Assembly: GCF_963921235.1 (NCBI RefSeq) | Contig: NC_086108.1 | Location: 14,694,001-14,758,000 of the forward strand | Source: Mobula hypostoma | Taxonomy: Eukaryota | Length of the DNA: 64,000 bases | Direction: 5' to 3' | Shown: positions 1 to 64,000 of the stretch, piece by piece | How the letters are laid out: every line of letters starts with the position of its first letter | How positions within the stretch are numbered: the stretch's first letter is position 1 | Position numbers and translations under genes: made by a program | Notes under the pieces: generated by a model | The model's database searches: none | Told to the model about the DNA's origin: nothing | Seen by the model: only the letters and a program-made list of their open reading frames with translations

Positions 1-69
1 GAATCTTCTGCTTAGAATGATCAGCCACTTCCCACCCCATCATCCACACCAATGGTAGTATCTATGAGG

Positions 70-450
70 TGCTGTTTCATGAAGACAATACCCATCATCA
101 GAGTTCCCCACCATCCAGGCCATATCATCTTCTTCTAGTTACCATCAGGCAGAAGGTACAGAAGCCTGAAGATCCACACCACCCAGTTCAAGAACCCCTG
201 CTTCCCTTCAACTATTAGTTTTTGAGCCAACCTGCACAACCCTAATCACTACCTCAGGAAAGGAACATGATAAGTACTTTGCACTACAATGGACATTTTT
301 TGTGTTCTTTCATATATAATTTTGTACAAATTATATTTATATATTCTTTGTAAGTGTTGTGTCTCTGACAGTTTACTTGTGATGTCTTCTGCAAGTATGC
401 ATCTGTGCACACTTGTACTTGTGCACATGACAATATACTTGATTTTGACT
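70..450 (+). mobile_element. Degenerate 3' end of a Rex1/Babar-type LINE
   Basis: Degraded HHPGH..LPSGRRYRSLK..TT.FKN C-terminal motif followed by an AT-rich 3' UTR; similar to 61113-62124. Confidence 0.6.
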
Positions 451-944
451 TTATTGTTATCCCTAGGCTCTTCCATATGTCTGCCTCCTGATTGCAATGT
501 TGTTCTTCATTTATGCCATAATTGGAATGCAGGTAGGCCCCTCTCTTACACAGAAAGATTCACCATATCAACAGAACAGTGTGAGTATTCTATATGCTAA
601 CAAAATCTCTGCTTGTAATCTTTCCCTGGATTTATGTAGCTTTTTGGAAATATCGGACTGGATGACCATACCCCCATCAATCGACACAACAACTTCCACA
701 CCTTCTTCAATGCCTTGATGCTGCTGTTCCGGTGAGTCCCACTTGTAACTCCCAGAAGTGGAGATCCAACCTGAACTGATCAGTCGCTGAATGTGACTAA
801 TGTATTCCTTAGTAAATAACCCAAACTCAATATAAGATGATCCCCATTAAAGACCTCTCTGTTAGCTTTATTGGGTAGGCATAAGGAGTTATACATAGTC
901 ATTCTGTGAAAGAGTAGAACTTTCACTGTTCTGGAATTAAAGAT

Positions 945-1494
945 GTGAGGCCATTTGTTGGTCAGGATTGACCATGGATGTTGTGTCCCAGCTGTCTATG
1001 TGATACACAAGCCAGGGTACTGCGATAGGGAGAGCAAGCTGTTGCCCATGCAGCGGGCTCCCCTCTCCATCCAAAGGAATGGCAGAGACTGATACAGTTT
1101 GGCACCAGTGACATCACAGGAATTGCAGTCAGTGTTGGACTCAACTTACAGACTCCAGCTCTGAATTTTAACTTGGGATTTACTCCCAAAGCCTTCTCCA
1201 TGAGTGGGTATAACTACAAGGCAACAGAGGTTAAAGATCAGAGTTTCCTTCTCCTAGCTGAGCTGCCAATCACAGCTGATCAGCCCCATCTGCCAGAAGC
1301 AGCTGGTTTTAAGGTGCCAGTAACCCACCTTTGCCCCTTCTCCTGTCAGTAGAAACGGTTCCGCTAGGCTTTGTAGCTAAGCCACACGTGAAGGTCAGGA
1401 GGCTATTTGAGACGCACGCCATTGGGAGCATTTAATAGGTTATGGGAGCTTATCCCCACTTCCACTCCCAGATGTAACCACCCTTGAGGAACCT
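945..1494 (-). mobile_element. Non-autonomous, probably RTE-related interspersed repeat, copy 1
   Basis: Clear collinear homology with 47005-47362 (e.g. gctaagccacacgtgaagg, ccattgggagcatttaataggt); class and strand are inferred. Confidence 0.55.
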
Positions 1495-2344
1495 TAATTA
1501 AAGAACACTTGAAATATTTCACATAATGAAATGTGAAGTATTTACCCAGTGTGTAACACATTTAATAGTTTTAAAATTTGATTTCAACAATTTAAAAAAA
1601 TCTAGCAACAAAAACTTGATCTCAGGAAGAGTGCCTGTGAAGCTGAGAGATTGTTGTAAGGTCCCAACTGCTTCACTTAGGGTTTTGAAATTATTGTAAA
1701 GTACAAATTCTTACTGGTTTCAAAAAATAGATGGCAGAGCAGACGTGAGCAGCTGAATGGTTTATCTATTCCTGCTTTATTTTCTGATGTTTCTTTAAAT
1801 AAAATGATCAAAGAGTAACTCTGGAAAGGGAATGGCTGTTGACATGAAATTAAATTCTTACATTTTCAGTACTGATATCAATCGTAAATGGGCGGCAATG
1901 GGAAGTGGGGCTTGACTTGGGATAAAGAAGCTTATCTGGTTGTAGAGGAAGTAGGCTCTGCTAGGATAGTGAATGAGTACATTGTGTGGGTCTTTGTAAG
2001 AATATGATGCTACCATATCAGAGAGCAATAGGAGTTACCCTGATGGTCCTAGAGGGTTGAGGATCTTTCACTCATTTTGAGGGTGGTTTGGGAGGTAATA
2101 GGCTCCTTCCACTGTCACCCCTGGGTTCTACTGATCCTCTTGGCTGATTGTTCAAGGACTAGGATATAAATTTAAAATTTAGGGCCAAAGGGTGGCTATG
2201 ATAAAAGTGTTTACACAGTGGGGAGTTGTGATGTGCACTTCACTGCCTGCCATTTAAATCATGCAATGGGCTGAGTTAGCAACATGGAGTCAGTGGGCAA
2301 GGGACTTCAAACATACGCACAGTGATGGTTGTAGGATTGGTCAC

Positions 2345-2960
2345 AATAACACTAGTTTTTTGTGAATATGTAATAATGACTTAGATATAAGTGGCCAGGA
2401 TATAATTTCTAAATTTTCAGATGACCTGAAACACAGAAGTGATAAACAAGGGTGATTACAGGTAGGCTGGTGTAATGGGCAGATATGATAGATGAAATTC
2501 AATACAAGAAAGTTTGAAATAATACATTTTTCCAGAAATATGAAGGAAACCAAATGGCAGGGTTCTGGAAACTGTCCATGAACAGAGGAATATGTGTGTT
2601 AATAATTCTGTGAGTTATTAGGCCGCAGCTGAAGTATTGTGTGCCATTCTGGTTGCAACACCATCGGAAGTATATCATTAAGATAGAGGGAGTGCAGAAA
2701 TTATTCACAGAAATTTTATGAGATCTGTAGGAACTTGGACGAATTTTTCTCTCTGGAGCGCACCTTTTAGAAGTGTGTAAAATCATGAGGGGAATAGATA
2801 AAGTGGGCGGTCACTGTCTTTTTTACTGAAGTTGGGGAATCCAAAAACCCCCACACTGGTTTAAGATGAGAAAGGGGACCTGATGGGCATGTTTGTCACA
2901 TAGAGGGTGGTTGGGTACATGGAACGAGCTGCCAGAGGAAGTGGTAGAGGCGAGTACAAC
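2345..2960 (+). mobile_element. Old CR1 LINE 3' fragment; continues after about 4174
   Basis: Degenerate RT C-terminal motifs (RPQLKYCV.FW..HHRK, F..RVV..WN.LP). Confidence 0.7.
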
Positions 2961-2971
2961 ATCAGTGTGCT

Positions 2972-4173
2972 TGTGACCAAACACGTTGATGAAGGAAGAG
3001 CAGTAGATGTAGTGTATATGGATTTCAGCAAGGCATTTGATAAGGTACCCCATGCAAGGCTTATTGAGAAAGTAAGGAGGCATGGGATCCAAGGGGACAT
3101 TGCTTTGTGGATCCAGAAATGGCTTGCCCACAGGAGGCAAAGAGTGGTTGTAGACGGGTCATATTCTGCATGGAGGTCAGTCACCAGTGGTGTGCCTCAG
3201 GGATCTGTTCTGGGACCCCTACTCTTCGTGATTTTTATAAATGACCTGGATGAGGATGGGTTAGTAAGTTTGCTGATGACACAAAGGTTGGAGGTATTGT
3301 GGATAGTGTGAAGGGCTGTCAGAGGTTACAGCGGGACATTGATAGGATGCAAAACTGAGAAGTTGCAGATGGAGTTCAACCCAGATAAGTGTGAAGTTCA
3401 TTTTGGTAGGTCAGATATGATGGCTGAATATAGTATTAGTGGTAAGACTCTCGGCAGTGTGGAGGATCAGAGGGATCTTGGGGTCCGAGTCCATAGGACA
3501 CTCAAAGCAGCTGCGCAGGTTGACTCTGTGGTTAAGAAGGCATATGGTGTATTGGCCTTCATTAATCGTGGAATTGAATTTAGGAGCCGAGAGGTTATGT
3601 TGCAGTTATATAGGACCCTGGTCAGACCACACTTGGAGTATTGTGCTCAGTTCTGGTCGCCTCAGTACAGGAAGGATGTGGAAGCCATAGAGAGGGTGCA
3701 GAGGAGACTTACGAGGATGTTGCCTGGATTGGGGAGCATGCCTTATGAGAATAGGTTGAGTGAACTTGGCCTTTTCTCCTTGGAGTGACGGAGGATGAAA
3801 GGTGACCTGATAGAGGTGTATAAGATGATGAGAGGCATTGATCATGTGGATAGTCAGAGGCTTTTTCCCAGGGCTGAAATGGTTGCCACAAGAGGACACA
3901 GGTTTAAGTTGCTGGGGAGTAGGTACAGAGGAGATGTCAGGGGTAAGTTTTTTTACTCAGAGCGGTGAGTGCGTGGAATAGGCTGCTGGCAACGCTGGTG
4001 GAGGCGGATACGATAGTGTCTTTTAAGAGACAATTAGATAGGTACATGGAGCTTAGTGAAATAGAGGGCTATAGGTAAGCCTAGTAATTTCTAAGGTAGT
4101 GACATGTTCGGCACAACTTTGTGGGCCAAAAGGCCTGTATTGTGCTGTAGGTTTTCTATGTTTCTATGTTTTT
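2972..4173 (+). mobile_element. Young 5'-truncated CR1 LINE
   Basis: RT motifs [34 protein letters not shown]; (TTTCTATG)n tail; highly similar to 51379-53376. Confidence 0.95.
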
Positions 4174-4499
4174 CAACAATGTTTAAAAGACCCTTGGGTG
4201 TGCATAGGAAACTTTCAGATGGATATGGGCAAACTGAGGGAGAAGTTCATAAAACACCTGTAGTCACAAATAGAGACAGAGAGAACAACGGCGAAGAGGT
4301 AAGGTTGGAAAATTTTGGTTCAGCCATAATTGAAATATTTGGTGCAATTCTGCTCACCAAACTTCATGTGAGTGTCATAGAGAGAGTGCTGGAAGTATTT
4401 GGAGATGTGAGTGATTCCAGCTGTAGGGATGGATGGGAGAAGCTGGAAAAAGTTAGGGAGAGATTTGTTAAAGGTGGAGGCACTGACTAGTGTAGAGCA

Positions 4500-5260
4500 G
4501 AGAAACAGAGCAGGAATAGACAATTGCTGGGAGAACTCAACATGTTGAGCAGCATTGGTGGAGGGGGTAGGAAGCAATAACTAACATTTCAGGTCAATGG
4601 CCTGCAGTCAGACTGGGAGTGGAGAGGGAGAACATCAGTGTAAGATGGGTGGGGGGGTGGTGTGGTGAGACAGGGGCCAGTAGGTGATTGGTGGACTGAA
4701 GAGGTTGAAGAATGACAGGTAGATGGTTAGGAAGGAATATGAGTGGAGTTGAGAGACAGAGGGAGGTGATTGGTCGACTGAACAGGGTGAAGAATGTCAG
4801 GTAGGGAGGAAGATGGGTGGAGTTGGGAGACAGAGGTAGGTGGATGAAAGGTGGAAGCAGAGGGAACATAAAGAATGGCAGATGGAGCAAATGGGGGGGG
4901 GAAGATATGGCGAAGGCAGCTGCTGGAGGAGATAAATAGGAACACAAAGGTTACAATGCTGGACTTAGATAAGTAAAAGAGGTAATAGGCCCCATTAGGG
5001 GAGAGCTGAAGGACAGTAGAACCAGAACCAGATGAGGGAAGGGGACAGCCTCTGGGTGAAAGAATGTGTGTGTGGTGGGTGGATGGAACTGAGAGGGAGA
5101 AGAAGATGGGTCATGAGAGCTTGGAGAGGGTGGGAAAGGAGACAAAAATTGGGATTGGGAAGGAAAAGGGGGAAGAACACACCAGAGGTGTTGTGAGATA
5201 AAACTGCAAAACTCAATGATTGTAGATTATTGAGGCAGAAGTATAAGGTGTTCTTCCTGC
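4500..5260 (-). mobile_element. Old Penelope-like element 3' region
   Basis: Degenerate pLTR tail plus the purine-rich complement of the CT-rich 3' UTR seen in younger PLE copies. Confidence 0.55.
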
Positions 5261-5375
5261 AATAGGGAAAACAGTTTCCATTAGTTCAAGGGCCAGGAAA
5301 CAGGTTTAATATTTAAGGAAGATGCAAGGAAAGTATATGATTCTGTCACGCTAACAGATTGTGTGCTTTCTGCAG

Positions 5376-5517
5376 AAGTGCGACTGGGGAGTCCTGGCAA
5401 GAGATCATGCTGGCCTGCCTGAGTGGGAAGGAGTGCGAAGGGACCAGGGAGCCCACCTGTGGCACGGACTTTGCTTACTTTTACTTTGTCTCTTTCATAT
5501 TCCTCTGCTCATTCCTT
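5376..5517 (+). CDS. CACNA1E: Cav2.3 alpha-1 coding exon (exon 35 by Cav2.1/2.2 numbering): domain IV pore loop with the selectivity-filter Glu (TGE) and the first part of IVS6
   Basis: tgcag acceptor at 5371-5375 and gtaagt donor at 5518; 142 nt; reads (R)[47 protein letters not shown]; phase fits the next exon. Confidence 0.95.
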
Positions 5518-5584
5518 GTAAGTGGCAATCTTCGAGTGAAAAACACGATCAGCATCCTTGATGGCATCATTAATCTGGTCACTT

Positions 5585-7310
5585 TGATGGCTCTGGGCCT
5601 GTACTTGCTGAAGAATGAGGGGTGATCTCATTGAAACCTATCGAATATTGACAAGCCTAGATAGAGTGGACATGGAGAGACTGTGCCAACTGGTCCTGGA
5701 CTCTGTATGTCCACTGTATCCAGGCCTTTTAATATTCGGAAGGTTTTACTCGGATTCCCCCTTCAATCTTCTAAACTCCCATGAGTTCAAGCCTAGGGCC
5801 ATCAAAATCTCCTCATATATTAACCCTTTCATTCCTGGAATCATTCTCATGAACCTCCACTGACCCCTCTGCAATGCCAGCACGTCTTTCCTTAGATAAA
5901 GAGCCCAAAACTGCTCACAGTACTATTAAGTGCTATCTGACCAATGCCTTATAAAGTCTCAGCTTTACATCCTTGCTTTTATATTCTCATTGTCTCAAGA
6001 TGAATGCTAACATGGAGTTTACCTTCTTCACCATCAACTTAACCTGCAAGGGAATCCTGCACGAGGACTTCCAAGTCCCTTTGCATCTCTGATTTCTGAA
6101 TTTTCTCCCCAGTTAGAAAATAGTCTACGCCTTTATTCCTTCTACCAATAAGTGTGACCGTACTTTTCCTGACACAGTATTCCACCTGCTACTTCTTTGC
6201 CCAATCTCCTAATCTGTCCAAGTGCTTCTGCAGTCTCTCTGCTTCCTCAACATATCTGCCCCTCCACCTATCTTTGTATCATCTGCAAACTTGACCACAA
6301 AAGCATCGATTCTGTCATCCAAATCATTGAAAATATAACATGAAAAGAAACAGTCCCAACACCAACACACACAGAACACCGCTAGTCATCGGCAGGTCAC
6401 CAGAAAAGGCTCCCTTTATTCCCACATCTTGCCTCTTGCCTGTCAGCCAATCCTCTGACCATGTTATTATCCTTCCTATAGTAACATGGGCTCTTGTTTA
6501 GCAGTTTCATGTGCAGTACCTTCACAAAGGCCTTCTGAAAATCCAAGTAAACAACATCCACTGACTCTCCTTTGTCTATCTTGTCCTTTATTTCCTCAAA
6601 GAATTCCAACAGCTTTGTCAGTCAAGAATTCCCCTAAGGAAACCATGCTGGCTTTGGCCTATGCAATGGAGTACTTTGTTCTTGCTGGGACTGATGTTTG
6701 CAAGAGTGATTAAAATACGTGCTACATACCCTCGGAGACTGACATAAAGATTGATATAATAGTAGAGGCATCCGGGCAATGTTTACCTCTTTATCACATC
6801 ACAAAAACTGGGGAAGGGTTGTTACTTTTCTCTTGAAGATGGCCCTTAGCTCTCTCTCTCTCACACTCACACACACACACTCACACGGACTGTATGCTCA
6901 CAGCACCACAGACACATGTGAGCACTCACACCATCAGCTGCACTCATGCAGATAGACACAGCTTTAGAACATAGAGTGGAGCAGTAAGCTACAGCCCACT
7001 GTGCTGTGCCAAGTCTGTTAAATGTCTCTAATATATCTGCCTCCATAACCACCCCTAGCAGCGCATTCCACACACCTACCACTCACTGTGTAAAAAAACA
7101 TGCCTCTGACATCCTCTGTATACTTTCCTCCCAACACCTTAAAGTTATGCCCCCTTGTATTAGCTATTTCCACCCTGGAAAAATGTCTCTGGCTATCTAT
7201 GCCTCTTATCTTGTATACCTCCATCAAGTCACTTCTCATCCTTCTTCTCTCCAAAGAGAAAACCCCTAGCTAGCTTGCTCAACCTATCCTCATAATACAT
7301 ACTTTCTAAA
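5585..7310 (-). mobile_element. Cluster of CR1 fragments (short + piece 5585-5690, then - pieces 5690-6660 and 6965-7310)
   Basis: RT motifs VDVVYLDFQKAF and ERRRMRSDL.EVYKI; separated by a (CT)n(CA)n microsatellite near 6850-6885. Confidence 0.8.
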
Positions 7311-7608
7311 GCAAAGCCAAGCTGCACTAAGCATTACTATAGCAGTTAACATGACACTGTTACAGCTCGAGGTATTGGAGTTTGCAGTTCAATGCCCGCG
7401 TACTCTGTAAGAAAGTTTGTACTTTCTTCTCATGTGTGCATGGGTTTCCTCTAGGTGCTCTAGTTTCTTCCTGCAGTCCAAAGACATACCTGTTAGTAGG
7501 TTTAAAAATGCAAACACAAGGAAATCTGCAGATGCTGGAAATTCAAGCAACACACATCAAAGTTGTTGGTGAACGCAGCAGGCCAGGCAGCATCTCTAGG
7601 AAGAGGTG

Positions 7609-7646
7609 CAGTCGACGTTTCAGGCTGAGACCCTTCGTCAGGACTA
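7609..7646 (-). ncRNA. Minimal hammerhead ribozyme motif (PLE)
   Basis: Reverse complement tagtc-ctgacga-a-gggt ctca gcct-gaaa-cgtc|gactg. Confidence 0.8.
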
Positions 7647-8418
7647 ACTGAAGGAAGTTAGTAAGACATTTGAAAGTGGGAGGGGGAGGGGGAGATCCAA
7701 AATGATAGGAGAAGACAGGAGGGGGAGGGGTGGAGCCAAGAGCTGGACAGGTGATTGGCAAAAGGGATATGAGAGGATCATGGGACAGGAAGCCCGGGGA
7801 GAAAGAAAAGGGGGAGGGGGGAAAAAACCCAGAGGATAGGCAAGGGGTACAGTGAGAAGGACAGAGAGAGCAAAAGGAGAGAGAGAAAAAGAATGTGTGT
7901 ATATAAATAAACAACGGATGGGGTATGAGGGGGAGGTGGGGTATTAGTGGAAGTTAGAGAAGTCAATGTTCATGCCATCAAGTTAGAGGCTACCCAGGCG
8001 GAATATAAGATGCTGTTTCTCCAACCTGAGTGTGGCTTCACCTTTATAGTAGAGGAGGCCGTGGATAGACATATCAGGATGGGAATGGGACGTGGAATTA
8101 AAATGTGTGGCTACTGGGAGATCCTGCTTTCTCTGGCGGACAGAGCGTAGGTGTTCAGCAAGACACTCTCCCAGTCTGCGCGCGGGTCTCGCCAATATAT
8201 AGAAGGCCACATCGGGAGCACAGGATGCAGTATATCACCCCAGCCAACTCACAGGTGAAGTGTCACCTCACCTGAGGCCCAGTGGCCCTCTCATATCCCT
8301 TTTGCCAATTAACTGTCCAGCTCTTGGCTCCATCCCTCCCCCTCCTGTCTTCTCCTATCATTTTGGATCTCGCCCTCCCCCTCCCACTTTCAAATCTCTT
8401 ACTAGCTCTTCTTTCAGT

Positions 8419-8456
8419 TAGCCCTGACGAAGGGTCTCGGCCCGAAACGTCAGCTG
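8419..8456 (+). ncRNA. Minimal hammerhead ribozyme motif (PLE), one stem I mismatch
   Basis: tagcc-ctgacga-a-gggtctcggccc-gaaa-cgtc|agctg. Confidence 0.7.
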
Positions 8457-8639
8457 TACCTCTTCCAAGAGATGCTTCCTGGCCTGCTGCGTTCACCAGC
8501 AACTTTGATGTGTGTTGCCTGTTAGTAGGTTAATTGATCATTGTAAATTGTCCTGTGATTAGGCTAACCTCTGATAGGTGGATAGCACAGCTGAAAAGGC
8601 CAAAAGGGCCTGTTCCTTACTGTATCTCTTTTTAAAAAA

Positions 8640-9835
8640 AAATCCAGGTATCATCATGGTATATCTCCTCTGCTCCCTCTCTAAAGCTTCCACATCCTTC
8701 CGATAATGAGCCAATATTCTTGGAGCAATGTGTCTAACCAGAGTTTTATAGAACTACAGCATTACCTCACAGCTCTCTGCCTTTGTCGATATGTTTCATC
8801 ACTTTCTCACAGAATTCAGCCTGGGTCATTAGGCACTACCAGTCACTCACAATGCCATCCTTAAATAGGCTTTGCTTCTCCAAGTGCTCATAAATCCAGT
8901 TTCTTAGAATCCTGTCCGATAGTATGCCCACCAATGATGTCAGATTCACTGGTCTGAATTTCCCAGTGTTACCCCTATTATCGGCTTTAAACAAAGGAAT
9001 AATATTTACCACTCTCCGATCCACTAAATCTACTATAGCCAGTGAGGATGCAAAGATCATCACCAAAGGCACAGTAATCTCTTCCCTTGCTTCCCATAGT
9101 AACCGGTGTATCTCCCATTCAACCTCAGGAATTTAACTATCCTAATGTTTTTCAAAATTTCCAACACATCCTCAACAGTGTCATGTTAGAGCCTGTTCCA
9201 CAATGACCTCATATTCGTCAAGGTCCCTCTCAATTGTGAATACTGAAGCAAAGTATTCTTTATGGACCTCCCCTGCATCCTCTGACTCCAAGCACATATT
9301 TCCCCTTTTGTCCCTGATTGGCCTTACCCTTACAGTCGTCTTGCTGTTCTTCACATTTGTGTAGAACACCTTGATCTTACTCACCAAAGCATTCTTATGT
9401 CACCTAGCTCACCTATACAAGTCTGGTCTTAAGCTCCTTCCTGGTTAGCATGTAACTCTCAAAAGCCCTGATTGACCTTTGCTTCCTAAACTTTAAGTAA
9501 GCATCTTTCTTCCTCGTGACTAGATGTTCCACATCGCTTGTCAAGCATTGTTCCTTCACCCTATCATCCTTCCCCTGAGTGGGACAAATCTATTCAGAAC
9601 CCGATGCAAGTTCTCCCTAAGCAAGCTACATATTGCCGTTGTGCATTTCCCTGAGTACATCCATTCCCATTTAATGCTCCCAGGTCCCTGCCTAATATCA
9701 TCATAATTCACTCTCCACCAATGAAAAACTTTCCCATACCGTCTGTTCAATACTATAGTAAAGTTCAAGGAGTTCTGGGCATTGCCTCTGAAATGTTCAT
9801 CCACTGAGAGATCTGTCACCTGACCAGGTTCACTG
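8640..9835 (-). mobile_element. Old, internally deleted CR1 LINE
   Basis: FRPVNLTSLVG and EYFASVFT motifs on the - strand. Confidence 0.8.
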
Positions 9836-10171
9836 TTGTATTAAAGTGCAAAGTAAATTTATTATCGAAGTACCTATGTGTCACCATATATAACCCTGAG
9901 ATTCTTTTTCTTGCAGGCATACTCAATAAATCAATAACAGAATTATAACCATAATAGAATCAATGAAAGACTGCGCCAACTTGGGCATTCTAGCAGTGTG
10001 CAAAAGACACAAAATGTGCAAATACAAAGATAAGGAAATAATAATAATAAATAAATAAGCAGTAAATATTTGAGAACGTGAGATGAAGAACATTCTACAA
10101 AACATTTCGTTGTCTGTAAAGCACAATTTCTTTATTCTAATTGGTGCTTCACCAAAGTAGCTTCCCTCAAT

Positions 10172-13016
10172 GACCATGGACACCTTCAAAGCGATTGTGC
10201 AACCACCAACTGCGACTCCAGCCTTGAACTCCAGGCCGAGTCTTCACGCGATGCTATTGTGACTCCAGTCTCCCCTTCCCCCTCCACCACTCTGCAACCC
10301 TGTCTCCCTCAGATCCCACCATCTACTCCTGGACCCTCAGAGGCTCTATCTTCCTCTCACCCCACCCCAACCCTCCCCTCTCCACTGACACCACCAGCCT
10401 CCCTCCCTCTCCCCCCCTCTGATCCCACTTCTCATCCATGCCGGGTCTTTACCATCCCCTCCGAACTTCAACACGCTGAAGCAGAACGCTCTGTCCTCAG
10501 TAAGGGCCTCACCTTTGTCCCCCTTCGCCCACACCTCAGCGAGTTCCACATTCGCCATGACGCTGAACTCTTCTTCTGCCGTTTCCGTCTTTGAGCCTAC
10601 TTCTTCGGCAAGGACTCTCCCAACCCTACCGATGACCCCTTCTCCCGTCTTCAACCTTCCTCCTCTTCATGGACACCCCTCTCTGGTCTTCTGCCTGCTC
10701 TGGATCTCTTTATTGCTAATTGCCGACGGGACATCAACCATCTGGACTTCACCGCACCTTGTTCCCATTCCAACCTCACTCTTTCTGAACGCTTTGCTCT
10801 CCACTCCCTCCGCACTAATCCTAACCTTACTATAAAACCCACTGATAAGGGGGGGTGCTGTTGTAATCTGACCTCTACCTTGCAAAGGCACAGCGACAAC
10901 TCGCAGATACCTCCCCTTATTTACCCCTCAATCATGACCCTACTAAGGAGCACCAGGCCATTGTCTCCCACACCATCACCAGCTTTATCAGCTCAGGGGA
11001 TCTCCCATCCACTGCTACCAACCTTATAGTTCCCACACCTCGCACTTCCCATTTCTACCTCCTACCCAAGATCCGCAAACCTGCCTGTCCAGGTAGACCC
11101 ATTGTCTCAGCTTGCACCTGCTCCACTGAACTCATGTCTGCATACCTCGACACTGTTTTATTCCCCCATTGTTCAATCCCTTCCTACTTATGCTCGTGAC
11201 ACTTCTCACGCTCTGAATTTTTTCAATGATTTTAAATTCCCTGGCCCCCACCGCTTCATTTTCACCATGGATATCCAATCCCTATATACCTCCATCCCCC
11301 ACCAGGGTCTCAAAGCTCTCCACTTCTTTTTGGATTCCAGACCTAACCAATTCCCCTCTACCACCACTCTCCTCCGTCTAGTGGAATTAGTCCTTACTCT
11401 TAATAATTTCTCCTTTGGCTCCTCACACTTCCTCCAAACTAAAGGTGTAGCCATTGGCACCCATATGGGTCCCAGCTATGCCTGCCTTTTTGGTGGCTTT
11501 GTGGAACAATCCATGTTCCAAGCCTATATTGGTATCTGTCCCCCACTTTCCCTTCGCTACATCGACGACTGCATTGGCGCTGCTTCCTGCACGCATGCTG
11601 AGCTCGTTGACTTCATTAACTTTGCCTCCAACTTTCACCCTGCCCTCAAGTTTACCTGGTCCATTTCCAATACCTCTCTCCCCTTTCTTGATTTTCCTGT
11701 CTCTATCTCTGGAGACTGCTTTTCTACTGATGTCTACTGTAAGCCTACGGACTCTCACAGCTACCTGGAATATTCCTCTTCCCACCGTCTCTTGCAAAAA
11801 TGCCATCCCTTTGTCGCAATTCCTCCATCTCCGCTGCATCTGCTCTCAGGATGAGGCTTTTCATTCCAGGATGAAGGAGATGTCCTCCTTTTTTAAAGAA
11901 AGGGGCTTCCCTTCCTCCACCATCAACTCTGCTCTCAAACGCATCTCCCCCATTTCACGCACATCTGTTCTCACCCCATCCTCCTGCCACCCCACTAGGA
12001 ATAGGGTTCCCCTGGTCCTCATCTACCACCCCACCAGCCTCTGGGTCCAACATATAATTCTCCGTAACTTCCGCCATCTCCAACGGGATCCCACCACTAA
12101 GCACATCTTCCCCCCCTATGCTTTCTGCTTTCCGCAGGGATTGCTCCCTACGGGACTCCCTTGTCCATTCGTCCTCCCCATCGCTTCCCACCAATCTCCT
12201 TCCCGGCACTTATCCCCTTGTAAGCAGAACAAATGCTACACTTCCTCCTTCACCACCATTCAGGGCCTCAGATAGTCCTTCCAGGTGAGGCGACACTTCA
12301 CCTGTGAGTCGGCTGGGGTGATATACTGCGTCCAGTACTCCCAATGCGGCCTCCTTTATATTGGCAAGACCTGACGCAACCTGGGAGACCGTTTCGCTGA
12401 TCACCTATGCTCTGTCCGCCGGAGAAAGCAGGATCTCCCAGTGGCCACACATTTTCATTCCACGTCCCATTCCCATTCTGATATGTCTATCCACGGCCTC
12501 CTCTATTGTCAAGATGAAGCCACACTCAGGTTGGAGGAACAACACCTTATATTCCATCTGGGTAGCCTCCAACCTGATTTGAACATTGACTTCTCTAACT
12601 TCCGTTAATGCCCCACCTCCTCTTCGTACCCCATTCCTTATTTATTTATTCTTTTTTTTTAATTCCCCCTTTTTTCTCTCTTTTTTCTCCCTCTTTCCCT
12701 CTCACTATAACTCCTTGCCCATCCTCTGATGCTCCCTTCCCCCTTTCTTTCTCCCTCGGCCTCCTGTCCCATGATCCTCTCCCTTCTCCAGCCTCGTATC
12801 CCTTTTTCCAATCAACTTTCCAGCACTTAGCTCCATCCCTTCCCCTCCTGTCTTCTTCTATCATTTCGGATCTCCCCCTCCCCCTCCCACTTTCAAATCT
12901 CTTACGTCTCTTCTTTCAGTTAGTCCTGACGAAGGGTCTCGGCCCGAAACGTCGATTGTACCTCATCCTATAGATGCTGCCTGGCCTGCTGCGTTCACCA
13001 GCATTTTTTGTGTGTG
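10172..13016 (+). mobile_element. Penelope-like retroelement (Neptune-type), 5'-truncated, RT plus GIY-YIG, disrupted
   Basis: LSKGLTFVP, LLPKIRK..PGRPIVS, FTMDIQSLYTSIPH, QTKGVAIGTHMGPSYA, RYIDD, Cys-rich linker (PCKQNKC), GVIYC..C..LYIG; stops and frameshifts; 10-bp TSD TTCCCTCAAT at 10162-10171 and 13017-13026. Confidence 0.95.
12921..12958 (+). ncRNA. Minimal type I hammerhead ribozyme motif in a PLE terminal repeat
   Basis: TAGTC-CTGACGA-A-GGGT(CTCG)GCCC-GAAA-CG-TC|GATTG: intact core, stem I, stem II and palindromic ACGU stem III. Confidence 0.85.
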
Positions 13017-13187
13017 TTCCCTCAATATCTGGTGTGTGGGGTTCCTTGCTTTTACCATACATGATGGCTCAGAGATGTGCACCATCCACCACTTGGTACC
13101 AAGTCTGTGATCCTAAATAGTTGTTGCACTGCCGGAGTCTTGCTGTTCCTGTTGAGCTGTTTGGAGAAATGCAGCAGCTGAGTTTGA

Positions 13188-13430
<243 letters not shown>

Positions 13431-14354
13431 TAGGTGTACAAGCCTGAAGGGGCTACCTCTTGCAAGCTAAATAGTAATGTCATAGGATGAGGCAGAAATG
13501 TATAATGAGAGAGAAAAGAAGAGTGCATTCTCCTCATGTTGGAGAATTATTAATACCACAACAGATGTGATGAGGGATTTAGTCTAAGGATAAAATGTTT
13601 TGTTTCTAGCTGACACCTGCACACTGACACATGTTCCCCCCTCACCCTCAGGTAGTTATCTTGTGCCCCTCAGTACCTCTCACTCAAGGAACTAACAGTA
13701 CCTTAACTAGTGTGTGTCACTTCCTCTTCCTCATGAAAATAACTGTATACTCTCTCAGGACCACTGCGACCTTCCCTTGCCCATCGCAAAGAGAATAAAA
13801 TAAAAGCCAGGAGAGGTGCATTCAGATGGAGTTCCAGGCAAGGAACTTTACCATGATGATGGTCACAGTGGCATTGAACTCCTTAGCCTCCAGCTAGTTT
13901 TAAGTGGAGGTAGCAAACTTCTGCCATGACTTAATCTGCAGCTTTGCCGTAGTGTTAGGGTCTCAGTGCAGGTTCTCACTTAGAGAGAAAGACTTTCTTT
14001 TTTTAGCTTCAGGCAGTGAAGGCATCTAAATCCACCTCGGAGGTAGACTTTAGAGAGTGAGAGAGTGTTAGACTGTTAGACATGGTGTTAATCATTCTAC
14101 ACGGGAACCCTGATCTCTTTGTTTAACCCTCTAACTTCAACATGTGTGCTTAATGGTCAATACTACACCTACAGGAAGATCATATGACCTTTGCACAGCT
14201 TTGAGACAACCTACTCTACCAACACTACTCCAGACCAATGGATGGCTTCAAGGACAAAGTCTGTTCTCCTAACTGTGCTGCCTCAAAGCAATACCAGCTC
14301 TTGTAAATACTGACCATAGGCACAGGGCTGATGAGCCTGAAGATAATCATTTCT

Positions 14355-14605
14355 GAGAATCAGATTTATTGTCACTGACATATGTGACATGTAATTTGTT
14401 GTTTTGCAGCAGCAGTACAGTACAAAAAGATAGAATTAGACTGCAAAAATAAATAGTACTAAACAAAGGAAGAATGAGGCAGTGTGTGTGAGTATATGGA
14501 CCATGTGGAAAATTTATGATGTAGAGGAAGAAACTGCTCCTGAATCTTTGAGTACAGGTCTTCAGACTACTATACCTCTTCCTCAAAGGTAGTAACAAAC
14601 GATGG
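14355..14605 (-). mobile_element. Rex1/Babar-type LINE or partner-SINE 3' end
   Basis: LPLRKRYSSLKTCTQRFRSSFF on the - strand, ending aataaatctgattct; related pieces near 9850-10090 and 39040-39068/41437-41610. Confidence 0.65.
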
Positions 14606-15010
14606 CATCAATCACCAATTCTGATGTCTAAGGCTGAATTCACTGTAAGAATTTCCCACTTCACATCTCCTGCATCCTCCACAATCTTGTGGTCATGCAG
14701 AGTAGCCCTTGTTCTTTGTCCCAAAACAAGTGGAACAGAAAGAGCAAGAGAAAGGCAGGAGGTGCTGAGCGGATGTAACAGATCAGCTGTTTCAGTGGAC
14801 AATCCTCTCCTTCCAATAAAGGTTCAGACAAAGAGGGAGGCAGTGGCCACTGGAAGCACAGACTTCCAGCATTCAGACTTGGGATGATAAGATTACACGT
14901 AGACCATAGGTACTGAACACCCCAAACAACCTTCTTGGCAGGGCAATGCAATACCCACCACTGCTATTTCTGGACAGCCATTGATTAGTAGTTCAGCAAA
15001 CATGAAATTC

Positions 15011-15235
15011 TTGTGCAACACACAATCTGCTGGAAGAAGGCATCAGGTCGAGCAGCATATGTGCGATGAAAGGAACTGTCAGTATCAAAACCCTCTCATC
15101 TGGCCTTTAACCCTCCAGATGCAGGTTTCAACCCAAAACATCGACAATTCATTTCCTTCCACAGATGCCAGTTGACCTGTTGTGTTCTTCCAGCAGATTG
15201 TTTGTTGCTCCAGATTCCAGCATCTGCAATCTCTG
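15011..15235. mobile_element. Old short PLE-derived fold-back element
   Basis: Inverted pLTR halves: caatctgctggaagaa versus ttcttccagcagattg; decayed hammerhead region in the centre. Confidence 0.65.
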
Positions 15236-17535
15236 GTGTCTCCATGAGCTTCTTGTGACTCCAGGAACATGTCTGAGGCTTTCATTCCTCACAAAGACTT
15301 TCCGCAATCTCAAGACTCAAGTGTCCCCACTTGCGTCAGTGAATTCTGTCCACCTGTCTCCTCAGCAGCAAAAGAGAAAAGATGTGACAACTCCTACCAG
15401 GAAACTTCCTTAATTGTAGTTACGTGTAGGGTTTCTGCACTCCAAGCAGCATGGCCTGCTACGATTATCTGGTTCTTCTTGAGAAGATAGTAAACAACTG
15501 ATTTATGCATCTTCTGCATTACTGATGGTGGAGAATCTCCGATTGTGCTGTACAGTGTACAGGTCACTGTAGAAGTTGGACACAATGACCACCGTGAAAT
15601 GACAATATATTCAAGTTGGATGATGTGTACTTGGTATCAGTGACAAAACCAGGAGATCACTCTTGTTTCATTTCTCGTTGTTTCTCCTTGAGGTGCCATG
15701 GAAGCCAGACAAGTTGCTACAGTCACTCTGAACATGTAACAACTACAAGCCAAGTGAGCTACTATAACCAGCGGTGAATATCCAGGAGCAGCCAAATCTT
15801 GTTCATATTGAAGAAAATTTTTCAAAATGAAATAGTGGGTCAACTGGCATTTTGAAGTGACGGGTAATCACAGTACTGCAGCCTCTGAATCATTTTGCCT
15901 CTTTCTGTACATGAGCACTGAAACATTAGATAAGCTCTAGATTAATTTCTGAATTACAGATCAATTTAGAGAGATAAATTCCTTTATGTGAGGGATTGAG
16001 GGTTATCAGTATGTAGTACATGAGGCAGAGGGAGTGTAAAATATCAATGTTAATAAATCTCTGAAGAAGAGAGACTGAGGAACAACAGTCAGTATACAGT
16101 TTTTGTTCCATTGTTTGGAATGTGGGCATCATTGCCACGACCAAAATTTATCACCCATCTCAATCACCCTCGAGAAGGTGATAGTATGCCTCCTCTTTGG
16201 CCCACTACAGCCCTTCTGGTGAAGATTATTCCACAGCGCTGTTGTCCAGAGAATTCCAGAGATTAGACCCAGCAATTCATTTCTGAGTCAGGAAGGAATG
16301 TGATTTCCAGGCGGTAGTGTTTCACATGCCTTCTGCCTTTGTCCTCCTTGATGACAATAGATGGTTTAATAGGGTGAGAACAGCAATGAGAGATCAATAG
16401 GGCATAACCAGGAGAAAGTGACCTCGGCATTAAATTATACAGAACATCAGTTCTTTGGAATTGTGTGTTAGGCTAAGGACAGATCTGCTTACCCAGAACT
16501 ACTGTGGGTCAGACATGTAGAGACAAGAACATTGCTTCTTGAGATGGTTCTTGACTAGGTCCTCTCAGCTGTCTCAGCCTTCACCATTCTCCCTCAGTTT
16601 TGCTGGGCCATGACTAACGCTTCATATTTCTGTGAAATAAGGACATCTGAAATGATGATCATGATGAAGCCATCTGTCTATCTCAAAGGACAATGGATGC
16701 AGTGACCTCTCCAGGGCACAAGTCTGGGAGGAAGGTATGGAGATCCTGGGTTGCCCAGTCTTCAAGATCCCCTTCTCAGCCTCTCCTGTGTAGTCCAAAG
16801 GAAAGCAAAGCAATGCGTTTGGCACCAGCTTGGATGCAGGAGCTGCTGAAAGGATATCAGTGACATCCAGCCACTCTGGATTTCCTGTCTGGGTTTACTC
16901 CCGTAGCCTTCATCTCTCCCGAGGCTCCCCACAAGGCAGTGGGGACATCTGAGAGAGATTAGCACAGATCACAGTATTCCTCGGCCTCACAATAATCGAG
17001 ACCTCCAACTCAATTCTCCAAGATACCCTGCAAGAAATTAACTCTATCTTTATATTAAAAAAAGAGGGATAGGGGCTAACTGCCTGCTTTCCAGACCTGG
17101 TTTTCCCTTGCCAGCCTATTCTTCCAGGCTAGTTTCCAATTCCCATCTCAATAATAATGACACCACTGCCTACTCTGCACATTTCTGCCACTTGCCTGCT
17201 ATTCACTTAGGTGAGAAACACAAGACAGATTAGTAACAGTGTTGCATACGGCATCTACAATTCTGACCATGTTGGGCTAACGCACAAGAAAGTGGTGTTC
17301 TGCACTCAAATGTCCAGGTCAATATCTCCTTTCACCATTGGTTCTCACTCATGTTGGTTGTGCCTTGGAAACCAACATTTACCATGAGGCAGTTCACTCT
17401 GAATCAGGTGAAGAACAAGTCCATTTCCTGGTCTCCCCACAGAAGTAGCACTGAACTGTGTTCTTGTTGAGAGATGGATCTGTCATTCTCTCTGTGGCTA
17501 TTATTGTTGTCTAACTGACTGTGCTTTTTTTGTAG

Positions 17536-17632
17536 CGGAAGGATTCACTATAAGGACATGTACGCAATAGTGTGTATGATCACACCCCCCCTGGGACTGG
17601 GGAGGAAGTGCCCTTGTAGGGTGGCCTGCAAG
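17536..17632 (+). CDS. CACNA1E: Alternative, mutually exclusive EF-hand exon, 37a-like
   Basis: ctaac/ctgac branch-like motifs, T tract, tgtag acceptor and gtttgc donor; exactly 97 nt and open: (C)[39 protein letters not shown] and RVACK are e37a signatures; absent from the ORF track. Confidence 0.9.
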
Positions 17633-17939
17633 GTTTGCTCCATATTAACTTCACAGACAGTGGTTATCTCCCTCTGACTGGGGAACAACATACCTCCTTT
17701 AAAGAGACAGAATCTCAGCTTTGCTGCACCTCACTAGTTTCAACCTGCTGACAGAAACCATCTCAAAGTGGCCAGGAGCCTGTTCAGGTGTGGGTCGGTG
17801 GGTGGGTGGGTGTGCTTCTTGGTCTCAAAGCACTATTCCTGCTGCCACAGGTACTAAGTCTCACTAACATTGTATTCCTGGAAGCTCACAATATGTTGCT
17901 GTTACGTTTTTCATAAAGGTGGCCCTCTGTTCACACAGA

Positions 17940-18620
17940 CTCTTACCCACTCTCTTTCTCTCTCTATTTCATACATTTACTATCTTCTCTGAAAACTCAC
18001 ACTAATACTCTTTCACAAACAGATATACACCGTTCTCTTTCTCTGTCACATACGCAATCTCCTACTAACTTTTTCATACACATTTTTACATATGCAGTTC
18101 CTCTCTCAAATACACTCTCTTCCTAAGCATGCACGTGCGCACGCACACACACGTACTCCTTCACAAAATACATATTCACCCTCTCACAAGCATACTCTTT
18201 TCTCGTATGCATTCTCTCAGTATTACACACTTCTGACTCGTTAGCACTCTCTCTCTCCCCCCCCCACTTACTCTGACACACAGAGCCATTGTTACTCAAA
18301 CTGTCAAACACACACACACACACACACACAGACACGTGCGCGGACAATTAGATGTGCACTCACAAAATTCCAGAAGGATAAGGATTAACATTAAACACAG
18401 TCATTGTCACAATAAGACACACACAAACTTAAGTCCATGTTTGCAGACACACGCAGATACACGCTAGATAAACACTGAGATATGTAAACACTCAAGATAC
18501 ACATTTCACCTACTTAAGCACAATTGCCAACACACAAACACTGATTTTTCCCCAGTATAAACTCACACAAACACACACTCTTAAAGAAACATACTCTCTC
18601 CATCTCTCACACACACATTC
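17940..18620 (+). repeat. Decayed CA/CT-rich microsatellite tract between exons 37a and 37b
   Basis: Many (CA)n and (CT)n runs, with pure (CA)n near 18308-18330. Confidence 0.8.
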
Positions 18621-19395
18621 ATACAAATATATGCATACTGATATGTAAACCAAACTTGGCACGCCAGTTTTGGCCATCTTTGGAGGTAGTGATGAAAAAC
18701 ATATCACTGGTCTCTCCAGCAAGTCAGCAGCCTGTTCCACTTTTACTCATGTGCATGAGTTGAGAACCTAGTGATGGATGCACCCTATTATATTGTAACA
18801 TTTGGACAAGGCTTTGATATTAAATGGGAGGTGAAGACCTGTGTAAAAATAATAGAACTGAGAGAAACTGTTTCTTTAACGAGGCTGAATTGCATACTCC
18901 ACATGCATGGGATGCATGTCTTCCTCCCCACCCTCTCTCCCTCCCTCACTCCCTCCTCTCCTCTGACTCTGCTTGTGCACTGAGTACTGTCCATCCAGTA
19001 GGAAATTAACCAGAAACCCCATCATCACTCGGGACGTTACCGAGTCTGATCACATTCTACCACCACATTTATGCAACAGCTGAACTTTGGGTAAACAAAG
19101 AATAAAGACATTGAAATAATTGGCAAATATACCAAGGAGGTAACTTTACACAGCAGGTTTCTGTGATGTGAAATGCACTGCCTGAAAGGGTGGAGGAAGC
19201 AGATTCTGTTGTAACTTTCAAAAGGGAATTGGATTCATGCTTTTAAGGGAATGGGCATTTGGGTGAAACTGATTGGATAGCTCTTCCAAAGAGCCTGCAC
19301 ACACACACAATAGACTGATTGGCCACCTTTTGACATTATATTATTATAATTCTAAGAAAAAAAAAGGACTGTTCTGCTGATTGAGATAGATGTGA

Positions 19396-19587
<192 letters not shown>

Positions 19588-19839
19588 TGACACTGAAAGG
19601 ATATTTATCACTGTTTATATTCTAGGGTGAATGGAGCCAATTCTCAATTTAATGAGAGTTATTTTTTAAATATCATCCATTAATATATGTGTTCATATTA
19701 ACTTTTCTCTAATTAGTCTTGGAAAACAGTGACTTGTTTTTACCCTGTTCTGAAAGCTGATTATTTGTCAGGATGGAGGATGTTCATATTGGGAATGGAA
19801 TCCTATAACTGACATTTGTAGCAAAGATGTTACTAAATT

Positions 19840-20355
19840 AGGGAGAGGACAGAAAACATTTTCCAGGATGTTGCCTGGATTTTGGGACCTGCTTTACAAA
19901 GAGAGGTTGGGTCGACAAGGACATTATTCCAGGGAACTTGGGAGACTGAGTGGTGACCTGATAGAGGTTGATAGGATCATGGCGGACATAGATGGGGCGA
20001 AAGCACAGTTTTTTTTCCCCAGGGAAAGGGTGTGATAATGAAGAAAACATAGGTTTAAAATCAGAGGTGAGAGATTTAAAGGGACATCAGAGGCAGCTTC
20101 TTCACGTAATGATGGAATATGCTTCGAATGAAATATTGCAAGTGGTGGTTGAGGTGGGCACATTAGTAACATTCAACAGCCATCTAGATAAGTACATGGA
20201 CAGGAGAGGTTGTTGTACCTGGACAGGAGAGGTGGTTGTACCTGGACAGGAGAGGTTGGTTTCAAAGGCAGGCAGGTGGGACTGGCTTGGTGGGCAACAT
20301 TGGGCATGGATGAATTGAACTGAAGGGCCTGTTTCTCTGCAGTATGACTATATGA
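19840..20355 (+). mobile_element. Old CR1 3' end containing a 23-bp tandem triplication (20192-20261)
   Basis: RMLPG and GDLIEV motifs; gtac(a/c)tggacaggagaggt repeated three times. Confidence 0.7.
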
Positions 20356-20629
20356 CTTGACCTTAAGCAGGTCCTCTAAGGTGTTTGTCGTGATGGTGTA
20401 AAGGGACTTATACCCTAAAACTAACCTGCCTGATCATTTTGGAGAAGTAAACGATGCCTGAAAGGGATGACCTGTGTGTCAGTGGCTTACCAGAACACAG
20501 ACATTCTCTATGAAGTCTTGGCAGGTGGTGCATGATTTGATCAGTCATTTAACACTTTGATCTGTCTCTCCACCCCACCACCACCACAGCATTCATTGCC
20601 TTTGATTTCATACTGGAAACTCTTGGTAT

Positions 20630-21155
20630 TGATGAAATAAATATTCCATTTAGATAGCCTCCAACCTGACGGCATGAACATCAATTTCTCTAATTTCCAG
20701 AAATTTCAGCCTCCTTCCCCCTCTCTGTTCTTCCATCCCCTATTCTGGCTCCCCTCTTACCTCTTCTTTTCTCCTTACCTGCCTATGGCCTACCTCTGCT
20801 GCTCGTCCTCCTTCCCTTTTCCCCACGGTCAACTCCCCTCTCCTGTCAGATACCTTTTTCTTCAGCCCTTTATCTTCCCCACCTGTCACCTTCAGCTTCT
20901 CACTTCATCGCCCCTCCCCCAACCACCTATCTGCCCCCTCACCTGGCTTCACCTGTCACTTTCTAGCTTGTGCTCCTTCCCCTCCCCCACCTTTTTATTC
21001 TGACTCTTTCCCTTTTCTTTCCAGTCTGGAGGAAGGGGCTCAGCCCAAATCATTGATTCTTTATTCCTTTCCGTACATTGCTGCTGACATGCTGAGCTCA
21101 TCCAACATTTTGTGTATTTACTCTGGATTCCCAGCATCTGCAGAATATGTTGTGT
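20630..21155 (+). mobile_element. Old PLE 3' fragment
   Basis: SLQPDGMNINFSNF end of GIY-YIG, CT-rich UTR and pLTR tail ending cagcatctgcaga. Confidence 0.8.
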
Positions 21156-21869
21156 TAGTAGTTGGATCCCTGCAGGTTTGAAGAACATTGCCAGCTCTTA
21201 GTAATGCCTGACTTGCCCTGTAAATGTACATTTCTTTGCGTTAGTTGTTGTAGGTTGTGGCACTGCCTGAAATGAATGATCAAGACCCTATGTAGGTAAC
21301 CTCCGTCTATTTGATTGATTGATATTTTATCCATGTGAACACAACCTGTGTTCTCCAAGTGTCTCAATACGGTGGAGACGCTACTCATTAAGGGCTGGAA
21401 AGTCACTGGCCTCCATCTCGAAGCCTCCTACTTTGATGTGCTGCATACTCTGTAAAGCCACACAGGGTAAAAGGTCACAGTTCCTCTCCTCTGTCCAGAC
21501 TGAAGTAGCTCATCCCAGCTGCAAGATGTTTTGAGACTCTCTAGTTAGGTGATGAAGGGAGGTAGGCTTGGTTAAGGTTCCTGATGGTATGTAGAATCAG
21601 GTCATGTCTCACTGTGTACCCCAGGGTCACTGAAGGAAAAGTCGTCCTATCACTATCAAGACCAGGGTTCCCAACTTTTTTATGCCATGGACAAATACCA
21701 TTAAGCAAGGGGTCCTTGGGCCCCAGGTTGGGAACTCCATTTCTGAACTGTCAATCTCACTTGTCCAGCTCCTTGAATGAGCTTCCTGATCCACTGTTCT
21801 CACCAGCCTGAGCATTGGATGTAGCCCCTCTCCTCCACTGGTCCTGATGCCCATTCCCCTAACCAAATA

Positions 21870-24290
21870 GACCATAAGATAATAGGAGCAGAATTAGGCT
21901 ATTCAGCTCATAATGGGGTTGAAAGGGATAATAAACCAGCCATGATGCAATACCGTTATCCTGCTGATTTATTATCCCTTTCAATCCCATTATCCTGCCT
22001 TCTCCCAATAATCTTTGACACTGTTACTAATGAAGAACCTATACATCTCTGCTTGCAAAGTACCCAATGACTTTACCACCACAGCTGTCTGTGACAATGA
22101 ATGCCAGAGATTCACCACCCTGTGGCTAAAGAAATTCCTCCTTATCACTGTCTAAAGGAACATCATTGTATTCTGAGACCATGCCTTCTGGTCCTATACT
22201 CTAACACTATTGGAAACATCTGCTCTGTCTTGCACTTTCAATATACTATTGGTTTCAATGAGATTCCCCCCATTCTTCTCAGCTCCAGTGAGTACAGGCC
22301 CAGAGCCATCAAATGCTCCTCAGATGTTAACCCTTTCATTCCAGGGACCATTCTCCTGGACCCTCTCCAATGCCAGCACATCCTTTCTATGATAAAGAGC
22401 CCAGAATTGCTCACAGTACTTCATGTGGTCTGATTAATGTCTTATAAAGCCTTAGCATTACATCCTTGCTTTTATATTCTAGTCCTCTTGAAATGAATGT
22501 TAACATTACAATTGCATTCACTACCACCAACTCACCCTGCAAGTTAACCTTTAGGGAATCCTGCACGAAGTCTTCCAAGTTTCTTTGCACCTCAGATTTC
22601 TAAATTTGCTCGCTGTTTAGAAATTAGTCTTTGTCTTTATTCCTTCTATCAAACTGCATAACCATACACTTCCCTACACTGTATTCCATCAGACACTTCT
22701 TTGCTTATTCTCCTAATCTGTCCATCCTTCTACTGCTTCCTTAACACTGCTGGCCCCTTCACCAATCTTTGTATCGTCCACAAACCTAGCCATAAAGCCA
22801 TCAATTCTGTCATCCAATCATTGGCATATAACATGACATATAGCAGTCCTAACACCTACCCCTGTGGAACACCATGAGTCATTGGCAGCCAACCAATAAA
22901 GGCTCACTCATTTCCACATGCCAATCAGCCAATCTTCTATCTATGCTAATATCTTTCCTATAATACTATGGTATTTATCTTGTTTAGCAGCCTCACATGT
23001 GGCACCTTGTCAAAGGTCGTCTGAAATTCCAAGTAAACAACATCAACTAACTCTCCTTTGCCTATCCTGCATGTTATTTCCTCAAAAAATTCCAACAGAT
23101 TTTTCAGGCAAGATTTCCCTGAAGGAAACTATGCTGACTTTGGCCCATTTTATCATGTGCCTCCAAGTACCCCGACACCGCAACATTAATATGGACTCTA
23201 ACATCTTGCCAACCACTGACGTCAAGCTAACTGGCCAATAGTTTTCTGTCTTTTACTTCTGTCCCTTCGTAAAGAGTGGAGTGATATTGCAATAATCATT
23301 CCAGAATCTAATGATTCTTGAAAGATCACTGCTAATGTCCCCACAATCTCTTCAGCTACCTCTTTCAGAACCCTGGGGTATACACCATCTGGTCTAGGTG
23401 ACTTATCTACCTTCAGACCTTTCACCTTACCAAGCATTTTATCTTTACTAATAGGAACTGCACTCACTTCTGCCCCCTAACACTCTTTTGAATTTCTGGC
23501 ATACTACTGCTATTTTCCATGGTGAAGATTGATGCAATTGGCATCAAAATGGCAATCCATCTGCCATTTCTTTGTCCCCCATTACCACCTCTCCATCACT
23601 TTCCAATGGTCTGTTACTTACTCTAACCTGTCTTTTACTTTTTACATATCTGAAGAAAACTTCTGATATCCTCTTTGATATTATGATAGCTTACCTTTAT
23701 CTTTTCTCTCCTTATTGCTTTTTTAGTTGCCTTCTGTTGGTTTTAAAAAGCTTTCCAATCCTCTAGATCCCCACTATTTTTGCTATGTTATATGCCCTCT
23801 CTTTTACCTTAATGTTGACCTTGGCTTCCTTTAACAGCCACGGTTTCTACGCCCTCCCTTTAGAATGCCTCTTCTTTGTAATAAATCTACTGTGCACCTT
23901 CCAAATTGCTCCCTGAAACTCCAGCGATTGCTGTTCTGATGTCACCCCTGCTAGTGTCCCCTTCCAATCAACTTTGGTCAGCTCCTCTCAGATGCCTCTG
24001 TAGTTCCTTTTACGCCTCTGTAATACTGATATGTCTAATTTTAGCCTCTCCCTCTCAACCTGCAGGGTGAATTCTATCATATTATCGTCACTGCCTCCTA
24101 AGGGTTCTTTTATTTTAAGCAAAACACACAAAATGCTGGAGAAACTCAGCAGGTCAGGCAGGTTACTTTAAGCTCTCTAATAAAATCTAGTCCATGACAC
24201 AAGACTTAGTCAATAATTGCCTTTTCCCTAAAGGTTCAACCACGAGCTGCTCTAAGAGCCATCTTGTGGGCATTCTATAAATTTCTTCAA
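21870..24290 (-). mobile_element. Degenerate CR1 LINE (about 2.4 kb)
   Basis: KGLKVDKSPRPDGVYPRVLKEVAEEI plus RT and 3' UTR remnants; a short PLE tail is inserted near 24120-24160. Confidence 0.85.
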
Positions 24291-24589
24291 TGTTCCTTCA
24301 GACCATTCAGTACCCTTTCATTTACTGTACATTTCCTTGCCTTGTTTTGCCTCTCTTGATGCATTACCTCACACTTTGTATCACCTGCAATTGTCTTTAT
24401 CTTCTCTTTACAGTGAACTGTGTCAAATGTCTTTCCTAAAGACACGTTGTAACATAAAACCCAGAATCTGACAAAAGTAAATAGCAAAGTAGTAGTGAAA
24501 TAGTAGTAGTAAATGTGGATTCTGGCAAAGGTGTGTATGGTAAGCGAGAGGCCTTCAAAAGAAAAATTTTGAGCACTGAGTTTGTTTAT

Positions 24590-26175
24590 TCCTGTCAGAA
24601 TAAAAGGCAAGGATTACAAGAAAACCTTGTTTTTTGAGAGATATGGAGACCTAGTTAAGCAAAAGAAGGACGTACATAGCAGAATTGGCTGGAAGGAACA
24701 AATGAGATCTTGAGGAGTGTAAGAAATACAAGAGAACACGAGAAGGAAATCAGGGCTAAAAGACAGGATGAAATGCTCTCGCGAGCAAGATGCAGGAGAA
24801 TCCCAAAGGCTTGTACAGATATATCAAAAATAAAAGGATAGCAAGTGACAAAATTAGTCCTCTTAAAGATCGGAGTGGTCATGTATGCATGGAGTCAAAA
24901 GAGATGGGGGAGATGTTTTGCATCTGTATTTACTTGTGAGACGGACACAAAGTTCATAGAAGTGAGGCAAAGCAGCAGTACAGATTACAGAGGAGGAGGG
25001 TTTGCTGTCTTGAGGCAAATTAAGATGGATAAATCCCCAGGGCCTGACAGGGTCTTCCCTCGGACTTTGTGGGAGGCGAAATCGAAGGGGCCCAAGCAGA
25101 GATATTTAAAAGTCTTTAGTACCAGGTGAGGTGCCGGAGAAAAGTTGTTGAAGGCAAGATAATGGGTGTTATCAACATGGACCTTAGCTAAGCCTTTGAT
25201 AAAAAGGCCAAAAAGGTTCAGTGCCTTGGTATTGAATTGGATTAGTCATTAGCTTCATGGAAGATGCCAGAGAATGGTTGCCTCTCTGATTGCAGTGTCC
25301 AGTGGAGTGCCACAGGGATCAGAATTGGGTCCGTTATTGTTTATCATTTATATCAGCGATCTGTATGATAATGTGGTTAACTGGATCAGCCAATTTGCAG
25401 ACAGCGAGGAAGTTCTACCAAAGCTTGCAGCGGGATCTGGACCAGCCGGAAAAATGGGCAGATGGAATTTAACACAGAAGTGTGAGGTGTAATTCTGAGA
25501 GGACTAACATGGATGGTGGTAGGGCACTGAGGAGTACGGTAGAACAGAGGGATATGGGAATACAGATACATATTCCTTAAAAATGGCATCTGAAGAGGTT
25601 TGGAATAGAGTCTGTACCATGCAGCCAATGAATAGCTGGGACTTATTTAGATAGCCTTGAAAGAGAGTATTTGGCACATTGGCCTTCATAAATTGAAGTA
25701 TTGAGAACAAGAGTTGGGATGTTATGTTGAAGTTGTATAAGACGCTGGTGAGGCCTAATTTGGAGTATTGTGTGCACCCACCTATAGGAAAGATATCAAT
25801 AAGATTGTAAGACTGCGGAGAAAATATATCAGGATGTTGCCAGGACTGAAGGAGCTAATTTATATGGAAAGGTTGAAGACATCTGGACTTTATTCCCCGG
25901 AGCGTAGGAGAATGAGGGGAAATTGGATAGAGGTATACAAAATCATGAGGTCTATAGAATGGGTAATTGCAAGCAGGCCTTTTCCATTGAGGTTGAGTGA
26001 GATTAGAACTAGAGGTCATGGGTCAAAGGTAAAAAGTAAAATGTTTAAGGGGAACATGAGGGGGATCTACTTTACTCATAGGGTGGTGAGAGTGTGGAAC
26101 AAGCTGCCAATGGAAGTGGTGGTTGCAGGTTTGATTGCAACATTTAAGAGAAATTTGGATAGATACATGGATGAG
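24590..26175 (+). mobile_element. Degenerate CR1 LINE
   Basis: DKSPGPD, SGVPQGSELGP, FTHRVVRVWNKLP. Confidence 0.85.
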
Positions 26176-26176
26176 A

Positions 26177-26360
26177 AACTCCACAATGGATGGGTCCCAA
26201 GCCCTGCTGCAAAAGGAGGACGGTTGGCTATGAGGCTAGCAACCCCTTCTCTTGAAAACCCAGTGCTACGGAAACATCAACACAAGCTTCAAAGACCTCA
26301 TCCCTGAGAAAGGAAGGATTTTTGAAGATGGGTTACACCTACATTTGGGCGAAGATGAAC
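26177..26360 (+). mobile_element. Short RTE-type element beginning with a degenerate twister ribozyme (26177-26227)
   Basis: AA-CTCC-ACAAT..TGGG-TCCCAAGC-CCTG..AAAA-GGAG-GACGG-TTGG followed by the RTE-like leader ggctagcaacccc. Confidence 0.7.
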
Positions 26361-26379
26361 GGTAGAATGGGAAGATGAG

Positions 26380-28660
26380 CAGTATAAAGAGGAGAGGGGG
26401 AGTGACGAAGAGTAGAATGGGAAGATGATAAGTATAAAGAGGAGAGGGAGAGTGATGAGAGACCATCCTGAGGTGATTGGAGGACAGAGGGAAGGATATA
26501 GGATTACAGACAGGTCGAGCTAGGCGGGGGGGTGGGTGGATTTAGGGGACAGAGGCAATTGGATAGCAAATTGAGGTAGATGGAATAAGGTGAAGGGTGA
26601 AGGTTAGAGATAGCTATGGGAGGATGATAAATAGGAACACAAAGAGCTGCCAATGCTAGAGTCTGATAACTGAGCCAGTAATGGGCTCTTGCTTCACTAA
26701 ACTTAACTTAACTCCTTGATTCCATCCTGTCTTCCCTTGTTCATTCCTTTCCACCTACTTGCAGGACACTTCACATGCATTCCATCACTTTGATAACTCC
26801 CTATTCGCTGGCTCCCATTGCTTCAACTTCACTGTGGATATTCAGTAGTTATACACCTTCAGTCCCCCATCGTGATAGTCTTAGAACTCTGTTTCTTTCT
26901 GCAACAAAGGCTAAATCATTTTCTCTCCACCAACACTCTCATTTGCCTGGCTGAACAACTCTTGGCTCCACTCACTTCTTACAAATCAAAGATGTAGACA
27001 TAGGTATCTAAATAAGCCCCAGTTATTCATTGGCTGCATGGTACAGTCTCTATTCCAAACCTTCACAGCTCTTTCTCTGTTACAGCAATGACTGTGTTGG
27101 TGTTGCTTCATGCATCCATGTGGAATTCATCAATTTATCACCTTCACCACAAGCTTCCACCCTCCCGTCAAATTTACGTGGACTATTTCTGAAACTTCTC
27201 TCCCTTTTCTAGTTCTCTCTGCCTCCTTCTCAGAAGACAAACTATCCACTGCTATTTACTATAAATGCGCTACCTCCCACAGCTACTTAGTCTACACCTC
27301 TTCCCACCTTGTCTCTTATTGCAGTGCCATTTGTCATCCCTTACTCCTAGTTTCTCTATCAATGCCACATCAGCTCTCAAGATGAGGCTTTCTGTTCCAG
27401 GACATCTGAACTGCCCTCCATTTTCAGGAATCATGCTTTCCCTTCCGCTGTGGTTCACTGTCAGGTCACTTGTCTGAGTGCTACTGGTACCATGTAACCC
27501 AGTACTACCTGTCGCATGGTTGGGTGGTCGGCGACTAAACTGGCTCTCCTACCAGGCTTGCCTGGTGAGGAGGGTGGTTAGACACCCTGCAGGACGGATG
27601 AACCTCTTGTAGGGTCAATGGCCATCTACCAAACACGTGCCGTGAAGCGCAGCAAGGGCATCCCTTGCATTGAAGCTTGGTCTGGCCATTCACTGCAACA
27701 GAACTTCCCCCAGCTGTCTTGGACTCCACCATGCCACTGGATCAGGGAAAGGATGTCGAGAGGGTGGGTCTGGACCTGTGCAACCCCTACTCACCTAAAA
27801 TCCATTCACGCACACGCTGTTCCTTTTAGGAAACTGAAGGGAACCATCATCATCCTATGGGATGGATAGCCAGAGAGGTTGATGGAGCCCAATCATGTTT
27901 CTCATACTTCTGCTCTCGTCCCACCTCCTCCCAGACAGAACAGTTCCCCTGATTCTTACTTTTCACCCTACCAGCCTCCATACCCAACACATCACCCGTT
28001 ATCATTTCCTCCAGAGGCAATGAGATCTCACTGCCTTTCCCTTCCCACCTTACACAGTGACAACTCACTCTGTGACACCATCATTCATTTGCTCAGACCT
28101 CCCAGCCACATCTCCCTGACCCCAACACATTTGCTTGCAATCACAGGAGATGTGACACTTGTCCGTACACCTCCTCTCTCACCATCATCCAGGCACTTAA
28201 GTAGTCTCTCACTCTCTCCCTCTCTCTCCCCTCCCCTCCCCCTCCCTCTCCCCACCTCCCTCCACCCACTGTACCTGATATGTCTCCTCTCACAACTGGT
28301 TCCATCTGTCCTTCACCTCTCCCATAATAGTTCCCACGTTCACCTCCTTTACTTAGCCAACTCCAGCACTGGTAGCCCTTGTGTTCCTGCTTATCTTCCT
28401 CCAGCCATGTCTCCAACCTTCACCCTTTCCTACCCTCATTTCACTGCCTCTGTTTTCCCTTTGATTGATGCTACTCAGCATCACCTACCATTGTCTCCCA
28501 ACTCTACCCACCTGCCACAGTCCACTAATATCTCAATTCCTCTCTTATCACTCCCCCTTTATTCTTTTACTGACCCTCTTCAGTCTTTCTGCAAGGTTTT
28601 GGCACGAAATATCAAAAATTCCTTTCCCCCAACAGATGCTGCTCAACCTGCTGAGTGTCA
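26380..28660. mobile_element. Old PLE (short - arm, long + RT/UTR arm) split by an RTE-type element
   Basis: FTTSFHPPVKFTWTISETSLPFL RT motif near 27140-27210; CT-rich UTR; pLTR tail near 28590-28655. Confidence 0.7.
27465..27870 (+). mobile_element. Non-autonomous, probably RTE-type element with a (CAT)n tail and a possible HDV-like 5' fold
   Basis: GC-richer insert interrupting a PLE; gcaacccctactcacctaaaa leader motif; catcatcatc end. Confidence 0.5.
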
Positions 28661-28889
28661 AAGCTCTGTTGGTTCAGCCCAACTTCAGCCTTGTTTCTAG
28701 TTCCTTAATAGAGATTCTGTCATTTTCTCTCTTACTGATGTCAGGCTAACTACTCTGGAGTCTCCCGCTCTCTCCACTCTTACATCTGAGCATCGATTCA
28801 GAAAGGAGAAGAGCAGAGATGGAAAGGAACAGGAGAAAATTGGTGAAGCAATTTGAACCGGAGTAAACAAGGGTTAGAAAAACGGGGGA

Positions 28890-31800
28890 TAAAAATTGTA
28901 CAGCAGAGAAACAGACCCCTCATCCCACCATGTCTATGTTGAACATCAAGTGCATAACAATATTACAACATTTTACTAGCATTTGATCTGTAGCCTACTG
29001 TGCTCTGGTGATTCAGGTGCTTTTAATATGTTGCATAAGAGTTAGAACAGGCAGCTCAGGACAAGCCCTTTGACCCACCGTATTGTGTCGAAAATGTTGT
29101 TAGACATTTCCTCTCTCTCTTCCTCTTCTAAAACCTTAAATCTATGTCCTCTAATCTTAGACACTCTACTATGATGAAAAGTTTACTATCCACCTATTTT
29201 CGCATAATTTTGTATACCTGTCAGGTTGGTTCTCATCCTCCTCCACTCCAAGGAAATAAAAACCCCACTCTATCCAGGCTCTCCTCGCAGTTGAAACAAT
29301 CCATCCCATGTCACGTCGTGATGGAGGATTTCGACCCGAAACATTGACAGTTCTTTTCCTCCCAACAGATGCTGCTCGATCCACTGAGTTCCTCTAGCAG
29401 ATTGTTTGTTGCAGCATATTCCAGCATCTGCCACCTCTTGTCTCTCTGTCCTCTGCACCGTCTCAAAAGCAATCATGTCCTTCCAATACTCTTTGTGATT
29501 TTCGTATATTCTGAGCCCCAGCTAATGAAGGAAAGCATCCTTTATTTATCCACGCAAATGAATTCAAGGGCTCTTGAACTTGTAAACTAAGATTCCTCTG
29601 TTCCTCAATACTCCCGAGAGACGTATGCCCCATTGTGCATGCTATGCCCCTGATATACCCTCCAAAATGCATAATTTCACACTACCATGTTTAAATTTCA
29701 TCTGCCATAACTAAGTGAACAAGGCACATGTAGTGAGACAAATTAAATTGTTATATTTTAGCTGTTATAGAACATAGAGCAGTACAGCTCAGGAACTGGT
29801 CCTTCATCCCACAATGATGTGCTGCACCAATTACTATAGTAATCAAATGACCAACTAAACTAATCCCTTATGCCTACCAATGTCCATATCCTTACATTTA
29901 CCTCATATTCATATGTCCAACTAAACCTCTCTTAAGAATCTCTAATGTATCTGCCTCTACCACCAGCCCATGCAGCACATTCCAGACACCCAGCACTCTC
30001 TGTGTAAAAAAAACTTGCCCCTCACATTTCCTTTGAAATTACCCCCCCCCCCCCCACACACCTTAAATGCATGCCCTCTGGTATTGGACATTTCAACACT
30101 GGGAATAAGATATTGTCTGTCTACTCTATCTTATCAACCTCGATCAGATCCCCCCTCGAACATCTCATTATAGCACATATTCTCTAATCAAGGCAGCATC
30201 TTGGCATCATGTTTCTGAAACATGAGCAGTACTGACATTGGTACAGGCCTTTTAGATAAGGGAGAGGAAGGATGAACAAAGAGTAAGGCAACAACAATCT
30301 TGGAGACAAGAAGTCTCTGTGAATCATAATATTATGGAAGGCTCATTTTAAATGAGGGAGCAAAAAGGGACATTCACCTTATTGACAGAGTATAAGATCT
30401 CCAAGCAGTCCACTCTGATGGAGAGACAAGTATGGAAACAAGTCATTTACTGCAGCAAATCCAAGTGGGTGAAAAATATTTCAATGCCCCAAATATTAAC
30501 TGCAATGCAGTCAGTACAAACAGTACACAAGGCGCAAAGTACCTAAAGTACCTGCAGAAGGACTTCTTTGATGGCAGTATGTGATAAGCCCATCTCAAAG
30601 AGAGTAACAACATCTGCTGGACTTACTGGGTTGAGCAGCGGCTGTGGGGAGAAAGGAATTGTTGAGGTTTCGGGTCGGAACCCTGCATCAGGATTCCCAC
30701 CCCTCCACCTCAAGGAGAGCAACTCTGTATTTATTTTTTGGAATGAACCTGAGTACTGTGAGAGCATTTCTTTAGAAGATAATTCATTTAGATTCAATGT
30801 AGTTAGGGATAGGATAACGCTAAAATAGGAGTTTGTATTAGGGTAGAGGCAATCTTACCAGACAGAAAAGAGGACAGAAAATAGTTACACCAATATAAAT
30901 CTTTAGAAAGAACAGAAGGTATTTAATGAAGGGCACTCAAGGGCTTCAAAGTGAATTAGGTCCGGTAAAGATAAAGAACAAGACTATCAAACCCAGAGCC
31001 CTTGGATGATGTGATAACACAGGCAGGAAAAGGCAAAAACAGGAAGCTTTGATCAGAAGCTAGAATGCAGCAGACAGCTCGGAAGATTAGGAAGTATGAA
31101 AGAGTAATTAATAAGGAAATGTGGAAAACCAAAGAGAAAATTATGGCAAAAATCCACTATGTACATAAAGCAAAGAATGCGTAGGTTCTTAATGGATATT
31201 TTGCAGCTGTTTACAAAAGGGGGATAATCTCAGTGTTATAATTAACATAAATGGGTGAAATAAAGATGGTAAAAGAGGAAATATTAAGGGATTTTGCGTC
31301 TTTGGAAGTGGATAAACTACTGCAGTTGGATGAAATGTATATCAAGCTGCTAAGAGAAGCAAGGAGGGAAATTGCAGAAGGTCTAACTAAATCTTTCCCG
31401 ATCTCCCAGGGTATTTCCAAATGCAGTATCCATAATAAGGAGGTTTGCAGATGAAACAAATATTGGGTATGTGGTTGACAATAGAGATCTTTAGACAGCA
31501 GAAAGACAAAAATGGTTTGGTAAGATGAGGAAAAACATTCTTAATGTTATTTGATCAATACACTCAGAAGTGTTGACAATCATTCTGAACAGAACCCCTT
31601 GCATTGTTACCCCCTTCAGTATAAGGACAATGGTGTGCTGCTGCAATTCGTCTATAAGTTAATGGAGTAGAAATAGGCTATTCAGCCCACTGATCGTGCT
31701 ACACCATTCAATTATTGTGGATGTTTTAACCCCATTCACCTGCCTTCTTTCCGTAACCCTTAACCATGTTACCAAGCAAGAACCTATTGATCTTAGCCTT

Positions 31801-32800
31801 AAATACACTCAATGACTTGGCCTCCACAACCAATGAATTCCATAGATTCAGCATGCTCTGGCTGAAGAAATACCTCTCACATTTAAATGTCCCTTTATTC
31901 TGAGGCCATGCCCTCAGATCCTAGACTAATTGAAATATCCTCTGTACGTCCAGGCCCTTAAGTACTCAATCACAAACAAGATAAAATCTGCAGATGCTGG
32001 AAATTCAAGCAACACACACAAAATGCTTGAGGAACTCAGCAGGGAGCATCTATGGAAAAGAGTACATACGACATTTTGAGCCAAGATGCTTCAGTAGGAC
32101 TGGAGAAAATAAGATGAGGAGTCCTTTAAATATTCCGTATTAAGTATTGAGTACTTAGTATTCAGTAGGTTTCAATGAGATTGAAAATCCTTCTGAGCTT
32201 CATTAAGTACAGGTTCAAACATCATACACTCCTCATACATTAAACCTTACATTCCTGAAATCATTCCTGCGAGCCTTCTCTGGACCCTGTCCAGAGCTAG
32301 CAGACCATTCCTTAAATATGGGCCCCAAAATTGCTCACATTTACAGCCAGCCCACGCCTTCAGTTCTGCGTATGATCCTGGTCTCCAGGGAGGTTGAGAT
32401 TGTATTGGAGAGGAGATTTACGAGGATGTTTCCAGGACACGGAAATGGTAGTAGTGAGGAAAAGTGGAATGCCTGGTGTTTTTCACAGTAGGTTGAGTGA
32501 AGCTGTAACTGAGGTTTGTGGAGTTATTAGAGACCTGGGTAGAGAAAATAGGACCAACGTGTTTATCTAGTTGGTCTAGGAACAAGATGAGGATAGGTTC
32601 TGCAACCCAGAGTCTGGTGAAAGGCAGAAACCTCCGTCACATTTATACATTGTTAGGATGTGTACTGGAAGAGCTATGACCTGCAGAGCTACAGATCTAG
32701 TCGTGGGGGTGGGGAGCGCGGGCTGTGGGTTGGGGTTAGATTTGACTGATGACTGGTATGGATGTGATGGGCTGAATGGACTTCTTCGCCATGCATTTTC
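28890..32800. mobile_element. Mosaic of old CR1 fragments on both strands with short PLE tails (about 29320-29440 +, 30600-30695 -, 31970-32110 -)
   Basis: CR1 3' UTR and RT remnants; PLE tail motif ctgcagatgctggaaattcaagcaacacacacaaaatgc. Confidence 0.65.
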
Positions 32801-33388
32801 TATGAATGAAAGGGTGCCTGTGTATCAATAATTTATTGCAATTGGAAGATAGGAGGGGTTTGGATGAAGGCTCCCTTTCAGAACATGGATGACCCCATCT
32901 ATTGCTCTGTTAGTAGATACAAAGGTTGACCACCTAACTGAACTCTCCTGCCATTTCTAAGATTAGTGTCCCAAGAAAAAAGTGGAGACAAATTCTCAAT
33001 GTGAAGCAAGAAAGTTGATGTTTTTCCTCAGTGTTTTTGTTCATGTGTCATAAAAAGGTGGGAAGGTTGATGTTGTGGGTTAGCTGCTGGGTAACAGGGG
33101 ATGGCCACTGTGAAGGTAGATAGGCTAGAAATCCAATGGTGGTTGGTAGGTCCAAAGTTCTCAGTGGCAGGAAGGTGCAGGACGTGGAAAAGCTGGAGAA
33201 TACTATCAGATAGAGGGGGAGGTAAGCGATGGATAAGGGAAAATAATGCCCTTGCAAGAAAACACATAACCTGCTAGAGTCACCGGATTGGATCTATTGT
33301 GGGAAGTAGCTAGATCCCAGTATGGAGACAGGATGAAAAGGCAGCATTGCTGGAGCTGGCTGTGGCTTACTGTCCTTCTCCTTTATAG

Positions 33389-33494
33389 AGACTGGTACTG
33401 ATGAATATGCCTGTGACCGAGGACAAGACTGTCCACTTCACCTCCACCCTCATGGCCTTGATCAGGACTGCACTTCAAATCAAGCTTGCAAGAG
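33389..33494 (+). CDS. CACNA1E: Cav2.3 exon 38 (proximal C-terminus)
   Basis: ttatag acceptor and gtaagc donor; 106 nt; [35 protein letters not shown] plus G. Confidence 0.96.
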
Positions 33495-33790
33495 GTAAGC
33501 GGACATTCATCATCGACATCACAACTCCACAAACCTTAACCGGGAGTAACCACATCAAGAACACTTTGGTGCGTTTTATCACAGTAAAATGTCCCAAGGT
33601 GTATCATGGTGTGTTTATCAGACACAATTAAAATGCTCCTGATAATTGGGACCTGAAATAAAAACAGGTAGCAGAAAATAATTAGCAGGTTAGAAGTGCA
33701 TCAGAGGCAAGAGAAACAGATTAACTTTTCATCACATCACTGGATGTATAATTCTCTCCAACACATACACATTCTTACTGTTGCTCAGAC

Positions 33791-33977
33791 CTCAGCAGCT
33801 CAGGCAGCATCTATGGAGGGAAATAGACAGCCGACAATTCAGCTCAAGGCTCTTCATCTGATCTTGATAAAGGGTTTCAACCTGAAATGTTGACTATCCA
33901 TTTCCATCCAGAGATGCTGCTTGACGTGCTGTGTTCCTCCGGCACCTTTTGTGTTTCCTCCAGGTTCCAGCATCCCC
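33791..33977. mobile_element. Old short PLE-derived fold-back element
   Basis: caggcagcatctatggagggaaatagacag versus ctatccatttccatccagagatgctgcttg inverted arms. Confidence 0.65.
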
Positions 33978-34688
33978 AGTCTCTTATATCTTTGATTCTG
34001 AAGCCTTCTCCTTTCCAAAGTCTCATGCTTGCTCATTCTTACCCTCCCTTGCTCTCTCACCCTCCCTGACTCTCACCCTTCCTCACTCTCACCCTCCCTC
34101 ACTCACCATCCTCCCACTATCAGCTCTCCCTCACTTTCCTCCTCCATCACTCTCAGATCTTCCTCATTCTCACTGTCTGCCTCACACTCCGGCATATCCC
34201 TCACCCTCAATGTCATATTATGACTTGGAATTCTGATCTGCCAAACCCATCTTCTGAGCTCCCATTAACCCCATGTTCTCTCCATTTCCCACAAAGAGTT
34301 CCCTCGTTAACCTCAACCTCAAACATCCAGTCATTCAACCTTTGCAACTTAGTCAGTGAACTAGGTATTGGACAACACAATTATTAATTCACATTCCACT
34401 GCAGCAGTTCCGAGATTTGTAATTCAATTTCAAGATGTAAAATAAAAGCCATATCTATTTCTAGGCCAATTATCAGAAGCAGGGCAAATGAATGGGCTAA
34501 TTTTAATACCAGTCGATAATAATGAAATTCTTTCCAGTGGCCTAGATTATGGAAATTTCGTTTTGATCTTTAAGGACTGCAGTCCTTTTCAGTGTGTCTG
34601 ACTTTTAACTAATCCACACACTCAAGACCCATGCCCAACATCTCAGAATAACTTGATAGAGTCAAAATGTGGCCTTCCTCAGGTTGCC

Positions 34689-35580
34689 CAAACCACCAGA
34701 GAGAATCAGTAGTTTATAACCTTACTTTTTCACGATATCCTTCCATTCCATCTTCTTATTCTGACCTTTGTAGGATGAACCTTGATTTCTTGCAAGACAC
34801 CAGCCATAATGTACACATTGTATGAAAATGACCAGCTCAACAGTCCACCAGGGACACTGGACACAATTCTTGTTAGTGTAGTCACCAGGGACACTGGACA
34901 CACTTCTTGCTGGTGAGTCACCACGGACACTGGACACAACTTGCTTGTGTAGTCCCCTGGACACACTTCTTACTGGTGAGTCACCAGGGGCACTGATAGA
35001 AAAAACCATAGAAACCATAGAAACTACAGCACAGAAACAGGCCTTTTGGCCCTTCTTGGCTGTGCCGAACCATTTTCTGCCTAGTCCCTCTGACCTGCAC
35101 ACGGACCATATCCCTCCATACACCTCCCATCCATGTATCTGATAGAAACCATACAAACCGCCAGAAAGAATCAGAAGTTTATAACCTTACTTTTTCACGA
35201 TATCCTTCCATTCCATCTTCTTATTCTGACCTTTGTAGGATGAACCTTGATTTCTTGCAAGACACCAGCCATAATGTACACATTGTATGAAAATGACCAG
35301 CTCAACAGTCAACCAGGGACACTGGACACACTTCATGCTGGTGTAGTCACCACAGACACTGGACATATTTCTTGCTAGTGCAGTCACCAGGGACACTGGA
35401 CACACTTCTTGCTGGTGAGTCATCACGGACACTGGACACACTTCTTACTGGTGTAGTCACCACAGACACTGACACTTCTTGCTGGTGAGTCACTAGGAAC
35501 ACTGGACACACTTCCTGGTGGTGAGTCACCACAGACACTGGACGCACTTCTTGCTGATGTAGTCACCACAGACACTGGAC
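34689..35580. repeat. Local tandem duplication (about 160-bp head plus 36-bp minisatellite, two copies) with a CR1 tail inserted between them
   Basis: Heads at 34689 and 35154 are near-identical; unit gtcaccagggacactggacacacttcttgctggtga; CR1 tail 35003-35138 flanked by CTGATAGAAA (34993-35002, 35139-35148). Confidence 0.9.
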
Positions 35581-36570
35581 ATAAGAACATAAGAAGTAGG
35601 GGCAGGAGTAGGCCATCTGGCCCGTTAAGCCTGCTCCGCCATCCAATAAAATGATGGCTGATCTGGCCATGGGCTGATTTCCACCTATCTGCCTTTTCCC
35701 CATAACCGTAATTCCCCTACTATGCAAAAACCTGTCCAAACTTGTCTTAAATATATTTACTGAGGTAGCCTCCCCTGCTTCGTTGGGCAGAGAATTTCAC
35801 AAATTTGTCACCCTCTGGGAAAAGCAGTTCATCCTCATCTGCAACCTAAATCTACTCCCCTAAATCTTGAGGCTATGTGCCCTAGTTCTAGTCTTAGCTA
35901 TCAGTGGAAACAACTTTCATGCCTTTACCTTGTCTATCCCTTTCATAATTTCATGTTTCTGTAAGGTCTGCTCTCATTCTTCTGAATTCCCGTGAGTAGA
36001 GTCCCAGGTGACTCAATCTCTCCTCATAGTCTAACCTCTTCATAACTGGAATTAACCTGGTGAACCTCCTCTGCACCGCCTCCAAAGCCAGTATATCCTT
36101 CCTCAAGTAAGGAGATCAGAACTGCACGCAGTTCTCCGCGTGCAGCCTCACTGGTACCCTGTACAGTTGCAGCATAACCTCCTTGCTCTTAAATTCAATC
36201 CCTTGAGCAATGAAGGCCAACGTTCCATTTGCCTTCTTTGTAGCCTGCTGCACCTGCAAACCAGCCTTTTGTGATTCATGCAAGTCCCTCTGCACAGCAG
36301 CATGCTGCAATATTTTACATTGAAATAATAATCTGCTCTTCCATTTTTCCTTCCAAGTGGATGACGTTACCAGCATTGTATTCCATCTGCCAGACCCTTG
36401 CCCACTCACTTAACCTATCTATATCTCTCTGCAGACTCTCCGTATCTTCTGAACAATTTGCTTTTCCACTCACCTTAATATCATCAGCAAACTTAGATAC
36501 ACTACTCTCGGTCCCTTCTTCCAAATTGTCAATGTATATTGTACACAGTCGCAGGCCCAGCACCGACCCC
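35580..36570 (-). mobile_element. 5'-truncated CR1 LINE
   Basis: GSVLG..YIDNLEEG..SKFADDIK; cataagaa tail at 35580. Confidence 0.9.
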
Positions 36571-36681
36571 TTTGAATTTCCCAAGTACACTAAATTAAAG
36601 TGAATAACTAGTTGGTAATTATCACCCAATTACACTGACAGCTTTATTCCAAGTTACATGGGGAGCTTTATTGTAGTCTAA

Positions 36682-37708
36682 GGCTACGTCCACACTACGC
36701 CGGATAATTTTGAAAACGAAGCTTTTTCTCTTCGTTTTGACCCTCCGTCCACACTAAAGCGGAATTTTCATCCCCCGCAGACGGAGATTTTCAGAAACGG
36801 TCTCCAAAGTGAATAAATCTGAAAACGCCTAATATCCTTTGTAGTGTGTACGGGGTAAACGGAGAGATTTAAAAACGCTGTCATGACAACACCACAACAA
36901 CAATGTTTTTTCTGCTTCTGCTTGGTACTGCGCGAGCTGTTATTACGCACAGTCGGTGTGAATGGTGTGCGAATTAAATTGTAAAGTGAGCTTTTTTTGA
37001 CTATTTAAAAACGCTGTCATGACGTGCCGGAACAGACAGCCGCAGCACGGCATTTCGTTGTCTTCTTGAACGCAACCACCTAACAATTGCAGAACAGACG
37101 GCAACGAGGCTGAAGGGTTAAAAATGTACTCACCAAATACTTTGACCCATAGCTTATTGAATAAATAAGTATACTCACTTTGCCCTGTTTTCTGACCTTG
37201 CTTGTATGAAGGTGCTTTACCTATTTATGCAAGTTCTTCTCTGACAATAGATGTGTAACAGCCTAATGTAACATCGTATGGAAATACAAGATAACACCGA
37301 TGCAGACATGTTTTATACATTTAACAAGGTGCTTTATTAATGCAACAGAGTTAGTCAGGTTTTCAATGTTCGTCGTCAGCCAGGTCATACTGTCCGTGAA
37401 CTCCTTGTCAGTTGCCTCCATACACTCCAGTATTTGTTTTTTTTTTAGTTTTAAGTCCTCCTGCGCGAGAGCCAAGGGCAATTCCTTTGAAGATTTTCTA
37501 CTCTGTAACTGGACAAACAATCACCAAGTATACCATTTCCTCTTCGCTTGTTTTCTGTGTATCCTCCGCATGCCCAGTAGAGGAGATTCGCCCAAATATC
37601 CGTGTTAGTGTGGACAGAGATATTTTGAAAAACGCTTAGTGTGTACGCCTGTCGTTTTTACTCAAAACCGGCATTTTCAAAATTATCCGGCATAGTGTGG
37701 ATGTAGTG
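36682..37708. mobile_element. PIF/Harbinger-type non-autonomous DNA transposon (internal deletion derivative)
   Basis: TIR GGCTACGTCCACACTACGCCGGATAATTTTGAAAA versus TTTTCAAAATTATCCGGCATAGTGTGGATGTAG; TAA at the left flank (TCA at the right); repeated subterminal CACACTA and AAAACG motifs. Confidence 0.85.
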
Positions 37709-37919
37709 TCAGTACAAGCTATTACAAACTGAACTCCCCTCATTTTCTGCCTGAAGATGTTACATACTTAGCTTTCACAGTGAACTCGTTGCAATAGATT
37801 TTGAATAGCGGGGACCCAGCACCCATCCCAACAGTAACTCCCACAAAGTAGCCTGCCAATGATACGCTTATTCCACTCCTAGTACACTGACCTCTTAATA
37901 TAGCAGGACATGTAGATAA

Positions 37920-38990
37920 GACCATAAGACACAGGAGCAGAATTAGGCCATTCAGTCCATTGAGTCTGCTTCACCATTTGACCATGGCTGATCCCATTCT
38001 CCTGCCTTCTTCCTGTAATCTTTCATGTCCTGCCTTATCGAGAATCTATCCACCTCTATTGTAAATACACTCGATGAGCTGGTCTCCACAGCTGACTGGC
38101 AATGAATTCCACAGGCTCTCCACCCATTGGCTAAAGAAATTCATCCTCATCTCTGTTTCAGATAGAAATCCCTCTATTCTGAATTTGTGCCCTCTGGTAC
38201 TGAACTCCACCACAATAGATCCACTCTATCTGGGCCTTTCAGCATCCGACAATGAGAACCCTCCCCTCTCTTATTTTACTAAATTCCAGCAAGTACACAG
38301 CCTGGAGCCCTTTTATTTGCCTCTTTGCTTCCTGCCAATCAGCTAATGCTCGATCCATGCTAGTATCTTTCCTGTGCACTTATCTTGCTAAACAGCCTCA
38401 TGTACAGCACCTTGTCAAAAGTCTTCTGAAAATCCAAGTACACAAGATCCACTGATTCTTCTTTGTCTATTGTGTTTGTTCTTAAAGAATTCCAACAGAT
38501 TTGTCAGGCAAGATTTTCTCCAAAGGAAACCATGCTGACTATAGCCTATTTTACAATTTACCAAGTACCCCAAAACCTCCTCCTTAACAATCAGCTCCAG
38601 CATCTTCACAACCACTGAAGTCAGGCTAACTGCCTACAGTTTCCTTTCTTCTGCCTCACTCCCTTCTTGAAGAGTGGAGTGACATTTGCAATTTTGCAGT
38701 CCACTGGAACCATGCCAGAATCTCATGATTCTTGAAAGATCATTACGAACGCCCCCATAATCTTTTCACCTACCCTTTCTGAACTCTGGGTGTAGACCAT
38801 CTGGTCCAGGTGACTTGTATGCCTTCAGACCTTTCAGCTTGCCAAGTATCTTCTCCCTAGAAATAGCAACTGCACTCACTTCTACCACCTGACACTCTCC
38901 AGCATACTGCTTGTGTTTCCAGAGCAAAGACTGATGCAAAATACTTATTAATTTCATCCTCCATTGCCTTGTCCCCCAATTACTACCTCT
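37920..38990 (-). mobile_element. Internally deleted CR1 LINE
   Basis: SQHGFLWRKSCLTNLLEFF and KSPGPDGLHP. Confidence 0.85.
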
Positions 38991-39598
38991 CGTGTCATTT
39001 TAAGGTGACACAGAAACACAGTAACATGGAAGTCATAATCAGAATCGGATTTTTAAATCACCGGCATACAGTGGCATGCAAAAGTTTGGGCACCCCTGGT
39101 CAAAATTTCTGTTACTGTGAATAGCTAAGTGAGTAAAAGATGACCTGATTTCCAAAAGGCATAAAGTTAAAGATGACACATTTCTTTAATATTTTAAGCA
39201 AGATTACCTTTTTATTTCCATCTTTTACAGTTTCAAAATAACAAAAAAGGAAAAGGGCCTGAAGCAAAAATTTGGGCACCCTGCATGGTCAGTAACACAC
39301 CCTTTGGCAAGTATCACAGCTTGTAAACGCTTTCTGTAGCCAGCTAAGAGTCTTTCAATTCATGTTTGGAGGATTTTCGCCCATTCTTTCTTGCAAAAGG
39401 CTTATAGGTCTGAGAGATTCTTGGGCTGTCTTGCATGCACTGCTCTTTTGAGGTCTATCCACAGATTTTCGACAATGTTTAGGTCGGGGGCCTGTGAGGG
39501 CCATGGCAAAATCTTCAGCTTGCGCCTCTTGAGGTAGTCCATTGTGGATTTTGAGGTGTGTTTAGGATCATTATCCTGCTGTAGAAACCATCCTCTTT

Positions 39599-40231
39599 AC
39601 ATAGAAACATAGAAACATAGAAAATAGGTGCAGGAGTAGGCCATTCGGCCCTTCGAGCCTGCACGCCATTTATTATGATCATGGCTGATCATCCAACTCA
39701 GAACCCAGCCTTCCCTCCATACCCCCTGACCCCTGTAGCCACAAGGGCCATATCTAACTTCCTTTTAAACATAGCTAATGAACTGGCCTCAACAGTTTGC
39801 TGTGGCAGAGAATTCCACAGATTCACCACTCTCTGTGTGAAGAAGTTTTTTCTAACCTCGGTCCTAAAAGGCTTCCCCTCTATCCTCAAACTGTGACCCC
39901 TCGTTCTAGACCTCCCCAACATCGGGAACAATCTTCCTGCATCTAGCCTGTCCAATCCCTTTAGGATCTTATACGTTTCAATCAGATCCCCCCTCAATCT
40001 TCTAAATTCCAACGAGTACAAGCCCAGTTCATCCAGTCTTTCTTCATATGAAAGACCTGCCATCCCAGGAATCAATCTGGTGAACCTTCTTTGTACTCGC
40101 TCTATGGCAAAGATGTCTTTCCTCAGATTAGGGGACCAAAACTGCACACAATACTCCAGGTGTGGTCTCACCAAGGCCTTGTACAACTGCAGTAGTACCT
40201 CCCTGCTCCTGTACTCGAATCCTCTCGCTAT
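39599..40231 (-). mobile_element. Young 5'-truncated CR1 inserted in the Tc1 transposase
   Basis: Uninterrupted 162-aa RT C-terminus (39698-40186); (CATAGAAA)n tail. Confidence 0.93.
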
Positions 40232-40289
40232 ACCTTCAACTTTTTTTTTTAAAAACAGACAGTGTGATGTTTGCTTCCAGAATTTGCTG

Positions 40290-40422
40290 CCACTTTCAAT
40301 CTCTTACTAGCTCTTCCTTCAGTTAGTCCTGATGAAGGGTCTCAGCCCGAAACGTCGACTGTACCTCTTCTTAGAGATGCTGCCTGGCCTGCTGCGTTCA
40401 CCAGCAACTTTGATGTGTGTTG
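40290..40422 (+). mobile_element. 133-bp solo PLE terminal repeat (hammerhead-bearing) inserted in Tc1
   Basis: TSD TTTGCTG at 40283-40289 and 40423-40429; matches the PLE 3' end. Confidence 0.92.
40324..40361 (+). ncRNA. Minimal hammerhead ribozyme motif (PLE), canonical CUGAUGA core
   Basis: tagtc-ctgatga-a-gggt ctca gccc-gaaa-cgtc|gactg. Confidence 0.85.
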
Positions 40423-41849
40423 TTTGCTGGTACTTAATTGAATTCATTCTTCCCTCTACCAGTGAAATGTTCCCTGTGCCACTGGCTGCAACACAAGCCC
40501 AAAGCATGATCGATCCACCCGTGCTTAACAGTTGGAGAGGTGTTCTTTTCATGAAATTCTGCACCCTTTTTTCTCCAAACATATCTTTGCTCATTGCAGC
40601 CAAAAAGTTCTATTTTAATTCCAAAAATGCATCAGGCTTCTTTAGATGTTCCTTTGCAAACTTCTGACGCTGAATTTTGTGGTGAGGACGCAGGAAAGGT
40701 TTTCTTCTGATGACTCTTCCATGAAGGTCATATTTGTGCAGGTGTCACTGCACAGTAGAACAGTGTATCACCACTCCTAAGTCTGCTAAATCTTCCTGAA
40801 GGTCTTTTGCAGTCGAACGGAGGTTTTGATTTGCCTTTCTAGCAATCCTACAAGCAGTTCTCTCTGAAAGTTTTCTTGGTCTTCCAGACCTCGACTTGAC
40901 CTCCACTGCTCCTGTTAACTGCCATTTCTTAATTACATTACAAACTGAGGAAATGGCTACCTGAAAACACTTTGCTATCTTCTTATAGCCTTCTCCTGCT
41001 TGGTGGGCATCATTTATTTTGATTTTCAGAGTGCTAGGCAGCTGCTTAGAGGAGCCCATGGCTGCTGATTGTTGGGAGAAGGTTTGAGCAGTCAGGATAT
41101 TTATAAAGCTTTGAAATTTGCATCACCTGGCCTTTCCTAACGATGACTGTGTACAAGCCATAGCCCTAACAAGCTAATTAAGGTCTGAGACCTTGGTAAA
41201 AGTTATCTGAGAGCTCAAATCTCTTGGGGTGCCCAAACTTTTGCATGATGTTCCTTTTTTTTCCACTCTAATATTGTACAAAACAAAAATAATACAATAA
41301 TCTTGCTTAAAATGTTGAAAAGAATGTTTCATCTTTAACTTTATGACTTTTGGAGATCAGTTCATCTTCTACTCACTTAACTATTCACAGTAACAGAAAT
41401 TTTGACCAGGGGTGCCCAAACTTTTGCATGCCACCATATGTCGTGAAATTTGTTAACTTTATGGCAACATTACAATGAATATAGAGGGAAAAAACAGAAT
41501 TACTGTAAGTACATATATGTCTATTAAATAGTTAAGTTAAATTAAGTAGTGCAAAAATAACAGAAATAAAAAAGTAGTGAGGTAGTGTTCATGGATTCAG
41601 TGTCCATTCAGGCCATGCTGGAACTGAATAAAGGACTTCTGCAGAACGGAAATGTGACAAAAACATTGAATTTTAAATTCCGGCCAAGGAGAGGGGTGAA
41701 GACAGGGAATGTTTGTGAGGGGGGAGGGGGTGAAGACCAAAGAGAGAGACAAAAACAGAGAGGGAGAGGTCATTCTTGGAACAGAAGATGTTATAAAGTA
41801 ATCTGATTGAGACTGAGAAACAATAATTGGTGCTGAGATGTCTGTGAAT

Positions 41850-42600
41850 TTGTATTGAGGTGGGACATTATGTTGCAGTTGTACAGGATGTTGGTGAGGC
41901 TGCCTCTGGAGTATTATGTACAGTTTCGGTCGCCACATTATGGGAAAGACATCATTAAACTGGAAAGAGTAGTGAAAATTTACAAGAGTGCAGCCAGGCC
42001 TCAAAGGCCTAATTATGTGGAGGTGTTGGTCAGGCTCAGACTTTATTCCTTGGAATGGAGGAGATGGTGGGTGTTGGGGGGGCGGGGTGGCTGTGACCTT
42101 ATAGAGGTACATAAAATCATGACAGGGAGAGATATGATCAACGTAGGACACTGGGGGGGGTGTAATTTTATGGAGGTGTGTAAAATCATTACAGACAGAG
42201 AATGGGTCAATATAGGAGGTGGGGGTGGGGTGGGGGTTCTATTCTTATAGAGGTATGTAAAATCATGGGAGACAGAGATCGGCTAAATGCACATAATCTT
42301 TTTTTCCCAGGAAGGGGAAACAAAAAACTAGGGGACATTGGTTAAAGGTAAGAGGGGAAAGTATTAAAAGGATCTGGGGGGTCAGCTTCTTCATATAGTG
42401 AATGAGGCATATTTGGAATGAGCTGCCAGGGGAGTGGTTGAGGCCAATACAATACCAATTTTTAAAGGCATTTGGACAAGTACATGGATAAAAGGGGTTT
42501 AGAAGGATATGGGTAAATGGGACTGGCTTAGTGACACTATGGTTGACACAGACGAGTTTGGGTTAAAGGACCTGTTACCATGCTATTTTACTCTATGACT
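41850..42600 (+). mobile_element. Old CR1 3' end with an internal triplication of the DLIEVYKI region
   Basis: LVRLPLEYYVQF; the ..aggt..taaaatcat..cagggaga block occurs three times in 42100-42280. Confidence 0.8.
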
Positions 42601-43166
42601 CAATGAAAAATAGAGGCTGAAGTACTTCAGATACCTCCCAAAGAGTGGGACTGGGAGTTATAGAGTGACACTCTTTTTTTAAATTTACTTCTTAGTTTTT
42701 TACTGAGATACTGCACAGAAACGGCCCAGCAATCCCAATTTAATCCTAGCCTAATCAGAGGGAGGAAACCCATGCAGTCATGAGCAGAATGTACAAATTC
42801 CTTATGTATATCTTCGGTTACTTTCAACAATACACCTCTGGAAGTTCGTTAGAGTGTTCAGTGACATGCCAAAATTGAGTAATCTCCTCAGACAGTAGGA
42901 CCCTGTTGACCCTGCCTTATGATTGCATCGATCAGTGATGGGCACCAAATGCTGACTTTACTACCAACAACACACACGCTTCTTCAGGTATAGAATTCTC
43001 AGGGAGATATTTGAAAATTGATAGGTCCCTTTTATTCATTAATAAAGGAATTGTTTGTATGTGCTCAATTGCCAGTTATTTCTGAGTTTGGGGCAGTGTT
43101 CCTGTGCTCTCCAGATTGCGAGTTGTGAATACTGACCTGTGCTTCCCGAACAAATTTCTCTGTCAG

Positions 43167-43274
43167 GTGGAGCAGACAAGCAGCAGCTGGATGCAGAACT
43201 GAGAAAGGAAATCATGACAATTTGGCCTCACCTATCACAGAAGACCCTGGACCTCTTGGTGCCCATGCACACAT
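43167..43274 (+). CDS. CACNA1E: Cav2.3 exon 39 (pre-IQ)
   Basis: tgtcag acceptor and gtaagt donor; 108 nt; (G)[35 protein letters not shown] plus T. Confidence 0.95.
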
Positions 43275-43589
43275 GTAAGTGAAGAGAAACCCAGGTTGCC
43301 CAGATTACCCCACTTAGCAGGTGAGGTAGCATCTGTGAAGACAGAAATAATTAACGGTTCAGATCAATGACTTTTCAATAAGTAAGACATGTTCCCGTCC
43401 AAGAAAAGTGTGCTGTGTACCATGAAGGGTGTGCTGGAAATGGCCATGGACAGCTCACATCACCCGAAGGTTTCAGTAATCAATTATCAACCATAAGCCT
43501 TAAGATTCTAAATTAGAAGACCATTCAGAGTTAAGAATTGCAATTTTCCTGAATTATAGATTTTTCAACTATATTGTGGTCACCCAGCT

Positions 43590-45870
43590 AGCGAAAGGAC
43601 ATCATTATCAAATGAAATCAAATCAGTAAATAGAGGTAACAGAGGATCGGAAGAGCTAAGGAACTGCAAGGGTAAAAAGACCCTGATGGGAGCATTGGGA
43701 CCCCCCCCCCCCCAAACCATAATAAAGATGTGATCTATAAATTACAATAGGAGATTAAAAAATAGGTGTCAAAAGGGCAATGTTACGATAGTCAATATGC
43801 AACTAGATTGGATAAATTAGGTTAGTGCTGGATCCCAAGAGGGGGATTTTCCAGAATGCCTACTACATGGCTTTTTAGAACAGCTCGTGGTTAAGCGCAG
43901 TAGGGGATCAGCTATTCTGGATTGGGTGTCGTGCAATGAACCAGAATTAATCAGAGAGTTGAAGGTAAAGAAACCCTTGGGGTAAATTATCATAATATGA
44001 TAAAATTTACATTGCAATTTGAGAACGAGGAGCTAAAGTCAAGTGTATCAGTATTACAGTGGAGTAAAGGGAACTGCAGAGATGTGAAAGAGGAGCTGGC
44101 CAAAATTGATTGGAAAGGAACACAACTAAAAAAGTCATAAATGATGGAATATGAAAGTAAGCTAGCCAATAATGTTTAAGAGGATACCAAAAGTTTCTTC
44201 AGATATTTAAAGTGTAAAAGAGAGGCAAGAGTAGATAACGGACCACTGGAAAATGATGCTGGAGAGGAAGTGTGCTTTTAAGTTGTCATTACTATGGAGG
44301 TGCTTACGAAACTGAAAGGTCTGAAGGTAGATAGGTTGCTTAGATCAGATAATATACACCCCAGAGTTCTGAAAATTGTGAATGAAGAGATTGTGGAGGC
44401 ATTATTAATGATCTTTCAAAAATCAATTGATTCTGGCATGGTTCTGAGGGAATGGAAAAATGCAAATGTCACTGCACTCTTAAAGATGGGAGGAAGGCGG
44501 AAGAAAGGAAATTATAGGCCAGTTGGTCTGACTCCTGTGGTTGGGAAGATGTTGGAGTTGATTGTTACGGATGTGGTTTCGGGGTACTTAGAGACACATG
44601 ATAAAATAAGGCGTAGTCAGCATGGTTTCCTCAAGGGAAAATCTTGCCTGACAAATCTGTTAGAATTCTTTGAAGAAATAACAGGCAGGATAGACAAAGG
44701 AAAATCGGTGGATGTTGTGTCCTTGGATTTTCAAAAGGCTTTTGACAAGGTGCCACATATGAGGCTGCTTAATAAGTTAAGAGGCCATGGTATTACAGGA
44801 AAGATACTAGTATGGATAGAGCATTGGCTGATTGGCAGGAGACAAAGAGTGGGAATAAAGGGAGCCTTTTCTGGTTGGCTGCCAGTGAGTAGTGGTGCTC
44901 CACAGGGGCTTGTGTTGGGACAAATTCTTTTTACATTATACGTCAATCATTTGGATGACAGAATTCATGGCTTTGTGGCCAAGTTTGTGGATGATACGAA
45001 GATAGGTGGAGGGACAGGTAGTCTTGTGGAAGTAGAGAGGCTACAGAATGATTTAGACAGATTAGGAGAATGGACAAAGAAGTGGCAGATAAAACACAGT
45101 GTCGGGAAGTGTATGGACTTGCACTTTGGTAGAAGGAATAAAAGCATAGATTATTTTCGAAATGTGGAAAAAATTCAAAAATCCGAAGTGCAAAGGGTCT
45201 TGGGTGTCCTGAAGCAGGATTCCCTAAAGGTTAACTTACAGGTTGAGTCAGAGGTGAGGGAGGTAAATGCAATGTTAGCATTCATTTTTAGAGGACTAGA
45301 ATTTATAAAAACAACGACGTAATACTAAGGCTTTATAAAGCACTGTCGAGGCTTCACTTGGAGTATTGTGAGCAGTTTTGGGCCCCTTATCTAAGAAAGG
45401 ACGTTCACGAAAATGATTCCAGGGTTGAATGGCTTGTCATATGAGGAGCATTTGGTGGCCCTGGGCCTATACTCACTGGAATTCAGAAGGATGAGGGGTG
45501 ACCTCATTGAAACCCATCAAATGGTGAAAGGCCTCGATAAAGTGGATGTGGAGAGGATGTTTCCAATAGTAGGTGAGTGTAAAACCAGAGAACACAGCCT
45601 CAGAATAGAGAGGCATCCATTTAGAATGGAGATGAGGAGGAATTTCTTTAGCCAGCGAGTGGTGATTCTGTGGAATTTGGCGCTACAGGCACCTGTGGAG
45701 ACCAAGTCATTGGGTATATTTAAGGCAGAGATTCATGATTAGCCAGGGCATGATACGGGGAGAAGGTTGGAGATTGGGGCTGAGAGTGAAAATGTATCAG
45801 CCATGATGAAATGGCAGAACAGACTCGATGGGTCAAATGGCCTTATTCTGCTCCTATATCTTATGGTCTT
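43590..45870 (+). mobile_element. Degenerate CR1 LINE (endonuclease remnant, RT, 3' UTR)
   Basis: 342-aa ORF 44294-45322 with [25 protein letters not shown] and KFVDDTK. Confidence 0.93.
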
Positions 45871-46290
45871 GTAGTCTAATTAAGCTGGAAAGTGTGCAGA
45901 AAAAATTTACAAAAATGTTACCAGGACTTTAGTTATAAGGAGAGACTAATGAGGTGGGGCTTTATTCCCTGAAGTGTTGGAGGCAGTGAAGTGGGTAAGC
46001 AAGGTGGATGGTCCATAGTAGGGTCGTCTAAAGATATAAGGTAGAGGTTTAACGTGAGGAAAGGAAGTGTTTGAAAGGGGGCTGAGGCGTGAGGTGGGGT
46101 ACATAGAACAAACTGTCAGAGGAAATGGTAGAGATGGATACAATTGCAATGTTTGAAAGGAACGTAGAGCTACGTGAAAAGGAAAGATTTAGAAGGACTT
46201 TACACGGTCACGTGGGACCAGCTGAAGGTAAATAGCATGGACAAGGTGGGCTGAAAGCCCTTTTTCCAAACTGAATGGCTCTATGATACA

Positions 46291-46471
46291 AACAACAGGA
46301 ATTCTGCAGATGCTGGAAATTCAAGCAACATACATCAAAGTTGCTGGTGAACGCAGCAGGCCAAGCAACATCTATAGGAAGAGGCGCAGTCGACGTTTCA
46401 GGCCGAGACCCTTCGTCAGGACTGAGTCTCGGCCTGAAACGTCGACTGCGCCTCTTCCTATAGATGCTGCT
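46291..46471. mobile_element. Young 181-bp PLE-derived fold-back element
   Basis: 15-bp TSD TGGCTCTATGATACA (46276-46290, 46472-46486); 50-bp inverted arms 46360-46409 and 46426-46475 with one mismatch. Confidence 0.93.
46387..46424 (-). ncRNA. Minimal hammerhead ribozyme motif (PLE fold-back)
   Basis: Reverse complement cagtc-ctgacga-a-gggt ctcg gcct-gaaa-cgtc|gactg; perfect 5-bp stem I. Confidence 0.8.
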
Positions 46472-46791
46472 TGGCTCTATGATACACATTTTATTTCCCG
46501 AACAGAACCATTGTAAATGAACTTCAGCTTTCTATCATGGGCCTCCATATATAGATCCAAAGTCTGTCCTCTTTCAAATACAAGGACAGTTGTGGGCCCA
46601 TAGATTTTCCATCCAAGGTGGTCTGTGCTGCATAATCACTTTAAACTGTGGACTTCCACACTGTGTTGTCAAGGAACCATACTGTTCTTTGTTAAATGGC
46701 AGGCCATAAGGTATTAGTGTTTTTACTGTTTGTCTTTGATGGCTGTGTATGTTTGCAATATGCCTGATTTCTGGATCACCGAATATCTTCA

Positions 46792-46975
46792 GATGGCACA
46801 GTGGCACAGATAATAGAGCTATTGCCTCACAGTACCCGAGACTTGAGCTCAGATGCTGTCTACATGGCATTTGCATCTTCCCTCTGTGTCCATGTGGGTT
46901 TCCAGCTAATGCTCTAGTCTGTACCTACAGTTAATTGGCTGCTGTAAATTGACCCTAATGCGTGTTAGAATCTGG
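46792..46975 (+). mobile_element. V-SINE/HE1-like SINE
   Basis: tRNA-like head ggcacagtggcacag..gcctcacag and core ttaattggctgctgtaaattgaccc. Confidence 0.7.
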
Positions 46976-47004
46976 GAAGGACGCAATGAGAGTGCATGAA
47001 TGAA

Positions 47005-47362
47005 TGAGCCTCTGTCGGTCAGGGTCGACCATGGAAGTTCCATCCTAGCTGTCTACGTATGCAAAGCCTGGGCAGTAAACAATATGGAGAGCTAGCTGTT
47101 CCCCCTCTCCACGCATCTGACAAACCTAAAGGAACAGCAAAGACCAATACAATTTGGTACCAGCAGCATCCCAGGAGTTGCCAGTCAGCATTGAACTCAA
47201 TGTAGGACTGCCCTAGGGACAGTTTTTTTTTAAGCCCCTTTTCCGGTCAGTAGAAATGGTTCCATCAGGCTTAGTAGCTAAGCCACACGTGAAGGCCAGG
47301 AGCTGGACTTGGTTGTCAGAGGCTATTTGAGGCACAGGCCATTGGGAGCATTTAATAGGTAG
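47005..47362 (-). mobile_element. Non-autonomous, probably RTE-related repeat, copy 2 (internally deleted)
   Basis: Homologous to 945-1494; ends about 90 nt upstream of the IQ exon. Confidence 0.55.
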
Positions 47363-47453
47363 AATGAAAAATATGATACTAATGTCGGATTGGTGTAGGT
47401 GGATTCAGTTTCTGTGCTGTATCTCTCTGTGACTCTCTCCCAATCTCCTCCAG

Positions 47454-47554
47454 ACACAGACTTAACGGTTGGGAAAATTTACGCTGCCATGATGATCATG
47501 GACTACTACAAACAGAGCAAGAACAAGAAGTATCAGAAACTGCAGGAAGAGCAG
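47454..47554 (+). CDS. CACNA1E: Cav2.3 exon 40 (IQ-like calmodulin-binding domain)
   Basis: ctccag acceptor and gtactg donor; 101 nt; (Y)[42 protein letters not shown] is Cav2.3-type. Confidence 0.95.
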
Positions 47555-48319
47555 GTACTGGCCTCAGGATAACATGAACTAAATAGTTACACAATGAGAA
47601 ACGGGAGTGTGAGGTGGAAATGGCAGGAAAGATAGAGTGAATGAATTGGGAAAGGAAATGGAAAAGAAAAGTAAATGTGGTGGAGGGGTGTGTAGGTGAA
47701 ATGGGTGAAGAGGTGATCAGGTGAATTGGGACAGAGAAGTGATGGACAGATTATACAAATTCTAATGTGAGAGAAGGTGAGGTGAGCTGGATTAAATTCA
47801 GAGAGGAGATGAATGCAACTGCGTGAATGGAAAGACTTGCATTTAGGAGCAGGGACTGGAATGCTTGACGGCTTTGGGGAAGATGGGAGAAGTGAAACGA
47901 AGATGAGGGGAGATGCGAGAGAGGAACTTTGGAGAAAGTGGGGTGGGTAAAATTAAGGGAGCAATATTTGAGACAACAGTGTAACTAGTGATGGTTGGGG
48001 TCAAGAGTGCTTAAAAAAATGTTGAGATCCTCACGTGGAGCATCTCAGATATTTAGATGTGATACCTTCAACAATACTCCGTGGTAGTGTCTCAGCTGCT
48101 GTTTAACTTTGTAGAGTAGTCATGCTTCATTCCATTATTCAACTGCACAGCAATAGTGAATCTGGTGTAGTGATCACTTTCACCAAATTCCATGTCAATA
48201 ACAATATTCAGGACAGAAGCTGAAGGGAAGGTGTAACAGTGAAAGGATGGCAGCTCAGCAGGCAGGAAGAGTTGTTGATTTGCTTTCTTTTATCTCAGAG
48301 GGTTGCACTCTTGATTATA

Positions 48320-49430
48320 AATAAAGATTGATGGTGTGCTGGATAGCATAGAAGATCGCCAAGGATACAGTGGGATATAGCGTATTAGCAGCTGAAGTTT
48401 AATCTGGCTAAGTGTAAGGAGTGGAATTTTGAGAGATCAAACACAAAAGGAACCTACCAAATATTGAAAGGCCTGGATAAGAGTGGATGTGGAGAGGACA
48501 TTTCCTGTAGTGAGAGAGTCTAAGATCAGAGTGCATAGCTCAGAATAAAAGTACATCTTTTAGAATTGAAATTAAGAGATATTTCTTAAGTCAGAGGGTG
48601 GTGAATCTACAGCATTGACACAGATGAAGTGTCAATATAGTTAAAGCAGCTGATAGATCCTGAATAGTAAGGACATCAAAGGTTACAGTTAGAAGGCAAG
48701 TGAATGGGGTTGAGAGGAAAAGCTAAGTCAGCCATGATCAAGTGGCAGAGCGGCCTGAGCCAAGTGGCCTGATTCTGCTCCTATGGAGAGTACACCGTTA
48801 GTTGCAGGACCTTTAACAGTAAAAGAGGTCAGTCTATAGCTGCCTGAAATCTGATAGAGTGATAAAAAGGTTGTGGTGTTGAATATAAGAGTAAGGAAGT
48901 CATGCTACAGCTATATAAAACTTCAGCTAAACTGCACTTTGAGGATTGCATTCATTTCTGGCCATCCCATGGTAAGAAAGATGTTGAGGCTTTGGAGAGG
49001 GTGCAGAAGAGGTTTACCAGAATGCTGCTTGAATTAGAAGACATGTGCTATTAGGAAAAGTTGGACAAAGTTGGGTTATTTTCTCTGGACAAATGGAGGC
49101 TAAAGGTCTTGACAGAAGTTTATACGATTACAAGAGGCATAGTTTGTTTTTCCCAGAGTTGAAATGTCTAATGCATTTAACATGAGAGGAGAATAGTTCA
49201 AAGGAGATGTGTAAGGCACATTTGTTTACACAGGACTTGTGGGTGCAGGAAAGCACTGCCCGAGATGGTGGTGGAGTCAGATATGAGAGAGACAGAGAAT
49301 GGAGGGATACGGCCATTGTGTGGCCAAAGGGATTAGTTTAGATGTTTAATTAGCTCAGTAGGGATTAGTTTAGATGTTTAATTAGCTCAGTACGTGTTTC
49401 TGTGCTGTACTGTACTATGTTCTATGATCC
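48320..49430 (+). mobile_element. Nested old CR1 3' fragments, including a perfect 32-bp tandem duplication at 49329-49392
   Basis: ERVQKRFTRML motif; gggattagtttagatgtttaattagctcagta twice. Confidence 0.75.
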
Positions 49431-49521
49431 AGTGTGAGTAAGTAACTCCACTCTGAGTTATGAATGGTGTTCTTTGGACAAGCGACGCAATGTGATGAAT
49501 ACACCTTCTCTCTTTGCTTAG

Positions 49522-49628
49522 AGTCGAACACCCATGTTCCAGCGGATGGAAGCTTCCTCTCTACCTCCACAGATCATCTCCAGCTCTAAAGGTCTGCCTT
49601 TTCTGCAGGCAGACAGAGGACCTGACTT
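49522..49628 (+). CDS. CACNA1E: Cav2.3 exon 41 (post-IQ)
   Basis: gcttag acceptor and gtaagt donor; 107 nt; [35 protein letters not shown] plus TT; PMFQRME motif. Confidence 0.92.
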
Positions 49629-50689
49629 GTAAGTTCCATGTGATTGCTGCCCTGCGTCAATCATGGTTTGTGACTCTAGGTGCTAAAATCTGACTGGATG
49701 TTTTTAACTGGTTTCCAATTTCAAAACTAGAGAGATCGAGGCCAACAAAATCTTTAGCACCTAAAGTGGACCATTAAAGCAACAGCGGAGCTTTGTGGAA
49801 GGCCAGCCAGCAGCTGGAGTGTGTGCACGTAGGGCTGAAGTCTGAGTGTGCAGGGGAACAGGTCTTTCACACCAGAATGAGAACAGACCTTTCCCCCACC
49901 AGGTACATCAACAGATTAGTCACAGGTCATGCAGTCTGAGGCCAGAGAGTTAACTGGGGAAACAGGCAGAATTAGAGCATGAATCAGTTCAGGTCAAGGA
50001 CAGCGGCAATGTAAGGGTCAATAAGGGGAACCGAATATAGGAAAGGAGCGACATTGGAGATAAGGGACAGCATAATTATTAAGGACAGCTTCCAGAGAAG
50101 GGAAGAGAAAGGATCAAGGGAAAGAGTGGGACAGAGGGAAGAAGTGGGAATGAGAAAGGGGCAGGATCAAGGGAAGATATGGGATTGAAAAGGTAGTTGC
50201 AGTGAGAAAGAGTGGGATTGAGGAAGAGGTGAAACTGAGGGAAGAGCCATGATCATTAGAATCAAGGAACAAGAGAATTAAGGAAGGGGTAGGATAAAGG
50301 GAACGGATGTTGCAAGATAGAGGCACAACTGAGTTAGGAGATAAGGCATTGAACACACAACCTTCCATGGCCCAGATTGTGGTGAGGGGCCCAGACTGTG
50401 GTGAGAGGCCAAGCACTCTATCAGGCCACAGCCCACGCAGCTTTTAGTAACCCACCAAAAGACCAACAATTTTGGTTCAAAAGCATTAGTCCAGATACTA
50501 AACCTTGGTACAGCACTCAACCCTGTAGTGTTTGCCTATTCCAAGTGGTCTGTATAGGTGCAAATATATTCTGTCCCAAAGCACTGATGTGTATGGTGTA
50601 TAATATCTTACATCTGATGTTTAGTGACCTCTCCAAGTAAGTAGATCAAACAGATTAAGGAGCCGAAAAAAACATGTCAGGAACACTTG

Positions 50690-53600
50690 ACTATACACAA
50701 GGAATTGAATCCCTTCAGCCCATCTAGTTCATGCTGACTGTTATTTTGCCTAGTCCCATGGACCTACATATAGACCATATACCTCCCTTTCATATACTTA
50801 CCCAAACTACTCTTAAAATGTTTAAATCAAATCCTACCCATAGCTTCCACTGACAGCTTGTTCCACACTCTCATGGCCCTCAGAGTGAAGAAGTTGCCCT
50901 TCATATTCCCCTCAAACATTTCACCTTTCACACTCAACCTCTAGTTCTAGTCTTGTGTTTACCCTCTCTATGTCCCTCATAATTTTGTATACCTCTATCA
51001 AATCTCCCCTAATTCCAGGAAATAAATTCCAAACCTATTAAATCTTTCCCTATAATTCAAACTTCAAGTCCAGGCAACATCCTTGTAAATTTTCTCTGTA
51101 CTCTTTCTATCATATTAATATTTTTCCTGAAATTAACTGACCATAACTGGACACAAAACTCCAAATTAGGCCTCACTGCCGCCTTTCACAACTTCAACAT
51201 GACATCCCAACTCCCATACTCAATACTTTAGTCTATGAAGGTCAATGTGCCAAAGTTTTCTTTACAGCCCTATCTACCTGTGAAGCCACAATGAATTATG
51301 GACCTGTATTCCCAGATCCCTCTGTTCTTCTGCAGTCCTCAGTACCCTACAGTTCACTGTGTAAGCCCTACCCTGATTAGAAACATAGAAAACCTGCAGC
51401 ACAATGCAGGCCCTTCGGCCCACAAAGTTGTGCCGAACATGTCCCTACCTTAGAAATTACTAGGCTTACCTATAGCCCTCTATTTCACTAAGCTCCATGT
51501 ACCTATCTAAATGTCTCTTCAAAGACCCTATAGTATCGCCTCCACCACCGTTGCTGGCAGCCGATTCCACACACTTACCACACTCTGAGTAAAAAACTAA
51601 CCCCTGACATCTCTGTACCTACTCCCCTGCACCTTAAACCTGTGTCCTCTTGTGGCAACCATTTCAGCCCTGGGAAAAAGCCTCTGACTATCCACATGAT
51701 CAATGCTTCTGATCATGTTATACACCTCTATCAGGTCACCTCTCATCCTCCGTCGCTCCAAGGAGAAAAGGCCCAGTTCACTCAACCTATTCTCACAAGG
51801 CATGCTCCCCAATCCAGGCAACATCCTTGTAAATCTCCTCTGCACCCTTTCTATGGCTTCCACATCCTTCCTGTAGTGAGGCAACCAGAACTGAGCACAG
51901 TACTTCAAGTGTGGTCTGACCAGGGTCCTATATAGCTGCAACATTACCTCTCGGCTCCTAAATTCAATTCCACAATTGATGAAGGCCAATACACCGTACG
52001 CCTTCTTAACCACAGAGTCAACCTGCGCAGCTGCTTTGAGTGTCCTATGGACTCGGACCCCAAGATCCCTCTGATCCTCCACACTGCCAAGAGTCTAACC
52101 ATTAATACTATATTTTGCCATCATATTTGACCTACCAAAATGAACCACTTCACACTTATCTGGGTTGAACTCCATCTGCCACTTCTCAGCCCAGTTTTGC
52201 ATCCTATCAATGTCCTGCTGTAACCTCTGACAGCCCTCCACACTATCCACAACACCTCCAACCTTTGTGTCATCAGCAAACTTACTAACCCATCCTCATC
52301 CAGGTCATTTATAAAAATCACGAAGAGTAAGGGTCCCAGAACAGATCCCTGAGGTGACCAACCTCCATGCAGAATATGACCCGTCTACAACCACTCTTTG
52401 CCTTCTGTGGGCTAGCCAGTTCTGTCTCCACAAAGCAATGTCCTCTTGCATCTCTTGCCTCTTTACTTTCTCAATAAGCCTTGCATGGGGTACTTTATCA
52501 AATGCCTTGCTGAAATCCATATACACTACATCTACTGCTCTTCCTTCATCAATGTGTTTAGTCACATCCTCAAAAAATTCAATCAGGCTCGTAAGGCACG
52601 ACCTGCCCTTGACAAAGCCATGCTGACTACTCCTAATCATATTATACCTCTCCAAATGTTCATAAATCCTGCCTCTTGGGATCTTCACCATCAACTTACC
52701 AACCACTAAGGTAAGACTCACTGGTCTATAATTTCCTGGGCTATCTCTACTCCCTTTCTTGAATAAAGGAACAACACCCGCAACCCTCCAATCCTCCGGA
52801 ACATCTCCCGTCCCCATTGATGATGCAAAGATCATTGCCAGAGACTCAGCAATCTCTTCCCTCACTTCCCACAGTAGCCTGGGGTACATCTCATTGAGTC
52901 CCGGCAACTTATCCAACTTGATGCTTTCCAAAAGCTCCAGCACATCCTCTTTCTTAATATCTACATGTTCAAGCTTTTCAGTCTGCTGAAAGTCATCTCT
53001 ACAATCACCAAGATCCTTTTCCATAGTGAATACTGAAGTAAAGTATTCATTAAGTACCTCTGTTATTTCCTCTGGTTCCATACACACTTTTCCACTGTCA
53101 CATTTGATAGGTCCTATTCTTTCATGTCTTATCCTCTTGCTCTTCATATACTTGCAGAATGCCTTGGGGTTTTCCTTGATCTTGCCCCCTAAGGTCTTTT
53201 CATGGCCCCTTCTGGCTCTCCTAATTTCCTTCTTAAACTCCTTCCTATTGGCCTTATAATCTGATAGATCCCTAACATTACCTAGCTCTCTGAACCTTTT
53301 GTAAGCTTTTCTTTTCTTCTTGACTAGATTTATTCCAGCCTTTGTACACCACGGTTCCTGTACCCTACCATCACTTTGACTGGTCCTACCAAAGTGCAAA
53401 AATACACTTGTCTGTATTAATTTCCATCTGCCACTTTTCAACCCATTTTTTCAACTGATGGAGATCCCTCTGCAAGCCATGATAGCCTTCCTCACTGTGC
53501 ATTACACCCCCAGTCTAGGTGTCATCAGCAAATCTGCAGTTCCAGTTAACCACATTATCATCCAGATCATTGACGTAGATGACAAACAACAAAGGACCCA

Positions 53601-54200
53601 GCACCGATCCCAGCAGCACTCCACTAGTTACAGGCCTCCAGTCAGACAGGCAACCGTCTACTACCACTCTCTGATTTCTTCCACAAAGCCAATGTCTAAT
53701 CCAATTTACTACCTCATCTTGAATGCCAAGCAACTGAACCTTCTTGACCAGCCTCCCATGTGGGACCTTGTCAAATGCCTTGCTAAAGTCTGTGTAGACA
53801 ACATCTACTGCCTTGCCTTCATCTGTTTTCCTGGAGTTTTGAAAAAACTCCATAAGATTGGATAGACATCACCTACCACACACAAAGCCATACTGACTAT
53901 CTAAATACTTATATATCTGGTCCCTTAGAATACCTTTCAATAACTTTCCCACAGCTGATATCATACCTATGGGCCTATCATTTCTTGGTTTATTTTTAGA
54001 GCCTTTTTTAAATAGCAGAACAACATCCTCGAATCCTCTGGTACCTCTCCTGTCGTGAAAGATGTTTTAAATATCTCTGCAAGGGCCCTGGCAATTTCTG
54101 CACTTGCCTCTTGTAGCATCCTGTCTTTAGACAGCTGTGGACCCTATCCGAGACATCCCTGACACTGGCACCTGAGAGGCAACATGCCTCTTTCATGAAA
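50690..54200 (-). mobile_element. Older CR1 host element, split by the young copy at 51379-53376
   Basis: ccctaccctga..tggtcctaccaaagtgc continuity across the insert; [11 protein letters not shown] and RFADDT. Confidence 0.8.
51379..53376 (-). mobile_element. Young 5'-truncated CR1 LINE (about 2 kb)
   Basis: ORFs 52305-53441 and 51597-52082 carry RT motifs; tail at 51379; same subfamily as 2972-4173. Confidence 0.95.
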
Positions 54201-55534
54201 GGTGTCTCTTTCATGTCCACAGAATCTGTTGTCTGCTCCCCTGTCTATTGAATCCCACCACTGCAGTCAGATTCTCCCTTCTTCCTTTCGGAGCCAGACA
54301 GAGTCTCAGTGCCAGAGACCTGGATTGCAGGGACTTTCCTCTCTACCTCCCAACAGCATCCAAAGTGGCTACTTGTTAATGAGAGAATCAGCCACAGGAG
54401 TATCCAGAAGTGATTGCCCATTCCCTTTCCTCTCCTGAAGAACTTGTGTCCTGCACCTTAGCTCTAACTACAAACCTCTGAAAGATTTTTACACAGCAGG
54501 CAGGAGGATCCTGAACAAGGAGACATAGCTAGAAGGGTCTGAAGGGATATGCCCCAGGTTTATTGAGGGAGGCAAGAGATAAGATTGCTGGGTCATTGGC
54601 CAATATCTTTGTGTCCTCTCTAACCAGATGCAAGGTCCCAGGGGACTGGTGAGTAGCTAATATTGTTCCATTATTCAAGAAGGCAACCAGGGATCATCCT
54701 GGAAACTATAGACTGGTGAGTCTCATGTCAGGGTAAGAAAGTTACTGGAGAGAATTCTTAAGGTTAATATTGATGAGTATATGGAAAACCATAGCCTAAT
54801 TAAGGAGAACTAGCATAGCTTTGTGCAGAGTAAGTCGCGTCTTACTAACTTGGTTGCATTTTTTGATGAGATGACAAGGGTGACTGATGAAGATAGAACA
54901 GTGGAAGTTGTCTACATGGATTTTAGTAAGGCTTTCGACAAGGTCCCTCATGGGAGGCTCATCCAGAAGATTAAGGTGAATGGGATTTATGATGGATTGG
55001 CCGTTTGCATTCAAAACTGGCTTGCCTATAGAAGATATTCGTTGTTGAAGGGAATTATTCTAGCTGGAGGTCTGTGATTCGTGGTGTTCCGCAGAGATCT
55101 GTATTGGGACCTCTGATGTTTCTGATATATATAACTGACCTGGATGAAAATGTTGAGGGGTGGGTGAGTAGATCAGTGGGAGATATGGGCAGAGAAATTG
55201 CAATGGAGTTTAACCCAGTCAAATGTGAAGTCAAATGCAAAGAGACGGTACACTGTTAGTGACAAGACCCTTAACAGTGTAGATGAGCAGAGGGACCTTG
55301 GGGTCCAAGTTCATAGCTCCCTCAAAGCGGCTATACAGGTTGATAGGGTGATTACGAAGGCATATGGCATGCCTGCTTTTATTAGTTGATGCACTGAGTT
55401 CAAAAGTCAGCAAGTTATGTTGCAGTTTTATAAAACTCCAGTTAGGCTACATTTGGGGTATTGCGAATAGGTCTGGTCACCCTATTATAAGAAGGACGTT
55501 GAAGCTTTGGAGAGGGTGCAGAAGAGGTCTACCA

Positions 55535-56855
55535 CAGCTAATGGACTACTCCTTTTCCCACCCTGTCCCTTGCAAAAATGCCATCCTTTTCTCGCAATTC
55601 CTCCATCTCCACCGCATCTGCTGTCAGGATGAGGCTATTCATTCCAGGACGAAGGAGATGTCCTCCTTTTTTAAAGAAAGGGGCTTCCCTTCCTCCACCA
55701 TCAATTCTGCTTTCAAATGCATCTCCCCCATTTCACGCACATCTGCTCTCACCCCAGCCTCCCGCCACCCCACTAGGAATAGGGTTCCCCTTGTCCTCAT
55801 CTACCACCCCACCAGCCTCTGGGTCCAACATATAATTCTCCATAACTTCAGCCACCTCTAAAGGGATCCCACCACTAAGCACACCTTTCCCTCCCACCCC
55901 CCCCCCCCCGCTTTCCGCAGGGATCGCTCCCTACACGATTCCCTTGTCCATTCGGTCCCCCCCATCCATCCCCACTGATCTCCCTCCTGGCACTTATCCT
56001 TGTAAGCAGAACAAGTGCTATACATACCCTTACACTTCCTCCCTTACCACCATTCAGGGCCCCAGACAGTCCTTCCAGGTGAGGCGACACTTCACCTGTG
56101 AGTCAGCTGGGGTGATATACTGCTTCCAGTGCTCCCGATGCGGCCTTCTATATATTGGCGAGACCCAACGCAGACTGGGAGATAGTTTTGCTAAACACCT
56201 ACGCTCTGTTCACCAGAGAAAGCAGGATCTCCCAGTGGGCACACATTTTAATTCCACATCCCATTCCCATTCTGATATGTCTATCCACGGCCTCCTCTAC
56301 TGTCAAGATGAAGCCACACTCAGGTTGCAGGAACAACACCTTATATTCCATCTGGGTAGCCTCCAATCTGATGGCATGAACATTGACTTCTCAAACTTCC
56401 ACTAATGCCCCACCTCCCCTTCATACCCCATCTCTCATTTATTTATTTATTATCACCCCCTTTTTTTCTCTCTCTCTTTTTTTCTCCCTCTGTCCCTCTC
56501 ACTATAACTCCTTGCCTGCTCTCCATCCTCTGGGCTGCCCTCCCACTTTCTTTCTCCCCAGGCCTCCCGTCCCAGGATCCTCTCCCTTCTCCAGCTTCGT
56601 ATCCCTTTTGCCAATCAACTTTCCAGCTCTTGGCTCCATCCCTCCCCCTCCTGTCTTCTCCTATCATTTTGGATCTCCCCCTCCCCCTCCCACTTTCAAA
56701 TCTCTTACTAACTCTTTCTTCAGTTAGTCCTGACGAAGGGTCTCGGCCCGAGACGTCGACTGTACCTCTTCCTAGAGATGCTGCCTGGCCTGCTGCATTC
56801 ACCAGCATTTTTTGTGTGTGTTGCTTGAATTTCCAGCCTCTGCAGATTTCCTCGT
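55535..56855 (+). mobile_element. Young 5'-truncated Neptune-type PLE (thumb, Cys linker, GIY-YIG, 3' repeat)
   Basis: GTYPCKQNKCYT..GVIYCFQCSRCGLLYIGETQRRLGDSFAKH..THFNSTSH; TSD GT(C/T)TACCA at 55527-55534 and 56856-56863. Confidence 0.95.
56725..56762 (+). ncRNA. Hammerhead motif with a core mutation (GAAA>GAGA), probably inactive
   Basis: tagtc-ctgacga-a-gggtctcggccc-gaga-cgtc|gactg. Confidence 0.65.
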
Positions 56856-59479
56856 GTTTACCAGGACACTGCTGGATTAGAGAGAATGTGCTACAATGAG
56901 AGGCTGGACAAATTTAGGTTGTCTCTCTGAAGCGGTGGAGGCTGAGGGGAGTTCGGATAGAGATTTATAAGATTATGCAAAGCATAGATAGAATAGACAG
57001 ACTTTTATTTCCCGGGGCTGAAATGTCAAATGCCAGAGGGCATGTATTTAAGATGAGAAGAAATAAATTCAAAGGAAATGTGAGGGGCAAGGTTTTTTCA
57101 CACAGAAAGTGGTGGGTGCCTGGTATGCACTGCCTGGGGAGGTGGTAGAGCAGATACATTAGAGATTTTTAAGAGATGTTTAGATAGGCACTTGAATGTT
57201 AAGGAAATAGAAGCATATTGGCATTGTGTTGGCAGAAGAGATTAGTTTAAATAGCCATCTGATTTTAATTTCATTGGTTCAGCACAACATTGTGGGCCAA
57301 AGGGTCTGTACCTGTCCTGTACTGCTCCATGTTATGAGATATAATCTGAGTTTAAAAAAGGGCAATACATCAGGGAAGAGGAAGGTTACCCGGACACTGT
57401 GTTTCAGGAAGCAATCGCACCCATTTGACCAGGGACGAGAGAGTATAACTACAATTGCAAGTGAGGCAGGCAGTGGGATCCCAAAGGTAGAGCCTCAGCC
57501 CTTGAACTTGCCTAACCAGTTGCTACCTGTGAGGATGAGCTACAGAACTGCAGTACCATGGTTCATGGAGCCAGTCAAGAGGGAGGAGAGAAGAGGAATG
57601 TAGCCTTGATGGGGGTTTGTATAGTCAGGGAAATAGACACAGTTCTCAGTGACAAGGATCGAGAGTCCTGTAAGCTGTGTGTCTTGGGTTCAGGGCATCT
57701 CACCTGACCTGCAGACCAATATGGAGTGGGAGGGGAGAAATCCAGTTGCCGTGGTCCACGTGGGCACCAACAACATAGGAAAGAGGTTTCTGCTGAGGGA
57801 ATTTGAGCAGCTAGGGGTTAAATTAAAATGCAGAACTAAAAGGTAATAATCTCTTACCTGTGCCACATGCAAATTGGCAAAAGTTTAATTGGATCAGAGA
57901 GCTAAATGGGTGGCTCAAAGATTGAAGTGGGAGAAGTCGATTTGAATTCGCGGGGCATTGGCATCAGTATTGGGAAAGGAGGGAGCTGTTCTGATGCGAT
58001 GAGCTCCACCTGAACCGTACTGGGACCAGGGTCCTGGTGAATCACACGCTATAATCAAGCTACAGATAAGGCTTTAGGAGGGTGGTTTCAAAAGTGAGGG
58101 TAAAGTAAAAAGGAAGGAGAGTGCAGGAGAGGTTACAAAATTTTCCAGAATAAAGAAAAAAGCAAAAACTTTGGAAAGGAATAAAAATTTAACTACTGGT
58201 AACATGGGGAAAAATTTAAAAGGGCAATGAATACAGGAGTGAAGGTGTTCTATTTGAATGCACGCAGTATGTGGAATAAGGGAGATGATCTTGTAACACA
58301 GTTAAAAATTGGCAAGCATGACATTGGGGTCCTCAGTGAGTCGTGGCTGAAAGAAGATCACAGTTGGAAAAGACAGGCAGATAGGCAGAGGGGATGAGGT
58401 GGCTTTGTTGGTAAAAAAATAAAATAAAATCGTTAAAGCTGACACAGGACATAGATGTAGAAACCTTGAGAGCAGAGTTAAGACATTGCAAAAGTAAAAA
58501 ACAAACTTGATGGGAGTTATATACAGGCCTCCAAACTACAGGCCAGATGTGGGGTACAAATTACAGTGGGATATAGAAACGGTATGTAAAAAGGTAATGT
58601 TATGATGGTCATGGGAGATTTCGATATGCAGGTGGATTTGGGAAAATCAGGTTTGTTCTGGATCCCAAGAGAAAGAATTTATAGAATGCCTATGAGATGA
58701 CTTTTTAGAACAGCTCGTGGTTGAGCCCACCAAGGGATCATCAATTCTGGATTGGATGTTGTTTAATGAACCTAATATGATTAAGGTGCTTAAGGTAAAA
58801 TAATAGAGTTCACACTGCAGTTTGAGAGGGAGAAGCTAAAATCAAATGTATCAGCATTCTGGTGGAGTAAAAGGATTTACAGAAGCATGAGAGAGGAGCT
58901 AACCAAAGTTGATTGGAAGGGGCCCTTAGAAGAGATGATGGCAGAGCACCAATGGCTAGAGATTTCAGGGAGCAATTTGGAAGGCTCAGGCTAGATTAAT
59001 CACTAAGAAGAATAATTCTAAAGGGAGAGTAAGGCAAACACAGCTCATAAAGAAAGTAAAGAACAGCGTAAAAGCAAAAGAGAGGGCAGATAATATCACA
59101 AAAACAGTGGGAACCTAGAAGACTGGGAAACTTTTAAAAACCAACAGAAGGCAACTCAAAACAGCAACAAGGAGAGAAAAAATTAAATATGAATGTAAGC
59201 TAGCTAATAATATACAAGAGCATACCATACATTTTTTTAGATATATAAAGAGTGGATATCGGAATAGTATCACTGTAGAAGACACCAGCTGTATGCTAGA
59301 AATTGGTGCATATCATGGGGCATAAGTGAGTATATTCACTATTACTAAAGAGAAGGGGTTTGGGAAACTGAAAGCTCTGAAGTTAGATAAGTCACCTGGA
59401 CCTAAAGGACTACAACCCAGTGTTCTGAAAGAGGTAACCGAAGAGATTTGATGGCATTAGTAATGATCTTCCAAGAATT

Positions 59480-60925
59480 CACAAACAAGAGAACATCTGC
59501 AGATGCTGGAAATCCAAGCAACACACACAAAATGCTGAGGGATCTCAGCAGGCCAGGCAGCATCTATGGAAAAAGGTACAGTGGCTGTTTCAGGCCAAAA
59601 CCGCTTTAAGGACTGGAGAAAAAAAAACTGAGGAGTAGATTAAAAAGATGGGGGGAGGAGAGAGAGACACACCAGATACTAAGTGAAACCTGTTGGGGGG
59701 GGTTATAAAATAAAGAGCTGGGAAGTTGATTGGTGAAAGAGACAGAAGGTCATGGAAGAAAGAAAAGGGGTGAGGAGCACCAGAGGGAGGTGATGGGTGG
59801 GCAAGGAGATAAGGGGAGAGGGAAAAGGGGATGGGAAATGATGAAGGGGGGATGGGGGTGGAGGCATTTCAGGAAGTTTGAGAAATTGGTGTTTAAGCCA
59901 TCAGGTTGGAGGCTACCCAAACGGAATATAAGGTGTTGTTGTTCCAGCCTACGCAACTCTTCCATTCAACACACATATGCTTTTACCCCATCCTCTCACC
60001 ACCCTACCAGGGTGTCCACACCCACCACCCCACCAGCCTCTGCATTCAGCACATAGTTCTCCGAAACTTCCACCACCTCAAACGGGATCCCACCAGCAAG
60101 CACACCTTTCTCTCCCCTCCCCGCCCTCCAGCTTTCTGCTTTCCTCAGGGATCCTACGTGACTACTTTGTCCCTTCATCCCTCTCCAGCAGTCTCCTTAC
60201 TAGCACTTGCAAGCAGAACAAGTGCTACACCTGCCCAACACCTCCTCCCTCACTACCATTCAGGGCCCTAAGCAGTCCTTCCAGGTGAGGCAATACTTCA
60301 CCTGTGAGTCAGTTGGGGTCATTTACTGTGTTTGGTGCTCCCAATGTGGCCTCCTGTACATCAGTGAGACCCGATGTAGATTGGGAGGCTACTGCATCTG
60401 CCAGAACAAGTGGAATCTCCCAGTGACCACCGATTTTAACTCCACTTCCCATTCCCATTCCGATATGTCCATCCATGGCCTCCTCTACTGTCATGATGAG
60501 GCCACACTTAGGTTGGAGGAACAACACCTTATATTCCGTTTGGGTAGCCTCCTGATGGCATGAACTTCGATTCCTCAAACTTCCTGTAATGCCCCCCACC
60601 TTCACCATTTCCCATCCCCTTTACTCTCTCTCATCTTATCTCCTTGCTGCTCATCACCTCCCTCTGGTGCTCCTCCCCCCGTTTTTCTTTCTTCCATGGC
60701 CTTCTGTCTCTTTTACCAATCAACTTCCCAGCTCTTTACTTTATTCCCACCCCCCTCTAGGTTTACCTACCACCTGGTGGTTCTCTCTACCCTCCCCCCA
60801 CCTTTTTAAAATACCCCTCAGCTTTATTTCTCTAGTCCTCCCAAAGGGTTTTGGCCCGAAACATCGACTGTACTTTTTTCCATATATGCTGCCAGGCCTG
60901 CTGAGTTCCTTCAGCATTTTGTGTG
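59480..60925. mobile_element. PLE fragment with an inverted (tail-out) terminal repeat, older subfamily
   Basis: 16-bp TSD TGATCTT(C/T)CAAGAATT (59464-59479, 60926-60941); - arm to about 59950; + arm with CKQNKCYTCP and GIY-YIG. Confidence 0.9.
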
Positions 60926-61078
60926 TGATCTTTCAAGAATTACTTGATTCATGAATGCTTATGGAGGACTGGAAAATTTAAAATGTCATTCCACTCCATA
61001 ACAAGGGAGGGAGCCAAAAGTCAGGCTATTATAGACCAGTTAGTCCTGACTTCAATGGTTGGGTAGATATTGGAGTCC

Positions 61079-61082
<4 letters not shown>

Positions 61083-61110
<28 letters not shown>

Positions 61111-62650
61111 GAGGCCTTGACCCTGCCTTGTGCACCTGGATCCTGGGCTTCCTGTCAGATCAGCAGCAGGTTGTAAGAGTGGGGTCCCTCACCTCCACCC
61201 CTCCAACACTCTACAGGAGCCCCTCAGGGCTGTGTACTGAGTCCCCTCCGTTACTCCCTGTATACCCATGACTGTGTCGCCACCCACAGCTCCAATCTGC
61301 TAATTAAATTTGCCAACAACACTACATTGATTGGTCTTATCTCAAACAATAGCAAGGTGGCCTACAGGGAAGAAGTAATCTCTCTGACACAGAGGTATCA
61401 AGAAAACAACCTCTCCCTCAATGCAGCAAAAACAAAGTAGCTGGTTGTGGATTACAGGAAGAATGGAGACAGGCTAACCCCTATTTGACACATCAATTGA
61501 TCTGGGGTTGAGAGGGTAAACAGTTTAAGTTCATCAGCATCCACATCACCGAGGACCTCACGTGGTCTGTATACACCAGCTGTGTGGTGAAAAAGGCACA
61601 ACAGCAGCTCTTTCACCTCAGACAGTTGAGGAAGTTTGGTACAGGCCCCCAAATCCTAAGAAATTTCTACAGGGGCACAATTGAGAGCATCCTGACTGGC
61701 TGCATCACTGCCTGGTAGGGAACTGTACCTCCCTTAATCGCAGGACTCTGCAGAGAGTGGTGCAGACAGCCCAGCGCATCTGCAGTTGTGAACTTCACAT
61801 GATTCAGAACATTTACAAGGACAGGTGTGTAAAAAGGGCCCATAGGATGATTGGGGACCCAAGTCACTCCAACCACAATCTATCCCAGCTGCTACCATCT
61901 GGGAAATGGTACCACAGCATAAAAGCCAGGACCAACAGGCTCTGGGACAGCTTCTTCCACTAGGCCATCAGTCTGATTAACTCACGCTGATTTGAGTGTA
62001 TTTCTATTTTACATTGACTGTTCTATTTATTATAAATTACTATGATTGCACATTTAGACGGAGACGTAAAGTAAAGATTTTTACACCTCGTATGTGAAAG
62101 ATGTAAGAAATGAAGTCAATTCAATACAGGTATAGTGCAGAATAGTCCTTTCTGGCCCTTAAAGCCATGCCACCAGCAAACCCAGTTTAACCCTAGCCTG
62201 GTCACAGGGCAATTTATAATGGCTAATTAGCATACTGACCGGTGTGTCTTCGGAAGGGGGAGGAAACCCACACATTTCATGGAAACGCCTTCCATAGGAC
62301 ACAGCTTTAAGGTGCTTGGAAGTAGTTACAAAGGGGATGTCAGTGTTAAGTTTTTTGCGCAGAGAGTGAGTGGTGAGTGCATGGAATGGGCTGCTGGCGA
62401 GAGTGGTGGAGGCGGATACGATAGGGTCCTTTAAGAGACTCTTGGATAGGTACATGGAGCTTAGAAAAATAGAGGACTATGGGTAACCCTAGATAATTTC
62501 TAAAGTAAGTACATGTTTGGTACAGCATTGTGGGCCAAAGGGCCTGTATTGTGCTGTAGGTTTTCTATGTTTCTAGGACGGCAAAATTGAACTCTGAACT
62601 CCAAAGCCCCAACCTGGAATAACATCGCGTTATGCTACCGTAGCATCCCA
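61083..62650 (-). mobile_element. V-SINE/HE1-like SINE with a (TAAA)n tail, split by Rex1 and by a CR1 tail (62297-62575)
   Basis: (TTTA)n at 61083-61110 continues at 62125 with the SINE body; the CR1 tail is flanked by TAGGAC. Confidence 0.7.
61113..62124 (+). mobile_element. 5'-truncated Rex1/Babar LINE
   Basis: CTWILGFL..TGAPQGCVLSP..YTHDC..IKFANNTT..IESILTGCITAW..LLPSGKWYHSIKARTNRLWDSFF; caattcaat tail. Confidence 0.9.
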
Positions 62651-62656
62651 GGATTA

Positions 62657-63263
62657 TTAGATTAGATTTAGATTATGAGGACACGCAGTCCTCTTTTATT
62701 GTCATTTAGTAATACATGCATTAAGAAATGATACAATGTTTTTCCAGAATGATATCACAGAAACACTTGACAAACCGACTTAAAAACTGACAAAAACCAC
62801 ATAACATAAACATAGTTACAACAGTGCAAAGCAATACCGTAATTTGATAAGAACAGACCAGGTCACGCAGACGGTGAACCTCCAGCCCACAAACTTGCCG
62901 ATGCAGCATCCTGGAAGCATCCAACCACAGTCCGACTCCGAGTCTGTCCGAAAACTCCGAGCCTCCGATCAACTCTCCGACACTGAGCACCAAGCACCAT
63001 CTCTGCCGAGCGCTTCAACCCCGGCCCCAGCAACAGGCAATATGCAAAGCCAAGGATTTGGGGCCTTCCCCTCCGGAGATTCTCAATCGCACAGTAGCAG
63101 CGGCAGCGAAGCGGGCATTTCAAAAGTTTCTCCAGGTGTTCCTCCGTGCTTCTTACGGCTGTCTCCATCAAATCAGGATTGTGCACGGCATCCTAGTTCA
63201 CAAATACGATATCATTCGGAACGGCCGCGTGCGCTGCGTCGCGCCACCTTCTCCTCCCTCCTG
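62657..63263 (-). mobile_element. Unclassified 0.6-kb non-autonomous retroelement with an (AATCT)n tail and a CpG-rich 5' part
   Basis: (ATTAG)n at 62657-62675, aataaa on the - strand, CpG-rich 62870-63245, TATTA at both flanks. Confidence 0.65.
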
Positions 63264-64000
63264 TATTAACGATGAGGTTTTAGGGAATTGGAGGCACATA
63301 ATAAAATTGGAGGAAGGTAGCATCATTTCCTTCAGGTGAAATCTCACCTGGAATTCTTTGAGGAAATAACAGGCACGATAGACGAAAGAAATCAGTGAAT
63401 GTGGTTTACTTGGATTCTTAGAAGGCATTTCACAAGATGCAGTACGAAGCTGCTTAACAAGATAAGAGCCCATGGTATTACGGAAAGATAATACCCTGCA
63501 GAGAAGGTTGGCTGACTGCCAGGAGGCAAAGAGCGGGAATAAAGGGGGACTTACCTGGTTGGCTGCCAGTGACTAGTGGTATTCCACGGGGTTGGTGCTG
63601 GGACCGAATCTTTTCACGTTATGTATCAGGGAGTTGATGGAATTGAGGGCTTTGTGACTAGATTTGAAGACAATAGAAAGATAGGTGGAGGAGCAGGTAA
63701 TGTTGAGGAAACAGGGAGTCTGCAGAAGGTCTTGGACATAGTAGGAGAATGAGTAAAGAGCGCAAATGGAATACAGTGTAGGGAATGTATGTAAAGTGCA
63801 TAACTGTATAGTGTATGGTCATGCACTTTAGTATGAAGAATTAATGCACAGACCATCCAAGCAGGAAGAATGTTAAGAATTAAGGTGCAAAGGGACTTGG
63901 GGAGTCCTTGTACAGGATTCGCTAAAGGTTACCTTTCAAGTTGAGTTGGTGATAAGGAAGACAAATGCAATGTTACAATTCATTTCGAGAGATTAAAAAA

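Follow-up and report, generated by a model that had tools for sequence, protein, structure and literature searches.

Short hammerhead-bearing repeats of Mobula hypostoma as probable truncation products of a Neptune-type Penelope-like element

Introduction

A 38-nt motif recurs in a 64-kb window of the Mobula hypostoma genome (the whole stretch of 64,000 nucleotides analysed here, NC_086108.1, positions 14,694,001 to 14,758,000). Judged from its sequence, it is a real minimal type I hammerhead in the terminal repeat (pLTR) of a Neptune-type Penelope-like element (PLE), and its cleavage is predicted. A preliminary description had proposed that short units of 133–181 bp form an independent, retrozyme-like family. 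We put a probability of about 0.75 on another reading, namely that all copies are insertions by the autonomous Neptune-type PLE, the short ones being truncation products of the full mechanism set out below. The best reading of the 133- and 181-bp units is accordingly that they are truncation products of the autonomous element, not retrozymes.

The minimal hammerhead arrangement of PLE pLTRs was described in 2014. Since a ribozyme combined with solo and inverted anatomy is textbook for PLEs, the finding as framed is ordinary; the sole novelty is a tendency of copying to end at the front edge of the ribozyme and not at its cut site. Among titles and abstract openings of openly accessible papers, none concerned a breakpoint hotspot at a PLE hammerhead or PLE hammerheads in rays. 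The 2014 paper, PMC8557442, PMC3846280, PMC11167929, PMC7229834 and bioRxiv 10.64898/2026.07.22.740005 are cited here for the accessible parts of their text.

Copies in the window

A 310-column profile of the element found 20 arms in the window. The copy at 10172–13017 (plus strand) is a 5'-truncated, broken Neptune-type PLE with reverse transcriptase (RT), endonuclease (EN), 3' UTR and a hammerhead at 12921–12958; its end is tail-less and its target-site duplication (TSD) measures 9–10 bp. Another 5'-truncated PLE, tailed and lying inside a CR1-like fragment (55533–56859, plus), retains the Cys linker and a GIY-YIG domain ending at 56405, followed by a hammerhead at 56725–56762. The two-headed insertion at 7511–8517 is flanked by a 14-bp TSD (left copy 7489–7502, right copy 8518–8531) and joins a tailed minus-strand arm (7511–8274; ORF 3' end, 3' UTR, hammerhead 7609–7646 and tail) to a tail-less plus-strand arm (8290–8517; hammerhead 8419–8456). 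In an older two-headed insertion (59481–60926, TSD of about 15 bp), the tail-less plus arm (59951–60926) is longer than the tailed minus arm (59481–59950).

Short copies occur both as solos and as fold-backs, as originally reported. The young 133-bp solo, tail-less, lies at 40290–40422 (plus), with an intact hammerhead at 40324–40361 and a 7-bp TSD (40283–40289 and 40423–40429). The young 181-bp fold-back at 46291–46471, with a 15-bp TSD (46276–46290 and 46472–46486), combines a tailed minus arm (hammerhead 46387–46424) with a 50-bp inverted arm. Both units are thus confirmed, and most window copies are either longer than 133–181 bp or without a clear TSD. Two old short fold-backs, 15014–15244 (tail-less minus arm, tailed plus arm, decayed TSD) and 33788–33994, have both arms beginning at the hammerhead 5' edge. 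The same edge is the start of two old solos, 29314–29448 (plus; tailed, no clear TSD) and 30610–30696 (minus; a stem II U-A variant). Other old solos run from the ORF end to the tail (20640–21158, plus; decayed hammerhead near 21022–21061) or start about 38 nt upstream of the hammerhead (31973–32136, minus; tailed). There are also an old decayed copy with pyrimidine-rich upstream sequence (28548–28656, plus) and a tail-less 51-bp fragment from downstream of the hammerhead (24113–24163, minus). For old solos, TSDs called automatically were for the most part chance 5–8-mers and were left unused. Several age classes are present, in keeping with the long activity suggested earlier.

The hammerhead motif

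The six motifs said to carry the full core are all present on the strands claimed, but a strict hammerhead descriptor passes only four of them (7609 minus, 12921 plus, 40324 plus and 46387 minus; matches in 0 of 100 shuffles). Five copies pass in 200 kb of unselected genome. At 56725, GAGA stands in place of GAAA, so the core there is not full. The decayed sites near 15120, 21025, 29320, 30660, 33865 and 60835 are all true relatives. Stem III is indeed only the palindrome ACGU, with no true helix III and with the palindromic 15.2–16.2 positions present. The assignment to a minimal type I hammerhead of a PLE pLTR also held, the motif lying 320 nt past the EN stop (56405) and recurring in the 10172–13017 copy. 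An Rfam scan of the window returned no hammerhead family up to E = 1; a mir-3926 match at 46383–46452 was below the gathering score, merely reflects the hairpin and was discarded.

Like the PLE hammerheads of the 2014 paper, those of the ray have a type I core, an extra nucleotide before stem II, a 4–5-bp stem I, palindromic 15.2–16.2 positions and a pLTR location. Stem II is 4 bp long here versus 7–8 bp in the Schistosoma families of that paper, and young copies of the terminal repeat number at least 90,914 genome-wide, versus up to about 9,000 there. The accessible part of the 2014 paper describes the motifs as mostly single and dispersed, "probably related to truncated PLEs", and also reports hammerhead pairs on opposite strands 100–700 bp apart; breakpoint clustering is absent from that part, and two supplementary files contain no shark or skate terms.

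Pairing had been described as preserved across copies. The stem I change from U-A to C-G at 8419 is real, and is the sole double-sided change among 27 distinct copies, but the adjoining first pair of stem I is broken (C opposite A). The stem II change from U.G to U-A near 30670 is one-sided. A covariation check by pair count scored 0.151 versus 0.192 in shuffled columns, with 498 of 500 shuffles at least as high; covariation as a sign of selection was rejected for want of any excess, the test being a weak one on dead copies. The 10.1–11.1 pair is G-C in 15 and G.U in 11 of the 27 distinct copies, and core CpG positions decay as non-core ones do (45 young arms). For two 38-mers, the dimeric fold is not the predicted minimum.

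The driver element

The protein features assign the driver to EN+ PLEs with a single RT, a C-terminal GIY-YIG domain with CCHH, and a CX2–5CxxC linker, as in Neptune-clade elements (PMC8557442, PMC3846280). Its RT relatives share 55–71% identity and the same RT/GIY-YIG architecture, the closest named protein relative (71%) coming from a shark. The EN was recognised by a pairwise match (E = 2e-37) with Cys linker and CCHH motif; Pfam left GIY-YIG undetected in the window fragment, and its RVT_1 match was weak (E = 0.0054, below the cut-off). The linker of the window copy reads C-x4-C-x2-Y, the third Cys being mutated (position 56026); Cys is the majority at this position in all four sequencing runs examined. 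Such a linker upstream of GIY-YIG occurs in Neptune or Nematis and is absent in Poseidon (PMC8557442), and the only vertebrate PLE clades found are Neptune and Poseidon. The insertions bear the signature of this driver, with an inverted 5'-truncated partner, a one-sided tail and a TSD all present. None of the copies seen is a full-length element that retains its 5' repeat, a point against our best explanation. The published anatomy (PMC8557442, PMC3846280) likewise comprises heavy 5' truncation, an adjacent inverted 5'-truncated copy, a 30–40-bp tail at one end only and a TSD; what differs here is that the tail asymmetry is counted and that two-headed products of 180–240 bp are common.

Two-headed insertions

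In an unbiased sample (200 kb of genome plus the window), two-headed insertions had one tailed and one tail-less arm in 12 of 12 cases (p = 0.00024 at 50:50), after two spurious script pairings were dropped. The same mixture was seen in 11 of 11 scorable partners at 29 loci selected by similarity. Very short products of 180–240 bp account for 9 of 13 unbiased pairs, and short fold-backs occur at about 30 per Mb (6 in 200 kb). Paired arms have more rare variants in common than re-paired arms (9 vs 3.7, p = 0.0035, 10 pairs); in just 1 of 20 cases does an arm have its partner as nearest neighbour, which counts against our best explanation. Head-to-head junctions fall into 37 types among 50 listed (hand count), with microhomologies and templated inserts. 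Two types recur, six and five times among these 50, and could represent amplified masters. In the modelled RNA of the 46291 fold-back, stems I and II have a pair probability of 0.00, and the prediction is that the antisense arm of the unit masks the ribozyme completely.

Breakpoints at the front edge of the ribozyme

Element numbering sets the T of TCCTGA (window 56728) to 0, and the cut is predicted after +29. As had been suspected, 5' breakpoints are not purely random; they pile up at the ribozyme 5' edge, which precedes the cut by about 30 nt. By hand calls in nine short fold-backs, 12 of 18 arms begin between about −3 and +3, with no start upstream of this interval; seven solos also begin there, without the pyrimidine tract. 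Genome-wide head-to-head junctions number 1,768 at 0, 266 at +30, 125 at −30 and 10 at −78, corresponding to relative stop rates, corrected for subfamily coverage, of 2.6, 1, 1.3 and 0.4. These counts overstate the hotspot, because inverted joins need self-complementarity, which the ribozyme region has and the pyrimidine tract lacks. With young subfamilies pooled, only a modest excess remains (1.11% per nt between 0 and −30 vs 0.69 and 0.73 in the flanks), and such per-nt ratios depend on unequal anchor conservation. Hand counts of arms ending within 3 nt of the anchor gave about 67 of 100 at 0 versus about 48 of 100 at the −30 control. The edge is sharp in old copies and modest in young copies overall. 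Among the junctions listed at +30, 19 of 50 are perfect palindromes centred on the cleavage site, as expected of cleaved templates, yet a natural 6-bp palindrome sits there, which leaves them ambiguous.

Candidate causes of the pile-up are an RNA 5' end, a splice acceptor or an RT stop. Directly 5' of the hammerhead, 56705–56727 (plus) holds a branch-point-like motif, pyrimidines and AG, a putative splice-acceptor-like stretch that is also initiator-like. The branch-point-like motif differs between subfamilies, and the AG before the ribozyme also belongs to stem I. No GT..AG joint to 56725–56728 recurred among the 15 joints listed of 510 (contigs from 4 of 24 runs, with unreadable starts and ends).

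Origin of the short copies

The claim of an independent retrozyme-like family found no support: copies are not tandem, mostly start upstream of the cut and have varied junctions, short copies carry the same subfamily bases as long ones, and two long copies (L038 and L046) belong to the same variant as the 46291 mini-element. Retrozymes proper, in which hammerhead self-cleavage would set monomers that circularise and re-insert, are highly improbable here. The core is intact in many young copies, about 100 of the 266 junctions at +30 would centre on the cut site if the listed 19 of 50 are representative, and animal retrozymes have been proposed to derive from pLTRs (bioRxiv 10.64898/2026.07.22.740005, which has one cartilaginous fish in its sample). 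Like the ray units, animal non-LTR retrozymes are non-coding, carry a type I hammerhead and are related to pLTRs (PMC7229834; bioRxiv 10.64898/2026.07.22.740005), but those sources define them as tandem repeats, with two or more hammerhead units, that are expressed as circular RNAs, whereas the ray units are solo or inverted, with ends apparently set by RT entry and exit instead of cleavage. Tandem hammerhead units are absent from the window, no unit spans cut site to cut site, and the main breakpoint precedes the cut by 30 nt. Moreover, a fold-back carries its two ribozymes on opposite strands, with masking of both predicted, one young variant has G.U at the conserved 10.1–11.1 pair in all 27 copies listed (hand count), and cleavage is dispensable in vitro for the anole PLE (PMC11167929).

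An independent SINE-like family, with short RNAs from the hammerhead 5' edge, master solo or fold-back loci and the PLE enzyme acting in trans, is unlikely, though it would account for the sharp 5' edge of older copies, the recurring junctions and the abundance of short fold-backs, and trans-mobilisation by pLTRs is reported (PMC3846280). Also in its favour, only 11 of 27 arms of the 46291 variant reach −30, versus 51 of 73 others (p = 0.011, hand match). Against it, no diagnostic base is confined to short copies (in small samples), junctions are mostly unique, every fold-back has one tailed and one tail-less end, as de novo formation predicts, and copies starting at 0 are devoid of the upstream sequence that a master would probably need as promoter. 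A short-only subfamily, considered because the −30 anchor was missing from all 27 copies of one variant, was dismissed, as the upstream base of this variant differs and it has long copies too. Self-priming, proposed for rotifer PLEs (PMC3846280), would have the first cDNA or an antisense RNA snap back at a palindrome and be copied. Palindromic junctions agree with it, as do the second arm of 46291, which stops at +63 with microhomology to the TSD, and a longer tailed arm in 11 of 15 pairs, 11 of these loci having been chosen for a long tailed arm. In 4 of the 15 pairs, however, the tail-less arm extends further 5' and has upstream element sequence absent from the tailed arm, which copying of the first cDNA cannot yield; this favours priming on RNA from both target strands, and the anole PLE extends both strands in vitro (PMC11167929). 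We regard self-priming as rather improbable.

Proposed mechanism of integration

Under insertion by the autonomous PLE, the RT and GIY-YIG endonuclease would act on a terminal repeat consisting of the minimal hammerhead followed by an RT-entry region of about 100–135 nt. By analogy with the anole PLE (PMC11167929), the enzyme may cut both target strands 7–15 bp apart, and RT would start inside the RNA at two sites, at about +131 (tailed) and about +80 to +107 (tail-less). The genomic pattern suggests that both target ends are extended, one per start site, giving a tailed and a tail-less arm, and that the cDNA ends are then joined head to head through microhomology or templated-insertion repair; extension of only one end would leave a solo copy. 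Enrichment of cDNA ends at and just 5' of the ribozyme front edge most likely arises because many template RNAs have their start or a splice junction there, or because the pyrimidine run makes RT dissociate. Ends at this edge imply templates of mostly uncleaved RNA. The short copies would be dead products in neutral decay.

The Poseidon of Anolis, PAc (PMC11167929), resembles the ray element in having two RT starts about 30–40 nt apart downstream of the hammerhead, in having both target strands cut and extended, and in using uncleaved RNA as substrate. It belongs to another clade, Poseidon, without the Cys linker, and the accessible text of that source draws no link between its two start sites and the paired arms of inverted insertions.

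More tentatively, and with more doubt than belief on our part, the front edge of the hammerhead may be the 5' end of the PLE mRNA (initiator or splice junction), with an enzyme dimer priming both strands on the 5' terminal-redundancy copy and running off after 100–135 nt, like retroviral strong-stop DNA. If so, a double-primed intermediate would have left its fossil record in the roughly 100,000 short hairpins of this genome, which would map the RNA start and show the ribozyme uncleaved during insertion; one genome could then answer how PLEs make inverted repeats and tails.

Significance

The value of these copies lies in statistical power, as young copies on the order of 100,000 are at hand for testing how PLEs integrate. 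The testable patterns are the pairing of a tailed with a tail-less arm, the fact that either arm may be the longer, and cDNA stops at the ribozyme front edge. They connect real inverted insertions with the two RT starts that the anole element uses in vitro, and they argue that the inserted unit is not defined by cleavage.

Parent element and copy number

The family in the window is a very abundant member of the known class of Penelope-like elements (PLEs). Its hammerhead motif lies ~320 nt downstream of the stop of a frame with reverse transcriptase (RT) and GIY-YIG domains, and relatives sharing this architecture show 55–71% identity, the closest named one being from a shark. Because the endonuclease has CCHH and a Cys linker upstream, which fit the definition in the available text of PMC8557442, where the Cys linker marks Neptune or Nematis and not Poseidon, the parent PLE would be Neptune or Nematis. 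The window copy has lost the third linker Cys to mutation, yet this residue is the majority state in four runs. In the genome of 3.48 Gb, young copies of the ribozyme number at least 90,914 by exact two-anchor matching. A profile search of 200 kb of unselected sequence returned 39 matches, which suggests that arms, counted across all ages, number several hundred thousand genome-wide. An old PLE RT fragment (26803–27424; ~69% identity to the young family) adjoins a decayed terminal repeat (28548–28656), and the two are possibly one old element.

Hammerhead core and short units

The 38-nt motif of the preliminary description is present at all six places, 7609(-), 8419, 12921, 40324, 46387(-) and 56725, and the decayed copies are its genuine relatives. 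The full core claimed for all six holds in four, which pass a strict descriptor with 0 matches in 100 shuffles; copy 56725 has GAGA in place of GAAA, and in copy 8419 the first stem I pair is broken. The stem I change from U-A to C-G at 8419 does exist, but it adjoins that broken pair, and it is the only double-sided pair change among 27 distinct copies. Preserved pairing across copies had also been proposed; the covariation score of these 27 copies is instead lower than that of shuffled columns, in an alignment from which truncated or indel-bearing cores were excluded (30 kept of 47 extracted). Core CpG positions decay the same as other CpG positions.

In the apparently younger variants (46387–46424, 7609–7646), G.U replaces the conserved G10.1–C11.1 pair, as it does in 27/27 copies of one variant among the matches listed; this suggests a relaxed demand on cleavage in a lineage that went on amplifying. 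An older subfamily (30659–30696(-), 15111–15147(+), 4575–4615(-)) reads CUGAUGCA: core position 9 is C and the next base A, a form of the core that was not observed among young copies.

The 133-bp (40290–40422) and 181-bp (46291–46471) units, each with its target-site duplication, are as described. Stems I and II are predicted in the isolated 38-mer with a pair probability of 0.9–1.0, but this is at most 0.15 in the 133-bp unit and 0.00 in the fold-back, which is predicted to form a single long hairpin of −118 kcal/mol.

Other features of the window

A pair of 126-bp inverted repeats set 2.1 kb apart (39062–41443) encloses the 133-bp solo and a CR1-like fragment; a frame there, at 40745–41122(-), is similar to the N-terminal part of Tc1/mariner transposases. 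Two CR1-like LINE copies (2904–4166 and 51378–53450), 47 kb apart in opposite orientation, are 93–98% alike; of many further CR1-like fragments, one is interrupted by the PLE copy at 55533–56859. Two 37-bp minisatellite blocks inside a 465-bp tandem duplication (34689–35583) are unrelated to the hammerhead family, and a weak Rfam twister-P1 match at 26172–26227 (24.5 bits against a gathering score of 67.2, E = 0.79) is probably chance.

Tail asymmetry in two-headed insertions

A second, outward-facing arm was found in 13/29 loci picked by similarity, and the second arm was tail-less in all 11 with a visible end. Within the window and 200 kb, 12/12 pairs combine a tailed end at +124 to +135 with a tail-less end at +63 to +105 (positions count from the T of TCCTGA, set to 0 at window position 56728); this count omits two spurious automatic pairings, one of locus L042 and one of 31972 with 33852. 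A thirteenth pair, at locus L049 and read by eye, shows the same combination. The tail-less arm extends further upstream in 4/15 pairs and is therefore not always copied from the first cDNA. Arms of true pairs have more rare variants in common than re-paired arms do (9 versus 3.7, p = 0.0035), although the partner arm is the nearest neighbour in only 1/20 cases.

An inverted partner and a one-sided tail are already known for PLEs from the accessible parts of PMC8557442 and PMC3846280. The ray pattern fits the anole PLE, for which, as far as the available text of PMC11167929 goes, both strands are cut and extended and two RT start sites bound the tail. In some two-headed insertions (loci L010:409–671 and L016:2210–2358), the arms are separated by a third, inverted ORF piece, which points to additional template switching when the ends were joined.

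Breakpoints at the ribozyme front edge

By hand calls on the nine short fold-backs in 264 kb, the start falls at about −3 to +3 in 12/18 arms and at +6 to +27 in the other six; no arm extends beyond this in the upstream direction. Seven solos likewise begin near 0, with no pyrimidine tract preceding them. Genome-wide, head-to-head junctions (gap ≤20 nt) number 1,768 at 0, 266 at +30, 125 at −30 and 10 at −78; with subfamily coverage taken into account, these correspond to relative stop rates of 2.6, 1, 1.3 and 0.4, respectively. Between 0 and −30, two-anchor survival of young copies gives 1.11% per nt, versus 0.69 and 0.73 either side; this modest figure counts against a strong hotspot, as does the fact that inverted joins are favoured at self-complementary sequence. 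Also against it, hand counts of the anchor-adjacent pile-up give ~67/100 arms at 0 but ~48/100 at the control. The effect is stronger in one young variant, 11/27 of its copies reaching −30 versus 51/73 others (p = 0.011; 100 copies on one contig, among the matches listed).

At +30, next to the predicted cut after +29, 19/50 junctions among the matches listed are perfect palindromes at the cut site, which either cleaved templates or the natural 6-bp palindrome centred there would produce. A contig of run X5, which we guess to be RNA from another organism, joins 56727 to 56769 on opposite strands at a depth of 1,673, a fold-back junction.

The front-edge stop may reflect the 5′ end of the RNA, a splice junction or the release of RT on a pyrimidine run. 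Immediately 5′ of the ribozyme, the sequence is similar to both splice acceptor and initiator consensus motifs. Penelope of Drosophila virilis has an intron that runs up to helix I of the ribozyme (PMC4209133, available text), and its transcription start lies 46 bp ahead of that intron (PMC2377424, available text). Among the matches listed, no common upstream exon was seen in junctions at 0.

Family status and significance

An independent non-autonomous family, as formerly proposed, is not upheld. An apparent short-only variant was rejected, since it vanished when the search used the upstream base proper to that variant. Junctions mostly differ: the 50 listed at 0 comprise 37 types, with templated inserts and microhomologies, and only two types are repeated, one 6 times and one 5 times. 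By the definition in the available text of PMC7229834 and bioRxiv 10.64898/2026.07.22.740005, a retrozyme is circular, is bounded by cleavage and occurs in tandem, whereas the window units, when tested, are not cleavage-bounded, and no tandem hammerhead units occur within the window.

The accessible part of PMC4209133 already reports pairs on opposite strands as well as dispersed single motifs that stem from truncated PLEs. Two observations are added here: tail asymmetry is strict while either arm can be the longer, and copying stops at the ribozyme front edge. For neither did our literature search find an earlier report. Together, they make the insertion mechanism of PLEs testable.

Follow-up and report, generated by a model that had tools for sequence, protein, structure and literature searches.

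Results

A decayed twister head at the end of a dispersed repeat

The window analyzed here is the whole stretch of 64,000 nucleotides from Mobula hypostoma (contig NC_086108.1, positions 14,694,001 to 14,758,000, forward strand). Its position 26177 marks the start of a short element whose first part, judged by its sequence, is a decayed twister relic and a real motif (Table 1).

Table 1. Features in and around the short element (positions of the window)
Position	Strand	Feature	Basis
25228..26176	+	Host repeat, likely insertion target; 3' region of a LINE, presumably of CR1 type	Repeat copies compared
26172..26176	+	Flank from which the 5' P1 strand and the -1 base (A) would have to come	cmscan
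26177..26227	+	Decayed type-P1 twister head without P3 stem, from the AA 3' of the scissile bond	Sequence, cmscan, family comparison
26177..26322	+	5' part of the short element, LINE 1-145 (5' UTR), 80% identity to LINE majority	
26323..26340	+	Start of the 3' part (last RTE ORF codons); main-class junction; copy breaks off	
26341..26700	+	Unrelated sequence past the break	

Direct reading of the head places the AA at 26177-78 and the pairing strands of P2, which is intact, at 26179-82 (CUCC) and 26215-18 (GGAG). The L4 loop UCCCAAGC occupies 26195-26202 and UUGG is found at 26224-27. The general acid (A, 26177), the A following it and the general base (G, 26219) are all kept. Both pseudoknots are mismatched, one at 26183, where the L2 GC has become AC, and the other at 26221, where a C turns GAGGG into GACGG. 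The first-pass annotation had read the twister layout and the GACGG mutation from the letters, and both are borne out; the P4 that it gave as UGGG/CCUG is likewise present, but it is a decayed form of the CGG/CCG of the family majority. The change in the L2 GC had escaped that annotation. Altogether, the window head differs from that majority at 20 of 146 positions and carries one inserted base. According to cmscan, the flank preceding the AA pairs with UUGG at three of four positions, two of them as G-U.

When 1.5 kb around the head were compared with 4227 Rfam families by cmscan, twister-P1 (RF03160) ranked first at the head with 24.5 bits (E 0.019). The Rfam gathering score for this family is 67.2 bits; with a value so far below it, the window copy alone is weak evidence. 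The Rfam check proposed at first pass was extended to 62 genome candidates, none of which reached the gathering score; the best attained 46.9 bits (E 3.7e-6) and nine had E≤0.001. Seven metagenome heads that lack P3 and match the core pattern exactly also scored only 37-42 bits, and two P3-bearing heads reached 62.6 and 68.1 bits. The missing P3 therefore accounts for much of the shortfall, and routine annotation would miss such a head because it scores under the Rfam cut-off. Energy folding of three heads with nested pairs only yielded no twister fold and energies no better than those of shuffled sequences (z -0.05 to +1.4). Since this method cannot model a double pseudoknot, the outcome is uninformative and lends no support either.

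The insert was proposed to start with the AA that directly follows the scissile bond, and it does: the host repeat stops at 26176, and its other genome copies continue differently from there. At its other end the copy is truncated. It holds family positions 1-163 of about 252 (26177-26340), with only 18 nt of the 3' part remaining, and the earlier claim of a full-length copy has to be withdrawn. Neither the last ~90 nt nor the tail of the element was found anywhere in the window, the 3' remainder of the host repeat was not found after the insert, and a credible target-site duplication is lacking at this copy. A 7-nt match (GATGAGA at 26454) was rejected as a duplication, being short and in a GA-rich setting with no element tail before it and no host repeat after it. 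From these absences we infer that a single later deletion probably removed the 3' ~90 nt, the duplication and the remaining 3' end of the host repeat. From about 26370-26430 onward another dispersed repeat matches with 66-83% identity.

Two further observations concern the surroundings. Just past the element break, a GA-rich unit of about 50 nt occurs twice, head to tail, in 26361-26460. A 58-nt stretch of the downstream repeat (27005-27062) has an inverted copy with 95% identity at 25596-25653 in the CR1-type fragment, 1.35 kb apart, apparently the product of a repair event with local templated insertion.

A family of short elements in the genome

A search of the same genome with 26150-26450 as the query yielded at least 1,883 candidates (a rough lower bound), 40 of which were scored, and the matches were confined to 26177-26340. 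Thirty loci align as an element of about 252 nt ending in AAG/TAAG repeats, and most short copies are 83-92% identical to the family majority. The exact 32-letter head pattern has 59 matches in the genome and none for the reversed control.

The majority head combines AA, P2 (CUCC/GGAG), the L2 GC, P4 (CGG/CCG), the loop UCCCAAGC, GAGGG and UUGG, and thus possesses the GAGGG and the L2 GC that the first-pass annotation had named as the test of its proposal. Its P2 and P4 stems and its L4 loop are formed, its pseudoknots are complementary (GC/GC and CCC/GGG), and the general acid A, the following A and the general base G are present. A C-NNN-G stub stands where P3 would be, and the outer pair of P4 is an A-G mismatch.

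Individual copies have lost much of this. At position 7, 25 of 52 copies have G and 23 have A, which is taken as CpG decay; retention across copies is 48-71% for the six CpG-scored positions, 87% for the general-base G and 89% for the non-CpG core. All seven scored features are retained by three of the 52 copies. Intact natural copies include L002, L015, L020 and L098. As the losses follow CpG decay and so few copies retain every feature, the family presents itself as a set of fossils, and its decay looks neutral as far as sequence can tell. In one short copy (L055:846-1447) a 40-nt head unit is expanded in tandem about 12 times. An origin as a tRNA-derived SINE was considered and rejected: ARAGORN, which can miss decayed heads, reported no tRNA gene in six of six loci, and the head is the 5' end of the LINE described below.

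The partner LINE and the bipartite make-up of the short element

Two loci of a tail-selected set (29 copies taken from at least 2,404 candidates of a 3'-end query) extend upstream into a reverse transcriptase frame. With the body of this LINE as query, 37 candidates were found in the genome, again a rough lower bound. The same twister head lies within 1.5 kb upstream in 17 of 29 loci selected in this way, starting at positions 1-3 in eight and within position 9 in 11; head and tail are present together in six of the 29. The LINE is about 3.1 kb long with an ATG at position 160, and its majority aligns with residues 1-996 of the 1004-aa protein P0003 (Exo_endo_phos, RVT_1, DUF6451) at 63-69%. 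A single ORF of about 1000 aa with an endonuclease followed by a reverse transcriptase conforms to RTE-clade architecture. From this architecture we take the partner LINE to be a probable member of the clade. In a protein search its named relatives came from bony fishes, molluscs and amphioxus, and no named RTE or Perere-3 protein was among the matches. Three stop-free pieces of decayed LINE copies had no match in Pfam. In one LINE copy (L087:224-483, LINE strand) a unit of about 64 nt that contains the 3' half of the twister is repeated in tandem about four times.

The short element consists of LINE 1-145 and the last ~105 nt, that is, its 5' part is the LINE 5' end and its 3' part is the LINE 3' end including the AAG/TAAG tail. 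It is protein-less, in agreement with the RTE-type, non-autonomous insert proposed at first pass. One main junction is common to 57 of 77 short copies and 20 of the 77 fall outside its bin; five of the 77 join LINE 180-230 to about +32 of the tail. The loose 13-mer used for junction work is common in background sequence (54 of 156 windows), so its matches were counted only at the expected place, by eye. Amplification as a unit is evident from the shared junction and from target-site duplications at 17 of 60 copies (see below). A second class of short elements (L005, L093, L094, L097, L099, L100, L227) retains LINE sequence beyond the ATG, as far as 180-230, and has a later junction with the tail, a sequence arrangement suggesting more than one origin by deletion.

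Most copies begin at the scissile AA

Among head-selected copies, 28 of 29 start at positions 1-3, a figure that the query itself favors. In the tail-selected set, 16 of 29 copies start there by strict local alignment and 22 of 29 reach the head when inspected by eye, so that 5' ends pile up at AACTCC as had been predicted; the remaining copies comprise two LINE pieces, two copies cut at 88 and 143 and three ambiguous cases. No pair among 60 5'-intact copies has eight of ten upstream bases in common, and the element thus contains nothing upstream of the AA.

Of 80 5'-intact copies, the 60 with a locatable 3' end were entered into a duplication test. Target-site duplications of 10-16 nt that end at the AA were detected for 17 of the 60, compared with none or one per swap when flanks were exchanged 20 times. 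The boundary is thereby located to within about ±2 nt, and no duplication was seen for the other 43 copies.

The base preceding the AA is T in 36 of the 80 5'-intact copies (background 30%, p 0.003; in the last batch by itself, 11 of 28), and in 10 of 17 copies the right-hand duplication is followed by A; these biases hint at T|A junctions and at microhomology with the AA of the element. With T in excess before the insert, insertion might tend to restore the canonical U|A site. A selection of targets for pairing with UUGG was not seen, the mean being 1.10 contiguous pairs in 52 copies and 0.93 in the background.

Twister heads on related genes in metagenomes

The twister pattern was found at 106 metagenome loci. 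Their heads comprise 66 distinct sequences, of which 39 lack P3. An RTE-like gene follows in 26 of the 51 loci with at least 600 nt of downstream sequence. These genes are 23-73% identical to P0003, near-duplicate loci included, and the closest ones begin at about the same distance from the head as in M. hypostoma. The pattern fixed the core and left variation to the outer P4 pair and the P3 stub; in the 39 P3-less heads the former is C-G in 36, A-G in two and A-U in one, and the stub has the form C...G in 34. Because these loci were chosen by their twister core, they show spread and not covariation.

Selection by protein gave three outside loci in genome contigs, none with a 5' end, and none in viral contigs; at the sole protein-picked outside locus with upstream DNA, which is 5'-truncated, no twister was present. 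Three metagenome loci (L129, L160, L180) appear, by eye, to contain twister-headed short units with flanking duplications, the unit of L160 measuring about 107 nt. Other loci, in which P1 is long and complete and the AA is preceded by G or T (L106, L113, L154, L156, L178, L197; L119, L163, L168, L183), look like twisters in a setting other than retrotransposon heads. RTE-like sequences in contigs labelled bacterial (L248, L249, L250; P0012) are probably host contamination.

Discussion

The head found in the window is mutated and likely inactive; very probably it belonged to a short non-autonomous element, built from LINE 1-145 and the last ~105 nt, whose RNA a twister ribozyme would have cut from host read-through transcripts. 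On the observed side stand the bipartite make-up, the head shared with the LINE, starts at the scissile AA, unrelated flanks with adjoining duplications and short AAG/TAAG tails. By analogy with Perere-3 and the R2 SIDEs, a source copy would be transcribed from a host promoter. The twister, for which P1 is dispensable, would fold with whatever flank lies upstream and cleave N|AA, thereby fixing the 5' end. The endonuclease/reverse transcriptase of the LINE may then bind the 3' ~105 nt and copy the RNA into a new site in trans, as analogous elements suggest. Each new copy would arrive without a 5' P1 strand of its own and borrow one from its target, and most copies would afterwards decay neutrally.

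The main rival regards the ribozyme as vestigial: cleavage fixed the 5' end in an ancestor, and the family is transcribed from an internal promoter at the same A with the twister as a passenger. Start positions by themselves do not separate a cut from a transcription start, and LINE 5' ends can drive transcription (Kojima 2018, PMC5786205). The A-G outer pair of P4 in the family also points in this direction, although mismatches in P4 are mostly tolerated according to CHiTA (PMC11662667). We nevertheless consider this reading improbable, since the majority is intact at all catalytic and pseudoknot positions and a promoter start exactly at the scissile bond requires either coincidence or a history of cutting.

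Still less probable is it that the window copy itself has remained an active ribozyme or has been co-opted. It retains the catalytic bases and P2, its flank offers three of four P1 pairs, and C-C is reported among the better tolerated PK2 mismatches (CHiTA, PMC11662667). Both of its pseudoknots are mismatched, however, a combination that was not tolerated in the same study, and the departures from the majority counted above (20 of 146 positions and one inserted base) add to this. As paired pseudoknot defects were not tolerated in CHiTA, the copy is probably inactive and, from its sequence, probably dead, an ordinary fossil. A singular origin of each short copy from LINE RNA, through skipping on the template or a subsequent deletion and without a self-moving RNA family, can be largely excluded: several junctions exist (20 of 77 outside the main bin, including the five from LINE 180-230 to ~+32), but 57 of 77 copies share one, the head query returned 1,883 candidates and the tail query 2,404, compared with 37 for the LINE body (all rough lower bounds), and the short units are flanked by duplications.

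If an RNA freed by a twister and moved by the LINE is accepted as the source of the family, the sequences described here would bring a large, CpG-depleted animal genome into the range of twister-headed RTEs, so far shown for Schistosoma, together with a protein-less twister-headed derivative in likely thousands of copies. LINE and mini-element with their common head form a clean pair for asking whether a ribozyme alone can replace the promoter of a short retroposon. A wider proposal has, in our estimation, an even chance of being correct: a P3-less twister scoring under the cut-off may be the standard 5' end of a widespread animal RTE lineage far beyond Schistosoma that repeatedly spawns promoter-less parasites of 100-260 nt. 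Repeated spawning would be expected of a head that can release any attached RNA from whatever host transcript contains it, and the idea draws on at least two junction classes in M. hypostoma and apparently independent ones in the metagenome loci L129, L160 and L180. Should it be true, the lineage would provide a role for many eukaryotic twisters whose function is unassigned and offer a test of Kojima's question why RTE yields bipartite elements.

A search of the literature by titles and the beginnings of abstracts returned no twister-headed non-autonomous RTE and no vertebrate twister RTE, while Repbase and the supplements of CHiTA and Liu 2021 could hold the family. One supplementary file of Liu 2021 (PMC8501958) contains no match for the family head. 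HDV-like and hammerhead cases are listed in PMC6765202, and PMC10085705 holds nothing relevant to the present question. In its main text, CHiTA 2024 (PMC11662667) mentions retrotransposition once; it reports active twisters from fishes and describes P1 as dispensable. Twisters that lack P3/L3 or P5/L5, the architecture to which the family head belongs, are a recognized class there, with 217 active members in the benchmark. Liu 2021 (PMC8501958) and CHiTA 2024 (PMC11662667) describe tolerance toward changes in P1 and at the -1 base but not in the pseudoknots.

The closest known system consists of the T-variant twisters of Perere-3, an RTE-clade element of Schistosoma mansoni, and the processing of RTE 5' ends by twister, invoked already at first pass, is published for it (PMC8501958). 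Cleavage there leaves a 5'-AA end with any -1 base, and the duplications supply P1 (Liu 2021, PMC8501958). As in the family described here, the element begins at the cut-site AA with adjoining duplications, takes its 5' P1 strand from the target, has its ATG about 150 nt downstream, encodes endonuclease and reverse transcriptase in a single ORF and ends in a short-repeat tail (PMC8501958). The family majority equals the Schistosoma twisters in Table 1 of Liu 2021 in AA, P2, L2 GC, L4, GAGGG and UUGG (PMC8501958). It differs in that the C-NNN-G stub replaces the P3 stem and the 3' linker is longer by 3 nt; moreover, the abundant form is a ~252-nt protein-less derivative whose copies are old (mostly 83-92% identical to the majority).

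In Bov-A, RTESINE1/2, WALLSI3 and RTE-N2_Lch, RTE 5' and 3' ends are likewise joined by internal deletion without a small-RNA head (PMC5786205, PMC7245038). Kojima has suggested that 5' ribozymes may explain the occurrence of such derivatives in RTE, Ingi and R2; the ribozymes cited in the relevant sections are HDV-like (Ruminski 2011), and no twister is named in them (PMC5786205, PMC7245038). The R2 SIDEs of Drosophila resemble the present elements in combining a 5' ribozyme with the 3' recognition end of a LINE and in being moved in trans (Eickbush and Eickbush 2012, PMC3414825), but they possess an HDV-like ribozyme, a fixed target in 28S rDNA and few copies, whereas the family described here has a twister, no fixed target and likely thousands of copies. 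Each piece is thus already known: an RTE headed by a twister (PMC8501958), bipartite RTEs for which a link to ribozymes has been proposed (PMC5786205, PMC7245038) and ribozyme-headed deletion derivatives (PMC3414825). As the same trick has been shown in the blood fluke, the family is a further example and not a new principle.
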